Part shown: positions 1 through 64,000 of the stretch, in pieces
Layout of the letters: each line of letters starts with the position of its first letter
How positions within the stretch are numbered: the stretch's first letter is position 1
Source of the DNA: an uncultured Gemmatimonadaceae bacterium
GTDB taxonomy: Bacteria > Gemmatimonadota > Gemmatimonadetes > Gemmatimonadales > Gemmatimonadaceae
Direction of reading: 5' to 3'
DNA length: 64,000 nucleotides
Assembly (NCBI GenBank): GCA_963781585.1
Contig: CAWAGQ010000010.1
Location: 128,001 to 192,000, forward strand
Program-made: the position numbers and the translations under genes
The notes under the pieces: model-generated
The model's input: the letters and a program-made list of their open reading frames with translations, nothing else
Told to the model about the DNA's origin: nothing
Databases searched by the model: none

Positions 1-284
1 GCCTAACGTGTCACTCGACCGTGGGGTGGGGCATCAATCCCCACGGCCCCGGATTCGACGCGGCGCGGATGGCGAAGGTCGCCGCGCCCATGTGTCTCGC
101 CTGTCACCTGCAGGTGCCGGGTCGTTCACCGTAGCCGTGGATTGACGGCGCCTTCGGGGTGGTGCCCGCTGGTCGCAGCGGGCATTTCCCTTACGTCGTG
201 CCGGATTCTTGCGGACTGACCGAGGACAAGTCGACAACCAGACTGGGGCGCATGTCCCGGACCCGTCCGCAAACGGAGGCGCCC

Positions 285-851
285 ATGATTCGAGTGCGCG
301 ACATCATGACCCCGCACGTCGTCACGCTCGCGGCTGATGCCACACTGCGTGACGCGGTCGACACGCTGGTGACGTGCCGCATAGGCGGAGCGCCGGTACT
401 GGAACGCGGGAAGGTCGTGGGCGTGCTCTCGGCGCCTGACGTGCTGGAGTTCGAGTCCGTGAATCCGATCGAGGAAATGCGTGACGAGGAGGAGGACGAC
501 AGCAGTTTCAGTCCAGCGTCGGAATGGGACGAGGGGGCCGAGGCTCCGTCCGCATTCTTCACCGATCTGTGGACCGACGATGGGTCTCCGGTCTCCGAGC
601 GGTTCCAGTCCACCCGTGGCCCTGAATGGGACTTCCTGGCGGACCATAGCGTCGGCGAAGCGATGACGCGCTCCGTCTGCACGGTCCCGGGCGCCCTCGA
701 AGTGTCCCTGGCGGCTCAGCGGATGCTTGCCGCTGGCGTGCAGCGGGCCCTCGTTACCTCCCACGGCAAGCTCGTCGGCATCCTGACCACAACCGACATC
801 TTGCGCGCGGTCGCCGAGCGCCGCCTGAGCGAGGGCGCTCCAGTCGGCTGA
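285..851 (+). CDS. CBS domain pair protein
   Basis: VRDIMTPHVVTL...GAPV...VVGVLS and VGEAMTRSV...LVGILTTTDIL CBS repeats; GGAGG RBS before ATG 285. Confidence 0.9.
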   Translation: MIRVRDIMTPHVVTLAADATLRDAVDTLVTCRIGGAPVLERGKVVGVLSAPDVLEFESVNPIEEMRDEEEDDSSFSPASEWDEGAEAPSAFFTDLWTDDGSPVSERFQSTRGPEWDFLADHSVGEAMTRSVCTVPGALEVSLAAQRMLAAGVQRALVTSHGKLVGILTTTDILRAVAERRLSEGAPVG

Positions 852-912
852 GTGGACGGCGGCTGGTTGACGTACAGGACCGCCGATCCCCGGGACCACG
901 CATCGAGCCGAT

Positions 913-1422
913 CTACGGAGACGCGACGATCCTGGTGCGTGTCGCCCACCACGTTCCCTTCTGCGGTGGGGTGTGGTGCTCGCTGTGCCGGATGACAAAG
1001 TCGCCTTCGATGCGGTCTCCAAGCAGGTCGCCGCGAAAGGTCGTGAGCAGCTCGCAGCCACAATCGGGCGATTTGTACGGTCTGATGGTGCCGAAGATCG
1101 TCGTGCCACTCACCCGCACAAAAGAGATGGTCAGTACCTGCGGATGCTGCCGCACCGGCGGCGTCGGCATTGCGGTCTCCGGTGCCGACGGCATCTGCTC
1201 TCGGGGAATCATGACCACGTCTCCGTAGGCGGTGTCCCGTCCAGTGGAGAGCTTGAAGGTGATCGAGCCGGTGCGCCCCGTCTCGTTGCTGCGGTATTCG
1301 CCGTTCCATTCACCTGCCAGTTCACGCAGATCGCCCGCGGCCCCGATGACCGGCACGGGATTCGGATGAATCGCGCATCCTGCGCCCAGAATCGCGATCG
1401 CCAACGCGGAGCAGATTCGCAT
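913..1422 (-). CDS. hypothetical lipoprotein
   Basis: Signal peptide with lipobox-like LGAGC; beta-rich body (LAGEWNGEY). Confidence 0.7.
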   Translation of the reverse strand: MRICSALAIAILGAGCAIHPNPVPVIGAAGDLRELAGEWNGEYRSNETGRTGSITFKLSTGRDTAYGDVVMIPREQMPSAPETAMPTPPVRQHPQVLTISFVRVSGTTIFGTIRPYKSPDCGCELLTTFRGDLLGDRIEGDFVIRHSEHHTPPQKGTWWATRTRIVASP

Positions 1423-1661
1423 CGGTCCCTCCCAGTCGTTGATCCTGCTTCCCCCGGTCCGTCACTCCTGTACTCCCACGATGATCCTCCTTCGAGCGCC
1501 GGGGAGTCGGGAAGACCTGAACAGCGGGTAAGAGTATCTTGCCCATACGAATGGCGTTGAAGGGTCCGGAGCGGAGGCCCGGCACGGGCGTCTTCCCTGA
1601 CGCGTCGAAGGAGTTCCGCCGACATTACGGGGCGGGGTCTCCAGTGGAACGTTCACCAGAG

Positions 1662-3551
1662 GTGCCTACGCCAGATCACGCTTCGCAGCGCGCCCTGCGC
1701 GCGGCGGTCATACCAGCCGCGGCCGTCGTGTTCGCGATGGCCGGTGCCGCGCTGCGCCTCACGAGCGCGAACCCGCGCTGGGGCGATGCCACCTGGATGG
1801 CGGGTCTTGTCATTGCCGGCGCGCCCGTCGTATGGCGCACGATCGGGCGCATTGCCATCGGGCACTTCGCGACCGACATCGTCGCGATGCTGGCGATCGT
1901 TACCGCGGTGGCCCTGCGCCAGCCGCTGGCGGGCCTGATCGTCGTCCTGATGCAGACGGGCGGTGAGGCACTGGAACGATTTGCCGAGGGCCGGGCGTCG
2001 CAGGCCGTTCGGCGGCTCGAGGAAGACGCACCGCGCGTAGCGCACCGGATGACAACTCGCGGCACGGAGGATTGCGCCGTAGACGAGATCGCGGTGGGCG
2101 ACAGTCTGCTGGTGCGCCCCGGCGAGATGGTGCCCTGTGATGGCCAGGTGCGCGAGGGAAAATCGCATGTGGACACCTCCCGCCTCACGGGAGAGCCCCT
2201 CCCGCTCACGGCGTCGGCGGGAACGAAGCTCCTGAGCGGAATGCTCAATGGAGAAGGTCCGCTCGTGATGCGCGCCACCGCCCTGTCGCGGGAAAGCCAG
2301 TACGCGCGCATCGTCGAGCTGGTGCGGTCCGCGGAGGCGAGCAAGTCGCCGCTGCAGCGCCTGGCGGATCGGTACGCGATCTGGTTCACCCCCATCACGC
2401 TGGTGGTGTGCGGCGCGAGCTGGCTGTTGTCCGGCGATGCGACCCGGGCGCTGGCGGTGCTGGTGGTCGCCACGCCGTGCCCGCTCATCCTGGCCACGCC
2501 GATCGCCATCATTGGCGGCATCAACCGGGCGGCAGCGCGACAGATCATCATGCGAACTGGCGGAGCGATGGAGCGCCTCGACCGCGTGCGCGTCGCGATC
2601 TTCGACAAGACCGGGACCATCACCATCGGCCGACCGGACGTCTCACGCGTGCGTGTTGTCCCGCCACATGACGAGCGCGAGGTGCTGCGCCTCGCCGGCG
2701 CGCTGGAGCAGCAGTCCGGACATCTGCTGGCGCGCAGCGTCGTGGAAGCCGCCGAACGACTCGGCGGGATTCTGCCCTCGGCGACGGATGCGCGGGAGTC
2801 TGCGGGGCGCGGGATCACCGGCACCGTCGAGGGCCGGCGGGTCAGCGTGGGCGCGCTGGGCTTCATCCGGGAGTCCCTCGATGGCGGGTCCGTCCCCGAA
2901 GCGCTGGACGTCGACGGGACCGGACTGCGGGCCTACGTCGCCATCGACGGCGCCGTGGTCGGCGCGCTCGACTACGCGGATCGCATCCGCCCGGGAGCCA
3001 GCGAATTGCTGGTCCGTCTCAAGGGCCTTGGGGTTCGACGCACGCTACTGCTCTCGGGAGACAGCGAGACGAACGCGCGCGCCGTCGCCCGGTCGGTGGG
3101 CATTCATGAAGTCCGGGGCGATCTCCTGCCCGCCGACAAGGTGGCGCAGGTGGCGGAACTCGCGGCGCGCGAGGGACACGTCCTGATGGTGGGCGACGGA
3201 ACCAACGACGCGCCGGCGTTGAGCCGGGCGGACGTGGGCATGGCGCTCGCCGGCCACGGGGGTGGGATCACCGCGGAAGCAGCGGACGTGGTCATCCTCA
3301 TAGACGATCTGGCGCGGGTCGGCGACGCCATTGCCATCAGTCGGCGAACGATGCGGATTGCGCGACAGAGCATCTGGGTTGGCCTCGCCCTGAGCGGCAC
3401 GGCGATGATCTTCGCTGCCGTCGGTACGATCGCACCGGTGCAGGGGGCCTTGCTGCAGGAGGTCATCGATGTGGCGGTGATCGTGAACGCACTGCGCGCC
3501 AGCTTCGGGGCGCGGCCGGTGGGCGGACGCACGCTGCCGGAAACGCGATAG
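1662..3551 (+). CDS. heavy-metal P-type ATPase, P1B-5 subtype, no hemerythrin domain
   Basis: TGE, TPCP, DKTGT, GDGTNDAPAL, Qx4Gx3Sx3M, Px6QEx2Dx5N; start approximate (GTG 1662; ORF open from 1539). Confidence 0.9.
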   Translation: MPTPDHASQRALRAAVIPAAAVVFAMAGAALRLTSANPRWGDATWMAGLVIAGAPVVWRTIGRIAIGHFATDIVAMLAIVTAVALRQPLAGLIVVLMQTGGEALERFAEGRASQAVRRLEEDAPRVAHRMTTRGTEDCAVDEIAVGDSLLVRPGEMVPCDGQVREGKSHVDTSRLTGEPLPLTASAGTKLLSGMLNGEGPLVMRATALSRESQYARIVELVRSAEASKSPLQRLADRYAIWFTPITLVVCGASWLLSGDATRALAVLVVATPCPLILATPIAIIGGINRAAARQIIMRTGGAMERLDRVRVAIFDKTGTITIGRPDVSRVRVVPPHDEREVLRLAGALEQQSGHLLARSVVEAAERLGGILPSATDARESAGRGITGTVEGRRVSVGALGFIRESLDGGSVPEALDVDGTGLRAYVAIDGAVVGALDYADRIRPGASELLVRLKGLGVRRTLLLSGDSETNARAVARSVGIHEVRGDLLPADKVAQVAELAAREGHVLMVGDGTNDAPALSRADVGMALAGHGGGITAEAADVVILIDDLARVGDAIAISRRTMRIARQSIWVGLALSGTAMIFAAVGTIAPVQGALLQEVIDVAVIVNALRASFGARPVGGRTLPETR

Positions 3552-3564
3552 GGCTGGCAGCCTT

Positions 3565-3602
3565 GTCAGCGCGCGGTAGCCGCGCCGTCAGAGTGCTGTC
3601 AG
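3565..3602. promoter_or_regulatory. candidate OmpR/PhoB-type tandem binding site
   Basis: GTCAG at 3565, 3587, 3598 and GTAGC at 3576: 11-bp period, upstream of the HK/RR pair. Confidence 0.45.
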
Positions 3603-3683
3603 CGGGCCCGATTCTGCTGAAGGCTCGTCCTTACGAGGGTCCCTCGGTCTTTCGTCGGCCCGTCTGACACCGTAGCGTGGACC

Positions 3684-5429
3684 ATGCGCCCGGACGGATC
3701 GACCTCATCGATCTCACGCGTCACGCTGCTGGCGGGACTGCTTGGCGCAACGGTGTTTCTTGCCGGCATGCTCGCCTACGAGGCGCACGACGCCGCGCGT
3801 TCGGAGCGTACGACGGCCGAGCACGCGCTGCAGGACTACGCGTCGGTGGCGGCCTGGGAGCTGCAGACGGCCGCCCGCAAACGGCTGGACGCGGCGGCGA
3901 CGCGAGCCCTGGGGCCGCTCGCCGGCCGGGTGGCGGTCACTCCATATGAGGTACTGCCGTCGCTTGCGGCCGTGCGCGCTGCGGCGTCGCAGGAGCTTCC
4001 CTGCGATGACGCGGGCGCCGATGCCGGGCGCCTGTACTTTCGCCTCGACCTGCGGAATGCCGGGTTGGCCACCGCACCCCTGGACGCCGCGCCACGAGGG
4101 GAGCGGGAGGTGCGCCCGCTCGCCCTGCACTTCGTCCGCGACATCGCCAAACCCGAGCAGCCCCTCGGCGTAGTGACGGCGGCGCCACCTGATTCCACGG
4201 ATCTGGTTGTGTTAGGCGCTCGGTATACGCTGCTCCGCGCTCCGGTTGCGGTCTATGGCTTCACGATCTGCCGTTCCGCTCTCGGCGCGTCGTTCTTCCG
4301 AAACGTCCTTCGCGACCATCCGCTTCTCCCTTCGACTGCCGGATCGAGAGTGCCGAACGATTCCCTGTTCGTCGTGGCGGTGGTGCGCACCGATGGCGAC
4401 ACCGTGTTCTCCAGCGGTGGGCCCGACCCGACACCTTTTGCTGCGGAGGCGGCCCTCGGATGGGGCGGACTGCGTACACAGGTGGCGATCCGGCGCGTTG
4501 CGATCGTGCAACTCCTCGTCCGCCCGCCGGTCCGTTCCCGCCTTGCGGTGCTGCTGGGTCTCCTGGTATTGACGGCGTCGCTGGCCGCCGTGGCCGTGCT
4601 GCAGATCCGGCGCGAGCACGAGCTTGCGAGACTGCGCGCCGACTTCATATCGAGCGTGTCGCACGAGCTGCGTACACCGCTTGCACAGATCCTCCTGTTC
4701 GGGGAGACGTTGAGCCTGGGGCGTGCGCGGAGCGAACCGGAGCGGCGCCTGGCCGCCCGCACCATCGTCCAGGAGGCGAGGCGCCTGATTCACATGGTGG
4801 AGAACATCCTGTCCTTCTCGCGACAGCGGAGCGGTGATCAAGCGCTCACGGTGCGCCCGGTTGCCATTGGCCCGCTGATCGACACGATTGTCGCACAGTT
4901 CGCGCCGCTGGCCGCGGCCGCGGGCGTGACGTTGGAGGCGCGTGCCGACCCCGGCGTCTTCGTCATGGCCGACGCGGGCGCCGTGCGGCAGATCATCCTG
5001 AATCTGCTGGATAATGCGGTGAAGTACGGGCCCGCGGGGCAGACCGTTCGGGTCTCGGGGGCCTGCCACGGGGACGGGGTGCGCGTGGCGGTGGAGGATC
5101 AGGGGCGCGGTGTGGAGCCGTCGGACCGCGAGCGTATCTGGAGCCCGTATGTGCGACTTCGGCGCGTTGCGTCGGATGGGATTGGTGGTAGCGGCCTCGG
5201 TCTGTCGGTGGTGCGTGAGCTGGTGGAGGCACTGGGCGGGCGGGTGACGATCGAGGACGGCGTCGCAGGCGGGGCGCGATTCGTGGTGGATCTGATGCGG
5301 GCGGACGGCTGGGCGCCGGGCCCCCCCCCCGAATCAAATATATCCGCGCTGGCCCGATCACACCGTCATCAATCGGTTGCCGCGCGAAGCACGCCGCCGC
5401 GATCGCCACAGCAGGGTGACACGCTGTGA
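3684..5429 (+). CDS. sensor histidine kinase (HisKA + HATPase_c)
   Basis: FISSVSHELRTPL H-box, NLLDNAVKY N-box, DQGRG, GSGLGL; two TM segments. Confidence 0.93.
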   Translation: MRPDGSTSSISRVTLLAGLLGATVFLAGMLAYEAHDAARSERTTAEHALQDYASVAAWELQTAARKRLDAAATRALGPLAGRVAVTPYEVLPSLAAVRAAASQELPCDDAGADAGRLYFRLDLRNAGLATAPLDAAPRGEREVRPLALHFVRDIAKPEQPLGVVTAAPPDSTDLVVLGARYTLLRAPVAVYGFTICRSALGASFFRNVLRDHPLLPSTAGSRVPNDSLFVVAVVRTDGDTVFSSGGPDPTPFAAEAALGWGGLRTQVAIRRVAIVQLLVRPPVRSRLAVLLGLLVLTASLAAVAVLQIRREHELARLRADFISSVSHELRTPLAQILLFGETLSLGRARSEPERRLAARTIVQEARRLIHMVENILSFSRQRSGDQALTVRPVAIGPLIDTIVAQFAPLAAAAGVTLEARADPGVFVMADAGAVRQIILNLLDNAVKYGPAGQTVRVSGACHGDGVRVAVEDQGRGVEPSDRERIWSPYVRLRRVASDGIGGSGLGLSVVRELVEALGGRVTIEDGVAGGARFVVDLMRADGWAPGPPPESNISALARSHRHQSVAARSTPPRSPQQGDTL

Positions 5430-6124
5430 CCGGCATCCTCATCGTGGAAGACAACGAGACCCTCGCACTGGGCCTCCGTGGAAACCTCGCGTTCGAGGGA
5501 TACGACGTCCTCGTGGCGCACGACGCGACCGCCGGGCTGCGCCAAGTCCGCGAGCACCGCCCCGATCTCATCATCCTCGACCTGATGCTCCCCGACCGGG
5601 ACGGCTATCGGGTGCTCCGCGAGTTGCGGGAGGCCGGTGATGCGACCCCCATTCTGGTCCTCACTGCGTTAGGCAGCGAGGCCGACAAGGTGCGCGCGTT
5701 CCGGTTTGGGGCGGACGATTACGTGACGAAGCCGTTTGGCATCATGGAGCTGCTCGCACGCGTCGACGCGCTGCTGCGCCGAGCGACAAACGGACGCGGG
5801 TCCCGCGCATCGGCGTCTCCCGCCATCGCGTTCGGCGACGTGCGCATTGACCCGGCCACGCGCACGGCGACGCGCGGGGGCGCGGACGTGGCGCTGCGAC
5901 CGCGGGAGTTCGACCTGCTGCTCGCCCTCGCACGGCGACAAGGACGCGTGGCCGGACGCGCCGAACTGCTGCGCGAAGTCTGGGGATACGACGATTCGGT
6001 CCTGAGCCGGACAGTGGACACCCACATCTCGGAGCTCCGGCGGAAGCTCGAGCGTGATCCGGCCGATCCCCGGCACATTCTCACCGTGCTCAAATCCGGA
6101 TACCGCCTGCGGCTCGATCCATGA
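5426..6124 (+). CDS. OmpR-family response regulator
   Basis: ILIVED, LIILDLMLP, DDYVTKPF, winged helix RTVDTHISELRRKLE; GTGA overlap with HK. Confidence 0.95.
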   Translation: MTGILIVEDNETLALGLRGNLAFEGYDVLVAHDATAGLRQVREHRPDLIILDLMLPDRDGYRVLRELREAGDATPILVLTALGSEADKVRAFRFGADDYVTKPFGIMELLARVDALLRRATNGRGSRASASPAIAFGDVRIDPATRTATRGGADVALRPREFDLLLALARRQGRVAGRAELLREVWGYDDSVLSRTVDTHISELRRKLERDPADPRHILTVLKSGYRLRLDP

Positions 6125-6298
6125 TGCTGCTGTCGAAGCGCTGACAGAGCCCGGACCTGGCCCGGACCGACGAAACGGCCCGCCGGTGCGAATATGGTAT
6201 CGGTCGCCGCGTGATCAGCACGCGGCATTCAGCTCTCAGCAGTCCGCTGGCGGCGGCTGACCTGTGACGCTTGCCCCCGTGACCTTGGCCCGGGCCTC

Positions 6299-7759
6299 AT
6301 GACCCTGTTCACGAAACGATCGGTCGCCGAGCTGCAGGTGGAAGCGGACCGTGGCATCCTCCGCCGGTCGCTTGGCCCGATGCACCTCACGGCCCTCGGC
6401 ATCGGGTCCATCATCGGCACGGGCATCTTCGTGCTCACCGGAACCGCCGCGTCGCAGAACGCAGGTCCGGCCCTCGTGATATCGATGGTCATCGCCGCCA
6501 TCGGCTGTGCGTTCGCAGGCCTCTGCTACGCCGAGCTCGCGTCGATGATCCCGGTCGCGGGCAGCGCCTACACCTATGCCTACGCGACGATCGGTGAGCT
6601 GTTCGCGTGGATCATCGGATGGGACCTCATCCTTGAATACGCCCTCAGCGGCTCCACGGTGGCGGTGGGCTGGTCTGGTTACCTCGTGAGCTTTCTCCAC
6701 GGCCTGGGCGTCGACATGCCCGCCGCGTTGACCGCGGCGCCCGGCAGTCCGGTCGTCACGTCCGCCGGCACGGTGACCGCGGTCTTCAATCTCCCGGCAG
6801 CCGTCATCATCGTGCTCGTGTCGTCCCTGCTCACGATCGGGATTCGCGAGTCGGCCGGCACCAACACGGTTCTGGTGGTGATCAAGAGCAGCGTGCTGGT
6901 GCTGTTCGTGGCGGTGGGCGCGGCGTTCGTGCGACGCGAGAATCTCACGCCGTTCGTGCCGCCCAACACCGGGACGTTCGGCGAGTTCGGTCCGAGCGGC
7001 ATCCTCCGCGGCGCGGCGGTCATGTTCTTCGCCTACATCGGATTCGACGCCGTTTCCACCGCGGCGCAGGAGGCGCGCGATCCGCAGCGCGACATGCCCA
7101 TCGGCATCCTCGCGTCCCTGGCCATCTGCACGGTCCTCTACATCGCCGTGGCAATCGTCGTCATCGGCATCGTGCCATATCGGGAACTGAACGTGCCCGA
7201 TCCGCTCGCCGTCGGCATCGACCGCACCGGACTCCTCTGGTTGAGCCCCATCATCAAGGTCAGCGCGCTGTTCGGGTTGTTCAGCACCATCCTGGTCGTG
7301 CTGCTCGGACAATCGCGCATCTTCTATTCCATGAGTCGGGATGGGTTCCTGCCCGACCTGTTCGCCCGCGTCCATCCCCGCTTCCGCACCCCCCATCTCA
7401 GCACCATGGTCACCGGTACGGTCGTCGCGTTAGGCGCGGGACTGCTGCCGCTCAAGCTGCTGAGCCAGCTGGTGAGCATGGGCACGCTGCTGGCGTTCGT
7501 TCTGGTGTGCATCGGCATCGTGGTCCTCCGGAGAACGGCGCCCGCCCTGCCTCGTCCCTTCCGGACGCCAGCCGTCCCATGGATCCCCGCGCTCGGCGCC
7601 CTGATCTGCTTCGTACAGATGCTGGGGCTGCCCTGGGCCACCTGGGAGCGGCTCATCGTCTGGCTGATCGCCGGCCTCGTGCTCTACACGACCTACGGAC
7701 GCCGCCGCGTTGCCGCCCGCCGCACCCCGCGGGAATCGGTCGGCGTCCAGTCTGCCTGA
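6299..7759 (+). CDS. amino acid permease (APC superfamily)
   Basis: GSIIGTGIF, YAELASMIPVAGSAYTY, FFAYIGFDAV; about 12 TM. Confidence 0.95.
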   Translation: MTLFTKRSVAELQVEADRGILRRSLGPMHLTALGIGSIIGTGIFVLTGTAASQNAGPALVISMVIAAIGCAFAGLCYAELASMIPVAGSAYTYAYATIGELFAWIIGWDLILEYALSGSTVAVGWSGYLVSFLHGLGVDMPAALTAAPGSPVVTSAGTVTAVFNLPAAVIIVLVSSLLTIGIRESAGTNTVLVVIKSSVLVLFVAVGAAFVRRENLTPFVPPNTGTFGEFGPSGILRGAAVMFFAYIGFDAVSTAAQEARDPQRDMPIGILASLAICTVLYIAVAIVVIGIVPYRELNVPDPLAVGIDRTGLLWLSPIIKVSALFGLFSTILVVLLGQSRIFYSMSRDGFLPDLFARVHPRFRTPHLSTMVTGTVVALGAGLLPLKLLSQLVSMGTLLAFVLVCIGIVVLRRTAPALPRPFRTPAVPWIPALGALICFVQMLGLPWATWERLIVWLIAGLVLYTTYGRRRVAARRTPRESVGVQSA

Positions 7760-7913
7760 CGAGGCGTCCGACAAATCCTCACACCGGAACGTCCCGAGTC
7801 CCCACAGCCGCTCAGTGGGGAGCGGACAGACCACCCGCACTGCGGCGGGCATCTTGCCGCGGGAACAACGGCGCGCCAGCCGGTGTCCGGACTGGGCAAA
7901 CGCGGAGGAGACC

Positions 7914-9203
7914 ATGTCGAGCGCGGCTGTCATGAAGAAGGAGGACCTGGACCGGTCCTACGACCCCGTGACGGCGGTCGGACCGATCCTCGTGGCAACG
8001 GACGGAACCGAATCGAGTGAGGCGGCGCTCAAGGCCACGGCGCAGCTCGCCTCACGAGCGGACTCCAGCGTCACCGTGGTCACCGTGCTCGAGTTGCTGC
8101 CCCTGGTGGCAGCCGACTACGGCCTCCTGCTGCCCCCCCGGGATGTGAGCCTGACGCGTCGCAACGCGCTGCTCGACCGGGTGCGCGGTCAGGTCGCCGG
8201 GATCGTGGGGAAGCGCACCGACTGGCGGGTCGAGCTGCGGGAGGGTGATCCGGCCACGGCCATCGCCCACGCCGCGCGAGAGATGGGCGCACGACTTATC
8301 GTGGCCGGGATAGGGCACCACGACCTGCTGGACCGGCTGTTCGGCGGAGAAACCGCGCTACACACGTTGCGGCTCGCCAGAACGCCGGTACTCGCAGTTT
8401 CGCCCAAGTACGATCATCTCCCGCGACGAGCGGTCGTCGCGACCGACTTCAGCGTGGCCAGCGTCCGAGCGGCCCGCACCGGACTTGCGCTCTTCGACTC
8501 CCTCTCGATGGTCTATATCGCGCACGTGGCGCCGCGGCTCGAGCTGCAACCCGAGGCCTTCGCCGCCTGGATGTCCCTGTATGGGGAAGGCGTGGGTCCG
8601 GCATTCGAGCGGGTGAAGGCCGAACTGGGCATACCGTCCGACATCACGGTCGAGACGATCACCCTGCAGGGAAAGGCATCGCGGGAACTGCTGGAGTTCG
8701 CGCGATCGGCCAATGTCGATCTCGTCATCACGGGGAGCCGGGGCGCCGGTCTCATCGACCGGATCCTGGTGGGAAGTACGGCTACCGGACTGATTCGAGG
8801 GGCACAGTGCTCGGTTCTGGCCGTGCCCACACCCAGTCTGGCCGAGCGGCGATTCGAGATCCCCGAGGGCGATAAGGTCACGATCCCAAGGGAGCAGTGG
8901 GCGCGGGAGCTGGAGGCGTTCACGAGGCGCAATGCAGGCCGCCGCGCAGCGCTCGAGGTGGACGATCCCGAATTCGGCGCGCAGGCGCAGGAGCACGACT
9001 ACCCCTTCCAGGGTATCGCCTACGATCACAACGATGCCCGTGTCGAGATCATGCTCGGTGACTTCGTGGGCACGCTGCGGCACCTGGCGCGCGGCATCGC
9101 CAACGTGCACGAGATCGACCTGCTGCGCGACGAGCGGGGCCGTGACTGGATCGTGCGTCTGGCGCACGGAGATGGTCAGACGATCCTGACACTCGCGCGG
9201 TAG
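7914..9203 (+). CDS. tandem universal stress protein with C-terminal DUF5335-like domain
   Basis: Two USP domains (ILVATDG...; VVATDFS...GSRGAG...LVGSTA); C-terminal IPREQW...FTRRNAGR; GGAGGAG RBS. Confidence 0.85.
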   Translation: MSSAAVMKKEDLDRSYDPVTAVGPILVATDGTESSEAALKATAQLASRADSSVTVVTVLELLPLVAADYGLLLPPRDVSLTRRNALLDRVRGQVAGIVGKRTDWRVELREGDPATAIAHAAREMGARLIVAGIGHHDLLDRLFGGETALHTLRLARTPVLAVSPKYDHLPRRAVVATDFSVASVRAARTGLALFDSLSMVYIAHVAPRLELQPEAFAAWMSLYGEGVGPAFERVKAELGIPSDITVETITLQGKASRELLEFARSANVDLVITGSRGAGLIDRILVGSTATGLIRGAQCSVLAVPTPSLAERRFEIPEGDKVTIPREQWARELEAFTRRNAGRRAALEVDDPEFGAQAQEHDYPFQGIAYDHNDARVEIMLGDFVGTLRHLARGIANVHEIDLLRDERGRDWIVRLAHGDGQTILTLAR

Positions 9204-9256
9204 TGCGCTCACCGGACAACGGGGTCCCGTGTGGTTCGCGGGACCCGTCGTCCGGC

Positions 9257-10519
9257 TCACCAGAAGACTGTCAGCGACACCGCTGCAACCGCCAACTGAA
9301 TCGCCAGCCCTACGCCGGCCAGACGCTTGAATGGCGACCTGCCGAGAACCTGCGTGAGGACGAGCTTCAGCACGGAGTTAGCGATCACGCCGATGGCAAT
9401 AGCGCGCGCAGCCAGCGGAACGAGGTCGGCTGACGATCCCAGTCGGTTCATCGAAAGCGTCAGGGCGTCCATGTCGGTGAGTCCGAGCACTGCCGCCGAC
9501 GCCAGCACTCCCGCGGCGCCCAGGCGCTGGCGCACCGCGCTGAGCACCATCAGGGAGACCTGAAAAGCAACCGCCATCTTGATGGCCGACCACAGGCGGA
9601 GCGGACTCGACGCATGGTGCTCGGGGGCATCGCGTTTCGTCGGCTCCCATTGGCGCAGGAACGCGTACGCAACCATGGCCACTCCGGCGATCAGGGGCGC
9701 CAGGAAGAACGGAAGGAGCGCGAGGGCGACCCGGTACGACAGGACGCCGCTCAGGACGAGCACGCGCGGGAGCAACACGGTGCAGGCGCCGACCACCCCC
9801 ACCGCCAGACCTTCCGGGGACTGCTCCGCATCATGGCTGGCGCGCGAAAACTGGAAGGCGACCGCGGTCGACGAGATGAGTCCGCCCAGCATGCCCGCCA
9901 CTCCGTACCCTCGTTCCTCCCCCACCGCCTTCCGAGCGAGATAGCCGGCAAAGTTCAGCCCCGAGAACAGCAGGACCACCATCCACAGGGCGCGCAATTG
10001 CACGCCGCCGAACGGGCCGTAGGTGGTGTCGGGGAGGAGCGGCAGCACCACCAGCGCGAGCACGGCGAACTGTGCCGTGGCGCGCATCTCGTGTTCGCCG
10101 ATGCGCGTCGCCGCTGCGCGCACGCGCGCCTTCTCGCTCAGGGCCAGTACCATAACCGCCGTGGCGCCGCCGGCAATCTCGAGGTAGCCGAGCCCGGCCG
10201 CCGCGCCTAACGCGATGACCAGGACCGCGGCCACTTCGGTGGTGGCCTCCACCGCGACGCCGCCGGGTCGTGCGGCGGCCAGGTACGCCGCGACCACCAG
10301 CGTCAGCTCGCCGGCGATGAGCGTGACCCCCAACGCACCCGAACCGGCGGCGACGAGCCACCCGGCCACGCCGGCCGTCCCGCCGAGGAGGAGGAAGGTA
10401 CGGATCCCGGCGAACCGACGATGTGGTCCCGTCGCGTGGCCCGATCGCTCGCGCTCGAGGCCGACCGCGAGTCCGCTCAGCGCGGCGACGGATAGGCGCA
10501 CCACGACCGGATCGATCAC
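9257..10519 (-). CDS. MgtC/SapB family membrane protein with DUF4010
   Basis: GLAVGLERE, FAGIRTF, TTEVA, GGLISSTA, GLTDMDA. Confidence 0.9.
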   Translation of the reverse strand: MIDPVVVRLSVAALSGLAVGLERERSGHATGPHRRFAGIRTFLLLGGTAGVAGWLVAAGSGALGVTLIAGELTLVVAAYLAAARPGGVAVEATTEVAAVLVIALGAAAGLGYLEIAGGATAVMVLALSEKARVRAAATRIGEHEMRATAQFAVLALVVLPLLPDTTYGPFGGVQLRALWMVVLLFSGLNFAGYLARKAVGEERGYGVAGMLGGLISSTAVAFQFSRASHDAEQSPEGLAVGVVGACTVLLPRVLVLSGVLSYRVALALLPFFLAPLIAGVAMVAYAFLRQWEPTKRDAPEHHASSPLRLWSAIKMAVAFQVSLMVLSAVRQRLGAAGVLASAAVLGLTDMDALTLSMNRLGSSADLVPLAARAIAIGVIANSVLKLVLTQVLGRSPFKRLAGVGLAIQLAVAAVSLTVFW

Positions 10520-10576
10520 CGTGGTGTTGCCGGCGGTGAAGCGGCGACGGTCAGCCAGCGCTGGCCGGCTGACCCT

Positions 10577-11557
10577 TCAGCTCTTGCGGGTGCCCAGTTC
10601 CTGGAAGGCGCCGAGGGAGATCCCGGCCAGGTCGAACTCGAGACGCGCCACGATCTGTGGCTCGCCGGGCGCGGCGAGGATTCCTCGAATGGCATCGCGA
10701 AGAGGGGATTGCTCCAGCGGCGCGGGGAAGAAGGTCGTGGCAAGCCCCTGAACGGACGCATGGAGCAGGAACCGCTGCAAGGCCTGCCCGGCCACCAGCC
10801 AATCCAGCGGCAAATCACCTGATGTTCCAACGATCGCCAGAACGGGCGCGGTGGCCAGAGGATCCCGGAGCGCGTCGGGCCGCTGCCGACAGTCCGCGAC
10901 GTCGGTGCGAACCGTGGCGCCAAGGCCTCCGAGGAGGTCGCCCAGCGACAACCCGTGAACGCGCGCGGCGCGTTGGGTGTCGGCGCCCGGGGGACCGTGC
11001 TGCCCGTCGCCGTTCGCGCCGTTCAGGAGACTGCAGAGCGCCTCTCGGCGGGCGTCGTCAACCACGCACTCCACCCACGCCCCTTCAGAGCGCACAGCGT
11101 GACGGAGAAGGGCGAGCAGTGCAGGCGAGACGACCCCGCGCCCTCGTCCAAGGCCGCGGAGAAGAAGGCGACCGCGCAGGATCGCGAAGAGCGCCTCGTC
11201 TTCTGCCGACCGGGTCGATGTCCGACCGGGCCGCACGGCTGCGACAAGCGTCCCGTCTTCCGGATCGGGCAGGAGCTGAATCGCCGCGCGCAATCCGTAA
11301 TGACTGAGTGCCAGTCGAACGTTCTGGAGCGCCGCTCCGCATGCGACGAGCACCTCCGAGTCTGCGCGCCCCACCCGATCAACCGGCTCCTGAAGCCGGA
11401 GAGCCAGCCCGGATCGCTCGACCTCGAATCGCCACGGCTGTCGCCAGCACGCGGGAAGTGATCCAAAGGCCACGACACTGCCCAGCGATGGCTGGCTGCC
11501 TGCTCCACCTCCGACGGAGGTTCCGGGACCGAACGGCGTTCGCACAGAGTCGATCAT
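10577..11557 (-). CDS. Acg-family nitroreductase-like protein (divergent)
   Basis: QPWRF, ACGAALQNVRLA, DWLVAGQALQRFLL, PQIVARL; start approximate. Confidence 0.7.
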   Translation of the reverse strand: MIDSVRTPFGPGTSVGGGAGSQPSLGSVVAFGSLPACWRQPWRFEVERSGLALRLQEPVDRVGRADSEVLVACGAALQNVRLALSHYGLRAAIQLLPDPEDGTLVAAVRPGRTSTRSAEDEALFAILRGRLLLRGLGRGRGVVSPALLALLRHAVRSEGAWVECVVDDARREALCSLLNGANGDGQHGPPGADTQRAARVHGLSLGDLLGGLGATVRTDVADCRQRPDALRDPLATAPVLAIVGTSGDLPLDWLVAGQALQRFLLHASVQGLATTFFPAPLEQSPLRDAIRGILAAPGEPQIVARLEFDLAGISLGAFQELGTRKS

Positions 11558-11694
11558 GCCTGTCCTCACTTCAGCCGGTTGGGGACCGTTACTGAGCGAA
11601 ATTCGCTCGCCGTATCGACTCCGTCTGTAGGGCACCCGGTGTTGCGGTGTGGTGGTGAAGGGGGGTCACCCGGTTCGAATCCCGGACAGAGGCC

Positions 11695-11713
11695 TGTCGG
11701 GAAAACCCCTACA
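11695..11713. promoter_or_regulatory. candidate NarL/LuxR-type operator
   Basis: TGTCGGG-AAAAC-CCCTACA, a 7-5-7 inverted repeat with one mismatch, between divergent acg-like and HK genes. Confidence 0.45.
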
Positions 11714-11845
11714 CTCGGGGTGGGAATCCCTCTGGCTTCGGCACTGAGGCATGAGGGATAGGCTTACGGCGGACAGTTCCCGTGACCAACCGCGACCGGC
11801 TATCCGTCGGTTCGATCGTTTGGACCGCATGGGACATCGAGAGAC

Positions 11846-13009
11846 GTGACCGCAACGACGACGCTGGCCGTGGAAGAATCTGGCAGTCCTGCCATGAGCG
11901 GACCTGAACCTACGTCCGACGGTCGCTTCACCACAGCGAACCGTGCGGGGAACGATGGGAAGATGGGGATTCAACGCCCCGGTCCGCCGCGGTGGGTTCA
12001 GGCGTTTTTGAGGGTCCCTCTGGTCGGGAAGATCGCCGGGGCCAATGTCGTCATCGTAGTCGGCGCACTCGTGGCGGCGATGGCCAGCGAGCGCGGGACC
12101 CAGGCGGATACCCAGCTCCTGGTGATCCTGGCGTCGGCGCTCGGCGGCACGCTGATCGTCAATGTGATCCTGGTGCTCATCGCGCTGCGGCCTTTGCAGG
12201 ATTTGCACGACACGGCGTACCGGATCTGGCGAGGGGACCTGGACGCGCGGGTCCCTCGTTCGGTGCTGGCGGATTCGGAAATGCAGCGTGTGGGCAGCGC
12301 GTTGAATGCGCTGCTCGACAGCCTCTCGCAGGAACGCACGCGAATTCGGGCACTGGCGTCGCAGGTGATCCATGCCGGCGATCGCGAGCGCGCGCATATC
12401 GCGCGCGAGCTGCACGATTCCACTGCGCAGACGCTCGCTGCGCTGCTGCTCGAACTCAGCGTGCTGGCAGGGGAGAACCGGGACCCCCTGCTGGGAGCGC
12501 GACTGGAGCGGGTGCGGAGCATCGCCAGCAACGTGCTGGACGAGGTGAAGCTGCTGGCGCACACCGTGCATCCACGGGTCCTGGACGATCTCGGACTGGT
12601 TGCAGCGCTTCAGCTACTGGCGCGCGAGGCGCAGGACCGGGGCCCGGCGTCGGTGCAGGTCGAGTCGGACGGTGCAGTGGATGACATTCCGGTGGCCGTC
12701 ACATCGGTGATGTACCGGGTGGCGCAGGAAGCGATGAACAACGCGATGCGGCACGGCAGGCCGACGCAGATCGTGCTGCGCATGCACCGGCGGGACGGAA
12801 CGGCGCTGCTCGAGGTCGAGGACAACGGCGCGGGATTCAATGTGGCTGACGCCGAGCGACGGCGGCCCGGGATGGGGTTGTTCACGATGCGCGAGCGCGC
12901 GGCGCTGGTCGGGGGGGCGGTGGAAGTCACGAGCCAGAGTGGGCACGGAACCCGGGTCGCGGCCACCATTCCGTTGCCGCCGGCTCCGGCCACGGACGCC
13001 CGCGGTTGA
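11846..13009 (+). CDS. sensor histidine kinase (HAMP + HisKA_3)
   Basis: ERAHIARELHDSTAQ, QEAMNNAMRH, DNGAGF, GMGLFTMRERA; start uncertain. Confidence 0.92.
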   Translation: MTATTTLAVEESGSPAMSGPEPTSDGRFTTANRAGNDGKMGIQRPGPPRWVQAFLRVPLVGKIAGANVVIVVGALVAAMASERGTQADTQLLVILASALGGTLIVNVILVLIALRPLQDLHDTAYRIWRGDLDARVPRSVLADSEMQRVGSALNALLDSLSQERTRIRALASQVIHAGDRERAHIARELHDSTAQTLAALLLELSVLAGENRDPLLGARLERVRSIASNVLDEVKLLAHTVHPRVLDDLGLVAALQLLAREAQDRGPASVQVESDGAVDDIPVAVTSVMYRVAQEAMNNAMRHGRPTQIVLRMHRRDGTALLEVEDNGAGFNVADAERRRPGMGLFTMRERAALVGGAVEVTSQSGHGTRVAATIPLPPAPATDARG

Positions 13010-13046
13010 ACTGCATGCCTAACGAATTCGTACCATCGAGGAGACC

Positions 13047-13709
13047 ATGGCTGGCGATCTGATTCGCGTCGTGCTGGCGGACGACCACACGGTGGTGCGT
13101 GCCGGACTCAAGGCGGTCCTGGGCACGGCCAAGGACATCGACGTGGTAGGGGAGGCGAAGAACGGCGAGGAGGCTGTCGCGCTGGTGGATCGCTTTCACC
13201 CGGATGTCGTCGTCATGGATCTGTCCATGAACGGCATGGACGGGGTCGCGGCGACCAAGGCCATCGTGGCGAAGGGAGGAGAGACCCGGGTGCTGGTCCT
13301 CACGATGCACCCGGAGGAGGACTATCTCGTTCCGCTGCTCGAAGCCGGCGCCGCCGGATATCTGGTGAAGAGCGCGGCCGACCGCGAACTGGTGGATGCG
13401 GTGCGCGCGGTAGCCAAGGGCGACGTCTACGTGCGGCCGACCGCGGCGCGTGTGCTGGCCAAGGGTCTCACCCGGAAAGATCCGCAGCAGGCCGACCGGG
13501 AGCGCTTCGAGAAGCTGACCGAACGGGAGCGGGACGTGCTTCGACTCACGGCGCAGGGATACTCGGCCCCGGAGATTGGCGAGCGTCTGTTCATCAGTCC
13601 CAAGACCGTGGACACCTACAAGCAGCGAATCAACGAGAAGCTCGGGCTCTCGCATCGCGCGGACTACGTACAGTTCGCCCTCCGGCTGGGCTTGTTGACG
13701 CAGGAGTAG
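13047..13709 (+). CDS. NarL/LuxR-family response regulator
   Basis: VVLADDH, VMDLSM, LTERERDVL...ISPKTVDTY. Confidence 0.95.
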   Translation: MAGDLIRVVLADDHTVVRAGLKAVLGTAKDIDVVGEAKNGEEAVALVDRFHPDVVVMDLSMNGMDGVAATKAIVAKGGETRVLVLTMHPEEDYLVPLLEAGAAGYLVKSAADRELVDAVRAVAKGDVYVRPTAARVLAKGLTRKDPQQADRERFEKLTERERDVLRLTAQGYSAPEIGERLFISPKTVDTYKQRINEKLGLSHRADYVQFALRLGLLTQE

Positions 13710-13718
13710 CCGCGCCGC

Positions 13719-14534
13719 GTGCCGCGGCGCATCATCCCCGGCATGTTCGCGTACGACGCCGTCGCCTCACTCGGTCGGTGGGGCCGGGAGCGGGTCGAAG
13801 GGCTGGGCCGCACGGGTCGGTTTGTCGGCATGACGTTGCGTGCCGGCGGCAACCCGGGCACGTGGCTGCCGCGGGTCACGCTGCACGCCACGACGCTCGG
13901 CGTCCAGTCGCTGCCGATCGCGCTGTACATCGCGGTCTTCACCGGTATCGTGCTGTCGCTGCTGGCCAGCTACTCGTTCACCGGCGCGGTGCCGCTGTAC
14001 TTCGTCGGCACGCTGGTGGAGAAAACGGTGACACTGGAGCTCGCCCCCGTGCTCACCGGCCTCGCGCTGGCCGGGCGGGTGGGCGCGAACATCGCGGCCG
14101 AGCTGGGGACCATGCGCGTGACCGAGCAGATCGACGCCCTGGAGACTCTCGCGTATGATCCCTTCGCGTATCTTGTAGTGCCGCGCGTCATCGCGGGGAC
14201 GGTCATGTTCCCGGTGATCGTCGGCCTGGCGATGGTGGTCGGTGTTGCGGCGGGGTGGATCACCTCGACCCTGTTGCTCGACCTGACGTCGGCCGATTTC
14301 GTCAAGGGACTGCGGCTCTTCTTCTCGGAGTTCGACGTGCGCTATGGGCTCGTCAAGTCGGCCAGTTTCGGCACCGTCGTCACGTGGGTCGGGAGCATGC
14401 AGGGAATGCAGGCCCGGGGAGGGGCGGAGGGCGTCGGGCGCGCGGCGACCACGGCGGTCGTGTATTCGGCGGTCCTGATCCTGGTGCTCGACGCGTTCTG
14501 GGCCGTGGTCTGGCTGCTCGGACGGCACCAATGA
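13719..14534 (+). CDS. mlaE: MlaE-family ABC permease
   Basis: ELAPVLTGLALAGRVGANIAAELGTMRVTEQIDALE, GGAEGVGRAAT. Confidence 0.92.
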   Translation: MPRRIIPGMFAYDAVASLGRWGRERVEGLGRTGRFVGMTLRAGGNPGTWLPRVTLHATTLGVQSLPIALYIAVFTGIVLSLLASYSFTGAVPLYFVGTLVEKTVTLELAPVLTGLALAGRVGANIAAELGTMRVTEQIDALETLAYDPFAYLVVPRVIAGTVMFPVIVGLAMVVGVAAGWITSTLLLDLTSADFVKGLRLFFSEFDVRYGLVKSASFGTVVTWVGSMQGMQARGGAEGVGRAATTAVVYSAVLILVLDAFWAVVWLLGRHQ

Positions 14535-15535
14535 GCCGGCGCAACGACTTCACGGTCGGGCTGACCATTCTCGGCGGAATCGTGATCGTGGTGGCCGCGA
14601 TTCTCTGGGTGAAGGAAGTGAACCTCGGCCCCCGACCGACGCAGGTCACGGCCCGGTTCCGGGACGTCGGCAACGTTCGCATCGGGACGCCGGTGGTGGT
14701 GAGAGGTGTGCGCGCCGGCAAGGTTGAGGCGATGGAGCTGGCGCCGACCGGATTCGTGCTGGTGCGTCTTTCGGTCGGTCCCGGGGTGGTCCTCCCGCGG
14801 AACCCGGTGGTGCTGCTGAACGAGTCGAGTCTGTTCGGGGAGTGGCAGGCCACGATTACCAGCCGTGATGCGGTCGGGAATGACGAGGATGTGAATCAGC
14901 AGCTTGCCGAAGCCTCGCGCGGCGACAATGTCCTGCCCGGTGCCACCCTGCCGGATATCGCGAAGCTGACGGCCGTGGCCGGACGGATTGCGGGCGACGT
15001 CGCATCGGTGGCCGAGCGGGTGCGGGTCGCGTTCGACGAGCAGGCGGCGCGCGAACTCCGCGCGTCGATACGGAATTTTTCCGACATGTCCACACAGCTG
15101 GCGAAGACGGTTCGGGAGCAGTCCGCCAATCTGACGACGATGTCGGCCGATGTGCGCGGCGGTGTGGCGTCATTGACGAAGTCGGCGCAACTGCTGCAGG
15201 CGGTGTCGGAACGCGTCGACTCGTCCACCTCCAAGGGCGAGGTGCGGCAGATCGTGGACGATGCCGCCGAGGCGGCGCGGCAGATGCGGGACGCGAGTCG
15301 GCGGCTGCTCACCATCTCCGATCAGCTCCGGAGCTCGCAGGGTCGCCTCGAGTCGTTCCTGTCGCGAAGCGACTCGGTGGCCGAGAAGATCAACAGCGGC
15401 CACGGATCGTTAGGCATGATGGTGAACGATCCTTCCTTGTACCATCACGCCGACTCGCTGATGATCCAGTTGCAGGCGCTGCTCGAGGATATCCGGAAGA
15501 ATCCGCGGCGGTACGTGAACGTGCGGATCTTCTGA
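14531..15535 (+). CDS. mlaD: MlaD/MCE-domain protein
   Basis: N-terminal TM, GTPVVVRGVRAGKV, long helical region, GSLGMMVNDPSLY...NPRRYV; ATGA overlap. Confidence 0.88.
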   Translation: MSRRNDFTVGLTILGGIVIVVAAILWVKEVNLGPRPTQVTARFRDVGNVRIGTPVVVRGVRAGKVEAMELAPTGFVLVRLSVGPGVVLPRNPVVLLNESSLFGEWQATITSRDAVGNDEDVNQQLAEASRGDNVLPGATLPDIAKLTAVAGRIAGDVASVAERVRVAFDEQAARELRASIRNFSDMSTQLAKTVREQSANLTTMSADVRGGVASLTKSAQLLQAVSERVDSSTSKGEVRQIVDDAAEAARQMRDASRRLLTISDQLRSSQGRLESFLSRSDSVAEKINSGHGSLGMMVNDPSLYHHADSLMIQLQALLEDIRKNPRRYVNVRIF

Positions 15536-15537
15536 CC

Positions 15538-17460
15538 GTGTCCGGGGACCCCGAGGCGATGCCCGTGCCGACGCCCGATCGCCGCGACTTCTCGTCCCGT
15601 CGCAGTCTGCTGGTGGCGCTGGTCATCCTGGGGGCCGGCTGTGTGCTGTCGATCGTCGCCGTCACGTCGCACAAGGCGGCGGGCGCGCCGACGCTGCTGG
15701 AGCTGGCCGCTGTGGGCCTGAGTGGAGCCGGCCTGGTGGCGGCCGTCCTCGGCTTCCGCGCGGTGGGACGGGAAGCCCGAACCCGGGCCGCGATCGACCA
15801 GGAGCGCGACGCGTCCGAGCAGAAGTACGCCGGCATTCTCTCGATCGCGGCCGATGCCATCATTACGATCGACGAGGCGCAACGGGTGGTCCACTTCAAT
15901 CGTGGCGCCGAGGAGATCTTCGGCTGGCGAGAATCGGAGATGCTGGGCCAGCCGCTCGACCGGCTGATTCCCGCCAGATTCCGGTCCAGGCACCGCGGCC
16001 ACATCGGATCGTTCCGCGACGCCCGGGAAGTCGCCAGACGGATGGGGGAGCGGCAGGAGATCTTCGGCGTCCGGCGCTCGGGCGAGGAGTTTCCCGCCGA
16101 AGCGTCCATCTCGCGCCTCGAGCTTGGGGGCCGGTGTCTGTTCACCGTGGTGTTGCGCGACATCACCGAACGGAAGCGACAGCAGGACGACCAGCACTTT
16201 CTCGTCGGCGCCGGCGCCACACTCAGTGCGTCGCTGGACTACGAGTCGACCCTGCGCAGCGTGGTCCACCTCGCCATACCGTACCTCGCCGACTGCTGTA
16301 TCCTCGACGTGGGCGACGCGGCGCGGGGCCTGCGACGCGTGGCCAGCGTGCATGATGATCCGGCGATTACCAGGCATCTGCGCGCGCTCGAGACCCGCCG
16401 GGTCGCCGACCCGGCCTGGCCGCTGCCCGTGGCGACGGCTCTCGAGACGGGTGAGCCGGTCGTCCGCGACCCCCTTCCCGCGGACTGGTGGCGCACCGAC
16501 CGCGCCGACCTGGCGGCGCAAGAGGAGATTGGGTCGTTAGGCATCACCGGGATCATGACGGTGCCTTTGGTGGCGCGTAATCGAACACTCGGGACGCTCA
16601 CCCTGCTGGCGACCGGCACCGGGGGGCGCTACGGCCCGGACCAGCGCGCGCTGGTGGAGGCGCTGGTGAGACTCGGGGCGCTGGCGATCGACAATGCCTT
16701 TCTGTATCAGTCGGCGCAACGCGCCGCGGCCGCGCGCGACGAAATCCTCGCGGTGGTCTCCCACGATCTGCGCAATCCGCTGAGCGCGATCGCCATGTGC
16801 GCACGGGTACTGGTCAACGCGCCGCCCGGCGAGGCCGCCGATCAGCGGGAGCTGGTCACCGCGATCCTCGAGTCGACCGACCTGATGCATCGCCTGATCC
16901 AGGACCTGCTGGACGTCTCGATGATCGAATCGGGTCATCTCGCGATCCAGCGCCAGCCCGAGGCGCTCCCGGAACTGGTGGAGCGTGTCCTGGCCATGAT
17001 GCGGGACGCGGCGCGGGAGCGGAATGTCGTGCTGCGTACCGCCCTGGCATCGGCGCTCCCGCGCGTGAACGTGGATGCCGGACGGGTGGTGCAGGTGCTG
17101 GCGAACCTGGTTGCCAACGCGGTGAAGTTCACCGAGAGCGGCGGCGTGATCACCGTGTCGGCCGCCGTCGGAACACTGGAGGTCGTGGTGGACGTCCGCG
17201 ACACCGGTATCGGGATCCCGCCCGAGGATCTCCCGCACATCTTCGACCGGTACTGGCACGCGCGACGGTCCGCGCGGACTGCGGGGACCGGGCTGGGTCT
17301 TGCGATCTCGCGCGGGATCGTGGAAGCGCACGGCGGCCGCCTGTGGGTGGAGAGCACGGAGGGGCAGGGAAGTACATTTCATTTCAGCGTACCGGTCGTC
17401 CCGATCTCGCCGTCACGCGCGATGACGCTCGAGCCGGCACGCGACGCCACCCCATTGTAG
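15538..17460 (+). CDS. PAS-GAF sensor histidine kinase
   Basis: PAS (FNRGAEEIFGW...EEFPAEASIS), GAF, VSHDLRNPL, NLVANAVKFT, GTGLGL. Confidence 0.93.
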   Translation: MSGDPEAMPVPTPDRRDFSSRRSLLVALVILGAGCVLSIVAVTSHKAAGAPTLLELAAVGLSGAGLVAAVLGFRAVGREARTRAAIDQERDASEQKYAGILSIAADAIITIDEAQRVVHFNRGAEEIFGWRESEMLGQPLDRLIPARFRSRHRGHIGSFRDAREVARRMGERQEIFGVRRSGEEFPAEASISRLELGGRCLFTVVLRDITERKRQQDDQHFLVGAGATLSASLDYESTLRSVVHLAIPYLADCCILDVGDAARGLRRVASVHDDPAITRHLRALETRRVADPAWPLPVATALETGEPVVRDPLPADWWRTDRADLAAQEEIGSLGITGIMTVPLVARNRTLGTLTLLATGTGGRYGPDQRALVEALVRLGALAIDNAFLYQSAQRAAAARDEILAVVSHDLRNPLSAIAMCARVLVNAPPGEAADQRELVTAILESTDLMHRLIQDLLDVSMIESGHLAIQRQPEALPELVERVLAMMRDAARERNVVLRTALASALPRVNVDAGRVVQVLANLVANAVKFTESGGVITVSAAVGTLEVVVDVRDTGIGIPPEDLPHIFDRYWHARRSARTAGTGLGLAISRGIVEAHGGRLWVESTEGQGSTFHFSVPVVPISPSRAMTLEPARDATPL

Positions 17461-17478
17461 CCGAGGAGCCTCGCCCGC

Positions 17479-17934
17479 ATGTCCTCCGTCGCAATTGCCT
17501 TTCGCGACCTCGAGTTCAACGAGATCGAAGCGATGCTGCAGGCCCATCAGTTCGGCCGCCTCGCGTTCACCTTCCGTGACCGGGTCGACATCGAGCCGAT
17601 CAGCTACGTGTACGAGGATCACTGGCTGTACGGCCGCACCGAGCCCGGCACGAAACTGACGGTGCTGGCGCACCATCCGTGGGTGGCGTTCGAGATCGAC
17701 GATGTCCGCGGACCGTTCGACTGGCGGAGCGTGGTGCTGAAGGGGACGGTGTATTTCGTGGAGCGTGACGGCTCGGACGGATTGGACGAGATCTTCGAGC
17801 GCACGGTACGCGCGCTGCGCCGGCTCACGCCAGCGGCCCTGACCGACCAGGACCCGACGCCGGGGCGGTTGGTGCTGTTCCGGATGCACATCGACGAGAT
17901 GCACGGCCGCGCCGCGATGACCGCGCACGGCTGA
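17479..17934 (+). CDS. pyridoxamine 5'-phosphate oxidase-like flavin-binding protein
   Basis: FGRLAF, PISYVY, GTKL, VAFEID, WRSVVLKG. Confidence 0.85.
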   Translation: MSSVAIAFRDLEFNEIEAMLQAHQFGRLAFTFRDRVDIEPISYVYEDHWLYGRTEPGTKLTVLAHHPWVAFEIDDVRGPFDWRSVVLKGTVYFVERDGSDGLDEIFERTVRALRRLTPAALTDQDPTPGRLVLFRMHIDEMHGRAAMTAHG

Positions 17935-17958
17935 GCCTCGCCTCCCGCGCGCCGCGGG

Positions 17959-18798
17959 CTACTCGCGCGTCGCGAGATGCATCACGATTCCGCCGCCGAG
18001 CCACCGCCGCTCCTCAACGACCCGGAACGCCGCCTCGGCCAGCCCCTCCGCAAACACGGTCCCGGTGACGTGATGCGCGATGGAGCGCGCAATGTACCCG
18101 TAGGCCACCGGCTCGCGATGCCAGAGCCACCCATATACCCAGCCGGCGGCCGCCAGGTAGCGCAGAAAGAGAAACCGCCAGATCGGCGGTTCCGGGCGGT
18201 AGAAGTCGAGGGTGAACAGCAGTCCGCCGGGCCGGGCCACGCGCGCCAGCTCACCTAACGACGTCCGCCAGGACGGCGTGTTCCGCAGGGCATACCCGGC
18301 GGTGATCGCGTCCGCGGACGCGGCAGGGGCGCCGAGCCGGGCCAGGTCGCCGGCGACAAACGTCACGTTAGGCAGTGCCGCCCGTGCGCGTCGCCCCTCG
18401 GCCAGTTCCAGCATCCGCGCCGACGCATCGATGCCGGTCACCGATACGTCGGGCCGCGCGCGCGCCAGGGCAAGCGCCAGGTCCCCGGTTCCGCACCCGA
18501 CGTCGAGGCAGCGGCCACCGTCCGGAATCTCCCGCGCCGCGCGTGACACCAGCGCCCGCTTCCACCCCGCATCCATTCCGAAGGAGAACCGCCGCGTGAA
18601 GTCGTCGTAGCGCGGTGCGATCAGATCGAACATCGGCGTCACGAACGCCTGCTTGATGACCGGATCGCGCAGGTGCGCTTCGACATCCAGGTGGCGCAAT
18701 CGCGAACCGGCGTGACTCGCACCCGGCTCGGAACGGCGAGGGACCATGGGTGGTGCTGAGAGGAGTAGTACCGCGCGCCCGGCCCGCGACCCGGTCAC
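17959..18798 (-). CDS. UbiE/MenG-family methyltransferase
   Basis: MFDLIAPRYD...SFGMDAGWK, LDVGCGTGDL, GYALRN, RVARPGG; start uncertain. Confidence 0.85.
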   Translation of the reverse strand: MTGSRAGRAVLLLSAPPMVPRRSEPGASHAGSRLRHLDVEAHLRDPVIKQAFVTPMFDLIAPRYDDFTRRFSFGMDAGWKRALVSRAAREIPDGGRCLDVGCGTGDLALALARARPDVSVTGIDASARMLELAEGRRARAALPNVTFVAGDLARLGAPAASADAITAGYALRNTPSWRTSLGELARVARPGGLLFTLDFYRPEPPIWRFLFLRYLAAAGWVYGWLWHREPVAYGYIARSIAHHVTGTVFAEGLAEAAFRVVEERRWLGGGIVMHLATRE

Positions 18799-18924
18799 GT
18801 ACTGGCGAGGGAGACCGCCGGTGGGTGTAGTTTACTGTCGTTCCCGACGGACATCGTTCCCCCTTCGCTTCCGGTTCGCCGCCATGGTTCGCCACCGCAC
18901 TGTTCGGGCGCACCCGACCGTCGC

Positions 18925-20091
18925 GTGACCGCTCCGGGATTCTCCTCCGGCGCGAGTGCCCTCGACGCACTGCCGCGCGCGCAGGGCGAGCGGCCCGACC
19001 AGCGGGCCGCCGACGCCGCCCTCTGGGCGGTGGTCCTGGCCGGCGGCATCGGCTCCCGCTTCTGGCCGCTCTCTTCGCAGCATCGTCCCAAACAGCTGCT
19101 CGCCCTCGTCAGCGATCGCCCGCTCATTGCCGAAACGGTCGCACGGCTGCATCCCCTCGTGCCACCCGAGCGGGTCCTGGTGCTCACCAGTGCCGACATC
19201 GCCGACGCGATCCGCGCCGCCATTCCCGAGGTCCCGCCAACGAACATGCTGGTGGAGCCGCGCCCGGCCGGGACCGCCGCCGCATTGGCCTGGGCCGCGC
19301 GGGAACTGACCCGGCGCGCCGGGCCGCAGACGATCTTCTGCACGCTGCACGCCGACCTCGCCATTGCGTTTCCCGATGCGTTCCGCGATGTGTTGCGCGA
19401 GGCCTCACGCGCGGCCGCGCTGGACGACGTGCTCGTCACCGTTGGCGTCCCGGCGTCCCGTCCCGAGACGGGATTTGGCTACATCGTTCCGGGCGAGCCC
19501 CTGTCGAGCGACGCTCCGATCGAACGAGGAGGTGCCTGCGCGGTACGCGCCTACGTGGAGAAGCCGGGGCGGGCGCGCGCCGAAGAGCTGTTGCGCATGG
19601 GCGCCCTCTGGAACAGCGGAATCTTTGCGTGGCGCGCCCGCGTGGTCCTTGAGGCGCTGGAGCGCCACGCCCACGAGCTCGGACGCGGCCTGTCGATGCT
19701 CGACGCGCCCGAGGAGGTGCGATACCGGGAGCCGCTGCGAACCGTGTCGATCGAGCGCGGACTGCTGGAGCGCAGCGACCGCGTCGTGGTCGTGCCCGGC
19801 GACTTCGGATGGGACGACGTCGGCACCTGGGCCTCGCTCCGACGGGCGCGGGAGCTGGACGACACGGGAAACGGCGCGTACGGACTGGTTCACTTCGCCG
19901 ACGCATCGGGAAACGTCGTGCACTCGGAAAGTGGCAAGGTGGTGCTGTATGGCGTGAACGGGCTGCTGGTGGTATCGCTGCCCGGACTCACCTTCGTCAC
20001 CACGCTCGATCGCGCCGCGGATCTGCGGCCGCTCCTGGATTCCCTTCCGCCGTCGATGCGCGCGGGGCGCACGCCCCCGGCTGGACCGTGA
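18925..20091 (+). CDS. mannose-1-phosphate guanylyltransferase family
   Basis: VVLAGGIGSRFWPLS..PKQ, PETGFGYI, EKP, WNSGIF, WDDVGTW. Confidence 0.88.
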   Translation: MTAPGFSSGASALDALPRAQGERPDQRAADAALWAVVLAGGIGSRFWPLSSQHRPKQLLALVSDRPLIAETVARLHPLVPPERVLVLTSADIADAIRAAIPEVPPTNMLVEPRPAGTAAALAWAARELTRRAGPQTIFCTLHADLAIAFPDAFRDVLREASRAAALDDVLVTVGVPASRPETGFGYIVPGEPLSSDAPIERGGACAVRAYVEKPGRARAEELLRMGALWNSGIFAWRARVVLEALERHAHELGRGLSMLDAPEEVRYREPLRTVSIERGLLERSDRVVVVPGDFGWDDVGTWASLRRARELDDTGNGAYGLVHFADASGNVVHSESGKVVLYGVNGLLVVSLPGLTFVTTLDRAADLRPLLDSLPPSMRAGRTPPAGP

Positions 20092-20167
20092 TCGCGTCGC
20101 GCGCTCCCGCCCGGGATCGCGTGGCGATCCTGAAACGGGGGGGCGCGTGCGCCGTATTGATCGCAAC

Positions 20168-20923
20168 ATGGCGAACGTCCCCATGAAGGAAGTGCGCGCG
20201 ACCTACTGGCATGTGAGTCGGGCGCCGCGGTACAGCCTTTCCCTCGCGCTCCCGCTTCTCGCGCTCTACGAGTTGATGGCGGCGCTGGTGAATCGCGGCG
20301 AGAGCGGGGTCCGCAACGGGGCGGACGTGCTGCTCAAGAGCCTGTTCATCCGGGTGGCCGGACCACGAGGTCCGGTACTGTTCGCGATATTGCTGACCGG
20401 GACGATGGTGGCGCTCATCGTGCGGGATCTGCGCCGCAACCCGGGACGATTGCGGGCCACCATCTTCGCGCGGATGCTGCTCGAATCTGCGGCGCTGGCC
20501 GTGGTGTTCGGTGTGGTGGTGGGCCTGATCACCACCCAACTGATCGGTGCCATGCACCGATTGGCGATCGGGCCGCTCGATTCCATGGGCTGGCCCACGG
20601 CGCTGATGGTCTCGTTAGGTGCCGGCCTCTACGAGGAACTGCTGTTCCGCGTGGTTCTCGTCTCGCTCCTTCTGCTCGCCGCCCGACACGTCTTCGGCCT
20701 CGGGCCAGCCGGTGCCGGTACCTTTGCCGTGCTCGGCGGCGCGATCACGTTTTCGGCGTTCCACTACGTGGGTCCGTACGCCGACCAATTGACCGTCGGC
20801 TCCTTCGTCTTTCGCGCGGTGGCCGGCCTTGCCTTCAGCGGGCTGTACGTCACGCGCGGATTCGGAATCACGGCCTGGACGCACGCGCTGTACGACATAT
20901 TTCTCCTGATTGCGCGAGGATGA
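20168..20923 (+). CDS. CPBP (Abi/CAAX) intramembrane protease
   Basis: AGLYEELLFR, FSAFHY, AWTHALYD. Confidence 0.85.
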   Translation: MANVPMKEVRATYWHVSRAPRYSLSLALPLLALYELMAALVNRGESGVRNGADVLLKSLFIRVAGPRGPVLFAILLTGTMVALIVRDLRRNPGRLRATIFARMLLESAALAVVFGVVVGLITTQLIGAMHRLAIGPLDSMGWPTALMVSLGAGLYEELLFRVVLVSLLLLAARHVFGLGPAGAGTFAVLGGAITFSAFHYVGPYADQLTVGSFVFRAVAGLAFSGLYVTRGFGITAWTHALYDIFLLIARG

Positions 20924-21113
20924 TCGCCCTGCGTTTGATGCCGACGCGACCGATCCTCGATCAACGCCGGCCTGATCGTGCACGGAATCGGCCCGGATGC
21001 CGGACGTCGCCCCGGAACCGGGCGATGCCTCCGGTCGATGGCCGGACGGCACGTCCCGCGCCGGCGAGGGAGCAGGCGGCATGAAGCATTCCAGCCCTGA
21101 GGACGGTACTCGC

Positions 21114-22214
21114 ATGACTTGCACGCAGACCTTGCGCGGGTGGGCGAAGGCGGCGCCTCCGGCGCCGAGGGCGAACCCGGCGCGGTGGGCGACCCTGGCG
21201 CTGGTGCTGACCACCGGCATCGCGGCCGCGTGCGCGCATCCGCGCACGGCGCCGGTCGCTCCGGCTGCGGCGACCGCGTCGCGGACGCGGGCGCTTCTGT
21301 CGGCGCTCGCCGACGATTCCATGGAAGGGCGCGGGACCGGCACGCCCGGCTCGATGCGCGCCGCACGCTTCATCGCGGCGACGATGCGGCAGGCGGGACT
21401 CGAGCCGGCAGGCGACAGTGGCTACTTCCAGCGCGTTCCCATGGCCCTGGTGACCAACGCGAGGACCGGCCGAACCCGGCCGATCATGTTTCCTTCGTTC
21501 GACGCGCTCGATACCGTTCCCGCCAGCCGGCGTCTGACGGGAGGCAACGTGGTTGGGGTCCTCCGGGGCAGCGATCCGACGCTGTCAGGTGAGGTGATCC
21601 TCGTCGATGCACACTACGATCATCTCGGTATCGGACAGCCGGTGAACGGCGATTCGATCTACAACGGCGCCGACGACGATGCCTCCGGGACGGTGACCGT
21701 GCTGGAAGTCGCGCGGCTCATGGCAGGGGGCCCACGGCCGAGGCGCACGATCGTCTTTCTGACCACGACCGGCGAAGAGGTCGGTCTGCTCGGCACCAAC
21801 TGGTTCGCCTCACATCCCGTCGGGTCCCTCGATCAGTACGTGGCCAACCTCGAGATCGAGATGATCGGACGCCCGGATTCCCTGGCTGGCGGCCCCGGCC
21901 GCGGCTGGCTGACGGGCTACGAGCGATCCACCATGGGCGACGAATTCGCGGCGGCGGGCCTTCCCATCGAGCCGGACAAGCGACCGAATGAACGCTTCTT
22001 CTCGCGCAGCGACAACATCGGCTTCGCGCGACGGGGGATCGTCGCGCAAACGCTCTCATCATTCAACCTGCACCGCGAATATCACACCCCAGCAGACGAA
22101 GTCGGATTGGTGGATTTCGATCACGTGGCGGCGCTGATCAACGTCGCGGCGCGTGCGGTGCGCATTCTGGCCGACGGCCCGCGGGTGGAGTGGAAGGAGG
22201 GGGGAAAGCCGTAG
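21114..22214 (+). CDS. M28 family peptidase (lipoprotein)
   Basis: AHYDHLG, NGADDDASG, GEEVGLLG, RSDN, YHTPAD; start approximate. Confidence 0.9.
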   Translation: MTCTQTLRGWAKAAPPAPRANPARWATLALVLTTGIAAACAHPRTAPVAPAAATASRTRALLSALADDSMEGRGTGTPGSMRAARFIAATMRQAGLEPAGDSGYFQRVPMALVTNARTGRTRPIMFPSFDALDTVPASRRLTGGNVVGVLRGSDPTLSGEVILVDAHYDHLGIGQPVNGDSIYNGADDDASGTVTVLEVARLMAGGPRPRRTIVFLTTTGEEVGLLGTNWFASHPVGSLDQYVANLEIEMIGRPDSLAGGPGRGWLTGYERSTMGDEFAAAGLPIEPDKRPNERFFSRSDNIGFARRGIVAQTLSSFNLHREYHTPADEVGLVDFDHVAALINVAARAVRILADGPRVEWKEGGKP

Positions 22215-22266
22215 GCGCCCGATAGCGGGCCGCCGATCGCCCACAACTGACAACCGTCCCACACCC

Positions 22267-23388
22267 ATGCATCTCGAGACCCTCGCCGTTCACGCCGGAC
22301 AGGCGCCCGATGCGGTCACCGGCGCCATCGCGCCATCGATTCAGCTCTCGACGACGTTCGAGCGCGATCCGGATGGCGAGTTCCGTCGCGGCTTCACCTA
22401 CACGCGTGACGCCAACCCGACTCGGCTCGCGCTCGAGCACGCGCTGGCAGCGATCGAAGGCGGCGCCGCGGCGCTCGCATTCTCGTCCGGACAGGCCGCG
22501 ACCCACGCGATCTTCCATTCGCTGAAGCCCGGCGACCACGTCGTGCTGCCGGACTTCGTATACCACGGTACGCCGAAGATGGTGCGTGAGATCTTCGTGC
22601 CGTGGGGCCTCAGGCTCACGCAGGTGGACATGGGTGATCTGGAGGCTGTTGAACGAGCCCTCGCCCAGCCGACCGCCGTGGTCTGGGTGGAGACGCCGTC
22701 GAATCCTCTGCTCACCATCACCGATATCTCGGCGGTGTGCGAGCGCGCGCACGCCGCTGGGGCGCGGGTGGTGGTCGACAGCACGTGGGCGACACCGGTC
22801 TCCCAGCGACCCCTTGAGTTGGGCGCGGACATCGTGATGCACGCCACCACCAAGTACCTCGGTGGTCATTCCGACGTGCTGGGTGGTGCGCTGATCGCGC
22901 GGCAGGCGGACGATTCGTTGTTCGAGCGCGCGAGGATTATACAGCGCACGGGTGGAGCGGTGTCGTCACCGTTCGACGCCTGGCTCATTCTGCGCGGGCT
23001 CAAGACGCTGGCCTGGCGCGTGCGCGCACACACCCAGAACGCGGAAGCCGTCACGAGATATCTGGCTGCGCATCCAAGGGTGGAGGCGGTGCACTATCCC
23101 GGCCTGGCAACGCACCCGGGGCGTGATGTCGCCGCACGGCAGATGCGGCTGGCCGGAGGGATGGCATCGTTCCAGGTGCGTGGAGCGCGCGCCGAGGCCA
23201 TGGTGGTGGCGGCAAAGGTCAGGGTGTTCGCCCGTGCCACCAGTCTTGGAGGCCCGGAGAGCCTGATCGAGCACCGGGCGTCGATCGAAGGGCCAGCGAC
23301 ACGGTCTCCGGAGAACCTGCTGCGCATCTCCGTTGGTCTCGAGCATCCCGACGACCTGATCGAGGACCTGGAACAGGCCATCGGCTGA
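22267..23388 (+). CDS. cystathionine gamma-synthase/lyase family PLP enzyme
   Basis: YTRDANPTR, ETPSNP, HATTKYLGGHSD, SLGGPESL, LRISVGLE. Confidence 0.92.
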   Translation: MHLETLAVHAGQAPDAVTGAIAPSIQLSTTFERDPDGEFRRGFTYTRDANPTRLALEHALAAIEGGAAALAFSSGQAATHAIFHSLKPGDHVVLPDFVYHGTPKMVREIFVPWGLRLTQVDMGDLEAVERALAQPTAVVWVETPSNPLLTITDISAVCERAHAAGARVVVDSTWATPVSQRPLELGADIVMHATTKYLGGHSDVLGGALIARQADDSLFERARIIQRTGGAVSSPFDAWLILRGLKTLAWRVRAHTQNAEAVTRYLAAHPRVEAVHYPGLATHPGRDVAARQMRLAGGMASFQVRGARAEAMVVAAKVRVFARATSLGGPESLIEHRASIEGPATRSPENLLRISVGLEHPDDLIEDLEQAIG

Positions 23389-23575
23389 GGCGCATCGGAC
23401 GGGCTCCGCCGCGGCGTCGAGCGCGCCAGGCGTTTGCGCCGGAGCGTCGCATCGTCACACCGTGCGCGCGGGAACAGGCGCGATCAAGCGCGGGGTGCCA
23501 TCTCCGTAGCACTGCGGACTGGTTGCGCGACCATGCCGGCGCCTAACTTGTGCCGTCTTCAGACCGGCGGAGCGC

Positions 23576-24415
23576 ATGAAGCACACGTTGTCGAGTGTGG
23601 GGGCATTGATGGTGCTTGCCGCAGCGTCGCAGGCGCAGTGCAGGGTGGGGAAGGAAACGAATGAGGCGAAGCTGCTCGCCTACTATGCGGTACCCCTCGC
23701 ATTCTCGCCGGCGGGGCGCCTCGAGCGAATGCGGCCCGGGAGTGTGCGAGCGGCGTTCGAGCTCACGTACATCCCGAAACCCGCCGACGAACTCCGCCAC
23801 ACGAGCATCTGCTTCAAGCCCAAGCGGGAGAATTCGCAGCTCTCCCCAGTGGTGCCGCGCCCGCGGCTCGCGGTCGGACTGCCTGGCGGGTTCTTCGTGG
23901 AGGGCACGTACCTGCCGCCGATCACGGTCGCCGATGCCACGCCCAACATGGCGAGCCTCGCGGTGGGCGTCGTTAGGCGTCTGGGGAGCGCGATCGGGCT
24001 GGCACTGCGCGCGCACACCACCGTTGGCAACGTGAAGGGACCGATCACCTGCCCGAAGCACGCGCTGCAGCTGTCCGATCCCGACGGAGCCTGCTACGGC
24101 ACCGCACACTCCCGCGACACCTATCGACCCAACATCCTGGGGGTAGAGGCGGCCCTGACCTGGATCACGGAAGGGCGCTTCGCGGGCTACGCCGGGGCCG
24201 GATACGCGCGCCTGCAGCCGCGTTTCCAGGTCGGCTTCCAGCCGTCCAACGCGCCGTTCGACTCGACCCGGGTGATCGTCAATCTCACCCGGGTATCAGC
24301 CATGCTCGGCGGGCGCCTCAGTCTTTCGCGTGCGTTGGATATCACGGGGGAGGTCTACTCCGTGCCCAAGGATCTGACCACCGTCCGGCTGGGCGCCGCG
24401 CTGCGAATTCGGTGA
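23576..24415 (+). CDS. hypothetical secreted/outer-membrane beta-barrel protein
   Basis: Signal peptide, alternating beta strands, host-like codon use. Confidence 0.6.
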   Translation: MKHTLSSVGALMVLAAASQAQCRVGKETNEAKLLAYYAVPLAFSPAGRLERMRPGSVRAAFELTYIPKPADELRHTSICFKPKRENSQLSPVVPRPRLAVGLPGGFFVEGTYLPPITVADATPNMASLAVGVVRRLGSAIGLALRAHTTVGNVKGPITCPKHALQLSDPDGACYGTAHSRDTYRPNILGVEAALTWITEGRFAGYAGAGYARLQPRFQVGFQPSNAPFDSTRVIVNLTRVSAMLGGRLSLSRALDITGEVYSVPKDLTTVRLGAALRIR

Positions 24416-24464
24416 ACCGCCAGGGGCGTTGAGGCCCGGGCTGCCGCCGGCCCCCGCACGGCCT

Positions 24465-24504
24465 CGGAGCTGGACGTCGCGCGCGGTCTCCTCGTCCAGC
24501 TCCG
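24465..24504. terminator. intergenic stem-loop
   Basis: CGGAGCTGGACG-N16-CGTCCAGCTCCG perfect 12-bp inverted repeat; no U-tract. Confidence 0.4.
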
Positions 24505-24657
24505 GAACGCACCCGGACCGGTCGCGCCGACGTCGTTGGCCGGAGGAACGTCGGGTAGGAGTTGGTGTCGGGTGTCGGTGATTCGGTGTGGCGCGACTAG
24601 ATTCTACCTGCGCGCGTCCCTCGCTCGATTCACCCGTTCACAGCAGGATTCCGCCGC

Positions 24658-26631
24658 GTGAAGAAGTCCCTCCTCCTCGCCACGCTGGTCGTGGTCGCGT
24701 GCGACCGGACGCCGACCGGAACCGCGCCGCCGGAAGCCAAGAGCCTGATCGTGATCACACCGCAGTCGGTGCTGGTCGTGAACGGGTCAGTGCAGCTCGC
24801 CGCTCGGGTCTTCGATCAGGACGCGAAGGCGATTCCGGGTGTGGCGGTCACCTGGGAGAGCCTGCAGCCGTCGGTGGCTACCGTCACCACATCCGGTCTG
24901 GCGACCGGTGTGTCGGTCGGGATGGTGACGGTCCGGGCGACAACGGCAGGGGGCATTTCCGGACAGGCAACCCTGACCGTGGATCCGGATCCCTGTACTA
25001 CGCCGCTCGACCTCCAGGTGGGGGAGGTACGGCAACTCAGCGGTCCGGCAGCTGTCGCGTGCATCACCCTGGCCCCCACCACTGCCTCGACCGACTTCCT
25101 GTTCGTGACGGCCAACGCGGATCAGGGGATGGATCAACTGGCATTCTACTCGGTGAATCTGGCACAGCAGGCCGGGGCCGTCGCGTCAGCGGGATCGGCA
25201 TCACTGGATGCATCCGATCCCCAGGCGATTCTCCAGTCACCGGGCTCGGACTACCCACGCATCATGGACGGACGCATCCGTGCGCAGGAGCGCGCGGCCT
25301 TTCCACGTCTGCGCGGGATCCGCACCGAGGTCGCGCCTTCCTATGGCGCGAACGCGGACCTGCTCGTTGCGCCGCCGTCGGCAGGCGACACGCTCATGTA
25401 CCGCGTCCCCGACATCCACGCTGCCGATCTCTGCGCCACCTACACGACCGTTCGCGGCGTCGTGAAGTACGTGAGCCAGCACGGGGTCTTCGTGCAGGAC
25501 GCAAACGCGCCCACTGGCGGCTTTGCCGCCCAGGACTACACGGACATCGCGACGGAATGGGAGAGCCTCATCTTCCCGACTGACACGATGTACTTCGGTG
25601 CTCCCACCGACCGGAATCAGGACGGGCACATCACGATTCTCTATACGCCGGTGGTGAACAAGGCCACACCGCAGGGAAAGCCAGGCGGCTACATCGCCGG
25701 CTTCTTCTGGGGCGGAGACCTGGTAAAGAAGACCGAGTATCAGCAGATCAACCAGTCGTGTCCGCAGACGAACGAGCAGGAGATCTTCTACATGCTCGTT
25801 CCTGATCCGAGCGGCACGGTGAACAGCAACGTGTTCACCGTGGAGACCGTGAAGCAGAACACGCGCGGGACGGTGGCGCACGAGTTCCAGCACATGATCA
25901 ACCAGGGGCTCCGTCTGCTCAATCCGGCGGTCGACAGCAGCGAGACGATCTGGCTCAACGAGGGGCTCTCGCACTTCGCCGAGGAAATCGTGGGCCGCGC
26001 CTTCCGCGGGTTCGGTGACTTCCAGAACCTCTCCTTCCATGACGTGAATCCCAACCCGAGTTCGCAGAACGACTACCTGGCCTTCTTCCGCGAGAACCTC
26101 CTCCGGCTCCGTCCCTGGATGGCGCGCCCCGACACCTCATCTCCGATATCGGTCAAAGCGCGCGATCAGCTCGCGCCGCGGGGCGCGGCCTGGATGCTCC
26201 TGCGATACCTCACCGATCACGTCAGCAATGGCAACGCGAAGGCCTTCCTTCGGCACATCGTAGCGGGTCCGGACATCGGAGTGCGGAATCTGGTGCAGTG
26301 GTCGAACGGTGCGCAGTTCGACGACATGCTGCGGGGCTTCCTCGTCAGCATGTACACCGACGAGACGGGCGTGCCCGGTCTGTCGGCGCAGTACGCGGTG
26401 CCCAGCTGGAACATCCGCGACGTCATGCAGTCGGTGAACAGCGGCATTTTCCCGTTGCTGGTGACCTCACTGCCCAGCGCCATCAGCACCCAGTCGCTTT
26501 CAGGGTCCGGGAACTACTTTCGTCTCACGCGGCAGAGCGCGTCGCCCCAGGCGACGTTTCGCATGACCGCCGCTGGCGGCGCGCCCGTGACGTTCGCCGG
26601 AGCGCGGGTGTATGTCGTGCGCCTGAACTGA
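24658..26631 (+). CDS. lipoprotein, Ig-like (Big_2) domain plus gluzincin metalloprotease (M30-like)
   Basis: Lipobox VVAC, VTWESLQPSVATV...G.ATG, HEFQH and WLNEGLSHFAE. Confidence 0.8.
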   Translation: MKKSLLLATLVVVACDRTPTGTAPPEAKSLIVITPQSVLVVNGSVQLAARVFDQDAKAIPGVAVTWESLQPSVATVTTSGLATGVSVGMVTVRATTAGGISGQATLTVDPDPCTTPLDLQVGEVRQLSGPAAVACITLAPTTASTDFLFVTANADQGMDQLAFYSVNLAQQAGAVASAGSASLDASDPQAILQSPGSDYPRIMDGRIRAQERAAFPRLRGIRTEVAPSYGANADLLVAPPSAGDTLMYRVPDIHAADLCATYTTVRGVVKYVSQHGVFVQDANAPTGGFAAQDYTDIATEWESLIFPTDTMYFGAPTDRNQDGHITILYTPVVNKATPQGKPGGYIAGFFWGGDLVKKTEYQQINQSCPQTNEQEIFYMLVPDPSGTVNSNVFTVETVKQNTRGTVAHEFQHMINQGLRLLNPAVDSSETIWLNEGLSHFAEEIVGRAFRGFGDFQNLSFHDVNPNPSSQNDYLAFFRENLLRLRPWMARPDTSSPISVKARDQLAPRGAAWMLLRYLTDHVSNGNAKAFLRHIVAGPDIGVRNLVQWSNGAQFDDMLRGFLVSMYTDETGVPGLSAQYAVPSWNIRDVMQSVNSGIFPLLVTSLPSAISTQSLSGSGNYFRLTRQSASPQATFRMTAAGGAPVTFAGARVYVVRLN

Positions 26632-26653
26632 CGGTGGTTGGTGACCCGGCCGA

Positions 26654-26716
26654 TGGCCTTTGACCTTTGGTCTTTGGGCCCATGCCCTTTGGCGTCTGAC
26701 CCTTGGCCTTTGGCCT
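26654..26716. repeat. degenerate heptamer tandem repeat (TGGCCTT-like)
   Basis: tggcctt tgacctt tggtctt tgggccc ... tgaccct tggcctt between convergent genes. Confidence 0.7.
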
Positions 26717-26723
26717 GACTCTT

Positions 26724-29292
26724 CTAGACCTCCCTCAACGCCGCCATCGGCGTTTCGCGGAACACGTCACGCCCCGCCAGCAGCCCGATCGTGACCGTCA
26801 GCGTCAGGAGGGCCCCGGCGATCACCAGCGCCGGGAGCGTTGCCGGGTGGAACGGGCGCTCGAAGACGTAGCGCATCAGCAGCCACGCGCCGCCAAATGA
26901 CAGCAGCATGCCGGCCAGGCTGCCGAGAATGCCGAGCAGCGCGTACTCACTGAAGAGAATGCGCGAGATCTGCCGCCGCGTCGCGCCAAGCGTCTTGAGC
27001 AGAACTCCCTCGCGGACGCGCTCGCGTCGCGTGGCCGATACGGCGCTGAACAGCACCGGAACCGCCATCGCCAGGCTGAAGATGGCGAGAAAGCGAATGG
27101 CGAGTGTGGCCCGACCGGAGATCTGCGAAATGGTCCGCCGCACGAGCGACAGATCGACGCTCGCCACGTTCGGGTAGCGCCGGACGATATCGCGCTGCAG
27201 CACGCCAACGGTGGTATCGTTCACCGTGCGCACGAGCACCGCGAACATCTTGGGCGCCTGCTCCAGCGCGGCCGGCTCGAATACCGCGAAGAAGTTGGGC
27301 TCGAAGCGCTGCCAGTTCACCTCGCGCAGACTGGTCACGACGGTGGGCACCATCACGCCCTGCACGTTCCAGGTGACGGTGTCCCCGGGGGCCACGTGGA
27401 GTGAAGTCGCGACGTCGCGATCGAGGGAAACCTCGTACGGCGGCTGCCGCCTGCCCGCCGCAGGGGCCGGGAACCACCTCCCCGCGACCAGAGTCTCGGT
27501 TGACGTGAGGTTGTCGCGATAGGTCGAGCGGTACTCGCGGCGATACGCCCACGAGTCGCGCCGACGCCCCGAGTCGCCGATGATATCGGCGGTCATGCGT
27601 CCGTTGATCGACGCGATGCGCATGGTGACGATCGGTACGCGTTCGATTTCATCACTTGCGGTGCCGGCGATGATCGAATCGACCCCCGCTACCTGATCGT
27701 CCTGCACGTCGAAGAAGACCAGATTGCCACGCGCCTCGAACTCCAGCTGCCGGAACTGCGACAGCAGATTTCCCTGGACGAGGAACAGCGTGGTGACGAG
27801 AAAGGCGCCGAACCCCAGCGAGAGCACGACGCTCCGGGTCTGGTTCCCGGGCCGATAGAGATTGGCGACGCCCTGCCGGACTACATAGGGCCAGCCGCCG
27901 CGCAGCGCCCTCCGGGCCACGAGGGCAAGCACATAGGCGCTCACCGCCAACAGCATCAGGGCGCCGGCAATAGCCGCGCTGAAGCCGAGGGTCTCCAGCG
28001 CCGAACGTGATCGGGTGGCGGCAAGCCCGAATACCGACGCGGCGATGATGAGATTCACCGCCAGCCGGGGTGAATCGCGCCAGGCCTGACGAAACGGGGC
28101 CGGATCCTCGTTGCGCCGCAGCGCCTGCAGCGGCGAAACGCGTCGCAGTGCAATCAGCGGGCGCAGCGCGAACGCGAGCGCGATCCAGACACCCAACAGC
28201 ACACCCATCCCGATGGCCCGGGGTTCCGGCCGCACCACCACGTCGACCGGGAGCAGACCGCGGACCAGCCCGGGTAGCAGAAACTGCACCCCCACTCCCA
28301 GGGCCGCGCCCATCGCCGCGCCGAAGAGGCCCATCACGGCGGCCTGCGAGATGTAGATGATCATGCACCTGGCGGGTGGTCGCGCCCAGGCAGCGGAATA
28401 CCGCCACCGTGTCGATCTTGCGCATGACCCAGGCGTGCACGCCGCTCGCCACGCCCACCCCGCCGAGCAGGAGCGCCACGATGCCCACCAGCCCGAGGAA
28501 ATTTGACAGCAGCTCGATCCCGGACGTCAGGTTCGATTCCATCCGCGACAGCGTACTCGCCCGGATGCGCTCGCGTTCGAGCATTGGCCGCAGCGATTGC
28601 ACGAGTTTCGTCGGGTCGCCGGACGACACACGGGCGTACATCTCGAAGTCGGCGCGGCTTCCCGTGACCAGGAGGCGGGTGTCCGCGAGATAGCGCTCGG
28701 GGATATAGATGGTGGGGCCGAGCACGGTGGTAAATCCCTGGCGCACGGGCGCATTCTCCACGGCGGCAAGGAGCTCGAACTTCACGTAGCCGATGGCGAC
28801 CGAGTCGCCCGGCACGGCATCGAGGGCGGTGAACAATGCCGGTTCGGCGATGGCATGGCGCCCCTGCTGGAGCTGGGCCCAGCGTCCGGGCGGCGCGGTG
28901 GTGATGTCGCCGTAGAGCGGATACCCCTCGCCGACGGCGCGGACCTGCGCCAGACGGGTGCGGCCCGTGCGCGACGCGAGGGCCATCGACACGAATGTCG
29001 TGGCGCGGGTGACGGTCACGCCCTGCGCCGTGAGCGTCCGGCGCAGGGTGTCGGTGACCGGGCTCCAGCCCTGCCGGGCATCGAAGACGATGTCGCCGCC
29101 GAACAGCGAGCGCGACTGCTCGCGGACCGAGCGGATGATGTTGGCGGCGAACGAGTCGATCGCGACCAGCGCCGCGACGCCTAACGAGATCGACGACATG
29201 TACAGCAGCAGCCGGCGCCGCGCGGTGCGCGATTCGCGCCAGGCCAGCGACAGCAGCGGCGGACGCCGCCCGGATTGTGCGGGCGCGGTCAC
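26724..29292 (-). pseudogene. ybbP: YbbP-like ABC permease, frameshifted near 28365
   Basis: N-half LAWRESR...LGATTRQV continues in another frame as MIIYISQ...; removing base 28365 restores one ORF. Confidence 0.8.
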
Positions 29293-30029
29293 CGACCGCG
29301 ATCCCCACCGGACGTCGCGGTGAGGGTCTCGTCCGCCGGCGAGCCGGCCGCCAGCGCACCGTTCGCCCGGTCCTCCACCACCGCGCCATCGGCCAGCCGC
29401 AGCAGGCGCGTCGCCCGCTCGGCCAGCATCAGATCATGGGTCACCAGCACCACCGTGGATCCCGACTCGCGATTCAGATCGACGAGCAGTGCGACGATGC
29501 GGGCGCCGGTCGCCCCATCGAGGTTGCCGGTCGGCTCGTCGGCGAACAGGATCTTCGGCCGGTTGGCGAACGCGCGGGCGATCGCCACCCGCTGCTGCTC
29601 CCCGCCGGACAACTGGGCCGGGAAGTGATGGAGGCGGTCCTGCAATCCCACCCGTTCGAGTACCTCGCGGGCACGGGCCGGCGCGCCCGCCTCTCCGCGC
29701 AGCTCCAGGGGCACCTGCACATTCTCCAGGCCCGTGAGCGTTGGGATAAGTTGAAAGGTCTGAAAGACAAACCCGACCTTCTCCCCGCGCAGGCGGGCAC
29801 GGTCGTCCTCGCTCAGGACCGTGAGGTCGGCACCGTCGAGCATCACGCGGCCGCGCGTGGGAGAATCGAGTCCTGCCAGGAGCCCGAGAAGTGTGGTCTT
29901 GCCGCTGCCAGACGGTCCGACGATCGCCACGAATTCCCCCTGCGGAACTGCGAAGCTCACGCTGCGTACGACGGTCAGGCGGTTCGATCCGCTGTCGAAT
30001 TCCTTGGTCAGATTCTCTGCAACCAACAT
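29289..30029 (-). CDS. ybbA: YbbA-like ABC ATP-binding protein
   Basis: GPSGSGKTT, LSGGEQQRVAIARA, FADEPTGNLD, VTHD. Confidence 0.92.
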   Translation of the reverse strand: MLVAENLTKEFDSGSNRLTVVRSVSFAVPQGEFVAIVGPSGSGKTTLLGLLAGLDSPTRGRVMLDGADLTVLSEDDRARLRGEKVGFVFQTFQLIPTLTGLENVQVPLELRGEAGAPARAREVLERVGLQDRLHHFPAQLSGGEQQRVAIARAFANRPKILFADEPTGNLDGATGARIVALLVDLNRESGSTVVLVTHDLMLAERATRLLRLADGAVVEDRANGALAAGSPADETLTATSGGDRGR

Positions 30030-30867
30030 GAGTCGTCGCGTAGCCGTGGCTGTGGCCGTGGTGGTCGTCCCGCTCCTTGTCGCTTGTGCCGGACGTGGGT
30101 CCAACAAAGATACCTCGAAGAGCGGGTCAGAGGCCGGAGGCCAGAGTCCGGAAGGCCAGGGAGCAGGAGGCCAAACGCCGCAGGGGCAGTCCTCCGCAGT
30201 GGGAGATTCGGCACGCGTGGCGCGCCTCACGCCGCATCCGACGCCCGTCCCCCGCATGCCCGACTCGCTCGACGCGGCCGTCGGTGCCGCCGCCGATACG
30301 TCGCGACCCGTCGCGCTCATCGTCGGTACCTCGCTCACCGCGGGGCTGGGGCTCGATCCCGATCAGGCCTATCCGGAAATGCTGCAACGCAAGGCGGATT
30401 CGTCAGGTTTCAACGTGCGTATCGTGAACGCCGGATTGAGCGGAGAGACGTCGGCGGGCGCCCTGCGCCGCATCGACTGGTTGCTTCAGCAGCGCGCCGA
30501 CCTCGTGATGATCGAGACCGGAGCCAACGACGGTCTGCGAGGCGTCAACGTCGATTCGAGCCGCGCGAACCTGCTCGCGATCGTGCGCAAGGTGCACGCG
30601 GCGAAGCCGTCGGCACTCGTCTTCGTGGCGCAGATGGAGGCGCCACCGAACCTCGGTGCGGACTACACGTCGCGGTTCCATGAGACGTTTCCGACCGTGG
30701 CGCGCGAGGGTGGGGCCGCACTGGTGCCGTTCCTGCTCGACGGCGTAGCCGGCGTGCCGAGCCTCAACCAGGGTGACGGCATTCACCCGAATCTCGAGGG
30801 CGAACGCATCGTGGCAGACAACGTCTGGCGGGCCCTCGCCCCGGCGCTCGCCCGCCTGGGTCGGTAG
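30028..30867 (+). CDS. tesA: arylesterase/TesA-like SGNH hydrolase lipoprotein
   Basis: GTSLTAG, NAGLSGETS, GANDG, DGIHPN; lipobox LVAC. Confidence 0.88.
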   Translation: MSRRVAVAVAVVVVPLLVACAGRGSNKDTSKSGSEAGGQSPEGQGAGGQTPQGQSSAVGDSARVARLTPHPTPVPRMPDSLDAAVGAAADTSRPVALIVGTSLTAGLGLDPDQAYPEMLQRKADSSGFNVRIVNAGLSGETSAGALRRIDWLLQQRADLVMIETGANDGLRGVNVDSSRANLLAIVRKVHAAKPSALVFVAQMEAPPNLGADYTSRFHETFPTVAREGGAALVPFLLDGVAGVPSLNQGDGIHPNLEGERIVADNVWRALAPALARLGR

Positions 30868-31035
30868 CGCGGGCTGCTGGCCACCGATGCCTGGTGCGCC
30901 GTGACGACTCGTCGCGTGCGTTGGGTTCTGAGAGTCTTGGCCAGCCGGAGGACTTGAATTCGAATTGCAAAGCACGTAAGCTTAACGGCTGTTTCGACTT
31001 AGGCCGCTTTTCAACCACAATCAGGATTTTGCAGG

Positions 31036-31602
31036 ATGGCAATTCCAGCTACCCAGATTCGTCGTGGGATGGTGCTCGTCTTCGACGGAGATCCATGCCG
31101 CATCGTCGAGTTTCGTCACCACACGCCCGGCAACCTGCGCGCGATGGTGCAGGCCAAGCTCAAGAACCTCCGGACCGGATCCAATTTCGAGCATCGGTTT
31201 CGCGCTGACGACTCCGTCGAAAAGGCGTCCATGGAGACGCACGAGCTGGAATTCCTGTACCAGTCGGGCGAGCTGTACCACTTCATGAACACGGAGAACT
31301 ACGACCAGCTCGAGATGGACACGGAGACGCTGGGAGACTACGCCCAGTGGATGGTGCCGAACATGCGGATCATGGCCGAGTTCTATGACGGGCGACCGAT
31401 CGGCATCACGCTTCCGGGCGCGCTCACCTTCGAGATCGTGGATACGTCGCCGGTGATGAAGACGGCCACGAAGACGGCATCGTTCAAGCCGGCGACGCTG
31501 GAGAACGGTGTCACGATCAACGTGCCGGAGTTCGTGCCCGCCGGCGTGCGGGTGCGGGTCAACCCGAATACCGGGGAGTACCTCGATCGCGCGAAGGACT
31601 GA
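31036..31602 (+). CDS. efp: elongation factor P
   Basis: HTPGNLRA loop, FMNTENYDQ, KPATLENG, VPEF, TGEY. Confidence 0.95.
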   Translation: MAIPATQIRRGMVLVFDGDPCRIVEFRHHTPGNLRAMVQAKLKNLRTGSNFEHRFRADDSVEKASMETHELEFLYQSGELYHFMNTENYDQLEMDTETLGDYAQWMVPNMRIMAEFYDGRPIGITLPGALTFEIVDTSPVMKTATKTASFKPATLENGVTINVPEFVPAGVRVRVNPNTGEYLDRAKD

Positions 31603-31781
31603 CGAGCTCGCGCGCCTGGCGAACGCTCGGCGCGCGACCGGGGAGTGGCTGGACACGCTGGTTGATAACGGGATTTTGCACGTATAGGTTGCGTGGCTTC
31701 GCGCGCGGAGGGATGCGCCACGGTGCGCGCGGACAACGACCTGGATGGCGGCGCCGGGTACGCCAGGCCGTGGTTGTTCAT

Positions 31782-31856
31782 GGTGACTGTAGCTCAATCG
31801 GTTAGAGCACCGGACTGTGGCTCCGGGGGTTGCGGGTTCGATTCCCGTCAGTCACC
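31782..31856 (+). tRNA. tRNA-His(GTG)
   Basis: G-1, acceptor GTGACTG/CAGTCAC, anticodon arm CCGGA-CTGTGGC-TCCGG, TTCGA loop. Confidence 0.95.
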
Positions 31857-31947
31857 CTGGGGAGTCGAGGGGTAGCGGTGGTGGGAGCAGGAATGCGCGA
31901 TGGCGTCTGCGCGCCTGGGTGTCATTCCGCGCATCCGGAGCGACGAT

Positions 31948-32020
31948 AGGTCGGTAGCTCAACTGGTAGAGCACTGGTCTCCAAAACCAGCGGTTGGGGG
32001 TTCGAGTCCCTCCCGGCCTG
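31948..32020 (+). tRNA. tRNA-Trp(CCA)
   Basis: Acceptor AGGTCGG/CCGGCCT, CTGGT-CTCCAAA-ACCAG. Confidence 0.95.
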
Positions 32021-32109
32021 CTACGCAATCATGAGGTCAGCGATCAGCGGTCAGTCATCCGTTCTTGGAGATCGGCGGTCGCATGGGAGCAATCCAGTGC
32101 CACGGGTTG

Positions 32110-32182
32110 GGCGGTATCGTCTAGAGGCCCAGGACACAGCCCTCTCAAGGCTGGAACACGGGTTCGAATCCCGTTACCGCTA
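32110..32182 (+). tRNA. tRNA-Glu(CTC)
   Basis: Acceptor GGCGGTA/TACCGCT, CAGCC-CTCTCAA-GGCTG. Confidence 0.95.
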
Positions 32183-32254
32183 TGTAGCGAGATGGACCAC
32201 GTCGGGAGGCGCATCGGGCGCGCACGTCGGCGCGTGGGCGGCGCGTTCACCGAG

Positions 32255-32326
32255 GGCCCCATCGTCTATCGGTTAGGACGGCACTCTTTCAAGGTGCAGA
32301 GACGGGTTCGACTCCCGTTGGGGCCA
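32255..32326 (+). tRNA. tRNA-Glu(TTC)
   Basis: Acceptor GGCCCCA/TGGGGCC, GCACT-CTTTCAA-GGTGC. Confidence 0.95.
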
Positions 32327-32366
32327 TGACGGGACGCGGTGTCGTCAGGTGCAGGTCGAGGAAGTT

Positions 32367-32440
32367 GGGGCTGTAGCTCAGCTGGTTAGAGTGCCGGTCT
32401 GTCACACCGGAGGTCGCGGGTTCGAGCCCCGTCAGCCCCG
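32367..32440 (+). tRNA. tRNA-Asp(GTC)
   Basis: Acceptor GGGGCTG/CAGCCCC, CCGGT-CTGTCAC-ACCGG. Confidence 0.95.
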
Positions 32441-32446
32441 TCGGAG

Positions 32447-32535
32447 CAGCATTCAGTGTTCAGCGAGCAGCATTCAGATTCAGCTATCAGCGAGCAGCAT
32501 TCAGATTCAGCTATCAGCGAGCAGCACTCAGCATT
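32447..32535. repeat. CAG-initiated 6-7-mer tandem repeat with an exact 27-bp duplication
   Basis: 13 units (cagcatt, cagcgag, cagctat...); cagcgagcagcattcagattcagctat at 32461 and 32488. Confidence 0.85.
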
Positions 32536-32604
32536 CCGCGTTGTGCGAGGAGCATTCCGCTTGGCACGGTGCGATCTGATCGCTGACCGCTGTCACTGTG
32601 ATTC

Positions 32605-32686
32605 GCCCTGGTGGTGAAATTGGTAGACACGCCATCTTGAGGGGGTGGTGCCGAAAGGCGTGGCGGTTCGAGTCCGCCCCAGGGCA
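32605..32686 (+). tRNA. tRNA-Leu(GAG)
   Basis: Acceptor GCCCTGG/CCAGGGC, CCATC-TTGAGGG-GGTGG, long variable arm. Confidence 0.95.
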
Positions 32687-32716
32687 TAACGGGAGTGACC
32701 TCCGACCTGCAGTGAC

Positions 32717-32788
32717 GCCAGCGTAGCTCAGTGGTAGAGCACCCGATTCGTAATCGGGCGGTCGTCGGTTCAATCCCGACCGCTGGCT
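32717..32788 (+). tRNA. tRNA-Thr(CGT)
   Basis: Acceptor GCCAGCG/CGCTGGC, CCCGA-TTCGTAA-TCGGG. Confidence 0.95.
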
Positions 32789-32793
32789 CTGAC

Positions 32794-33906
32794 TCACCGT
32801 GCGTCGCCGCGTACCGCGTCGCGCGGCCGGACCGCGGCGAACAACAGCAGGGGGAGCGCCGCCACGAACCACGCGAACGCGCTGAACGACGCACCGGCAT
32901 GCGTCACTGGCCGGACCACCTGACCCGCCAGCCAGGCGTGAACCCAGGTCGCGAGTGGCATCCCTGTGGCCCGCTCGAAGGCGGCGGCTGGCGCGTCTTC
33001 CGATGTCCAGAAGACGCGGAAGCGGTCCGGGTCGAGCTGACGAACCATGTCGGCCAGCAGGCGGCGCTTCAGCACCGACGCAGTCGGAGTCCAGATGGAA
33101 TCATGAGTCTCGAACGGGCCAAGGATGCCGGCGACGGACACGGACGAGCCCACCCCGGCTTCCGCCGTCGCGACCGGATCGAGACCGATCATCGTCAGGC
33201 ACGCAGATCCACCTCGTGCCGCGCATCTCGCGTCGTCTCCGGGGAGGGCGTACCACGACCCGCCATCGCGTCCCGCGCTGGTGACCGAGGCGGAGGTCCA
33301 GTCGGCCCAGCGTGCCGCGTCGTATTGCGTGCGCTCCAGCCAGTCCCGGATGCCGTGTCCGGGCATGCCGAAGGCCGCGAAGAACGCGCACGGACCATAC
33401 ACCTCGCCTGGGCTCAGCGGAGCATCCGTACGCCGCATGCGCGTCGCCGCAGCGCACACGCCGTCCGGCGACGCGGGAAGCAGGTACGTCACCTCGGCCC
33501 GATAGGGGCGCCGGTCCGCGCCCTTCTGCAGTGTCACGACGGTGGTGTCCAGGAACACCACCGCCGAAGCGCCAATGGGTCCGCGGGCCAGCGGTTCGCC
33601 TGCCCGTTGCAAGGTCGTCTCCAGCCTCCGCCGCTCCGCGGGCGGGAGAGAGGCGTCGACAACGGCGGTGCGGACGCCATGCGCCGTCACAGTGCGCCAG
33701 CGCTCTGCGCCAAGCATCCCGCGATACCGGGCAAGGGCGCGGTCCAGGGCCGCTGACGACGAGCGAAGCCGCGCGCGTTCGATCTCCAGCCGTCTCGCGT
33801 CAGGCGTGGCCGGCAGCCGGATACCGCCCAGCGGGATGGTCGCTGTGGCAATCGCGACCGCGGTGCACAGCCCGACCACGAGCGCCACCCATCTGGCGAA
33901 CCTCAT
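32794..33906 (-). CDS. hypothetical membrane-anchored protein of the GntR/ABC operon
   Basis: ATGA coupling to the upstream gene, N-terminal signal/TM, Cys pairs, C-terminal TM. Confidence 0.7.
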   Translation of the reverse strand: MRFARWVALVVGLCTAVAIATATIPLGGIRLPATPDARRLEIERARLRSSSAALDRALARYRGMLGAERWRTVTAHGVRTAVVDASLPPAERRRLETTLQRAGEPLARGPIGASAVVFLDTTVVTLQKGADRRPYRAEVTYLLPASPDGVCAAATRMRRTDAPLSPGEVYGPCAFFAAFGMPGHGIRDWLERTQYDAARWADWTSASVTSAGRDGGSWYALPGDDARCAARGGSACLTMIGLDPVATAEAGVGSSVSVAGILGPFETHDSIWTPTASVLKRRLLADMVRQLDPDRFRVFWTSEDAPAAAFERATGMPLATWVHAWLAGQVVRPVTHAGASFSAFAWFVAALPLLLFAAVRPRDAVRGDAR

Positions 33907-35132
33907 ATCCATGATCCCCTCCGGACCACCGCAAACGCCAGGAAGACGCCGCACCAGGCGAGTGTGAAGAACGCCGTCGACGCGGAGACTCGCGCTGCTT
34001 CCGGTCGGGCCGCCGCAACGTGGTCGCGCCACTGCCCGACCACGCGCTCCAACGGCAGCCCGGCCGCGGCCGTCAGGCGCTCCTCGATTGAGCCGCGCGC
34101 CGTCATGAGGCGCGCGTAGGCGTCGGAGCCGCCCGCGCGCAGCACGTCGTCGAGAAAGAGCCGGCGCGCCAGCGCGGATGCAGGAAGCGGAACCGAGGTT
34201 TGAGAAATGGCCCGGGCGGCAGTCACGCACGCATCGGCGTCCCCGGTGCGGCGGCAGCGCGCCGCGGCCGCAACCCCCGCAGAGTCGTCCGAGTGTACGC
34301 TCACCAGGCTGAAGAGGGCTCGATAGTCGGATGCATCGTACCACGCGGTGAGGCGATTCTCGGTGGATTGGAGGCCGAGGGCGCTCAGACACGCCCCCGC
34401 GTCTCCCGTGCGGCACCGCCGCATAACCGCGCTTCGCACGGTGGCGATCTCGGTGTACGCCCGTGTCCAGTCGGCGCGGGCCGGCTCCTGCAGTGGAACG
34501 GTCTGCACCATGAGCCACGCCCCGAGCGTGGAGTCGGCCCCCTCAAGCGCGACCCGCTCTGCGAAGTTGACAAGATGGTCGGCGATCTGCGACGCCGAGG
34601 CACTCCCGGTCGCCACCGCTCGACGGTCCCATGCGACCCGGCCAGTGTCCGCCGCGAACCAGACGACCCGTTCGGTGCCGAGTCGGATGGCCAGACTATC
34701 CGTGCCGATCACCGGTTGTCGCCGGCCGAGCCGGTCGCCTAGCGCGTGGCCGCCCCTGGCGCCGACGGCTTCGGTGGCGAGTACCGCCGCGGCTCGCACG
34801 CGATCGCGCAGCGCGGCCGTGGTCCGCAGATGGAACAGGCCGACATTCACCTCCACCCATTCGACCCGATTCATCAGTGCGTGGGCGAGAGAATCGTACG
34901 CAGACCGGCGGACCATCCGCAGCGAATCGAGCCGCGCGATCTCGCGCGCCGCGCTGTCGAGCGACGCGTCGTGCTGGCTGATGCGCAGAGACGGGCCGCG
35001 ACGTCCGCCCCCGGGCATGGTGCGAAGGCCACCAGCTGCAGCCGGATACCCGTTAGGCAGCGCACCTGCCAGGCTGGTCGTGAGGCACCACGGCAGGATC
35101 GCCGCGGCCAGCCAGCGGCGTGGCTCAGACAT
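33903..35132 (-). CDS. hypothetical membrane-anchored protein, probable paralogue of downstream gene
   Basis: N-terminal signal, RCRTGDAGACL motif, C-terminal TM; overlaps neighbours. Confidence 0.7.
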   Translation of the reverse strand: MSEPRRWLAAAILPWCLTTSLAGALPNGYPAAAGGLRTMPGGGRRGPSLRISQHDASLDSAAREIARLDSLRMVRRSAYDSLAHALMNRVEWVEVNVGLFHLRTTAALRDRVRAAAVLATEAVGARGGHALGDRLGRRQPVIGTDSLAIRLGTERVVWFAADTGRVAWDRRAVATGSASASQIADHLVNFAERVALEGADSTLGAWLMVQTVPLQEPARADWTRAYTEIATVRSAVMRRCRTGDAGACLSALGLQSTENRLTAWYDASDYRALFSLVSVHSDDSAGVAAAARCRRTGDADACVTAARAISQTSVPLPASALARRLFLDDVLRAGGSDAYARLMTARGSIEERLTAAAGLPLERVVGQWRDHVAAARPEAARVSASTAFFTLAWCGVFLAFAVVRRGSWI

Positions 35133-35784
35133 CGAACAGCGTCCAGCGTCCGAAGAAGACGCCGAACGGCCCCGGGTGCGAGACCAGAAAGTCCGCGGTG
35201 GACGACACGATGCGGCCCGCTCCTGGCGCGATCAGCCGGCCCACCAGGAACACGCCGACGCTGCCCACCAGCAGGAGCAGCAGAACGCCCTTGGCCCGCC
35301 TGCCCGCACCATAGCGCAGGGCGAACGTGCACGAGTGGGCGAGCCACGCCGCCAGGATCGTCCGCAGCGCGAGGGAGCCCGCGTACGCCCGGATCGTTGG
35401 TGGCACCTGCACCTGCCCGGCCGCCAGCAGTCCGCCTAACCAGAGAGCCAGACCGGGCAGCACCAGGAGCAGGAAGGCGGTCAGCGATCTCCCCACCAGA
35501 AAGCGGGCCCGGGTCACCGGCAAGGCAAGGGCGTACACGTGCCCCACCCGGTCGTCCACGCTGTACCCCTGGGCGGCAATGGTCACGCCGCTCAACACCG
35601 CGAGCACCGCGCCGCCGCCGCCGATGAAGCGCCCCAGTTCGAGGAGCTCGGTGGGGGCCGGCTGCCCGATCATCGGCAAGGCGATCCAGAGGAAGACCAG
35701 CGGAATCGCGAACCCAAGCACGATGAAGAATGCAAGCAGGTCGCGACCCCATTTCCATTGGGCGAAGAGTTGCTGGGCGAACAT
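35125..35784 (-). CDS. ABC-2 type permease-like membrane protein
   Basis: About 6 TM, YALALPVTRARF motif, TGATG coupling to the ATPase. Confidence 0.75.
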   Translation of the reverse strand: MFAQQLFAQWKWGRDLLAFFIVLGFAIPLVFLWIALPMIGQPAPTELLELGRFIGGGGAVLAVLSGVTIAAQGYSVDDRVGHVYALALPVTRARFLVGRSLTAFLLLVLPGLALWLGGLLAAGQVQVPPTIRAYAGSLALRTILAAWLAHSCTFALRYGAGRRAKGVLLLLLVGSVGVFLVGRLIAPGAGRIVSSTADFLVSHPGPFGVFFGRWTLFDV

Positions 35785-36689
35785 CAGGCAGCCCTCCCGC
35801 CGGCGGCGCGCGCCGCCCGCAGCGTTTCCACGAACGTCTCCTCCAGGTCGAGGTCCACCACTTCGCGGAGCGTCAGGTCGTGCCGGCAGAACCACTGCGC
35901 CATCTCCTCGCGCCAATCGCGCACCACCCATTCCTCCTCCCGCCCGGCGCTTCCCCGGCGGGTGATGACGCGGAACGGCGGCGTAGCGGTGACTGGCGGC
36001 GCACCGGCGATGCGCAGCACCTTGAGCTCCCGCTTGAACTCGTGCATCGGCATCTCTGCCACCAGCCGTCCGCCGTCGAGCACACCAATCCAGTCGCACA
36101 CGCGCTCCTGCTCGTGCACCAGATGGCTCGAGATCAGCACCGAGGCGTCGTGGGCCGCGACGTACTCCAGTACCGCCGTGAGCACGTCGCGCCTGACGAC
36201 GGGATCGAGCCCGTCGGTCGGTTCATCGAGCACCAGCAGCTCGGGGCGCGTGGCCAGCGCGAGCAGAATCATCAGCTTCCCGGCTTCACCCTTCGACAGG
36301 CGCCCGACCAGGTCTTCACCGCGGAGTCCGAAGCTCCGACGGAGCTCCTCGGCTGCCGACGGGTCCCACGACGGATAGAAGGCGGCGTGATAACGCATGC
36401 TCTCGTCCACGCTCAGCATGGGATAGAGATGCAGGCGCTCCGGCACGTACCCGATCCGCGCCAGCGCCGACGGCGCGCCACCTGGCATGTCGTGCCCCAG
36501 GACGGTGATCGTACCTCCCTCGGGCCGTAGCATGCCCAGCAGCAACCGGATCGTAGTCGTCTTGCCCGACCCGTTAGGCCCCAGGAATCCGTAGACCGCG
36601 CCGCGCGGCACCGTCAGGCAGAGGTCGCGAATGGCGAAATGGCGTCCCGCGCGGTACGCGAGGCCGTCGATACGAATGGCGTCGTTCAT
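35784..36689 (-). CDS. ABC transporter ATP-binding protein
   Basis: GPNGSGKTT, LSKGE, LDEPTDGLD, ISSH. Confidence 0.92.
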   Translation of the reverse strand: MNDAIRIDGLAYRAGRHFAIRDLCLTVPRGAVYGFLGPNGSGKTTTIRLLLGMLRPEGGTITVLGHDMPGGAPSALARIGYVPERLHLYPMLSVDESMRYHAAFYPSWDPSAAEELRRSFGLRGEDLVGRLSKGEAGKLMILLALATRPELLVLDEPTDGLDPVVRRDVLTAVLEYVAAHDASVLISSHLVHEQERVCDWIGVLDGGRLVAEMPMHEFKRELKVLRIAGAPPVTATPPFRVITRRGSAGREEEWVVRDWREEMAQWFCRHDLTLREVVDLDLEETFVETLRAARAAGGRAA

Positions 36690-37063
36690 GCCTTGGCTCC
36701 CAGCTCGGCGTCGATCACCCTGCGAAGATCGGCCGGGCAGATGGCGAGGCGCGCGGCCTGCTCGAGCAGGTTTCGGACGAGCCGGCGCGCCTCCTGTTCG
36801 CGGGTGCGAGCGCGTCGCTCGGTTGAGAGCGCGGCGACGAAGGTACCGGCACCCTGCTTCATGTCCACGACCCCTTCGTGCTCCAGTTCGCGATAGGCCT
36901 GAACCACCGTGGCCGGATTCACGCGCAACTGCGAGGCGAGGACGCGCACCGAGGGCAGGGAATCACCGGCCGCCAGCTCGCCCGCGGCCACCGCCACACG
37001 CACGCGCGCGGCGATCTGGGCATACATCGGGGTGGGACTGCGAGGATCGATTTGATTGAACAC
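36686..37063 (-). CDS. GntR (YtrA subfamily) transcriptional regulator
   Basis: PMYAQI, LPSVRVLA, VNPATVVQAYRELE, GAGTFV; short C-terminus. Confidence 0.92.
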   Translation of the reverse strand: MFNQIDPRSPTPMYAQIAARVRVAVAAGELAAGDSLPSVRVLASQLRVNPATVVQAYRELEHEGVVDMKQGAGTFVAALSTERRARTREQEARRLVRNLLEQAARLAICPADLRRVIDAELGAKA

Positions 37064-37335
37064 GGGTCCACTGTGTCGGTGTTGTCATACACTACGACTC
37101 AGGGCCCGGGAGGTAACGGTGGGGTGGGAGGCCACGGGAGATCAGGAGGTCGGAGGTGAGGAGGCGGCGGCGGAAGTCAGAAAGCGGAGGCCGGCAGCCA
37201 GCCCACAACCCGCGCGCACGCCCTGTCCCCGCCCGCTGGCCGACACGCGAAGGGGGACCTACGTTCACAAGGCTGTGACGCCGGCGTCAGCGCCCGCGGT
37301 CGGCCTGCGACGGTGGGTGCTTCTCCCCGTGGCGA

Positions 37336-39426
37336 ATGCCGCGCCCGACTCCTTTCTCCATGATCGCAACCAACGCCATCCGCGCGTCGATTACGCTGCT
37401 TCCAGCGACGCTCCTTCTCGTCTTCTCCGGTGCGTGCACCGCATCGAGGGTTGCGCCGCACGGACCGCCTATCGACCGCGCCGACCTGGACACGACCTGC
37501 GCGCCCTGCTCGGACTTCTATCAGTTCGCCAACGGCGGCTGGCTTGCGCGCGACTCGATTCCGTCGGCGATGCCGTCGTGGGGCACCTTCGAAGTGCTGC
37601 AGGATCACAATCAGATGGTCCTGCACGAGATCCTCGAGCGGGATGCCGCGGCTGCGGGGAAGGGCGCCCTCACCGACGGGAGCGCGGGGTGGAAGGTCGG
37701 GATGTACTACGCCTCATGCATGGACACGGTCACCATCGACAAGCTCGGCGCAGCGCCACTCAAGCCGGTGCTGGACGTGATTGCGGCGGTGCGGACACGA
37801 CAGGATCTGCAGAACGCCCTGGGAGAGTTGGAGCACATGGCCGGCCTCGCGCCTTGGGGCGATGGCTCGACGCCGGACGCGAAGGACGCGACTTCCGTCA
37901 TCGGCGCACTCTCGCAAGGCGGGCTCTCCCTGCCCAACACGGACTACTACTCGAAGACGGACTCGGCGACCCAGAAGATCCGCGATGCGTTCGTCGCGCA
38001 CGCCGCGAAAATGTTCGAGTTGCTGGGCGATGCGAGCGACACGGCGGCCGCCGAAGCGAGGACGGTGCTCGCAATGGAGACACGGTTGGCGAACGTCTCG
38101 AAAGCACCCGTCGAGCTGCGCGACCCGAATGCCAATTACCACAAGATGACGGTGGCGCAACTGAGCAGGTTGACGCCCCATTTCGAGTGGGCGGCGTTCT
38201 TCAACGCGCAGCGCGCACCGGTGATTCCGGCGATCGACGTGGGACAACCGGAGTTCTTCAAGGGACTCGACGCGATGCTCACGTCCGCCCCGCTGGCAGA
38301 CTGGAGGACACTCCTCCGTTGGCGGGCCGTGCACTCGGCGGCACCGTATCTCAGCTCGCCCTTTGTCGCCGAAAACTTCAGCTTCCGGCAGCTGTTCAGC
38401 GGTGCCAGGGAGAACCTCCCGCGGTGGAAACGGTGCGTGAACTCGACCGACACCCGGCTTGGCGAGCTGCTCGGACAGGAGTACGTCAAGGAGACGTTCA
38501 CGCCCGAGGCAAAGGCGCGCGCGGTGACTATCGTGGGCAACCTGGTCGACGCGCTCCGGGCCGACCTGCAGCGGCTGGACTGGATGGGCGACTCGACCAG
38601 GACCCGGGCGCTCGGCAAACTGGACGCGTTCACGCGGAAGATCGGATATCCGGACAAGTGGCGCGACTACTCGAGCCTGACGATTGCCCCAGGCCAGTAT
38701 CTCACCAACGTCAGGGCCGGCGATCAGTTCGAGGCGGCGCGGGACTGGGCCAAGATCGGCAAGCCGGTCGACCGCACCGAGTGGGGCATGACGCCGCCCA
38801 CCGTAGACGCATACTACAACCCGCTGCTGAACGAGATCGTCTTCCCTGCCGGCATCCTCCAGCCGCCGTTCTACGATCCGGACGCGGACGACGCCGTGAA
38901 TTACGGCGCGATGGGGGCGGTGATTGGTCACGAGATGACGCACGGCTTCGACGACGAGGGGCGACAGTTCGACAAGGACGGTAACCTGAAGGACTGGTGG
39001 AGCGCTGCCGACGCGGCCAAGTACAGCGCCCAGGCCGAGGCGGTGGTGCGGCAGTTCAATGCCTACACCGTGCTTGACTCTGCCACGCACGTGAACGGCA
39101 GTCTTACGCTCGGTGAGAACATCGCCGACTTCGGCGGCCTCACCGTCTCGTACGCGGCGATGGAGAAGGCATTGGGCGATGCACCGCGCACGAAGATCGA
39201 CGGGTTCACTCCGGAGCAGCGGTTCTTTCTCGCATGGGCGAAGGCCTGGCGCACGCTGGAGCGGCCGGAATACGCGCGCATGCGCGTGAGCGCCGATCCG
39301 CACGCACCGCACAAGTGGCGGGTGAACGGACCACTCAGCAACATGCCCGAGTTTCGCCAGGCCTGGGGATGTGCGGCGAGCGATTCGATGGTGCGCGCCG
39401 ACAGCCTGCGGCCCCGGATCTGGTAA
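37336..39426 (+). CDS. M13 family metallopeptidase
   Basis: DFYQFANGGW, DAYY, GHEMTHGFDD, GENIAD, DPHAP. Confidence 0.95.
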   Translation: MPRPTPFSMIATNAIRASITLLPATLLLVFSGACTASRVAPHGPPIDRADLDTTCAPCSDFYQFANGGWLARDSIPSAMPSWGTFEVLQDHNQMVLHEILERDAAAAGKGALTDGSAGWKVGMYYASCMDTVTIDKLGAAPLKPVLDVIAAVRTRQDLQNALGELEHMAGLAPWGDGSTPDAKDATSVIGALSQGGLSLPNTDYYSKTDSATQKIRDAFVAHAAKMFELLGDASDTAAAEARTVLAMETRLANVSKAPVELRDPNANYHKMTVAQLSRLTPHFEWAAFFNAQRAPVIPAIDVGQPEFFKGLDAMLTSAPLADWRTLLRWRAVHSAAPYLSSPFVAENFSFRQLFSGARENLPRWKRCVNSTDTRLGELLGQEYVKETFTPEAKARAVTIVGNLVDALRADLQRLDWMGDSTRTRALGKLDAFTRKIGYPDKWRDYSSLTIAPGQYLTNVRAGDQFEAARDWAKIGKPVDRTEWGMTPPTVDAYYNPLLNEIVFPAGILQPPFYDPDADDAVNYGAMGAVIGHEMTHGFDDEGRQFDKDGNLKDWWSAADAAKYSAQAEAVVRQFNAYTVLDSATHVNGSLTLGENIADFGGLTVSYAAMEKALGDAPRTKIDGFTPEQRFFLAWAKAWRTLERPEYARMRVSADPHAPHKWRVNGPLSNMPEFRQAWGCAASDSMVRADSLRPRIW

Positions 39427-39540
39427 CGGCGCGGTCGATGGTCCACTGCGTCGCCTGCCACGATGGTGATATTCGTTGACGCCGGTCGCGGAGCCCGGCG
39501 AGCCTGACATGATCCTTCGACTGCCACTCCTCCCTGCGCA

Positions 39541-40446
39541 ATGAAGAACAGAGCGTTCTGGTTCGTCCTGACGGCCTGCATCGGTGCGGACGCGCACGCC
39601 CAGGGGTCGGCCCCGCAGCCCGCCCAGCACGGCGCCAGTCCGACCGTCTCGCCCGATGGACGTCGCATCGCCTTCATGTCGGACCGCGCGAGTTCCGGGG
39701 ACGTGTACGTGGCGAACGCGGACGGCTCGGACGTTCGTCGCATCACCAGCGATGGCGGTCATCATGGTCGCGCATACTGGAGCCCGGATGGGCAGCACCT
39801 CTGGATTGCAATTTCGGCGCACGACACCGCGCGGGTCCTTTCCGTGCCGGTGAACGGTGGGGCGGCGGTTGAGCTCGGCCGATTCGAAGCGCGAGGTGGC
39901 GCGCGTCCGATCGCCGACGAATCACACTTCCTGCTGGGCGTTGGCGGATGGACCGACATGCAGCTCGTCACGTCGCGTGCGGACGGGTCGGGGCGCGTGC
40001 AACTCACCTCGGATCACGCTGCCTACTGGTGTCCGGGCGTGTCGGCCCGCGGCGACCTGGTGGCCGCCACCCGGAGCGACGCCGCCGGAATGCAGATCTG
40101 GGTGGTGGGCAGGGACGGATCGGGTGGCCACGCCGTCTCGCAGTTCACGAAGGCTCAGGGTGGGCCCCAGTGTGCTTCCTTCTCCGCCGATGGCCGCCAC
40201 ATCGCGGTGCAGGCCGAGGTTGCCTTTCCGCAGGACACGACGCGTACCGTCGGCCACATCTGGGTGGTCGAGTTGGCGACGGGGCACGCCACACGCCTGG
40301 GCGAGCACACCGCCCCCTACCACGATGAGCTCCCGTCGTGGTTTCCTGATGGGAAACGGCTTGCGTTTCAGAGCGATCGCACCGGACGCTGGGAGGTGTG
40401 GGTGATGAATGCGGACGGAACGGAGGCGCACCAGGTCACGCGTTAG
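39541..40446 (+). CDS. TolB-like PD40-repeat beta-propeller protein
   Basis: SPDGRRIAF, WSPDG, FSADG, WFPDGKRLAFQSDR. Confidence 0.88.
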   Translation: MKNRAFWFVLTACIGADAHAQGSAPQPAQHGASPTVSPDGRRIAFMSDRASSGDVYVANADGSDVRRITSDGGHHGRAYWSPDGQHLWIAISAHDTARVLSVPVNGGAAVELGRFEARGGARPIADESHFLLGVGGWTDMQLVTSRADGSGRVQLTSDHAAYWCPGVSARGDLVAATRSDAAGMQIWVVGRDGSGGHAVSQFTKAQGGPQCASFSADGRHIAVQAEVAFPQDTTRTVGHIWVVELATGHATRLGEHTAPYHDELPSWFPDGKRLAFQSDRTGRWEVWVMNADGTEAHQVTR

Positions 40447-40733
40447 GCGGGGATGCTCACGCCGTGCCTCAGCCGTCGTCCACTCCTGGCGAGGCAGACG
40501 AACCGAAGCTGGCGGCATGCCGAGCACGTCGCGTGGAGTTCAAGCGGCTCGGCGAGTGGGCGGCGTTCCTGTCGCTCATGCTGGAGCCGAGGCGCAGCGG
40601 GAACGCGCGGCGCCTGCCGCGGCCCCTGGCGGATCGAGGTAATGGAGCAGCTTTTCCTGTTCGGTCCGAGGGCACGCGACATCCTCGCATCCCCGTGCGC
40701 ACAGGTTACTATCAGGAACCCCCCACGAAGTCC

Positions 40734-41174
40734 ATGGCATCATCCTGGAATGCATCACCCACAGCGAAGGCCAAGAACGCCGTACAGCGAGCGGTGACGT
40801 CCTTGTTGGACGAACTCGCTCCGGAGCGGGTGCTGAAGCGCGTCGAGCAGATTCCGGGCCCCATCGAGCAGCACCGCACGCCGACCGGCTGCGTGCTCCA
40901 GGCCGAGAACGCCGCGGTCAGTGTGAGCTGGTTCGCCGAGGCCGGGAATGACGCTGCCTTTGGTGAGCTTCAGGTCATCGTCTGGCGCGGCACCGTGACG
41001 CGGCGAGGTGCGCCACGCGCCGGAAGGGCCGCCACGACCGTGGCGGAGTTCGTCTTGCGCCCGGTCGAGCCGCCGGCGGATCCATGCATGTGGGAAGCGG
41101 CCGACGGGACGCGATACGATACGGCGGCGCTCGCGGCACGGTGCCTGGCACTTCTGGCCGAGCAGCTCTCCTGA
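40734..41174 (+). CDS. hypothetical protein
   Basis: Protein-like composition from ATG 40734, host codon use. Confidence 0.6.
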   Translation: MASSWNASPTAKAKNAVQRAVTSLLDELAPERVLKRVEQIPGPIEQHRTPTGCVLQAENAAVSVSWFAEAGNDAAFGELQVIVWRGTVTRRGAPRAGRAATTVAEFVLRPVEPPADPCMWEAADGTRYDTAALAARCLALLAEQLS

Positions 41175-41273
41175 GCGCTGACCGTCACCATGAGGCGCAG
41201 GTGCTGGACAGGGGAGCGGCCGGGTCTATTGCGGTTTCGCGAGAGTGAATAGGTTTCGGCGCGAGAGGCCCCT

Positions 41274-42987
<1,714 letters not shown>

Positions 42988-42991
<4 letters not shown>

Positions 42992-43437
42992 GCTACCTCC
43001 ACCAGTTCACCGATGCGTTGCTGGCCGTCGGACGGTTCCGTCGCCACTTCGCGATCCGACGTTGCAATATACTGCTCGAACTTCGCGCGCTCGATATACC
43101 AAACGCCTTCGTGCTTCTGCGCGCCGATCGAATCGGGCTTGTGTTTGCAGAGCCACCGCAACGTGCTCACGGGCATGCCACAAATCGCGTGCACATCCGC
43201 GATCGTCAGGTGAAGCCGGGTATCCCTGGCAGTGTTGATGGCTTCCGTGAGTTCACGAACACAATTGGCAAGTGTCATGACGGCGTCCGAGCCGGGCGAT
43301 CGTCGGCGAAGCACGACAAGTTCCGCGTCCCACTGGCGGAGTAGCGATATGGCAGGGCCCGCGACGATGAGGGTTGGCGCGCCAAGCCCCACGAACTCAC
43401 GAGTCGTCTCATTGGTGCCACGCGCAGTATCGACCAT
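42988..43437 (-). CDS. excisionase-like HTH protein
   Basis: LTIADVHAICGMPVSTLRWLC...GAQKHEGVWYIER (MerR/HTH_17-like); GTGA coupling to the integrase. Confidence 0.65.
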
Positions 43438-43604
43438 GTGGATGGCTGATCCTTGAGGCTCAACTGTCGCGTTCTAGGTGGTCGAGAAGCAGGCGAGGCG
43501 AGTCTACGCCCCACTAATCGGTACCACGAAATGGAGCCGATAGTTCTGGAAGTCTGGAGTCGAACGGTGCCCTCGGTCGCGAAGTACTGACAAGTGGAGC
43601 GCAA

Positions 43605-43997
43605 ATGGCCACTTCAGTGCTACCCCAATCAGCTATCGCAAAGGGCGACGAGATATCTCCGGCGGTTAGCGTGAGCGGTGGAACGCTCGCGCGACAGGCG
43701 ACTCGGCGCAGTTGTACCAAGCTGATCCGATTCACAGCAGAGGAACTCAACGTGGTCATGGCGCGAGCGGCGGCCACTGGACGCCCAGCTGCGTGCTTCA
43801 TCCGTGAGAGTGCGATGGGTCAGAAGCCGAAGGCCAGGATCGGCACGCTCGGCGACGCAGTGGTTCATCAACTGGGACGGGTTGCCATGCGCTTGGAGGA
43901 ACTCTCTGTCGCTGCCAAAACCGCCGGGCTCACGAACGCAGCGGAGTTTGACGCAGTCGTTCGCGATTTGCTCGACACCATCCGAAGCATCGACTGA
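43605..43997 (+). CDS. mobC: MobC-like relaxosome accessory protein (RHH)
   Basis: LIRFTAEEL...RAAATG....FIRE...HQLGRV; directly upstream of a relaxase. Confidence 0.75.
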   Translation: MATSVLPQSAIAKGDEISPAVSVSGGTLARQATRRSCTKLIRFTAEELNVVMARAAATGRPAACFIRESAMGQKPKARIGTLGDAVVHQLGRVAMRLEELSVAAKTAGLTNAAEFDAVVRDLLDTIRSID

Positions 43998-44023
43998 CGC
44001 CGACGCGGGCCGAGGCCAGAACG

Positions 44024-44256
44024 ATGATCGCCGTTTCGAGCAAGAGCCGTAGCTTCGAGTCCCTCGGCAAGTATCTCGTCAATGCGAAAGATGGCGACGA
44101 GCAGGATCGCGTCGCGTGGAGCGCCTCTCGCAACCTGCCGACGGACGATCCGGAACTCGCGGCCAGGATCATGCGGGCAACAGCGGCGCAGAACGTTCGA
44201 GTCGACCAACCCGTCTATCACCTCACAATCAGCTTCGATCCCGGCGACCCTGTCGG
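44024..44256 (+). pseudogene. relaxase (MOBP/VirD2-like) N-terminal fragment
   Basis: SFESLGKYL (motif I Tyr), PVYHLTISFDPGD (motif II); ends before the HxH motif III. Confidence 0.8.
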
Positions 44257-44952
44257 GTCGCACACGATCAGGTCCCAACGGCAGTCGGGAACCGCGAGCT
44301 TGACCTGCACATCTTCGTCACGGGACAGCTTGTCGAGACGTGCGATCACGAGGTTGTTTTCGAGGAACCAGTTTCCCGTCCGCGCGGCTTCCAGCTTGTC
44401 GTTCGTCAGAATCTCAAACGGGAGGTGGAAGCGGCGGAATAGCTCGTCCTGCCACTGCTCCGCGAGACTACCTGGACAGACGATGAGACAGCGTTGCAAA
44501 TCACCACGCGCGAGGAGTTCCTTGATGAACAGGCCCGCCATGATCGTCTTGCCGGCACCGGGATCGTCGGCGAGAAGGAATCGGAGCGGCTGGCGCGGCA
44601 ACATTGCTTCGTATACCGCTGTGATCTGGTGGGGAAGCGGGTCAACGAGTGAGGTATGGACGGCGAGTACCGGGTCGAACAGGTGCGCCAGCCGAATTCG
44701 GTGGGCCTCAGACACGAGCCGAAAGAGCTCGCCGTCGCCGTCAAAGCTCCACGCGCGTCCCTGCTCGACTACTTCGAGCCGTGGCTCGTCGTGCCGATAC
44801 AGAAGCTGATTCGCTACGCGACCGGCCGGGTCCTTGTACGTGAGTTCGAGCGCCTCGGATCCGAACCACTGGACGTTCACGACCGTGACGATGCAGTCCG
44901 GGAGGACGCCGCGGACGGAGGCGCTTGGCTGCAGGTCCTGAAGCTTGCTCAT
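44257..44952 (-). pseudogene. SNF2-family helicase N-terminal fragment
   Basis: PLPHQITAV, RFLLADDPGAGKT, CPGSLAEQWQDEL; breaks at WDLIVCD just before EAH. Confidence 0.88.
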
Positions 44953-46022
44953 CGGCGAGCGTCGCGAGCCGCGACCATCGTGATGAAAGCGTAGACGTAC
45001 GGGCCGCGCCGTGCCGCGTGGACACGGATTGGGAGCGCCGGCAGCGCGCCCGTCGACGAGTCTTCCCACCAACTTTGATCTTCCTGAGCGGTGAGGTCGG
45101 TTTCCGTCGCCGACTCGAACGCCTTGTAGAGAACAGAACGCTGCGGCACGCGCATGTTCGGCCTGATCGCGAATCCGGCGTCGTCGGCGAACTCGTTTGG
45201 CACCACCTTCACCGCGCGGAGCTTCGCCGTCGGTCCGGGGGCGAAGGCGAAGCTCTGCTGCCCCGAACGGCGGAAACGATCTTCGGCCCTCTTGAAGGCC
45301 ATCTCTGCTTCAACGAGCAACATCGGCCGATCCTGCAAGTGCAGGCACGCCATCCCTGACGCGAAGATGCTCGGCGTGGGATCGATCGTTGCCCGCGCGG
45401 CCTCAAGAGCGCGAAAGGTCACGCCATGCTCACCGATGGCTGCATCCAGCATGGGCCGGAACAAGGGCTCGTAGAAAGCTAGATGTCCGGCGACGTGATC
45501 GACTACGGTCTCGATCGGATCCTTCTTCACTTCCGTGAAGGTGGGAGTCCGTCGGAATCCTGTGAATGCGAGCTGAGCGGGATGGAGCACGAGATGTGTG
45601 ATCTCGTGCCACGCCGTGAAGTAAGCCCGTGCGGCGCGGGTTCCCCGAGCGTCCACAATCGCGAGATAGCGGGGCCGGTGGAGGTCTTCGGTCTCTCGTT
45701 CGAGCGTTATGCCTTCCGTCGTGTCCTTCACGAATTCCTGTTCCAGCTGCCGACTGAGGGCCGAATGGAATTCAGCGAACTTCGACGCGATAGTCCTCAC
45801 ATCCTCGTCAGATCGGATGTAATCGACTCGCACCCGGTACTTGTGGGAGAGTACGCCGAGGAGCGCACCGAGTGACTCGACCGGTATTGGCGCGTTCTCG
45901 ACGATGCTCCGGACCTGGTCCAACGCGAAGCGTCGGATGGCGGCGAGGCAATCGCCGCGCGTGCTTAACCCGAGCTCTTTGGCTAGAGTCACAACGCGTG
46001 GGTGGCGTGCGATCGGGGGCAT
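44949..46022 (-). CDS. IrrE/ImmA-family Zn metallopeptidase (CapP-like)
   Basis: RAYFTAWHEITH HExxH, downstream DPIE; follows an XRE gene; start could be 46073 or 46091. Confidence 0.75.
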   Translation of the reverse strand: MPPIARHPRVVTLAKELGLSTRGDCLAAIRRFALDQVRSIVENAPIPVESLGALLGVLSHKYRVRVDYIRSDEDVRTIASKFAEFHSALSRQLEQEFVKDTTEGITLERETEDLHRPRYLAIVDARGTRAARAYFTAWHEITHLVLHPAQLAFTGFRRTPTFTEVKKDPIETVVDHVAGHLAFYEPLFRPMLDAAIGEHGVTFRALEAARATIDPTPSIFASGMACLHLQDRPMLLVEAEMAFKRAEDRFRRSGQQSFAFAPGPTAKLRAVKVVPNEFADDAGFAIRPNMRVPQRSVLYKAFESATETDLTAQEDQSWWEDSSTGALPALPIRVHAARRGPYVYAFITMVAARDARR

Positions 46023-46048
46023 CGTGCTAGCGGAAGTGGCCGCTGCCG

Positions 46049-46498
46049 CTAACGCGGCGACTGCCTGAGCCATTCGTGTAGACGCCTCCACTGCTCCTTC
46101 GAGTAGGGGCGAGCATTGTCATCACCTCCGGGCGACCCACTGCGGCGTGCGACCACCATTCCGCGTGCGCTAAGGAGCTGGCGCGCCTCCTGAAGGGACA
46201 AGTTCTCCTCTTCGGCGTACGTGGCCAACTCGGACGGAATCACTACTGGCTCTCGCTTCGGCCCGCGTGGAAGCTCTCCCTTGACGAGGTAATCCAGTGT
46301 CGTCTCTAGTGCGTCCGCCAAGCGCATAAGAGCATCGGCGCCCGGCTTTCGATGGCCGTTCTCCACCTCGCTAATGAAGGTGACGCTTATCTCTGCGTTC
46401 TTGGCCAGCTCTTGTTGCTTCAGCCCACGCTTTTCGCGGAGGTCTGCAACCCGGGCGCCGAGCGTTGCGGGAACGGAGGGTTTGCTGATGTTTGACAT
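46049..46498 (-). CDS. XRE-family HTH regulator (CapH-like)
   Basis: LREKRGLKQQELAKNAEISVTFISEVENGHRKPG...LADALETTLDYL. Confidence 0.92.
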   Translation of the reverse strand: MSNISKPSVPATLGARVADLREKRGLKQQELAKNAEISVTFISEVENGHRKPGADALMRLADALETTLDYLVKGELPRGPKREPVVIPSELATYAEEENLSLQEARQLLSARGMVVARRSGSPGGDDNARPYSKEQWRRLHEWLRQSPR

Positions 46499-46535
46499 TT
46501 ACAGTATGCGCTAGTAGCTTACCGTATGATGTAAG
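46492..46535 (+). promoter_or_regulatory. sigma70 promoter with operator repeats for the Ubl operon
   Basis: TTGACA(46492)-N17-TAGCTT(46515); TTAC[A/C]GTATG at 46499 and 46519; CTTAC-N8-GTAAG 46518-46535. Confidence 0.7.
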
Positions 46536-46630
46536 TCACCGAAGGCGATCGTATCAAAGATGCACGAAGGCCGACCGGGTGGCAAGGAACTTCAACGTGG
46601 GTTGCGCCGTTCGGCGCGGAGGATTCGAAA

Positions 46631-46942
46631 ATGGGTGAACAGGCGAGTGCAGGGGGAGCAGGGGCTGGAGTCGCGCCGCACGGCAACAGTGGCCAGGGCG
46701 ACGGTCACCGGCAGGATGTTGTCGAGATCACGATCAACAACAAGCCGTACCAGATCCATCGCGGTCGGCAGACGGTCCTCGCCATCAAGACGCTGGGCGG
46801 CGTTCCGCAAGCCGATGAACTTGCGCAGGTGGTCGAGGGAAACACGCCTCCGTTGACGCCACTCAAGGATGACGGCAGCGTGACCATCAAGGGCGGCGAG
46901 ATCTTCGTCTCCTACCCGAGGGACAGCGGGTCCTCCAACTGA
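46631..46942 (+). CDS. bubA: ubiquitin-like protein (multiubiquitin domain, BubA-like)
   Basis: ITINNKPY...TVLAIKTLGGVP...L...L.DD..VTIKGGEIFVS beta-grasp pattern; tail RDSGSSN. Confidence 0.8.
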   Translation: MGEQASAGGAGAGVAPHGNSGQGDGHRQDVVEITINNKPYQIHRGRQTVLAIKTLGGVPQADELAQVVEGNTPPLTPLKDDGSVTIKGGEIFVSYPRDSGSSN

Positions 46943-46944
46943 CG

Positions 46945-47283
46945 ATGTCGTTTCCAGGCGAACAGGTGGCGGAGCTGAGCGCGCTATACCCCGGACTCCA
47001 GCAGGCGACGGAGGCCGGGGTGCTCTACTTCTTGATCCCCAGCCTCGCGCTCCCGGCCGGATGTTCCGCGGCAAGCGTGGACGCGCTCCTATGTCCGACT
47101 CAAAGGGAAGGGTACGAATCCCGGCTGTTTCTCTCGAAACAGATTACCTGTGCGGCCACTCGGAATTGGAACGCATCGAACATTCGCGTTCTGGAGCGTA
47201 ACTGGTTCGCGGTATCGTGGAAGACGCGTTCGGGGTTGCGACTCGCGCAGATGGTAAGCGCGCACATCGAGGCGTTTCGCTGA
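46945..47283 (+). CDS. bubB: prokaryotic E2-like protein (BubB-like)
   Basis: YFLIPSLALPAG, DALL.P...GY, RNWFAVSW; between the Ubl and E1 genes. Confidence 0.72.
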   Translation: MSFPGEQVAELSALYPGLQQATEAGVLYFLIPSLALPAGCSAASVDALLCPTQREGYESRLFLSKQITCAATRNWNASNIRVLERNWFAVSWKTRSGLRLAQMVSAHIEAFR

Positions 47284-48689
47284 TGACGATGAGACGAGGT
47301 AGAATAGCGAGGCACGTCGCGCGCGACGCGCACACATACAGCGAGCCCCCCGTCGGCGCCGCGATTCTGCGGATCCCGAACACGATCGCCGACCGAGTTC
47401 GGGACGACCTGCGGCGGCCCCATCGATTCGCGGCGGAGCGCATCGGATTTCTGAGCGCGGCGGTCGGGCCCACTGAGGCCGGCCTCGTGATAGTCGCGGC
47501 GGAGTATTACACCGTCGCCGACGAGCACTACGTTCCCGGGCGTGGAGCCGGTGGTCGCATTGGTGTCCAGGCGATCCGAGAGGCAATGACGCGCGCGATC
47601 GCGTCTGGCCTCGGCATCTTCCATGTGCATCTCCATGAGCACAGCGGGGTCCCGTCGTTCAGCCCCACCGACCGCGCCGAGCAGACGCGCCTCGTGCAGA
47701 GCCTGAACGCTGCCTCTCCAAACCGGCCGCACGGCATGATCGTGCTTAGCGCCGACGGTGCGAATGCTTGGATATGGATGCCTGGCGAGACGGTACCGTC
47801 CGTTCCTGCGCGCCTGGCGTTGGTCGGCTACCCGATGCACTTGGTTGGCGGCGCCACTCGGCGTCGGAACCGCCGAGCGGGCGATCGGTACTCTCGACAG
47901 TCGTTCCTCGGGCCCGAGAGTGAAGAGCAGCTTGGTACCGTTCGGATCGGATTGCTGGGATTCGGCGGCGGCGGGTCACACGTGGGTCAGCAGCTTGCTC
48001 ACCTCGGCGCGGAGAGCGTACGCGTTGCAGATGGTGACCGAATCGACGATTCGAACCTGAATCGGCTCGTCGGTGCGACCGCGGGCGACGTCCGCGCCAA
48101 GCGCCTCAAAGTCGATATCGCAAGGCGCATCGTCTCTGCGGTGAACCAGCAAGCGGACGTCATTACACATGACGGGCCCTGGCAGGAGCGTGCCGACCTG
48201 TTCCGCTCCTGTGACATCCTCGTTGGGTGTGTCGACTCGTTCAAGCAGCGGCAAGAAGCCGAGGTGCTCGCTCGGCGCTTCGCGATTCCATACATCGACA
48301 TTGGCATGGACGTTCATCAGGTCGACGACGATCCGCCGCGCATCGGCGGTCAGCTAATACTGTCGATGCCGGGCGGCCCCTGCATGACCTGTTTCGGATT
48401 CCTCACGCCAGAAAAACTCGCGAGCGAGGCGGCGCGGTACGGCGATGCGGGCGGTCGGCCGCAGGTCGTCTGGCCGAACGGAGTCCTCGCGTCCTCAGCC
48501 GTCGGCGTTATCGTTGATCTCGTGACGGGCTGGACGCGGATGCGAGATCGGATCGTGTACCTCTCGTACGACGGGAATCTTGGGACGCTCACGGATCACG
48601 TTCGCCTGCGCCACCTTCGATGGAGTTCGTGCCCGCACTTTCCGGAGGGCGCGGTCGGGATGCCGCGATTCACGCCAGCGCGAGCGTAG
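47283..48689 (+). CDS. JAB-like peptidase fused to ThiF/E1 adenylation domain (BubCD-like)
   Basis: ERIGF...HLH...SPTD; GFGGGGS, DGD....SNLNR, GCVDS, CMTC, CPH; TGATG coupling. Confidence 0.85.
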   Translation: MTMRRGRIARHVARDAHTYSEPPVGAAILRIPNTIADRVRDDLRRPHRFAAERIGFLSAAVGPTEAGLVIVAAEYYTVADEHYVPGRGAGGRIGVQAIREAMTRAIASGLGIFHVHLHEHSGVPSFSPTDRAEQTRLVQSLNAASPNRPHGMIVLSADGANAWIWMPGETVPSVPARLALVGYPMHLVGGATRRRNRRAGDRYSRQSFLGPESEEQLGTVRIGLLGFGGGGSHVGQQLAHLGAESVRVADGDRIDDSNLNRLVGATAGDVRAKRLKVDIARRIVSAVNQQADVITHDGPWQERADLFRSCDILVGCVDSFKQRQEAEVLARRFAIPYIDIGMDVHQVDDDPPRIGGQLILSMPGGPCMTCFGFLTPEKLASEAARYGDAGGRPQVVWPNGVLASSAVGVIVDLVTGWTRMRDRIVYLSYDGNLGTLTDHVRLRHLRWSSCPHFPEGAVGMPRFTPARA

Positions 48690-48776
48690 CGTAGCGCATT
48701 GGTCCGACGAATCCACTCGCGCTCGACGTACTGACACGCATTTCGTAGCCAACCAGTTTCGAGAGGACAGGCCTGG

Positions 48777-50780
48777 ATGTGGTCCGATAACGAAGCCGAA
48801 ATCGACCTCCTCAATGTTGAACACCTTGTTGGTGCGGTTCTCCGCGTCGTCAGGGATGATCGCCTCGACCCAGTCACGGTCGGTGTATACGGCGACTGGG
48901 GAAGCGGGAAGTCCAGCGTTATCCAGCTACTTCGTCAGCGCATCGCGACGGAGCCGGATCTACTCGCCGTGTACTTCAATGGATGGCGTTTCGAGGGCTA
49001 CGAGGACGCTAAGGCGGCGTTGGCCTCGACCATACTGGAGCAGATCCAAGAGGAAGCGGCGAAGCCGAACGGCGGGAAGTTTGCTCGGGCGAAAGACGCA
49101 GTCGTTGCTGCAGTGAGCGGCCTCTGGGATCGCGTGGACAAATTGCGGTTGAGCAAGCAGGCGCTGACAGTCGGTGCAAACGCCGGGCTCGCCGCTGGAG
49201 CGCTGGCAATCGGCGCTACGGCAGCTGTGCCAGTTACTGCGGCCGCGATCTTCGGCGTCGTGGTCAAGTCATTGCTCCACTCCGGTAAGGAGATCGACGG
49301 CGAGAAGCTCGCCGAACTGATCAAGGAGCGTGAAAAGGCCGAATCGAAGGACCAGCGCGACATGCACGTCTCGGTGCGGGACTTCCACAAGGAGTTCGCC
49401 AAGCTCGTTGCGCAGCTCGGCGTCAAGCGGCTTGTCGTGATAGTTGACGATCTCGACCGGTGCCTTCCGCACAACGTTATCGAGACTCTCGAGGCGATCC
49501 GGCTCTTTCTGGCTGCGCCGAAGACTGCCTTCGTCATCGCGGCCGACGAAGCGCTGATTCGGGAGGCCGTCGGGTATCGGTTTGCTGAACCGACGCCGGT
49601 GCTTGGAGCCGAGGGACGCCCGCGAGCGTCGATCGGAGCGCGTTATCTGGAGAAATTGATCCAGGTGCCAATCCGGGTTCCTCCCTTGTCACGGAGCGAC
49701 CTACACGGGTACCTGAACCTCCTCTTCGCGGAGGAACGGTCCGCGAATGCGGCCAGCTTCGCGCAGCTCGCCGGGCGCGTGCGCAGCGCGTCATCCTACG
49801 ACGTCATCTCGTTCCATCCGGGCAACGCTGAGAATCTCTTGGGAGGGCCGATCAGCGATGACCTCAAGGCGGATTTCGTCTTGGCCGAACAGATAGCTCC
49901 GGTGCTGGCACTCACGGCGGAAGGAAACCCGCGCCAGACGAAGCGGTTTCTCAATGCACTCGTCTTACGGTTGGAGATGGCCCATGCTCGCGGCATGACG
50001 CTTGATCGCCAGGTAGCAGCGAAACTTCTACTTCTCGAATACTTCTTGCCCGAGCTGTTTCGCTCGCTCGCCCTTGAGGTTGCGGCCAACGAGGGGCAGT
50101 CCCCATCACTGGCAGCTCTTGAGGCAGACGCGCGAACGATTGGTACGACTGCGGGCGGCGGTGTGCGAGACGGCGTCGGGACCGGAAGCACCTTCGCGAC
50201 GCAGGCGGCGGCAATGCGGGCAAGCGACCGGTTCCTCACTTGGGTGCGTACGGACCCTGAACTCGGAAATCTGGATTTGCGGCCGTACGTGTATTTCGCA
50301 AGCGAGCGCTACGCGCTGCCCGTCGGTGTGGCGCAGCGATTGAGCCCATCCGGAGCCCGGGCGCTTCAGGACCTGCGCTCAGATAGCGAGGCGCTGCACC
50401 AGAAGGCTGCCGAGGCCGCAACAGGTCTCCCGCTTCCTGAGCTAACCGCAATCATCGGCGAGTTGACTGCCTACGCTCGAACGGGTCGAGTTAACCTCGA
50501 TGAGCGTACGTCACCACTCTCGGCGATGGTCGAAGTCGCCAAGCGCCGCCCTGACGTCGCTCCTGACGTTCTTGCGTCGATTCTCGGCCTGCCATCCGAC
50601 ATGGTGCCGGTTGCGGCTCCGGTGCTCGTAAATGCTCTCGGCAGCGTCGCTGGTATGCGGGACGCCGCGACGAGCGCTCTTGAGACGCTTGCTTCCTCAC
50701 CGAACAAGGCGGTCAAGGCTGCGGCCGAGGGTCGCCTTCGGGCCGTGCGTGACGGGTCAGCCGCGAATCGGGGGCGGTAG
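48777..50780 (+). CDS. qatA: QatA KAP-family P-loop NTPase
   Basis: MWSDNE...DLLN, GDWGSGKSS, VIVDDLDRC, YLEKLIQVP, GNPRQTKRFLN. Confidence 0.9.
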   Translation: MWSDNEAEIDLLNVEHLVGAVLRVVRDDRLDPVTVGVYGDWGSGKSSVIQLLRQRIATEPDLLAVYFNGWRFEGYEDAKAALASTILEQIQEEAAKPNGGKFARAKDAVVAAVSGLWDRVDKLRLSKQALTVGANAGLAAGALAIGATAAVPVTAAAIFGVVVKSLLHSGKEIDGEKLAELIKEREKAESKDQRDMHVSVRDFHKEFAKLVAQLGVKRLVVIVDDLDRCLPHNVIETLEAIRLFLAAPKTAFVIAADEALIREAVGYRFAEPTPVLGAEGRPRASIGARYLEKLIQVPIRVPPLSRSDLHGYLNLLFAEERSANAASFAQLAGRVRSASSYDVISFHPGNAENLLGGPISDDLKADFVLAEQIAPVLALTAEGNPRQTKRFLNALVLRLEMAHARGMTLDRQVAAKLLLLEYFLPELFRSLALEVAANEGQSPSLAALEADARTIGTTAGGGVRDGVGTGSTFATQAAAMRASDRFLTWVRTDPELGNLDLRPYVYFASERYALPVGVAQRLSPSGARALQDLRSDSEALHQKAAEAATGLPLPELTAIIGELTAYARTGRVNLDERTSPLSAMVEVAKRRPDVAPDVLASILGLPSDMVPVAAPVLVNALGSVAGMRDAATSALETLASSPNKAVKAAAEGRLRAVRDGSAANRGR

Positions 50781-50782
50781 CT

Positions 50783-51736
50783 GTGGGCACCTCGACATCC
50801 AATCCAGGACCAATGGGACGCCCGTCGCTGCTACCGCCTTGGGCACCAGCCGCCGACGTCGGGGATGCTGGCGAAGGCGACCACGATCAAGGCGGCCAGC
50901 CGGACGATGGCAGCGCGAACGACGATGGACAGGGTGGAGCCAGTTCCGGTGATGTCGGCGCCGATTCGACCGGCACGGGGAGTGAGGCGGCTGGGCCTCC
51001 GTCGTGGATGTCGGTTCGTCGGCTCGTCGGAGCTGCGGGCTCAGGTCGCGCAGGGGGTCACCGAGGACGCGACAACCTGCATCGGGCGGTGCGGCGCTCA
51101 GTCGGTGCCATGGGCGGGCGCCGCGCAGCGGCGCACAGTGCGGTGGCTGGCCGCCAGACGGCCGGCCGGTTCGCGAGCTTTCTCGCTGGCGTCGCGGCCG
51201 GCGGCGTCGAGGCGGCGGCGGGGGCGCTGGGGATCGCCGAGCACCTCGGCGGAAGCGCGGATGTGTTCCTTCTTCACCTCGCCGACGCGCTTGCGCCGGC
51301 CGGCGCGCTGACGGAGGAAGCGATTGCACGAGACGCAATGGACGCCACGCTGATGGATCTGTATCAGCAGCTCAACATCGATGCCGACGGCGTCGTCGCC
51401 CTCGAGCGATTGTCCGCCGCGATGATGGCAGGGGCACTCGTCCAGTACGTGATCAATTACATCCATGCACGCGTGATCAATGCGCTTGCGGCGCACCTCC
51501 ATGCTTCTTCTTCAACGGTTAGCCGAATCGGAGACGCCGAGCGAACGGCCCGACGGTATATCGAGAGTGTGGTGCGGCAAGACATTGACACAAGCGCCTT
51601 CTTCGGCTCGAACGGTCAGTTACTCGCAGACCGATGGGACGCGGCTGCAGGCCAACGGATCATAAACCGCCTCTTTGAGGAAGCCTATCGAGTGGTTGAA
51701 GCTGGTCTGGCTCAATCACCGAGGGGGAGCGCGTGA
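50783..51736 (+). CDS. qatB: QatB
   Basis: N-terminal MGTS, LLPPWA; position between the KAP NTPase and QueC-like genes. Confidence 0.8.
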   Translation: MGTSTSNPGPMGRPSLLPPWAPAADVGDAGEGDHDQGGQPDDGSANDDGQGGASSGDVGADSTGTGSEAAGPPSWMSVRRLVGAAGSGRAGGHRGRDNLHRAVRRSVGAMGGRRAAAHSAVAGRQTAGRFASFLAGVAAGGVEAAAGALGIAEHLGGSADVFLLHLADALAPAGALTEEAIARDAMDATLMDLYQQLNIDADGVVALERLSAAMMAGALVQYVINYIHARVINALAAHLHASSSTVSRIGDAERTARRYIESVVRQDIDTSAFFGSNGQLLADRWDAAAGQRIINRLFEEAYRVVEAGLAQSPRGSA

Positions 51737-53139
51737 CGGCGCGTACGGCGTCTGCCATCCCGACCTATCGCGTGCTCCTCCGCGCCGGCGCCTCCGACGC
51801 AGCCAGCGTCGTCCCGAAGACGGGCGATATTCTGGTGGGACTCCGCATGGATGGTGCTCCCGGTGACGATGCCTCGCGGGTCGACGAATCGGTTTGGGAT
51901 ACCCTCTGGGCATTTGGATTGCGTCCGTCACAGCACGCCACCGACTTCTTCCGCGTGGCGACAGCGGCCTACTGCGCCGACCTTCTGATCCCGCACGAGA
52001 CCGCATTCGATCGCTGGTCGCGCGCGATCAGCCTGCACGTACCTGTCAGCGATCCGGCGCGTTGGCGCTCGGTCGAGGCGCCGCTTCGCGAAATGCTGGG
52101 CTTCCTCACCGGAGACCATTGGACGTTTGACTTCCGCGCGGTAGCTGTAGCACCACCTACGGGTCATGCGCACTTGCGGGGCCGATATGGCCCCGTCCGC
52201 GCAAGTCGGGTGAGCCTGCTGTCTGGCGGCCTCGATTCCGCCATTGGGGCCGCCGACCTGATCGACGCCGGAGAACAGGTGGCATTCGTTAGCCACAACG
52301 CCAAGAGTGGGGGCGCGGTCTTTTCGAGCCCCTCGCAGCGCGCTGTGCTCGACGTGCTTCGGCCGAGCGGGGTCGTGGGCCAAGTACATCACTTGCGTTT
52401 TCGGGTCAACCCGCCTGCCCCCATCCAAGGGATCACCGCTGCCGTCACGACGACCCGCAGTCGGTCGATCATGTTCTTCGCACTCGGTTTACTCGTGGCA
52501 AGCGCGTTGGACGCTGTTCAGCGCGACGGCCCGATCCCGCTCGTGATCCCGGAGAACGGATTGATTTCACTCAACGTGCCGCTCACGAAGGCACGGCTGG
52601 GAAGCTGGAGCACTCGTACGACTCACCCTCACACACTAGCGACGCTTCGGCTCGTGCTGGCTGGTCTCGGCCTCACGACGCCGCTCGTAACGCCGTATGC
52701 TACTGCGACGAAAGGCGAGGTCCTGGCATCGCTCGTCGCGCGAGGCCGCGAACGGGCAGAATTGCTAACCGCGGTGACTGTCTCGTGTGCCCACCCAAAC
52801 CAGAGCAGATTCTTGGAGCCTGGACGCCGCCAACCCCACTGTGGAACCTGCGTTCCGTGCATCATTCGACGTTCCGCCACGCAGCACGCGGGAATCGATG
52901 ACGCCAGATACAGCTTCAACCTGCCATCTGAGCTCACTGTCCTGCGGCGTGGTCGCGCCGAAGACCCGTCTGCATTCGCATATGCGCTGGCGACTCGTCG
53001 TCGACCGGCCCGGCCGCTCGACATCAACCTGGCCGGCCCTCTGCACGTCGATACTGATAATGACTTGCGCGCCCTTCTGCGGGTATTCGACGCCGGCATG
53101 GATGAGGTTGCGCGGTTTCTGGGCGTCGAAATCCGCTAG
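51733..53139 (+). CDS. qatC: QatC QueC-like protein
   Basis: LLSGGLDS, RSRS..F, PENGLISLN, STRTTHP, TKGE, SCAHP, HCGTCVPCIIRR. Confidence 0.92.
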   Translation: MTARTASAIPTYRVLLRAGASDAASVVPKTGDILVGLRMDGAPGDDASRVDESVWDTLWAFGLRPSQHATDFFRVATAAYCADLLIPHETAFDRWSRAISLHVPVSDPARWRSVEAPLREMLGFLTGDHWTFDFRAVAVAPPTGHAHLRGRYGPVRASRVSLLSGGLDSAIGAADLIDAGEQVAFVSHNAKSGGAVFSSPSQRAVLDVLRPSGVVGQVHHLRFRVNPPAPIQGITAAVTTTRSRSIMFFALGLLVASALDAVQRDGPIPLVIPENGLISLNVPLTKARLGSWSTRTTHPHTLATLRLVLAGLGLTTPLVTPYATATKGEVLASLVARGRERAELLTAVTVSCAHPNQSRFLEPGRRQPHCGTCVPCIIRRSATQHAGIDDARYSFNLPSELTVLRRGRAEDPSAFAYALATRRRPARPLDINLAGPLHVDTDNDLRALLRVFDAGMDEVARFLGVEIR

Positions 53140-53145
53140 CTGCCG

Positions 53146-53946
53146 ATGCCCCCCGCGCCAACCCGGTCGGCCCGCCTCGTCGACACGCATTGCCATGTCG
53201 ACCTCTTCTCCGATCCGGCCGGTGTGGTGCGTGAGACTGAAAAGCACCAGGTCTACACCATCGCGGTAACCAACACACCGTCGGTATTCTCACATCTGTG
53301 CGGAATCATCGGGAACTCCCGATTTGTGCGACCAGCCTTGGGGCTGCACCCGGAGCTCGCACCGCAGCGCCATCGTGAACTGTCGCTCTTCACCGAGTTA
53401 CTTCCACAGACCCGCTACATCGGCGAGGTCGGGCTCGATTATCAGACCACCGCCGAATCCGAGCGTGTCGTGCAGCGACGGGTCCTAACCACCATCGTCG
53501 AGCAGTGCGACGCAGTCGGCGGAAAGATCGTTACGGCGCACAGTCGGCGCGCAGCCGAGGACGTAGTGTCTGCGTTCGGTGAAGGGTTCCGAGGCGCGTA
53601 CATCTTGCACTGGTATTCGGGAGCAGTGCGAACTCTCAAGCGCGCGGTTGCCAACGGCGCGTACTTCTCGGTCAACCCTGCAATGATGCGCTCCGATCGC
53701 GGACGAACGTTGGTGTCTCAGGTGCCGCGAGAGCGCGTACTCACCGAGACGGACGGGCCATTCGTATCCGTCGACGATGCACCAGCGTTGCCATATCAAG
53801 TCCACCTTGTGGTAGACGAGTTGGCGCGACTCTGGGGTGTTTCGCCCGATGAGGCGCGCAGTACCGTGCGCCAGAATCTGTCAGCCGTGCTGCGCGGTCG
53901 CGACGGCCGTTCCGACGGAGGTATCAATGAGCGGGGCGAGCTGTGA
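53146..53946 (+). CDS. qatD: QatD TatD-family nuclease
   Basis: DTHCH, GLHP, IGEVGLD, HSRRA, LHWYSG, ETDGPF. Confidence 0.92.
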   Translation: MPPAPTRSARLVDTHCHVDLFSDPAGVVRETEKHQVYTIAVTNTPSVFSHLCGIIGNSRFVRPALGLHPELAPQRHRELSLFTELLPQTRYIGEVGLDYQTTAESERVVQRRVLTTIVEQCDAVGGKIVTAHSRRAAEDVVSAFGEGFRGAYILHWYSGAVRTLKRAVANGAYFSVNPAMMRSDRGRTLVSQVPRERVLTETDGPFVSVDDAPALPYQVHLVVDELARLWGVSPDEARSTVRQNLSAVLRGRDGRSDGGINERGEL

Positions 53947-54020
53947 ATCGGTCTAACCCACGGCAGCAGCCGACGGTTCGCGCTCGGTGCCGCGGCGCGT
54001 TCGCTCTTGTCTAGCACCCG

Positions 54021-54041
54021 GGACCCGTTCCGGGACCCGTT
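54021..54041 (+). repeat. candidate integrase arm-type sites (right)
   Basis: GGACCCGTT twice, 12-bp period, same orientation as the left pair. Confidence 0.7.
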
Positions 54042-54145
54042 CGAGGCCGAACTCGGCGCGATAGGCTCAGCGCCCAGAGCACCGCACGTGACGTCTTCAG
54101 AGGGAAGTTGGCGTATACTGCACTCAGCCCTTGTGTTTCGTCCTC

Positions 54146-54250
54146 CTTCCCAAGCTGGACGTCGCCGGTTCGAGTCCGGTCGCCCGCTCTCCCCAAGTGC
54201 TCGATCTCGACCCACCGCCGATCGCCGGAATCCCAACGGATCCCGGCGAT
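54146..54250 (+). repeat. attR direct repeat (displaced tRNA-Gly 3' half plus hairpin)
   Basis: Copy of 41304-41408; begins at the anticodon arm; no 5' tRNA half. Confidence 0.95.
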
Positions 54251-54264
54251 CTCTGCGTGAGGGC

Positions 54265-55002
54265 TCATCGGCCGCGAATGAGGAACAGCAACCCCGCCAC
54301 GATCATCGTCGCTTCGATCAGCACCACGAACACCCGCTCGGAGAGTCGATCGACAATGCGCTTGCCCGTCCAGGAGCCCAGCACCATGACGGGACCCATC
54401 GCGAGGCCTACGAGAACCGAACTGCCGGAAAGCACCGCCGCATTCCGATACGCGACGAGCTTCGTCAGATGCATCACGACCGTCGACAGCGCCTCAGTGC
54501 CGATGTAGGCGCCCCGCACGAGTCCGAACGCGAGAAAAAACGGCGCCATCAGTGGCCCAACGCTCCCAAGAAGCGCCGAGACGAAACTGGCCGCGGCCCC
54601 GATGAGGGCGAAGCCGCGGAGCGGCGGACGCGGGAAGCCGCGTGGGCGCAGATGACGCCAGGCCACCACGAACAGCAGGAAAGCGCCGAGTAGCCGGGTC
54701 AGGGCGGCCAGCGGCGCGCGGGCGAAGAGCAATCCCCCGAGAAAGCCGAGCGGCACAGATCCGACTGCGAACCATCCCACCACCCGGTAGTTCAACTCAC
54801 GGCGGTTGAACCACACCCGGCTGCCGTTGCCGATGAGCTGTGCCACGGTGAGGATCGGCACCGCATCGCGTACCCCGACGGCGACCACCAAAACAGGCAG
54901 GAGCACCGCCGCTCCGCCAAATCCGGTGATGGCCGCGAGTGTGGACGCCACAAGGGCAGCGGCGCCGACAAGGAGCGAAGATCCGGCGGAGAGGTGTGGC
55001 AT
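54265..55002 (-). CDS. TauE/SafE (TSUP) family transporter
   Basis: ITGFGGAAVLLP, GSVGPLMAP; about 8 TM. Confidence 0.88.
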   Translation of the reverse strand: MPHLSAGSSLLVGAAALVASTLAAITGFGGAAVLLPVLVVAVGVRDAVPILTVAQLIGNGSRVWFNRRELNYRVVGWFAVGSVPLGFLGGLLFARAPLAALTRLLGAFLLFVVAWRHLRPRGFPRPPLRGFALIGAAASFVSALLGSVGPLMAPFFLAFGLVRGAYIGTEALSTVVMHLTKLVAYRNAAVLSGSSVLVGLAMGPVMVLGSWTGKRIVDRLSERVFVVLIEATMIVAGLLFLIRGR

Positions 55003-55148
55003 GTGGATGCGTGCAAGGTATCGAACCGGTCTCGGGGTTGGTGAGCACGCGGTCGCGCCTTATCGAAATCCGCCTCGTCACGGGCATCACTCCACACCCA
55101 GGCCCGCGACAGAACGACGCTGTTGACGATCGGAGCGGAGACGCGTAG

Positions 55149-55173
55149 GTTCCACTAACCTGGTTAGTGGAAC
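55149..55173. promoter_or_regulatory. perfect 25-bp palindrome, candidate PadR operator
   Basis: GTTCCACTAACC-T-GGTTAGTGGAAC ends 6 bp before the padR ATG. Confidence 0.7.
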
Positions 55174-55179
55174 GACCAC

Positions 55180-55509
55180 ATGCCCGACGCCAACGACCTC
55201 CTCCACGGCACGCTCGACGTCCTCGTCCTCAAGACCCTCACCTGGGGACCGATGCACGGCTACGCCATCTCGCAATCGATCGGCGCGCGCACGCGGGGCG
55301 AGCTCGAGATTGTCGATGCTGCACTCTACAAGTCGCTGCATCGGCTCGAGGCCGGCGGGGCGGTGACGGCGGAGTGGGGCGTCTCCGACAACAATCGGCG
55401 CGCCAGGTACTACTCGCTCACGGCAAAGGGGAGGCAGCAGCTGAGAGCCGCCGCCACCACCTGGCACCGGTACGCAGCCGCGGTGGTGCGGGTACTCGGT
55501 TCCGCCTGA
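55180..55509 (+). CDS. PadR-family regulator (acidobacterial type)
   Basis: LLHGTLDVLVLKTL, MHGYAI, LYKSLHRLE, NNRRARYYSLT. Confidence 0.92.
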   Translation: MPDANDLLHGTLDVLVLKTLTWGPMHGYAISQSIGARTRGELEIVDAALYKSLHRLEAGGAVTAEWGVSDNNRRARYYSLTAKGRQQLRAAATTWHRYAAAVVRVLGSA

Positions 55510-55517
55510 GCCGCGCC

Positions 55518-58286
55518 ATGTCGCTTCACGACCATCCGAACATTCCCACCGGGGTGCGGCGCCTTCCCGCGCTCCCGGCCAGCCGATCGCGCCGCGAGCG
55601 CGAGCTGGACGACGAGGTCCGTTTTCATCTCGAGATGTGCATTGCCGATCTCGTCGCCCGCGGCATGAGCGAGGAGGACGCTCGGGCCGAAGCACAGCGG
55701 CGCTTCGGCGATACCGAGGAGCTCAGAGCCTACTGCCAGGGCGTCGAGGTGCCACACCTGCGTCGCATGACATTGCGCGAATGGTTCAGCGATGGGTCCC
55801 TCGCCCCCGCTCGAATGCGCCAGGCGGTTCGTCGCCTGATGCGCGCCCCGGTGTTCACCACCTCCGCGGTGCTCACACTCATGCTCGGTATCGGCGCGAC
55901 CTCGGCGGTGCTCGCGGTCGTCGATCGCGTCCTGCTCCGTCCGCTGCCGTATCCGCGTGCCGGGCAACTCGTCGATCTGTCGCACACGCTCACGATTTCC
56001 GGTCTGGCGTACGTCGATCAGTCGGATGCGACGTACCTGCTGTACCGGCGCGACAATCACGTGTTCAGCGACGTCGGCGCGTATCGGTCGCTCGCGGTGA
56101 ATCTGGCTTCGAACGCCGCTGCCGGATCGGGGGATGGCGCCTCGACGGAGCGACTGCCGGCGGCGCTGGCGACGGCCAGTGTCTTCCGCGTGCTGGGCGC
56201 CGCCGCGCAGCTCGGGCGTGGCCTTCGTGAGGACGACGGCGGTCCCGGCGCGCCCCCGGTGGTGGTGCTGAGTCACGGGCTCTGGCAGCGCGCGTTCGGG
56301 GGCAGTGCGTCGGTGATCGGGACGCGCGTATCCGTCGATGGCGTGCAACGCGACGTGGTGGGGGTGATGCCGGCCGGGTTCGAATTTCCGGAGTCGGGGA
56401 CGTCGCTGTGGATTCCGCTCCCCCTCGATCCGGCACGCACCCGGTCGGCGGCATTCGACTATCGCGGCATCGCGCGCCTGAAACCCGGTGTCACGCTGGA
56501 AGCGGCCCGCGCCGATCTGCAGCGACTGCTCCCGCGCGTGCCCGAAGTGTTTCCGGGTCGGCTCACCGCCGGGGCGATCACGTTGACGCGGATGCAGACG
56601 GTGGTGCGTCCGCTTCGCGATCTTCTGGTCGGCGACGTGCGACGCACGCTCTGGATCGTGCTGGGCGCGGTGGGGACGCTGCTGCTGCTCGCCTGCGCCA
56701 ACGTCGCCAACCTCTTTCTCGCACGGGCCGAAGGGCGCCACCGCGAACTCACGGTGCGGCGCGCCCTCGGGGCCGGCCGCGCCGCGCTCCTCACCGAGTT
56801 CCTGTCGGAATCGCTGCTCGTCTCCGCGGCCGGTGCCGCGTTAGGCATCGCGCTCGCCTCGGCCGGGGTGCGGCTGCTCCGGACCATGGAGTGGGGGGTC
56901 CGGATTCCGCGGCTGGCCGAGGTCCGGCTGGACGCCGCGTCGGTCGGGGTGACGGTGTGCCTGTCACTCCTCGCGGCGTTGGGGGTGGCGGTTGTTCCCT
57001 TTCTGCGCGTCCGCAAGACATCGCCGGCGGCGGCGCTCGTTGCCAGCGCGCCGTCCGCATCCGGTGGACGCACCCGGTCCCGTGCCCGACGGGCCCTCGT
57101 GGTCGTGCAGGTTGCGCTGGCCCTGGTGCTGCTCACCGCGGCCGGCCTGTTTGCACGGAGTTTCGCCCGGCTTCGCTCGGTCGATCCCGGATTCCGCGCG
57201 GATCACGTGCTGACGTTCCGGGTGGCGCTGCCCGAGGCGCTCTATCCGGACGCGGGCGATGCCGCGGCGCTCATCCTTGGCGCGCTGGACAGTATCGGTG
57301 CGCTCCCCGGTGTGGAGGCGGCCGGTGTCATCACGACGCTTCCGCTCGATCAGGAGACCCGACAGGACAGCGCGGTGTGGGTGGAGGATCATCCCGATCC
57401 AACGAGCCGCACCCTGCGCATTCATCAGATGCTGTTCGTGACCTCCGGGTATTTCCACGCGATGCGGATTCCCCTGGTGGCGGGTCGACTGTTCGCACGG
57501 CCGGAGCCGGCACTCGATGTCGGTCAGATCCCCCGCGAAGTCATCGTGAGCAAGGCATTCGCCGAGCGGTACTGGCCCGGGGGAAGCGCCATCGGAAAGC
57601 GGGTTCGCATGAATCCGGTCGATCCGTGGTCCACGATCGTCGGCGTGGTCGGTAACGTGCGCGACGATGGCCTGGACCGCCCGCCCACGGAATCGGTCTA
57701 CAATCCGCTGGTGGTGGCGAGTGTGACGGGCGCGGCGTGGTCCCCGCGGAACGTCGCGTTCGCGGCGCGGGCGCGCGGTGAGGAATCGTCGATTGCGGCG
57801 CCGATCGAGCGGGTGGTGCAGCGCCTGGCCCCGTCGCTGCCGGTGTACCGGATGATGCTGGCTGGCGCGCTGGTGTCGCGTGCGGTGTCGCGCACCACGT
57901 TCACGCTCCTGCTCCTCGGCCTGGCGGCGGTGATGGCGGTGACGATCGGAGCGGTCGGGATCTACGGCGTGATTGCCTATCTGGTGAGCTTGCGCGCGCG
58001 CGAGATGGGCGTGCGACTCGCGCTCGGGGCGCGCCCGCTGGACGTCCGCCGGCTGGTGACGCGTCAGGCGCTGGGCGACGCCGCGCTCGGCATCGGCGCC
58101 GGACTGGTCGCGGCGGCGGCGACCACGCGCGTGCTGGTCACCCTGCTGTTCGGAGTGCGTCCCCTGGATCCGATCGCGTTAGGCAGCGCGGCGGCGTTGC
58201 TGCTGATCGCCGCGCTGGCGGCGAGCTGGCTGCCCGCCCGCCGGGCGGCGCGGCTGGATCCCGCGAGCGTGCTGCGCCTGGAATAG
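55518..58286 (+). CDS. duplicated orphan ABC permease (MacB/FtsX x2, ADOP type)
   Basis: ELDDEVRFHLEM permease prefix, LACANVANL, REMGVRLALGA, PARRAARLDP. Confidence 0.9.
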   Translation: MSLHDHPNIPTGVRRLPALPASRSRRERELDDEVRFHLEMCIADLVARGMSEEDARAEAQRRFGDTEELRAYCQGVEVPHLRRMTLREWFSDGSLAPARMRQAVRRLMRAPVFTTSAVLTLMLGIGATSAVLAVVDRVLLRPLPYPRAGQLVDLSHTLTISGLAYVDQSDATYLLYRRDNHVFSDVGAYRSLAVNLASNAAAGSGDGASTERLPAALATASVFRVLGAAAQLGRGLREDDGGPGAPPVVVLSHGLWQRAFGGSASVIGTRVSVDGVQRDVVGVMPAGFEFPESGTSLWIPLPLDPARTRSAAFDYRGIARLKPGVTLEAARADLQRLLPRVPEVFPGRLTAGAITLTRMQTVVRPLRDLLVGDVRRTLWIVLGAVGTLLLLACANVANLFLARAEGRHRELTVRRALGAGRAALLTEFLSESLLVSAAGAALGIALASAGVRLLRTMEWGVRIPRLAEVRLDAASVGVTVCLSLLAALGVAVVPFLRVRKTSPAAALVASAPSASGGRTRSRARRALVVVQVALALVLLTAAGLFARSFARLRSVDPGFRADHVLTFRVALPEALYPDAGDAAALILGALDSIGALPGVEAAGVITTLPLDQETRQDSAVWVEDHPDPTSRTLRIHQMLFVTSGYFHAMRIPLVAGRLFARPEPALDVGQIPREVIVSKAFAERYWPGGSAIGKRVRMNPVDPWSTIVGVVGNVRDDGLDRPPTESVYNPLVVASVTGAAWSPRNVAFAARARGEESSIAAPIERVVQRLAPSLPVYRMMLAGALVSRAVSRTTFTLLLLGLAAVMAVTIGAVGIYGVIAYLVSLRAREMGVRLALGARPLDVRRLVTRQALGDAALGIGAGLVAAAATTRVLVTLLFGVRPLDPIALGSAAALLLIAALAASWLPARRAARLDPASVLRLE

Positions 58287-58332
58287 CACCTCGGCCGCGC
58301 GAGGCGGATTCCGGGAGACATCGACGCGGCCG

Positions 58333-59835
58333 CTATGGCCAGCGCACGGGCGCCGGACTGGCGCGCGGGGTGGTGGTTCCGTCGCCAAGCTCGCCGCTGC
58401 CGTTGTTGCCCCAGCAGTAGACCGCGCTGGCGCTGGTAATCCCGCAGCTGAAGGCGGTCCCGGGCGATATGCTCTGGAATGTCAGGCCACCAGTGACCGC
58501 GACCGGGAGGGATCGGTTGTCGAGCGTGCCGTCACCCACCTCGCCCGCGTTGTATCCCCAGCAGTAGCCCGCGCCAGCATCGGTGACGCCGCACATGGTC
58601 TCGTATCCGGCGGCAAGGCCCTGGAACGTCAGCCCGCCGCCGACCGCGACCGGAACGAGGCTTCGCGTGATCCCGCCCTCGGTGCCGCTGGTGCCGTTGC
58701 CCAGCGTTCCGACGGAATTATTTCCCCAGCAGTACGCCTTGCCGGCAGTGGTCAGGCCGCAAACGGCCAGCCCTCCTGCAGCGAGACTCCGGAAGGTCAG
58801 GCCGCCGGAGACGGGCACGGGCGCGGTGCTGCTGGTGCCAAGGCCGTTTCCCAACTGACCGAACACGCCCAGCCCCCAGCAAAAAGCGTCGCCGGCCGGC
58901 GTCAGGGCGCACGCGTAGTCGCTGCCCGCGACGATGCTCGCGAAGGCCATCCCCGCCGCCGCCACCGACGGGGTCAGGTGGGTCCCGGTGGTTCCGTCGC
59001 CGAAGGCGCCGTTGGGTGAGAATCCCCAGCAGTACGCGGTGCCGTTGATCGCCACGCCGCACACGACGGCATTGCCCACGGCAAGACTCCTGAACGTCAG
59101 CCCGCCAGCTACCGGAGTCGGGGCCAATCGTTGCGCGGTGGTACCATCTCCCAGCTGACCGCTCCGGTTCTCGCCCCAGCAGTAGGCGGCGCCACCGCCG
59201 GTGAGCCCGCAGCTGACTCCTTCGACCTTGGAGACGGAAACCGTGTTGAACGCGAGCCCGCCGGCGACCGCGATTGGTGTCGGGTTGACCGCCGACGTCT
59301 CGTTGTTCCCCAGTTGTCCGCTCTCGTTGAACCCCCAGCAATACGCGGCGCCGGCACTCGTTACCGCGCAAACATGAGCGCCCGCCGCCACGAAGCTGAC
59401 CGCGGGGCCGCCACCGGACGTGCCGCTGACCGTTACGACCTCGGTCGCCTGCTGCGCCTCAGCGCCGGGCGCACTGGCGTGCACGACGACCTGATACGAC
59501 GCCTGGGCGAGTGTCGCGGTGGCCGTGACCGTGAGGGTCGCGCTATCCGGGTCACTTGTGCCCACGAGGCTGACGACAAGCCCGGGTGGTGCGCCCGCGG
59601 CCGTGTAGGTGATGCCGCTCGCAAGTCCGCCGGTACGAGTGACCCGCAGGTAGGTGCTGGCCGACCCACCGGACCTCACCGACAGATTCGAGGTGCCAAG
59701 GGTCAACGTGAACGCCGGGGGCGGAGGATACCCGGTGCTGTCCGTAATAGCTGAGTCGCATGCCAGGATCGCGGCGCCAGCGGCGAGAATCGCGAGTACA
59801 GCACGCGTCGGCCCGAGAAGGGAGTGACGCAACAT
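58333..59835 (-). CDS. RCC1-repeat lipoprotein
   Basis: Lipobox ILAC; seven C.....G.AYCWG.N..GQLG.G repeats. Confidence 0.9.
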   Translation of the reverse strand: MLRHSLLGPTRAVLAILAAGAAILACDSAITDSTGYPPPPAFTLTLGTSNLSVRSGGSASTYLRVTRTGGLASGITYTAAGAPPGLVVSLVGTSDPDSATLTVTATATLAQASYQVVVHASAPGAEAQQATEVVTVSGTSGGGPAVSFVAAGAHVCAVTSAGAAYCWGFNESGQLGNNETSAVNPTPIAVAGGLAFNTVSVSKVEGVSCGLTGGGAAYCWGENRSGQLGDGTTAQRLAPTPVAGGLTFRSLAVGNAVVCGVAINGTAYCWGFSPNGAFGDGTTGTHLTPSVAAAGMAFASIVAGSDYACALTPAGDAFCWGLGVFGQLGNGLGTSSTAPVPVSGGLTFRSLAAGGLAVCGLTTAGKAYCWGNNSVGTLGNGTSGTEGGITRSLVPVAVGGGLTFQGLAAGYETMCGVTDAGAGYCWGYNAGEVGDGTLDNRSLPVAVTGGLTFQSISPGTAFSCGITSASAVYCWGNNGSGELGDGTTTPRASPAPVRWP

Positions 59836-60002
59836 GAGGGAGGTGGGGTGAATTGGGTCGGAGGCGCATTTTAGTTCTCAAACCTGACGGACACGACGTT
59901 GATGCGGCGTGTCAGCGCCTCGCCATGAATCGCATATCACTCCGGTTCGTTCCACTCGTTGAGGCCGAATGCGGCACGTGATGGGGGACGCCATGGTTTG
60001 AC

Positions 60003-61607
60003 TCACCCGCACCGCTGCAATACCCGCCGCGCGTCTGGCGCGCCTGGAAACAGGGCGAGGGCACGGCGGGCGTATCCGCGCGCTACCGCGCACTGGCCGC
60101 GAGCGGCGTAGAGTTGAGCCACGCGAAGATTGATCCGGTAGCTGCCCGGATCCCATGACGCGGCGGCAATCCACCCGGCGCGCGATCCACCCGTCCCGAC
60201 TCTGGTGATGGCGACAGTCTGCATCTCGCTCCGGAGAACGGCGGCGCCGACGGTGACGAGGAGCGCAGCCTTGGTGATGAACCGCGGCCCGCGCGCGATC
60301 GTCACCGCGCGTCCGCGGCGGCCGCCGCCGCTCGCTGCGCCCAGCACCGACCACGCGACAAACGCCGGCGCGGCGAGGAGCAGCACCGCGTCAAAGAGGC
60401 TGACCACGAGGGTAGTGGTGATGGTCGCGAGCAGCGTGAGCTTCCCCAGCACGGCGTCGCTATCGCCGGCCTCCGGCCATCGCCGCCAGGCGCTCAGGTA
60501 CAACGACCCGAATACGCCGAGCAACGCGAGCACCGCCACTATGCCTCGCTCCGACAGCAGGGCGATCCAGTCGCTGCTCGGCCACGGGTTCGCGGTCATG
60601 CCATCGTCGGCAATCGAGGGGTCACCGCGCGGGGCGAATTCAACGTAATGCACCGGCCAATTGCCCGGACCGACACCAAGAATCGGATTCGCGACTGCCA
60701 TCCTGACCGAGTTTCGGTACTGCGCGACGCGACCCCGGCCGCTGCCGCTGCTGTAGTCCACCAGCCCGAGCGCCGAATCGAGGTACGGAGAGTCGCTGGT
60801 CCAGTTGAGATGGTTCGGCAGGAGGACGGCCAGGCCGGCGCCTGCTGCGCCGCTCAACGCCAGACGCCGGAACCGATCGCGCACGCGTTTCGCCGTCCAG
60901 TGACGCCGCGAGGCGAGCAGCGGAATGACAACACTCGCGACGCAGGCGATGACGGCGAGCCAGGCAGCGCGCGTTCGCGACAGGATCAGCACTGCCGCGA
61001 CGACCGCGACGCCGACCGACCCCAGGACGGCGCCGAGCGAGCGCCGAGCAGTCACCGCGCAATAGACGAGGGTCGGCAATCCGATCGCCGCCAGGTGCGC
61101 CACGAAGTTGCGATTGCCGAACGTGCCGCCGGGGACGCGGTTGAGGCTGAAGTATGCGCTCGTCAAGCCGTACGCCTGCGCCAGCGCCGTGGCGGCGCCG
61201 CACACCGTGGCCAGGGCCGCGGCGGCAAGGATTGGTCGATGCCATCCTGCCGCAGCGAGCCGTCTGGTCATCCAGAAAATCACCGCACTGGACGCGCTCA
61301 CCCCCAAGGCGCGCTGTGCCAGCCAGTGGTTGGTGGCGAACAGCGAGGAAGCTGCGCTGCAGACGAGGAAGAGCACCAGCAGAGCGTCGGCGGCATCGAG
61401 CGTCACCGTGTGCGCCCGCGCGAGCAGCATGACCGCGGTGACGAAGGCGACGAGATGCAGCGCGAGCTCCTTCGGCACAAAGTACCGATCGAGCTCGAAG
61501 GACTTGTGCGGAAGCGCCGCCAACGTAACGGCGATGAGCCCCGCAGACAGGAGCCCGACTGCCGCGGCGCTCCACCACCCCGTGGGGGGCGCACGTTCCT
61601 CCGTCAT
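60003..61607 (-). CDS. O-antigen ligase family membrane protein with C-terminal TPR-like helices
   Basis: GTFGNRNF, SRTRAAWLA, PILGVGPGNW, SERGIV. Confidence 0.8.
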   Translation of the reverse strand: MTEERAPPTGWWSAAAVGLLSAGLIAVTLAALPHKSFELDRYFVPKELALHLVAFVTAVMLLARAHTVTLDAADALLVLFLVCSAASSLFATNHWLAQRALGVSASSAVIFWMTRRLAAAGWHRPILAAAALATVCGAATALAQAYGLTSAYFSLNRVPGGTFGNRNFVAHLAAIGLPTLVYCAVTARRSLGAVLGSVGVAVVAAVLILSRTRAAWLAVIACVASVVIPLLASRRHWTAKRVRDRFRRLALSGAAGAGLAVLLPNHLNWTSDSPYLDSALGLVDYSSGSGRGRVAQYRNSVRMAVANPILGVGPGNWPVHYVEFAPRGDPSIADDGMTANPWPSSDWIALLSERGIVAVLALLGVFGSLYLSAWRRWPEAGDSDAVLGKLTLLATITTTLVVSLFDAVLLLAAPAFVAWSVLGAASGGGRRGRAVTIARGPRFITKAALLVTVGAAVLRSEMQTVAITRVGTGGSRAGWIAAASWDPGSYRINLRVAQLYAARGQCAVARGYARRALALFPGAPDARRVLQRCG

Positions 61608-61674
61608 GGGATTCCGACTGGCGTTACCGGATCCCGTGTGCTGGCTCGCCGACCACGAGCATCGCCGAGTTCGG

Positions 61675-62889
61675 TCACCGCCGGGGCGGCGGCCGTGGCG
61701 GGTCCACCAGCGTCGCGTGCGAGCTGCGGTAGGGCTCGAAGCCGCGTCCCCAGTCCACCCCCACCACCTGCACGTCAACCGCGGTTCCGTTCACCGTCAC
61801 GACCAGATAGTGAAAGGGATTGGCTCCGGGGTCTGACGATGGGCGAACGAGATGCTCGAGCGAGACGTGCTCGCTCGCGGCGCCGCGAAGATAGTCGCCC
61901 AGCGCAGGCTCGCCGCGATACGCGTAGAGTGGCGCACCCCCTCCTCCGCTCACGATCTCATCGATGCGATGGGTCCCCGTGCTGTCCTGGTAGCGCTCGA
62001 CCCAGTGCTCGAACAGGTGCTCGTGTCCCGTCAGCAGCAGTCGCACGTGATATTGCCGGAACAACGGCATGTAGAGTGTTCTGAGGACGGCCGCCTGCCG
62101 TTCCACGGTCGCCCCGCCGTGTGGTCCCGAAGAGAAGGGTGGGTGATGGAAGAAAGCCACCACGTTCACGTACCGGCGCCGGTCGAGCCCGGCGAGCTGT
62201 CCCTTCACCCAGTTGAACTGGATCGTGTCTCCCGCAATGTCGGAGTCGAACGCGATGAAGAACGAGTTGCCGTATCCAAACGCGTACGCCGGATAACCCG
62301 GCAGCCGCCGGGGGGAGCCGTCGGGCGGAATGAGCTTCGCGTTCGCGGCCAGATAGTTGCGCAACCCGGCAATGCGATCGGGCGCATTGATGTCCGGTGA
62401 GCTGGTCACGTCATGATTGCCGGGGGCAAGGAAGTACCAGACCCCGCCCACACTCGTCAGGCGCTCGATCAACGGGATGTAGCTGATGTTCCACTGGGCG
62501 CAGAAGACGCCGGACTGGACGGCGTCGCCACTCTGCAGCACGAAGCGGACAGGTGCAGGTCCATTTGCCATCGACCTGATCGTGCCGAGGATCGACTCGA
62601 TGACCAGCGTGTGTTCCGCCTGAAGCGCCGTACCATCATGGCGCCCACGGGTGTCGCCATAGGCGATGAAGGAGAACCTGGTGATTCCGGCCGACGCCGC
62701 CTCGGATGGGAGGGGCTGGCTGGGCGGCGCGATCGCGCGCACCGAATCCCCGGCGCATGGGCTGGCCGCGTTCGGCGACGGTACCCCCTGCGCCGCCGAG
62801 TGCGCCGGCAGGGCGACCACCAGAATTGCAATCACGATTCCTGCAGGGGGGAGGAGCAGCCGCCGCCTGAGTGAAACAGCCACGGACAT
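61675..62889 (-). CDS. secreted calcineurin-like metallophosphoesterase
   Basis: YGDTR, SGDAV, PGNHD, FHHP, GHEH, SGGGGAPLY; start approximate. Confidence 0.85.
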   Translation of the reverse strand: MSVAVSLRRRLLLPPAGIVIAILVVALPAHSAAQGVPSPNAASPCAGDSVRAIAPPSQPLPSEAASAGITRFSFIAYGDTRGRHDGTALQAEHTLVIESILGTIRSMANGPAPVRFVLQSGDAVQSGVFCAQWNISYIPLIERLTSVGGVWYFLAPGNHDVTSSPDINAPDRIAGLRNYLAANAKLIPPDGSPRRLPGYPAYAFGYGNSFFIAFDSDIAGDTIQFNWVKGQLAGLDRRRYVNVVAFFHHPPFSSGPHGGATVERQAAVLRTLYMPLFRQYHVRLLLTGHEHLFEHWVERYQDSTGTHRIDEIVSGGGGAPLYAYRGEPALGDYLRGAASEHVSLEHLVRPSSDPGANPFHYLVVTVNGTAVDVQVVGVDWGRGFEPYRSSHATLVDPPRPPPRR

Positions 62890-63223
62890 TTGGGTCTCCG
62901 TAAACAAGAAGTTCCTGACACGGGGCGGAAAACGTTCGCCGCGGACGGAGCAGCTGGTTCCGGTACAAGCGAGCAGGTTGGGAACAGACACCATGGGCTG
63001 CTGCGTCGGGCCGCTGGTGAGGAATGGGTAACGATCGGTTCACCATCCAGCGAGTGGCGGTCGTGCCGTTTCAGTCTCCGCACCCGAACATCTTCAAGCA
63101 GCCAAAGAAGCCCACCTGACGCGGCCCCCCCGGACGCCAAGGCATCGGCGCATCGCGACGCCGCACGGGAGAACTCTGCTGCGGAGGCCCTTGACCACGG
63201 CGGAGCGGCGTCGACATCCATAG

Positions 63224-64000
63224 ATGCCAGTGGACGCCCACGCCCGCTCCCCCCTTCGTGTCGCCATCGATCCGTCAGCGCGCCAATCTCTCCCCGAGGT
63301 GGCGTATGTGATTCGCACGCTCCTCCGGACCGCCGGTTATCCCTGGCGGATCGAATGGGCTGATGGATCGGACGAGCCAGTGGACATCGCTTATGGGACG
63401 GCGGCGTGGAGCCGCGCCCGCGTTCGCATTCCGGCCGTGTCGTGGCCCCTGGCGGATGTTCTCGAGCGTCCGCCGGACGCGGCGACCTCGTGGCAGGGCA
63501 TTCCGCTGCCTCGATTCCCGGGAGAGCAATGGGCTGAGGGAGAGGCCTCTCCCGGGCATCTCGAGTTCCCCTCCGACGTCCTCCTGGCGTGCTACTGGTG
63601 GCTCACCGGAGCATATGAGAAGCGCTGCACGCGTGACCGTCGCGACAATCTCTCGCTCAATCCCTGGCCGTTCATTGTGCAGGCCGGGCTGCTCCGGAAG
63701 CCGACGGTCTCGCTGAGCGCGGCGCTGTTGCGCCGCCGTTTCGAGGAGTGGGGACGCCCGGCCGCCCGCCCGCTCTGGCTATCGGATTCGACGCATGCCG
63801 CGTTTGCATTCACGCACGACGTCGACTATCCCGAGATCATCCGGTGGGTCGAGATCCCGCGCCTCCTCGCCAGGCGCGGCACCGGCGGGTTGCGGCTCGC
63901 CACAGCCGTCGCCACGGGGAAGAGCCACTTCTGGAAGTTCGCGGACTGGGTCGATCTCGCCGAGGCCTTCGGGACGCGGCCCGCGTTCTACTTCATGGCC
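63224..64000 (+). CDS. polysaccharide deacetylase-like protein (partial, runs off window)
   Basis: Own translation from ATG 63224: ...FAFTHDVDYP...G.RPAFYFMA; no stop before the window end. Confidence 0.7.
   Translation, partial: MPVDAHARSPLRVAIDPSARQSLPEVAYVIRTLLRTAGYPWRIEWADGSDEPVDIAYGTAAWSRARVRIPAVSWPLADVLERPPDAATSWQGIPLPRFPGEQWAEGEASPGHLEFPSDVLLACYWWLTGAYEKRCTRDRRDNLSLNPWPFIVQAGLLRKPTVSLSAALLRRRFEEWGRPAARPLWLSDSTHAAFAFTHDVDYPEIIRWVEIPRLLARRGTGGLRLATAVATGKSHFWKFADWVDLAEAFGTRPAFYFMA

What the first reader, a model, noticed from the sequence alone, without database searches (positions are those of the whole stretch)
1..58184. Over-represented octamer CGTTAGGC in host DNA, often via rare codons, not found in the island
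Seen: exact CGTTAGGC/GCCTAACG at 1, 5667, 7428, 10205, 13017, 15408, 16535, 18366, 23971, 29179, 35051, 36572, 40441, 56839 and 58177. One-off variants sit at 4210, 18253, 20613, 23541 and 35434. In genes it is mostly read as TTA-GGC (Leu-Gly), although TTA is otherwise very rare in this host. It also occurs as CCT-AAC, GTT-AGG, a CGT-TAG stop and intergenically, so it is independent of frame and strand. A rough mononucleotide estimate at about 68% GC (assumed, not computed) gives about 2 copies per window; I count 15. I found none in 41.4-54.1 kb. Inference: a DNA-level signal, such as a Chi-like site, uptake sequence, HIP-like/methylation-driven motif or nucleoid-protein site, that also distinguishes self from recently acquired DNA.
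Basis: partly seen in the sequence, partly recalled or inferred. Interest (0 to 1): 0.72.

Follow-up and report, generated by a model that had tools for sequence, protein, structure and literature searches.

The report
Hyper-abundant integron-core DNA word, Gemmatimonadaceae
This soil bacterium and many of its relatives have written one 8-letter DNA word, the same word that integron gene cassettes use as their recombination core, hundreds to thousands of times through their own genes but not into recently acquired DNA, which points to an undiscovered system that reads the word.

Summary
CGTTAGGC occurs 15 times in the window (0.95 expected) and 1442 times in the 5.7-Mb genome. It is the most over-represented octamer there: about 40-fold over a synonymous-codon shuffle on the sense strand and 12-fold on the antisense strand. 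764 of 1392 TTA codons lie inside it.

It acts at the DNA level. It has no replication-strand bias, is spaced more evenly than chance, and thins out in atypical DNA. The motif-free stretch of the window is a QatABCD defence island.

Across 401 family genomes the trait is all-or-nothing by lineage (up to 7821 copies; often under 50) and changed state at least 5 times. In four species only 77% identical in DNA, 9 of 13 sites are identical.

New here: the core, (C)GTTAGGC, fits the integron integrase core site GTTRRRY. In motif-poor relatives the word sits mainly in attC sites of cassette arrays.

Rejected: Chi/KOPS, RecBCD/AddAB, a C5-methylase-Vsr fusion and two N6-methylases. Integron integrase, pilins and ComEC occur in rich and poor genomes alike.

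Best reading: a kin tag kept by a transmission bias in DNA exchange, like uptake sequences or HIP1.

The scan has noted hyper-abundant words in viruses and phages, but not this word.

The parts
1..8 (-). exact copy, antisense GC-CTA-ACG in the gene running in from upstream
5667..5674 (+). exact copy, GCG-TTA-GGC (Ala-Leu-Gly) in response-regulator gene 5426-6124
7428..7435 (+). exact copy, GCG-TTA-GGC in amino-acid permease gene 6299-7759
10205..10212 (-). exact copy, GCG-TTA-GGC in sense of the minus-strand DUF4010/MgtC gene 9257-10519
13017..13024 (-). exact copy, intergenic between histidine kinase and response-regulator genes
15408..15415 (+). exact copy, TCG-TTA-GGC (Ser-Leu-Gly) in MlaD-like gene 14531-15535
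16535..16542 (+). exact copy, TCG-TTA-GGC in PAS/GAF histidine kinase gene 15538-17460
18253..18373 (+). 121-nt inverted pair, ACCTAACG ... CGTTAGGC (exact copy at 18366-18373, read antisense as G-CCT-AAC-G). It lies inside the UbiE-like methyltransferase gene 17959-18699. It is attC-like only in its two ends.
   Evidence: DNA fold -38.8 kcal/mol, z -3.0, 1 of 200 shuffles as good.
23971..23978 (+). exact copy in the rare frame C-GTT-AGG-C (Val-Arg) in gene 23576-24415
29179..29186 (-). exact copy, read as G-CCT-AAC-G relative to my weak gene call 28958-29323
35051..35058 (+). exact copy, antisense G-CCT-AAC-G (Pro-Asn) in minus-strand gene 33903-35132
36572..36579 (+). exact copy, antisense G-CCT-AAC-G in ABC ATPase gene 35784-36689
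40441..40448 (+). exact copy supplying the CGT-TAG stop of the PD40-repeat gene 39541-40446
41285..53946 (.). motif-free, lower-GC (62-66%) defence island. It holds QatA 48777-50780, QatB 51089-51736, QatC 51733-53139 and QatD 53146-53946. It also holds an HmaA N-terminal fragment 44218-44952, CapP/CapH-like genes 44949-46498 and an E1-E2-like gene 47217-48689.
56839..56846 (+). exact copy, GCG-TTA-GGC in MacB/FtsX-type permease gene 55518-58286
58177..58184 (+). exact copy, GCG-TTA-GGC in the same permease gene

Best explanation
CGTTAGGC (core GTTAGGC, with a preferred C in front) is a genome-wide double-stranded DNA tag. It is written wherever the coding sequence tolerates it and kept there actively.

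I think the most likely keeper is a transmission bias in DNA exchange among kin, a molecular drive of the kind described for the uptake sequences of Pasteurellaceae and Neisseriaceae and now proposed for cyanobacterial HIP1. Under that model, DNA fragments carrying the word are taken up or recombined more often. Alleles that gain the word therefore spread, alleles that lose it are replaced, one copy per fragment is enough, and foreign DNA lacks it.

The word fits the integron integrase core site.

Shown: the word is real, acts at the DNA level, is conserved, evenly spaced, lineage-specific and fits the attC core pattern.

Inferred: that the force is a transmission bias.
For: Abundance:
- About 40-fold (sense) and 12-fold (antisense) over a codon-preserving null.
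- 15% of [SPTA]-Leu-Gly and 24% of x-Pro-Asn-[VADEG] sites in this genome are written as the word. In the denser genome G061 the figures are 33% (90 of 269) and 51% (54 of 106).
- 107 copies supply a stop codon.

Strand symmetry:
- 724 copies on + and 718 on -.
- Intergenic copies: 90 on the leading strand and 92 on the lagging strand.
- Neighbour orientation is unbiased.

Diminishing returns at short range:
- 68 gaps under 500 bp against 174 +/- 12 under a null that draws from the potential sites. 211 gaps under 1 kb against 327 +/- 14.
- The same is seen in G061: 17 gaps under 200 bp against 37.7.
- Independent site-by-site conversion cannot give this.

Effect on proteins: the Pro-Asn tripeptide stands at 1.30 per 1000 residues in G061 against 0.53-0.70 elsewhere, 2.4 times its reverse. 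Uptake sequences roughly double their encoded tripeptides (PMC2817400, abstract and passages).

Depletion in atypical DNA and in a defence island. This parallels uptake sequences (PMC2817400 abstract; PMC7811141 passages).

Active maintenance:
- 9 of 13 sites are identical in four species with 77% DNA identity, against 4.8% of phase-matched octamers, p = 8e-10.
- At the invariant V-P-L-G-A of RpoC, 10 of 16 rich genomes read CCG-TTA-GGC and one reads CCG-TTA-GGT. All 11 poor genomes read CCG-CTC or CCG-CTG followed by GGN.

A dialect-like difference: position 1 is strict in this genome (C 1442 against 149 others) and loose in G061 (C 249, G 51, A 51, T 41).

Import machinery exists: type IV pilus genes and ComEC in 43 of 43 panel genomes.

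Integron link:
- In poor relatives the word is the R' box of attC hairpins in cassette arrays.
- It fits GTTRRRY (PMC10127599 passages).
- An integron integrase was found in 225 of 401 family genomes.
Against: - No reader was found. Pilins and ComEC are present in rich and poor genomes alike.
- Integron integrase is not tied to richness: 12 of 23 rich against 16 of 20 poor in the panel. By my hand tally it is 76 of 113 against 145 of 278 at family scale.
- Competence has not been shown for this phylum. My searches found no paper on it.
- The trait is scattered on two gene trees: 8 parsimony changes, at least 5 forced by well-supported branches. That needs repeated loss, or repeated gain of the same word.
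- The two synonymous one-step intermediates to TTA are not enriched: CGCTAGGC 0.40 and CGTTGGGC 0.75 of expectation.
- Inverted pairs of terminator type, common for uptake sequences, are nearly absent. One pair shows a visible stem among the 20 pairs closer than 200 bp.
- Continued biased repair, or direct selection for a structural role, would also give conserved sites.
Confidence: 0.4

Rival explanations
1. Reader of integron-integrase type. The dispersed copies are single R boxes bound, and perhaps cut and rejoined, by IntI or a related tyrosine recombinase. That activity spreads or keeps them. Possible routes are conversion of near-cognate secondary sites by strand swapping with attC cores, or use of the sites as exchange points for incoming DNA.
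For: - The 7-letter core fits GTTRRRY exactly and has the length of an R box.
- Local attC sites carry (C)GTTAGGC as R' and GCCTAAC as R''.
- Of the GTTA-type words that fit GTTRRRY, only GTTAGGC is abundant: 1591 copies against at most 202.
- Integrases are common in the family: 225 of 401 genomes.
- A ubiquitous conserved reader would explain why separate lineages carry the same word.
Against: - The integrase is present in 16 of 20 poor panel genomes, some of which (G019, G021) also carry cassette arrays, without any dispersal.
- No intact integrase was found in high-quality rich genomes such as G104 (99% complete), G060 (97%) and G194 (95%).
- Flanks of dispersed copies are not conserved. 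I found only 2 attC-like hairpins in this genome.
- Genome insertion by IntI needs only GWT (bioRxiv 10.1101/2022.09.11.507474, passages).
- Thousands of good sites inside essential genes should be dangerous with an active integrase.
- Local conversion does not explain the even spacing.
Confidence: 0.25
2. HIP1-like word: the target of a methyltransferase, a repair bias or a nucleoid-structuring protein, kept by direct selection on chromosome biology rather than by DNA exchange.
For: - Hyper-abundance, conservation at orthologous sites and patchy lineage distribution resemble HIP1 (PMC5861425 abstract).
- A large Eco57I/MmeI-like enzyme of the type that reads asymmetric words is conserved in 30 of 30 genomes tested.
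Against: - The word is not a palindrome.
- The only C5 methylase here, fused to Vsr, lies in a motif-free stretch. A relative of it was found in only 13 of 42 panel genomes, and in none of G009, G052, G060 or G061.
- No PF01555 or Dam-type methylase was found in this genome, which is 93.5% complete.
- The 450-residue methylase was found with high similarity in only 1 of 5 genomes tested.
- The tree of the Eco57I-like protein follows the species tree and needs 8 trait changes.
- Independent local conversion is contradicted by the spacing.
- HIP1 itself is now argued to serve transformation (PMC13756078, abstract and Discussion).
Confidence: 0.15
3. Chi-like or KOPS-like polar signal for RecBCD, AddAB or FtsK.
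For: - It is a non-palindromic octamer enriched in core DNA.
- Its orientation correlates weakly with GC skew in 20-kb windows (Spearman 0.20).
Against: - The weak skew is explained by gene orientation. Sense to antisense is 2.4 to 1 in both co- and contra-oriented genes, and intergenic copies are 90 against 92.
- RecC was found in 3 of 43 panel genomes and not in this one.
- By my hand tally, an AddAB-type nuclease domain was found in only 18 of 113 rich genomes.
- The size of the excess far exceeds what I recall for Chi.
Confidence: 0.03
4. By-product of protein motifs, codon usage or a dispersed repeat element.
For: Most genic copies fall in one frame and encode Leu-Gly.
Against: - The codon-preserving shuffle fails by 12- to 40-fold.
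- Antisense, stop-codon and intergenic copies exist.
- Flanks carry almost no information.
- Poor relatives encode the same peptides with ordinary codons.
Confidence: 0.01

Closest known systems
DNA uptake sequences: USS of Pasteurellaceae (9-letter core) and DUS of Neisseriaceae (10- to 12-letter), with their dialects
   Same: - A short non-palindromic word at 0.25 to about 1.3 copies per kb.
- Both orientations are equally common.
- Strong reading-frame preference.
- Enrichment of an encoded tripeptide.
- Rarity in acquired DNA.
- Relatively even spacing.
- Shared by related genera, with small differences at the edge of the word.
   Different: - Uptake bias is untested and no receptor is known.
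- Many genera of the same family lack the word entirely and show no substitute word (2 of 2 poor genomes sampled).
- Close inverted pairs of terminator type are almost absent.
- The word uses a codon that is otherwise very rare.
HIP1 (GCGATCGC) of cyanobacteria
   Same: - An octamer over-represented by tens to hundreds of fold.
- Conserved at orthologous sites.
- Patchy across a phylum.
- Function long unknown, and now linked by correlation to type IV pilus and competence genes.
   Different: - HIP1 is a palindrome recognised by known methylases. This word is asymmetric, and no methylase tracks it.
- HIP1 periodicity is reported at 10-90 kb. Here I measured repulsion at under 1 kb.
Integron core site GTTRRRY (R' box of attC and attI) and inverse core RYYYAAC
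   Same: - The abundant 7-letter core fits the pattern exactly.
- It is the very word used by attC sites of cassette arrays in relatives of the same order.
   Different: - Dispersed copies lack the L boxes, the hairpin partner, the same-strand array and the neighbouring integrase that define attC or attI sites.
- They lie in frame inside conserved core genes.
Chi and KOPS (polar chromosome words)
   Same: Non-palindromic octamers enriched in core DNA.
   Different: There is no replication polarity, the excess is far larger, and the enzymes that read Chi were mostly not found.

Membership tests
DNA uptake sequence (USS/DUS) | Competent cells take up DNA carrying the word in preference to DNA lacking it | not testable with these tools
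   Needs an uptake or transformation assay. No report for this phylum in my searches.
DNA uptake sequence (USS/DUS) | Hundreds to thousands of genomic copies, far above expectation, in both orientations | tested here: met
   1442 copies (724 on +, 718 on -) against about 50 expected. Up to 7821 in relatives.
DNA uptake sequence (USS/DUS) | Reading-frame bias and enrichment of encoded tripeptides | tested here: met
   762 of 1134 genic copies fall in one frame. Pro-Asn tripeptide is 2.4-fold over its reverse in G061. Leu-Gly tripeptides are not clearly enriched.
DNA uptake sequence (USS/DUS) | Under-representation in recently acquired DNA | tested here: met
   0.09 against 0.30 per kb by codon nativeness. 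None in the Qat defence island.
DNA uptake sequence (USS/DUS) | Relatively even spacing | tested here: met
   68 gaps under 500 bp against 174 +/- 12 expected.
DNA uptake sequence (USS/DUS) | A dedicated receptor in the uptake machinery (ComP in Neisseria) | tested here: inconclusive
   Pilins and ComEC are present but equally so in poor genomes. No candidate tracks the trait.
DNA uptake sequence (USS/DUS) | Frequent close inverted pairs acting as terminators | tested here: not met
   One pair with a visible stem among the 20 pairs closer than 200 bp. Density in convergent spacers is only 0.38 per kb.
HIP1-type iterated palindrome | Palindromic word | tested here: not met
   CGTTAGGC and GCCTAACG differ.
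HIP1-type iterated palindrome | A cognate methyltransferase recognising the word or its core | tested here: inconclusive
   Three methylases of this genome do not track the trait. Methylation itself could not be read.
HIP1-type iterated palindrome | Conservation of sites between diverged genomes | tested here: met
   9 of 13 sites against 4.8% of controls.
Chi site | Orientation bias with the direction of replication | tested here: not met
   Intergenic copies 90 against 92. The sense bias is equal in co- and contra-oriented genes.
Chi site | Presence of RecBCD or AddAB to read it | tested here: not met
   RecC in 3 of 43 genomes. AddAB-type nuclease domain in 18 of 113 rich genomes by my tally.
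Integron attC / attI site | Core word fitting GTTRRRY | tested here: met
   GTTAGGC.
Integron attC / attI site | Imperfect hairpin with R''-L''...L'-R' boxes | tested here: not met
   Flanks of the 1442 copies are unconserved. Only 2 hairpin candidates in the genome. The feature is met in the arrays of G021 and G019.
Integron attC / attI site | Same-strand array beside an integrase gene | tested here: not met
   No array beside the integrase at contig 7, 185858-186859. Dispersed copies lie on both strands.
REP / MITE-type dispersed repeat | Conserved sequence beyond the core | tested here: not met
   Relative entropy at most 0.29 bit at flanking positions.

The most novel reading that the evidence does not exclude
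In motif-rich Gemmatimonadales the whole chromosome is punctuated, about once per gene, by single integron R boxes at positions conserved between species. These would serve as docking or exchange points for incoming kin DNA. An integrase-like recombinase, or an uptake receptor with the same specificity, would swap or import the segments between two boxes. The core genome would then behave as a very large, open cassette system, and the cell would preferentially fish integron cassettes out of environmental DNA.
Probability: 0.1. Interest if true: 0.95.

Novelty: new variant of a known kind. Interest (0 to 1): 0.8.

Why it matters
Hyper-abundant DNA words are known from only a few groups: the uptake sequences of two proteobacterial families, and HIP1 of cyanobacteria. 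Their origin is still argued over.

This case adds a third, in a little-studied soil phylum, with three useful properties:
- Sister lineages, even within one genus, either have thousands of copies or none. That makes the responsible gene findable by comparison.
- The word is asymmetric.
- The word fits the recombination core of integron cassettes, which are very common in this family. That suggests an unexpected link between genome-wide tags, natural DNA exchange and integrons.

It also has a practical side. The word is a simple marker of native against acquired DNA in these genomes.

Tried and rejected
**Chi or KOPS.** Rejected on polarity and on the enzymes.

**Inverse link with AddAB/RecBCD.** In my 43-genome panel it looked striking: 3 of 23 rich against 15 of 20 poor, Fisher p = 5e-5. 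Only 4 independent pairs exist on the tree, so the sign test is not significant. At family scale, by my hand tally, it shrinks to 18 of 113 rich, 5 of 10 intermediate and 85 of 278 poor. AddAB also coexists with the word in three rich genera. I dropped it as a cause.

**C5 methylase fused to Vsr** (contig 7, 477177-478676). Found in 13 of 42 panel genomes and not in most rich ones.

**Other methylase families.** No PF01555 or PF02086 match in this genome, which is 93.5% complete.

**Eco57I/TaqI-type 450-residue methylase.** High similarity in 1 of 5 genomes.

**Eco57I/MmeI-like 1076-residue protein.** Present in 30 of 30 genomes. Its tree follows the species tree.

**ComEC.** Present in 43 of 43 panel genomes.

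**Three pilins.** Homologues in all 5 genomes tested, rich and poor.

**Integron integrase.** Common in both classes.

**An alternative word in poor genomes.** None in a 200-kb sample of G063 or a 135-kb sample of G343.

**Giant repetitive gene as the source of the regular same-strand copies in G021.** No tandem repeat and no open frame of 1000 residues or more. They are attC sites.

**Orientation-specific repulsion of neighbours.** None.

**Cassette array beside this genome's integrase.** None seen.

**Literature.** The exact octamer as a whole word: 0 papers. The 7-letter word: 2 papers, neither on abundance. Gemmatimonad plus uptake sequence: 0 papers.

**Rows left out of the trees.** G001, G002 and G011 were dropped from the RpoC tree because only fragments were recovered. 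G201, G002 and G007 were dropped from the second tree because their matches were split or partial.

**Caveats.**
- My gene calls come from a home-made caller (4735 genes, 86% coding).
- The classes rich (250 copies or more), intermediate (100-249) and poor are my own cut-offs. I counted them by hand.

Full report
**1. The observation**

CGTTAGGC or its complement occurs 15 times in the window, at exactly the coordinates given. Dinucleotide shuffles predict 0.95 and never gave more than 3 in 100 trials. The five one-off variants are also there and all keep GTTAGG.

The window is G000 contig 10, 128001-192000. The assembly has 5.72 Mb in 17 contigs at 67% GC.

Genome-wide there are 1442 copies, 724 on + and 718 on -. 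Expected numbers are 217 (base composition), 89, 44 and 51 (Markov orders 1 to 3). It is the top octamer of the genome by z-score, and its overlapping neighbours fill the next ranks.

Positions outside the eight letters carry almost no information: at most 0.29 bit, with 'not C' before the word and G or A after it. So this is a bare word and not part of a longer repeat.

**2. It acts on DNA, not on protein or RNA**

I called genes with a home-made codon-model caller (4735 genes, 86% coding). The copies fall as follows:

| Class | Copies |
|---|---|
| xCG-TTA-GGC, sense | 762 |
| G-CCT-AAC-G, antisense | 273 |
| GC-CTA-ACG, antisense | 66 |
| C-GTT-AGG-C, sense | 33 |
| Between genes or across a gene end | 308 |

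The two frames that would put TAG or TAA in frame are empty inside genes. They are used at gene ends instead: 66 CGT-TAG stops, and 41 GCC-TAA stops out of 371 TAA stops in all.

764 of 1392 TTA codons lie in the word. A further 150 lie in two one-off forms.

Shuffling synonymous codons within each gene keeps the inflated TTA count, yet gives only 20.2 +/- 4.2 sense and 27.3 +/- 5.2 antisense copies. Observed are 797 and 341.

15% of all [SPTA]-Leu-Gly tripeptides and 24% of x-Pro-Asn-[VADEG] sites are written as the word.

**3. Polarity, spacing and native DNA**

- Orientation follows the gene strand only. Sense to antisense is 2.4 to 1 both in genes co-oriented and in genes counter-oriented with the GC skew. 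Intergenic copies are 90 leading against 92 lagging. The weak raw correlation with skew is therefore a gene-orientation effect.
- Copies repel each other at short range. There are 68 gaps under 500 bp where a null drawing from the real potential sites gives 174 +/- 12, and 211 under 1 kb against 327 +/- 14. There is no preference for direct or inverted neighbours.
- Density rises from 0.09 per kb in the least native tenth of genes to 0.30 in the most native quarter. It rises from 1.1 to 4.1 per 10 kb across GC classes.
- The motif-free part of the window is a defence island. It holds QatA-D (PADLOC E-values 1e-113 to 1e-16), an HmaA N-terminal fragment, CapH/CapP-like regulators and an E1-E2-like gene.

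**4. Relatives**

The best relatives of one window protein are indeed Gemmatimonadaceae and Gemmatimonadales metagenome-assembled genomes, at up to 66% identity.

In 401 genomes of the family (77 genera), copy number is consistent within lineages and bimodal. Whole genera carry 700 to 7821 copies, and others carry 5 to 50. By my hand count with my own cut-offs, 113 genomes are rich (250 copies or more), 10 are intermediate and 278 are poor.

One genus is split: six species with 3244-4141 copies and eight with 4-66.

In a sample of 301 genomes of the phylum, enrichment appears only in this order. It is seen in the family itself and in one genus of a second family. One genome of a third family of the order, G030, was seen rich in the first scan of relatives. 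Nothing is seen in nine further families.

Two poor genomes were sampled, 200 kb and 135 kb. Neither has a substitute word.

On an RpoC tree of 28 genomes, the rich/poor label needs 8 changes, and at least 5 are forced by well-supported branches. The label is no more clustered than shuffled labels. A second gene tree gives the same picture.

**5. Maintenance**

A 20-kb syntenic stretch was aligned for four rich species of the split genus, which share only 76-77% DNA identity. Of 13 sites in G061, 9 are identical in all four species. Only 4.8% of phase-matched octamers are (p = 8e-10). The poor sister species has unrelated letters at those places.

In rpoC, at an invariant V-P-L-G-A:
- 10 of 16 rich genomes read CCG-TTA-GGC, and one reads CCG-TTA-GGT.
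- All 11 poor genomes read CCG-CTC or CCG-CTG followed by GGN.

In the dense genome G061 (0.9 copies per kb):
- A third of the Leu-Gly sites and half of the Pro-Asn sites are converted.
- The Pro-Asn tripeptide itself is about doubled.
- The first letter is loose: C 249, G 51, A 51, T 41. The core is therefore GTTAGGC.

**6. The integron link**

In poor genomes of a neighbouring family, the few copies lie on one strand at 480-760 bp intervals. These are neither a giant gene nor a tandem repeat.

Each copy ends a conserved element that folds as a typical attC hairpin. It has GCCTAAC at one end and (C)GTTAGGC at the other. In two cases the copies lie on the same contig as an integron integrase match.

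GTTRRRY is the integrase core and secondary-site motif (PMC10127599, passages). That GTTAGGC is its textbook consensus is my recollection only.

In this genome GTTAGGC has 1591 copies, while the other GTTA-type words fitting the pattern have at most 202.

Integron integrases above the curated score were found in 225 of 401 family genomes. They do not track the trait. In the panel it is 12 of 23 rich against 16 of 20 poor. By my tally at family scale it is 76 of 113 against 145 of 278.

This genome's integrase (contig 7, 185858-186859) has no array beside it. Only two attC-like hairpins with the word exist in the genome, one of them at window 18253-18373.

Insertion of cassettes into genomes needs only GWT (bioRxiv 10.1101/2022.09.11.507474, passages).

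**7. Readers tested and not found**

- Present everywhere, so uninformative: ComEC and three pilins.
- An apparent inverse link with AddAB/RecBCD in my panel did not hold at family scale.

**8. Reading**

Four properties together argue against independent local conversion:
- a large excess that overrides codon choice even in rpoC;
- strand symmetry;
- short-range repulsion;
- strong conservation at orthologous sites, with absence from acquired DNA.

They argue instead for a force that acts on segments of DNA and saturates with one copy per segment. The known force of that kind is biased transmission during DNA exchange, as described for uptake sequences (PMC2817400 and PMC7811141, passages). 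The same idea has now been proposed for HIP1 (PMC13756078, abstract and Discussion; the bioRxiv preprint 10.1101/2024.09.10.611283 I saw only in a search listing).

I put this at 0.4. Within it, the fit to the integron core suggests an integrase-like specificity, or an import system tuned to cassettes. A direct role of an integrase-type recombinase is the main rival (0.25), and a HIP1-like methylation or nucleoid role is next (0.15). Chi-like and artefact readings are rejected.

**9. Novelty**

I found no paper holding the octamer as a whole word. None links the 7-letter word to genome-wide abundance. None links this phylum with uptake sequences.

The kind of thing is known. This instance is new in its host group, its asymmetry, its on/off pattern between sister lineages and its fit to the integron core pattern.

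Noticed in passing
window 48777-53946: A complete QatABCD anti-phage system (QatA KAP NTPase, QatB, QatC QueC-like, QatD TatD-like). It lies in a lower-GC island with no copy of the word.
   Followed up: yes
window 44218-46498 and 47217-48689: A 244-residue fragment matching only the first 230 of 1176 positions of the HmaA helicase. CapP/CapH-like regulator genes and an E1-E2 (ThiF)-like gene lie beside it. These look like remnants or parts of further defence systems.
   Followed up: partly
window 18253-18373: A 121-nt inverted pair of the word (one end is a one-off variant) inside a UbiE-like methyltransferase gene. It folds better than 199 of 200 shuffles. It is one of only two attC-like hairpins with this word in the genome.
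   Followed up: partly
G000 contig 7, 172353-174657 and 182952-185256; contig 13 near 309021-309851: Copies of a module led by a 301-residue tyrosine recombinase. On contig 7 the full module (recombinase plus 389- and 76-residue genes) is present twice, beside the integron integrase gene, and an exact copy of the word follows the recombinase stop codon in both copies. On contig 13 only a third, identical recombinase match was seen.
   Followed up: no
G000 contig 7, 477177-478676 (L081): A C5 DNA methyltransferase and a Vsr mismatch endonuclease in one open frame. It lies inside a 24.6-kb stretch with no copy of the word.
   Followed up: partly
G000 contig 6, 144469-147699 (L140): A 1076-residue Eco57I/MmeI-like methylase-type protein. 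It is conserved as a single-copy core gene in all 30 genomes tested across three families, which is unusual for a restriction-modification enzyme.
   Followed up: partly
G000 contig 5, 313-326 kb and contig 8, 318-331 kb: Two stretches with the same run of gene sizes, including a pilin gene. This is a duplication, or two strains in one bin (contamination estimate 7.2%).
   Followed up: no
L235 (G021 contig 95, 1-20000) and L236 (G019 contig 3, 1-9000): Chromosomal integron cassette arrays with cassettes of about 500-750 bp and very uniform attC sites, in genomes that otherwise lack the word.
   Followed up: partly
family-wide: Integron integrase genes above the curated score in 225 of 401 Gemmatimonadaceae genomes. 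From memory, this is a much higher share than is usual for bacteria.
   Followed up: no

Follow-up and report, generated by a model that had tools for sequence, protein, structure and literature searches.

Introduction

Does a cassette of three genes in the genome of an uncultured Gemmatimonadaceae bacterium encode a pathway for the attachment of a ubiquitin-like protein (Ubl) to other proteins, and if so, to which of the known bacterial pathways is it related and what role does it play? The cassette lies within a stretch of 64,000 nucleotides (contig CAWAGQ010000010.1, assembly GCA_963781585.1), hereafter referred to as the window. An earlier note, prepared from the sequence alone, had described the three genes as a Ubl, an E2-like protein and a JAB peptidase-E1 fusion and had likened them to the Bub family.

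Among the bacterial ubiquitin-like pathways, Bub is the one that is least understood: its enzymology is solved, but neither a target nor a phenotype is known. The Type I reference, formerly classified as 6E.1/DUF6527, is the BubAB-BubCD-BubE operon of Citrobacter sp. RHBSTW-00271 (PDB 9ea4, 9ea8 and 9eae; bioRxiv 10.1101/2024.11.21.623953). All published Bub operons carry BubE, a DUF6527 serine protease on which the catalogue of 544 operons was seeded, and at least 31 Type I rows of its Table S1 have separate Ubl and E2 genes (bioRxiv 10.1101/2024.11.21.623953).

The three-gene operon

The cassette comprises the following genes:

46631-46942, plus strand: Ubl (BubA-like), 103 aa (ORF listing, Pfam, AF2, Foldseek)
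46945-47283, plus strand: BubB-like E2 with a minimal UBC fold, 112 aa (AF2 model, VIA, Foldseek)
47283-48689, plus strand: JAB/JAMM peptidase-E1 fusion, 468 aa (Pfam, PDB search, alignment)

The tight coupling described earlier was confirmed at these coordinates. The Ubl stop codon and the E2-like ATG are separated by 2 bp and lie in different frames, while the JAB-E1 frame, open from 47217, has its ATG at 47283, where it overlaps the E2-like stop codon as TGATG. A Shine-Dalgarno sequence, GGAGGA, is present 7 nt ahead of the Ubl ATG. The gene order Ubl, E2-like, JAB/E1 is kept across related loci (Ubl in 75 of 80, E2-like in 77 of 80), and this recurrence indicates that the arrangement is more than chance. 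Of 77 related loci, 49 have the JAB and E1 domains fused, whereas in the other 28 the two are split. All the three genes are intact in the window and their catalytic residues are all conserved.

As the earlier note had stated, no CD-NTase, thiamine or molybdopterin family was detected by Pfam and PADLOC among the scanned ORFs of the genomic island that holds the cassette. Its remark that no dedicated effector is obvious also stood. A conserved fourth gene was sought by clustering the complete ORF sets of the 80 loci and by all-against-all phmmer comparison of the immediately downstream same-strand ORFs; none was found, as both yielded small clusters among close relatives only.

The E2-like protein

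Searches with the E2-like sequence against Pfam (E-values up to 10), NCBIfam, PADLOC and the PDB (single sequence and profile) returned nothing or chance-level matches, and the protein is linked to BubB through structure and profile-profile comparison only. Its AF2 model (pLDDT 92.8) has Citrobacter BubB at the first rank in Foldseek (TM 0.75), and VIA aligned it to BubB (9eae_C) with Z 12.3 and rmsd 3.0, covering 111 of 112 residues, ahead of ordinary E2/UEV folds with Z of 6.9 or less; the UBC fold anticipated at 46945 is thus present in the model. Profile-profile comparison with six E2s of DUF6527-linked Type I operons gave a probability of 94.6% (E 7e-8) over the first 50 columns.

Ser91 is present in all 78 E2-like sequences. 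The VIA ranges (model 1-112 on chain 239-357) put BubB S333 within model residues 87-95, where Ser91 is the sole conserved nucleophile, and one bridging sequence, the DUF6527-linked relative L131, reads WFSWH where the family has AVSWK. From these alignment ranges and the one bridging sequence, we infer that Ser91 is the counterpart of BubB S333. Citrobacter BubB, with the catalytic set S333/H335/D299, is described as active through Ser, the S333A/H335A double mutant being inactive (bioRxiv 10.1101/2024.11.21.623953). The Ser-x-His motif of Type I is missing from the family, in which K, Q, R and N rank as the four commonest residues of position 93; the DUF6527-linked E2s read WSRH, or SWH in L131. 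The family also has a near-invariant H107 and invariant Y57, W75 and W87.

Two other candidates for catalytic residues were rejected. S105-A-H107 was ruled out as a BubB-type Ser-x-His, position 105 being A, L, S or M across the family, and so was Cys50 as the catalytic residue, because it is missing from 8 of 78 sequences (Cys in 70, Arg in 6). When the family and the Type I E2s were aligned over their C-terminal halves with MAFFT, the family NWN was paired with the Type I RWS, and this alignment was set aside as unreliable.

The JAB-E1 fusion

The JAB/JAMM domain occupies approximately residues 1-190 (E52, H116, H118, S127 and D130) and a ThiF-type E1 approximately residues 195-468 (GxGGGGS loop, R205, D250, K276 and D318). 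Pfam detects a single ThiF domain at residues 206-442 (E 2e-25). Among solved structures BubCD is the best match (9e-16 for a single-sequence search and 2.3e-25 for one with the family profile), with MoeB, ThiF and MccB also among the solved relatives, and PADLOC 'E1-E2' matches on the E1 are weak (best 2.4e-9) and confined to the nucleotide-binding region. Across 32 homologues no variation occurs at E52, H116, H118, D130 and the adenylation residues, and the conservation of S127 is 90% or higher; the JAMM residues align with the HxH...D of BubCD. The identification of a JAB-E1 fusion in the earlier note is upheld by these matches and residues.

Tyr386 of the crossover loop is shared by all 32 sequences, and alignment places it on the Tyr that is conserved in this loop among six Type I BubCDs. 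C367 and C370, at the start of this loop, are invariant, and C450 and H452 are also kept by the E1; by analogy with MoeB and ThiF, these four residues are likely to be a zinc site, which we take to be structural. A thioester through C367 or C370 may be formed in the E1.

In a quick IQ-TREE tree with long branches, in which Type I was sampled by six DUF6527-linked BubCDs, the JAB-E1s of the family make up one side of a branch with SH-aLRT 99 against these six. On this tree, the JAB-E1 clade is separate from, and sister to, the sampled DUF6527-linked BubCDs. Searched with the family profile, the six reach no more than 96-195 bits; with a single-sequence query, 441-1063 bits were obtained among the matches listed (120 family members).

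The Ubl and its C-terminus

Pfam Multi_ubiq matches the window Ubl with E 8.3e-5 and 23.2 bits, slightly below the 24.5-bit cut-off, and relative L014 with E 2.7e-17. The AF2 model has a beta-grasp at residues 30-96 (block pLDDT 80-93), preceded by a Gly/Ala-rich, disordered N-terminal tail (residues 1-29, approximately), and its best Foldseek matches are Bub multi-ubiquitin proteins and BubA (top matches 9d5b, 9d59, 8u38 and 9cd2; 9ea8_B, BubA, with target TM 0.74), in agreement with the beta-grasp fold expected at 46631. Ubl domains number one to three per protein across the family and one in the window. A Ubl-E2 fusion of the BubAB type occurs in one (L014) of the 77 loci with an E2-like match, the genes being separate in the window.

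The window Ubl ends in ...DSGSS-N, with Asn103 as a single extra residue, and 68 of 76 Ubls end directly after an [S/A/D][S/A] pair. Of the 76, 64 have Ser and 6 have Ala as the last residue, in contrast to Type I Bub, where the JAB domain exposes a C-terminal Gly that is then adenylated; the DUF6527-linked Type I Ubls (n=6) have Gly at or near the C-terminus or the fusion junction. We know of no E1 that activates a Ser-ended Ubl, and therefore the adenylation step may differ, or the JAB domain may trim further back.

This unusual terminus bears on an alternative in which no protein conjugation takes place, the E1 instead adenylating a small protein for thiocarboxylation (as for ThiS/MoaD) or for a C-terminal modification of the MccB/MccA kind, with the E2-like protein as an inert RWD-like adaptor. 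A non-Gly C-terminus is atypical for a Ubl, the CxxC and CxH set is as in ThiF/MoeB, and MoeB, ThiF and MccB are among the solved relatives; moreover, Iyer et al. read the E2-like domains of class 6e as inactive because they are Cys-less, and proposed an RWD-like adaptor (Iyer 2006, PMC1779556). However, BubB, the structural twin of the E2-like protein, is reported to be active via Ser, an inert adaptor would hardly account for the invariance of Ser91 and Tyr386, the E1 comes as a fusion with a JAB peptidase, genes for cofactor biosynthesis or peptide export were not found in the island, and the distribution is mobile and patchy. We consider this alternative improbable.

Absence of BubE and the relation to Bub

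No DUF6527 (PF20137) was detected in the window's genome (93.5% complete), among the 146 ORFs downstream of related cassettes, or anywhere in three of five cassette-bearing genomes. The other two have it on another contig (one genome) and approximately 110 kb away (the other), the latter belonging to a separate E2-E1 (Type II) operon. When the two DUF6527 operons of these genomes were compared with the window E1 by tblastn, the similarity was weak at most (E-values >1 and 0.008), and one of the two has the Type II gene layout. The same DUF6527 search finds it in 26 of 401 Bacteroidota genomes.

The operon is thus a BubE-less sister branch of Type I Bub that stands outside the published catalogue: it is set apart from the catalogued Bub by the missing BubE, the Ser-ended Ubl and the E2 without Ser-x-His, and a catalogue built from DUF6527-containing operons cannot contain it. 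NCBIfam and PADLOC hold no name for this branch, and a literature search, mostly outside subscription journals, found no paper on a BubE-less Bub type. The comparison with Bub in the earlier note was broadly right in view of the BubB, multi-ubiquitin and BubCD matches, which place the operon with Bub over Bil and CBASS; as worded there, it is not supported by the three features that set the branch apart.

Could this be an ordinary Type I operon that lost bubE recently and is now decaying or incomplete? The JAB-E1, E2 and Ubl parts are the same, separate-gene Type I rows exist in Table S1, and decay is seen in other genes of the island, namely a truncated relaxase and a fragment of SNF2. On the other hand, the three genes are intact with conserved catalytic residues, none of the 146 downstream ORFs is a DUF6527 and three of the five cassette-bearing genomes are without one, and the JAB-E1s form a branch of their own to which the six BubCDs score poorly. 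Recent loss is the least probable of the readings considered here.

Comparison with known systems

The BubE-less operon shares with Type I Bub the JAB-E1 fusion with an intact JAMM motif, the invariant crossover-loop Tyr, a minimal UBC E2 without the C-terminal helix pair in which an invariant Ser replaces the usual Cys, a Multi_ubiq-type beta-grasp Ubl, frequent CapH and CapP, the location on mobile elements and, in relative L014, the Ubl-E2 fusion. It differs from Type I in having no BubE/DUF6527, a Ubl ending in Ser/Ala instead of Gly, no His at Ser+2 of the E2, a crossover loop that is approximately 20 residues shorter with the CxxC/CxH set present, an E2 that a PDB sequence search does not link to BubB, a separate JAB-E1 clade, and a regulator association of approximately 79% versus the 31% given for Bub (bioRxiv 10.1101/2024.11.21.623953). 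Type II Bub (6E.2: BubA, BubBD, BubE) likewise has a Multi_ubiq-type Ubl and cysteine-free chemistry, as described in the same preprint (bioRxiv 10.1101/2024.11.21.623953), but is without a JAB, has the E2 fused to the E1 and includes BubE.

Bil Types I and II (BilA-D), going by their description in that preprint, also combine Ubl, E2, JAB and E1 without a separate effector, and tagging is itself the defence in Bil; however, Bil has a large IAD-AAD-CYS E1, a separate JAB gene and a Cys-based E2, whereas the window has a single ThiF-type E1 of approximately 270 aa fused to the JAB and an E2 whose Cys is not conserved. In class '6e' of Iyer et al. (PMC1779556), as here, the Ubl is solo or a polyUbl, the E2/RWD-like protein is Cys-less and the JAB is fused to the E1, but the class also includes a metal-binding protein 'Y' (Cx3C...Hx2C) that is missing here; we equate 'Y' with DUF6527/BubE since 'DUF6527 operons' is the later name of the 6E operons. 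Type II CBASS Cap2/Cap3 are similar as E1- and JAB-type enzymes under CapH/CapP-type control, but in CBASS the modifier is the CD-NTase and there is no Ubl, the E2 is fused to the N-terminus of the E1, the JAB is separate and the chemistry is Cys-based.

Genomic context of the operon

The surroundings of the cassette hold a tRNA-Gly mobile element, an adjacent QatABCD and a CapH/CapP-like pair, on all of which the earlier note was silent. The limits of the element are as follows:

41274-41347, no strand assigned: tRNA-Gly(CCC), its 3' half overlapped by the left repeat
41304-41412, no strand assigned: left 109-nt direct repeat (putative attL), from a repeat search
54146-54254, no strand assigned: right 109-nt direct repeat (putative attR) and element end, from a repeat search

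The two 109-nt repeats are 97% identical and 12,842 bp apart, and the cassette is carried by a 12.8-kb integrative element at tRNA-Gly. GC content dips at the island, which includes excisionase-like, NikA-like and truncated relaxase genes and an SNF2 fragment. A family-level match was found in one of 41 related genomes only, this being the window's own, and relatives of the cassette occur on plasmids.

QatABCD adjoins the operon and is complete (PADLOC QatA 1.3e-113, QatB 1.9e-30 and QatC 1.3e-96; QatD by Pfam TatD_DNase, 1.1e-42, at 53146-53946), with 87 bp between the E1 stop and the QatA start on the same strand. The cassette might accordingly be read as an accessory arm of QatABCD that tags or primes one of the Qat proteins, much as the CD-NTase of Type II CBASS is served by Cap2/Cap3, the whole being a seven-gene system. 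The completeness of QatABCD, the shared strand and island and a gap without a terminator-like site favour such an arm, but a QatA homologue is present in none of the 80 related loci, a QatC-like gene in one (4 kb off, on the opposite strand) and a KAP_NTPase in none of the 146 downstream ORFs, while the cassette has many different neighbours and occurs also on plasmids without Qat. An accessory role is very improbable, and the proximity of QatABCD appears incidental.

Upstream of the operon lie the following features:

44949-46091, minus strand: CapP-like metallopeptidase of the ImmA/IrrE type (HEITH), PADLOC capP 3.5e-7
46049-46498, minus strand: CapH-like XRE-family HTH repressor, Pfam HTH_3 1.5e-14, PADLOC capH 1e-13
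46499-46630, no strand assigned: divergent intergenic region of 132 bp, presumed promoter/operator

The CapH-like gene is divergent from the Ubl operon. Pfam has no match on the CapP-like gene, the CapP assignment being weak; 52 of 66 related loci (approximately 79%) have a CapP-like M78 peptidase gene at no more than 3 kb upstream of the cassette. The CapP-like protein is a putative DNA-damage-activated protease that removes the repressor: CapH/CapP-type switches are stated to answer to DNA damage (bioRxiv 10.1101/2024.11.21.623953), and CapH/CapP along with CapW are typical of immune operons (bioRxiv 10.1101/2024.11.21.623953; 2026 paper). Scans of 46000-49200 for sigma-70 promoters and intrinsic terminators returned nothing, which is uninformative for a GC-rich organism; with no sigma-70 consensus match, the promoter at 46499-46630 is a presumed one. 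Short inverted repeats in this region were considered as an operator and found not convincing.

Distribution of the family

The species genomes searched contain 391 relatives and the metagenome protein collection at least 3,554. The branch is spread over Gemmatimonadota, Bacteroidota, Verrucomicrobiota, Planctomycetota, Acidobacteriota and Cyanobacteria/Melainabacteria, with plasmid copies in Alphaproteobacteria, while IMG/VR has two relatives only among 377 pattern-matched viral stretches. The closest relatives are on contigs too short for neighbours (L001, 3.4 kb). Only 8 of 75 loci have a known defence gene as the first or second ORF downstream, one of these matches being really a transposase, and some relatives adjoin AbiEii, PD-T4-7, HKD+Snf2 or dCTP deaminase genes.

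Proposed mechanism and role

With a probability of about 0.72, the three genes constitute a self-contained Ubl-conjugation module, a BubE-less sister branch of Type I Bub carried on a tRNA-Gly element and placed under a CapH/CapP-like switch. Homology to Citrobacter Bub is the source of every step proposed below. The CapP-like peptidase would become active upon DNA damage or phage infection, leading to removal of the CapH-like repressor and transcription of the operon. The JAB domain would trim the single extra residue Asn103 off the Ubl, most relatives presumably being made already mature, and the E1 domain with ATP would adenylate the C-terminal carboxylate of the Ubl, here that of a Ser. 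The Ubl might then pass as an oxyester to the invariant Tyr386 of the E1 and on to the invariant Ser91 of the E2-like protein, from which it would be transferred to a lysine on the target. As neither BubE nor a separate effector is present, tagging itself would be the output, as in Bil, and deconjugation would fall to the JAB domain as the sole candidate.

As to its role, the module probably serves in defence against phage or DNA-damage stress, which is the weakest link of the proposal. The earlier note had regarded the targets and the defence role of Bub as largely unresolved, and two reports agree, in that Bub has never been shown to protect against phage (bioRxiv 10.1101/2024.11.21.623953; 2026 paper). 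The same enzymology could serve a general DNA-damage or stress response in which host proteins are tagged, with no antiphage purpose. Such a role accords with the response of CapH/CapP-type switches to DNA damage, with the lack of phage protection by any Bub operon in the authors' hands, and with the infrequency of defence neighbours (8 of 75 loci). It is at odds with the QatABCD alongside on the mobile island in the window, with the AbiEii, PD-T4-7, HKD+Snf2 and dCTP deaminase genes beside some relatives, and with a patchy, horizontally moved distribution and switches (CapH/CapP, CapW) typical of immune operons. We regard a purely stress-related role as rather unlikely.

A more specific version of the self-contained module, offered tentatively and at somewhat less than even odds, is that of a third, BubE-less Bub type whose tag is activated at a C-terminal Ser and passed by an oxyester relay from Tyr386 to Ser91, with the JAB domain as the sole maturase and deconjugase and a DNA-damage switch in control. 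Such a third type would equal or exceed the catalogued ones in frequency, with 391 relatives versus 544 operons in samplings that differ.

Significance

The BubE-less branch is a natural test of whether BubE is dispensable, and it indicates which features of the active site are essential, the Ser and the Tyr being kept and the His not. The Ser at the end of its Ubl runs counter to the rule of a C-terminal Gly as the residue on which E1 enzymes act and, if the proposal is true, it would provide the first known case of Ubl conjugation by way of a C-terminal Ser. The three-protein version without BubE, with its tightly linked damage-responsive switch, represents a simpler system for reconstitution, and would then provide a minimal system for finding the purpose of Bub-type tagging.

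Organisation of the cassette and folds of its products

The cassette consists of three coupled genes, as the earlier note had described, with the Ubl stop and the E2-like ATG separated by 2 bp and lying in different frames, and the E2-like stop overlapping the JAB-E1 ATG as TGATG. The feature is genuine and its conservation good; its folds, conserved residues and gene linkage are what the analysis shows.

46631-46942, + strand, Ubl (103 aa)
46945-47283, + strand, E2-like protein (112 aa)
47283-48689, + strand, JAB-E1 (468 aa)

A beta-grasp fold for the first product and a UBC fold for the second had been proposed from the sequence, and both are borne out by structural models. The Ubl matches the Pfam family Multi_ubiq at an E-value of 8.3e-5 (23.2 bits, slightly below the 24.5-bit cut-off), and its AlphaFold2 model, computed from an alignment with 25 relatives, predicts with confidence a beta-grasp core (residues 30-96) behind a disordered N-terminal tail. 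In Foldseek this model is matched best by solved structures of the 'multi-ubiquitin' proteins that Bub operons encode (9d5b, 9d59, 8u38 and 9cd2) and by BubA residues 155-229 (9ea8_B), with the ubiquitin and ThiS folds ranking lower. The E2-like protein has no sequence match in Pfam (even at E-values up to 10), NCBIfam, PADLOC or PDB. Its AlphaFold2 model (pLDDT 92.8, pTM 0.85) is a beta-meander plus two helices, the second of them C-terminal, and Citrobacter BubB (9eae_C) ranks first in Foldseek (TM 0.75). VIA-align superposes the two with a Z of 12.3 (rmsd 3.0, 111/112 residues), as against 6.9 or less for the best canonical E2, UEV or Cap2 fold. Profile-profile comparison of the E2-like family with six E2s extracted from DUF6527-linked Type I Bub operons gave a probability of 94.6% (E 7e-8), the match covering columns 1-50.

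The third product carries a ThiF domain at residues 206-442 (E 2e-25). Among solved structures Citrobacter BubCD is its closest relative, with E-values of 9e-16 for the single sequence and 2.3e-25 for the family profile; this alignment covers the JAMM motif and continues into the adenylation domain. MoeB comes second (3.7e-17).

Conserved residues of the E1, JAB and E2-like proteins

The JAMM residues E52, H116, H118 and D130 are invariant in 32 homologues and S127 is present in at least 90%; the adenylation residues R205/Q206, the G226-S232 loop, D250, N260/R261, K276 and D318 are invariant in the same set. C367/C370 and C450/H452 of the E1 are also invariant and may correspond to the structural zinc site of MoeB/ThiF. 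Tyr386 of the E1 is invariant and lines up with a crossover-loop Tyr conserved among six Type I BubCDs; the corresponding residue of the Citrobacter Bub E1, Y370, is essential according to Ye et al. (bioRxiv 10.1101/2024.11.21.623953).

Among 78 E2-like sequences, Ser91 is invariant, position 50 is Cys in 70 and Arg in 6, and His107, located in the helix that follows, is near-invariant (75/78). Since the VIA-align ranges (model 1-112 onto BubB 239-357) leave one model residue unaligned, BubB Ser333 falls on model residues 87-95, within which Ser91 is the sole conserved nucleophile. The family lacks the His at position 93 (Ser+2), where the four commonest residues are K, Q, R and N. A DUF6527-linked operon designated L131 (G114:C1:2606500-2613500, genes 485-4502, reverse strand) has an intermediate E2 motif (FSWH), with WFSWH where the family has AVSWK, and this motif bridges the Ser-x-His motif of Type I and that of the family. 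L131 also carries an extra 521-aa gene between JAB-E1 and a 174-aa DUF6527 protein, and the 195 bits of its JAB-E1 against the family profile are the most that any JAB-E1 in the Type I set reached.

Relationship with the Type I Bub operons

Type I Bub is defined in Ye et al. by BubAB, BubCD and BubE (DUF6527); BubE is stated there to be encoded by all Bub operons, and at least 31 Type I rows of their Table S1 list Ubl and E2 as unfused genes, a DUF6527 gene being present in every such row. No DUF6527 match was found in the genome of the window (93.5% complete) or in three of five other cassette-bearing genomes; in the remaining two the gene lies away from the cassette: one has it on a different contig, and the other has it about 110 kb off, as part of a distinct E2-E1 (Type II) operon. 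The same search, as a positive control, returned matches in 26 of 401 Bacteroidota genomes. The six Type I BubCDs, taken from these genomes, score 96-195 bits against the family profile and the 120 family members listed score 441-1063 bits, the latter with a single-sequence query. In a JAB-E1 tree, from a quick maximum-likelihood search with long branches, 32 family sequences lie on one side of a branch (SH-aLRT 99) and the six DUF6527-linked BubCDs on the opposite side (92); three Type II E1s fall outside.

From the DUF6527 searches, the BubCD bit scores and this quick tree, the cassette is interpreted as belonging to a branch sister to Type I Bub, in preference to a sporadic loss of BubE. 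The likeness to Bub drawn in the earlier note stands as kinship, seen in the BubB, BubCD and Multi_ubiq matches, but not as Bub in its published form, given the missing BubE and the non-Gly Ubl.

The Ubls of the family (67-294 aa) end in Ser in 64 of 76 cases and in Ala in 6, and the stop immediately follows an [S/A/D][S/A] pair in 68; the terminus is Ser-Ser in 54, and only 8, including the window Ubl (...GSS-N), carry 1-7 extra C-terminal residues. A non-Gly end is a feature of this family and is common to no published Bub: the six extracted Type I Ubls have a Gly that lies at, or close to, the C-terminus or the fusion junction, and Ye et al. show that cleavage occurs after a conserved Gly. 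Either a Ser at the C-terminus is what the E1 activates, or trimming by the JAB takes the Ubl back to Gly; a Gly upstream of the terminus is not universal, three relatives having DSASS. The sole Ubl-E2 fusion among the 77 loci with an E2-like match is L014:6015-6977, from a Chitinophagales MAG of the BubE-less family, a natural fusion with the junction ...SGGSS-SIIPHEQ...

Distribution and genomic neighbourhood

JAB-E1 relatives number at least 3,554 in the protein collection and 391, across many phyla, in the species-genome collection. Upstream of JAB-E1 lie a Ubl homologue in 75 and an E2-like gene in 77 of the 80 loci retained, those without them including contigs that end at the cassette (L061-L063). 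Of 77 loci, 49 encode JAB and E1 as a fusion and 28 as separate genes. Only an M78/ImmA-type peptidase and an XRE HTH protein, separate or fused, recur as neighbours; of the 66 loci with enough upstream sequence for the count, 52 have them within the 3 kb before the cassette.

Downstream of the cassette no conserved gene was found in the related loci. Among 146 downstream ORFs (from 75 loci, the first two at most from each), none matched DUF6527 or KAP_NTPase and known defence genes were detected by PADLOC in 8 loci, one match being actually a transposase; same-strand ORFs form small clusters restricted to close relatives. In four Melainabacteria and Cyanobacteria MAGs (L056, L058, L061 and L062), a 483-aa DACND-DACNH-DAC protein, a DisA-type diadenylate cyclase, is encoded directly 3' of the E1 on the same strand and followed by a GP88-family protein, which may represent a lineage-specific link to c-di-AMP signalling.

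Plasmids also carry family members. A conjugative plasmid of Bosea vaviloviae (NZ_CP017148.1, 266586-269020) has a four-gene split form, annotated only as a 'multiubiquitin domain-containing protein', two hypothetical proteins (109 and 172 aa) and a 'ThiF family adenylyltransferase' (299 aa); it is without the CapH/CapP pair and adjoins a RES-Xre toxin-antitoxin pair and a UvrD/PD-(D/E)XK pair.

The integrated element

Two direct repeats bound a 12.8-kb integrated element, with reduced GC content between them, whose components are given below in their order.

Components of the integrated element
41304-41412, left repeat, 109 nt, overlapping the 3' half of tRNA-Gly(CCC)
41285-42991, - strand, 568-aa ORF adjoining the att repeat and the HTH_17 gene
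42988-43437, HTH_17 excisionase-like gene
43605-43997, NikA-like gene
from about 44024, truncated MobA/VirD2 relaxase (only the first ~58 profile positions)
44218-45072, SNF2/ResIII fragment, strand opposite to the relaxase remnant
44949-46091, - strand, CapP-like gene (PADLOC 3.5e-7)
46049-46498, - strand, CapH-like gene (PADLOC 1e-13)
46631-48689, + strand, cassette
48777-53946, + strand, complete QatABCD (KAP NTPase QatA, QatB, QueC-like QatC, TatD-type QatD)
54146-54254, right repeat, 109 nt, 97% identical to the left copy

The 568-aa ORF has no family match (Pfam at E 0.001, with chance-level matches only at E up to 1; NCBIfam at E 0.1) and may code for an integrase or recombinase of a kind not yet described. 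With its mobilisation remnants at 43605-45072, the element looks degenerate as regards transfer. Elsewhere in the window, seven tRNA genes (His, Trp, Glu x2, Asp, Leu, Thr) occupy 31783-32789, just 3' of the EF-P gene (31036-31602).

QatABCD follows the cassette by 87 bp in the same island, and a terminator scan found no terminator-like site in this gap. QatA was found in none and a QatC-like gene in one of 80 related loci; Qat is unlinked to the cassette outside the window. A family-level match occurs in only one of 41 related genomes, that of the window itself, as a single copy.

Proposed mechanism and significance

Because of the homology with the reconstituted Citrobacter system, a pathway induced by DNA damage may be envisaged, in which the JAB would trim the Ubl C-terminus, and the Ubl, once trimmed, would be adenylated, held as an oxyester on Tyr386 of the E1 and then on Ser91 of the E2, and transferred to a target lysine. 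These enzymatic steps, like an antiphage role of the cassette, are what we infer; for Bub itself, published work gives no demonstrated phenotype. The cassette is a variant of Bub, and it is of interest for how widely it occurs, for its small set of parts and for a tag that does not end in Gly.
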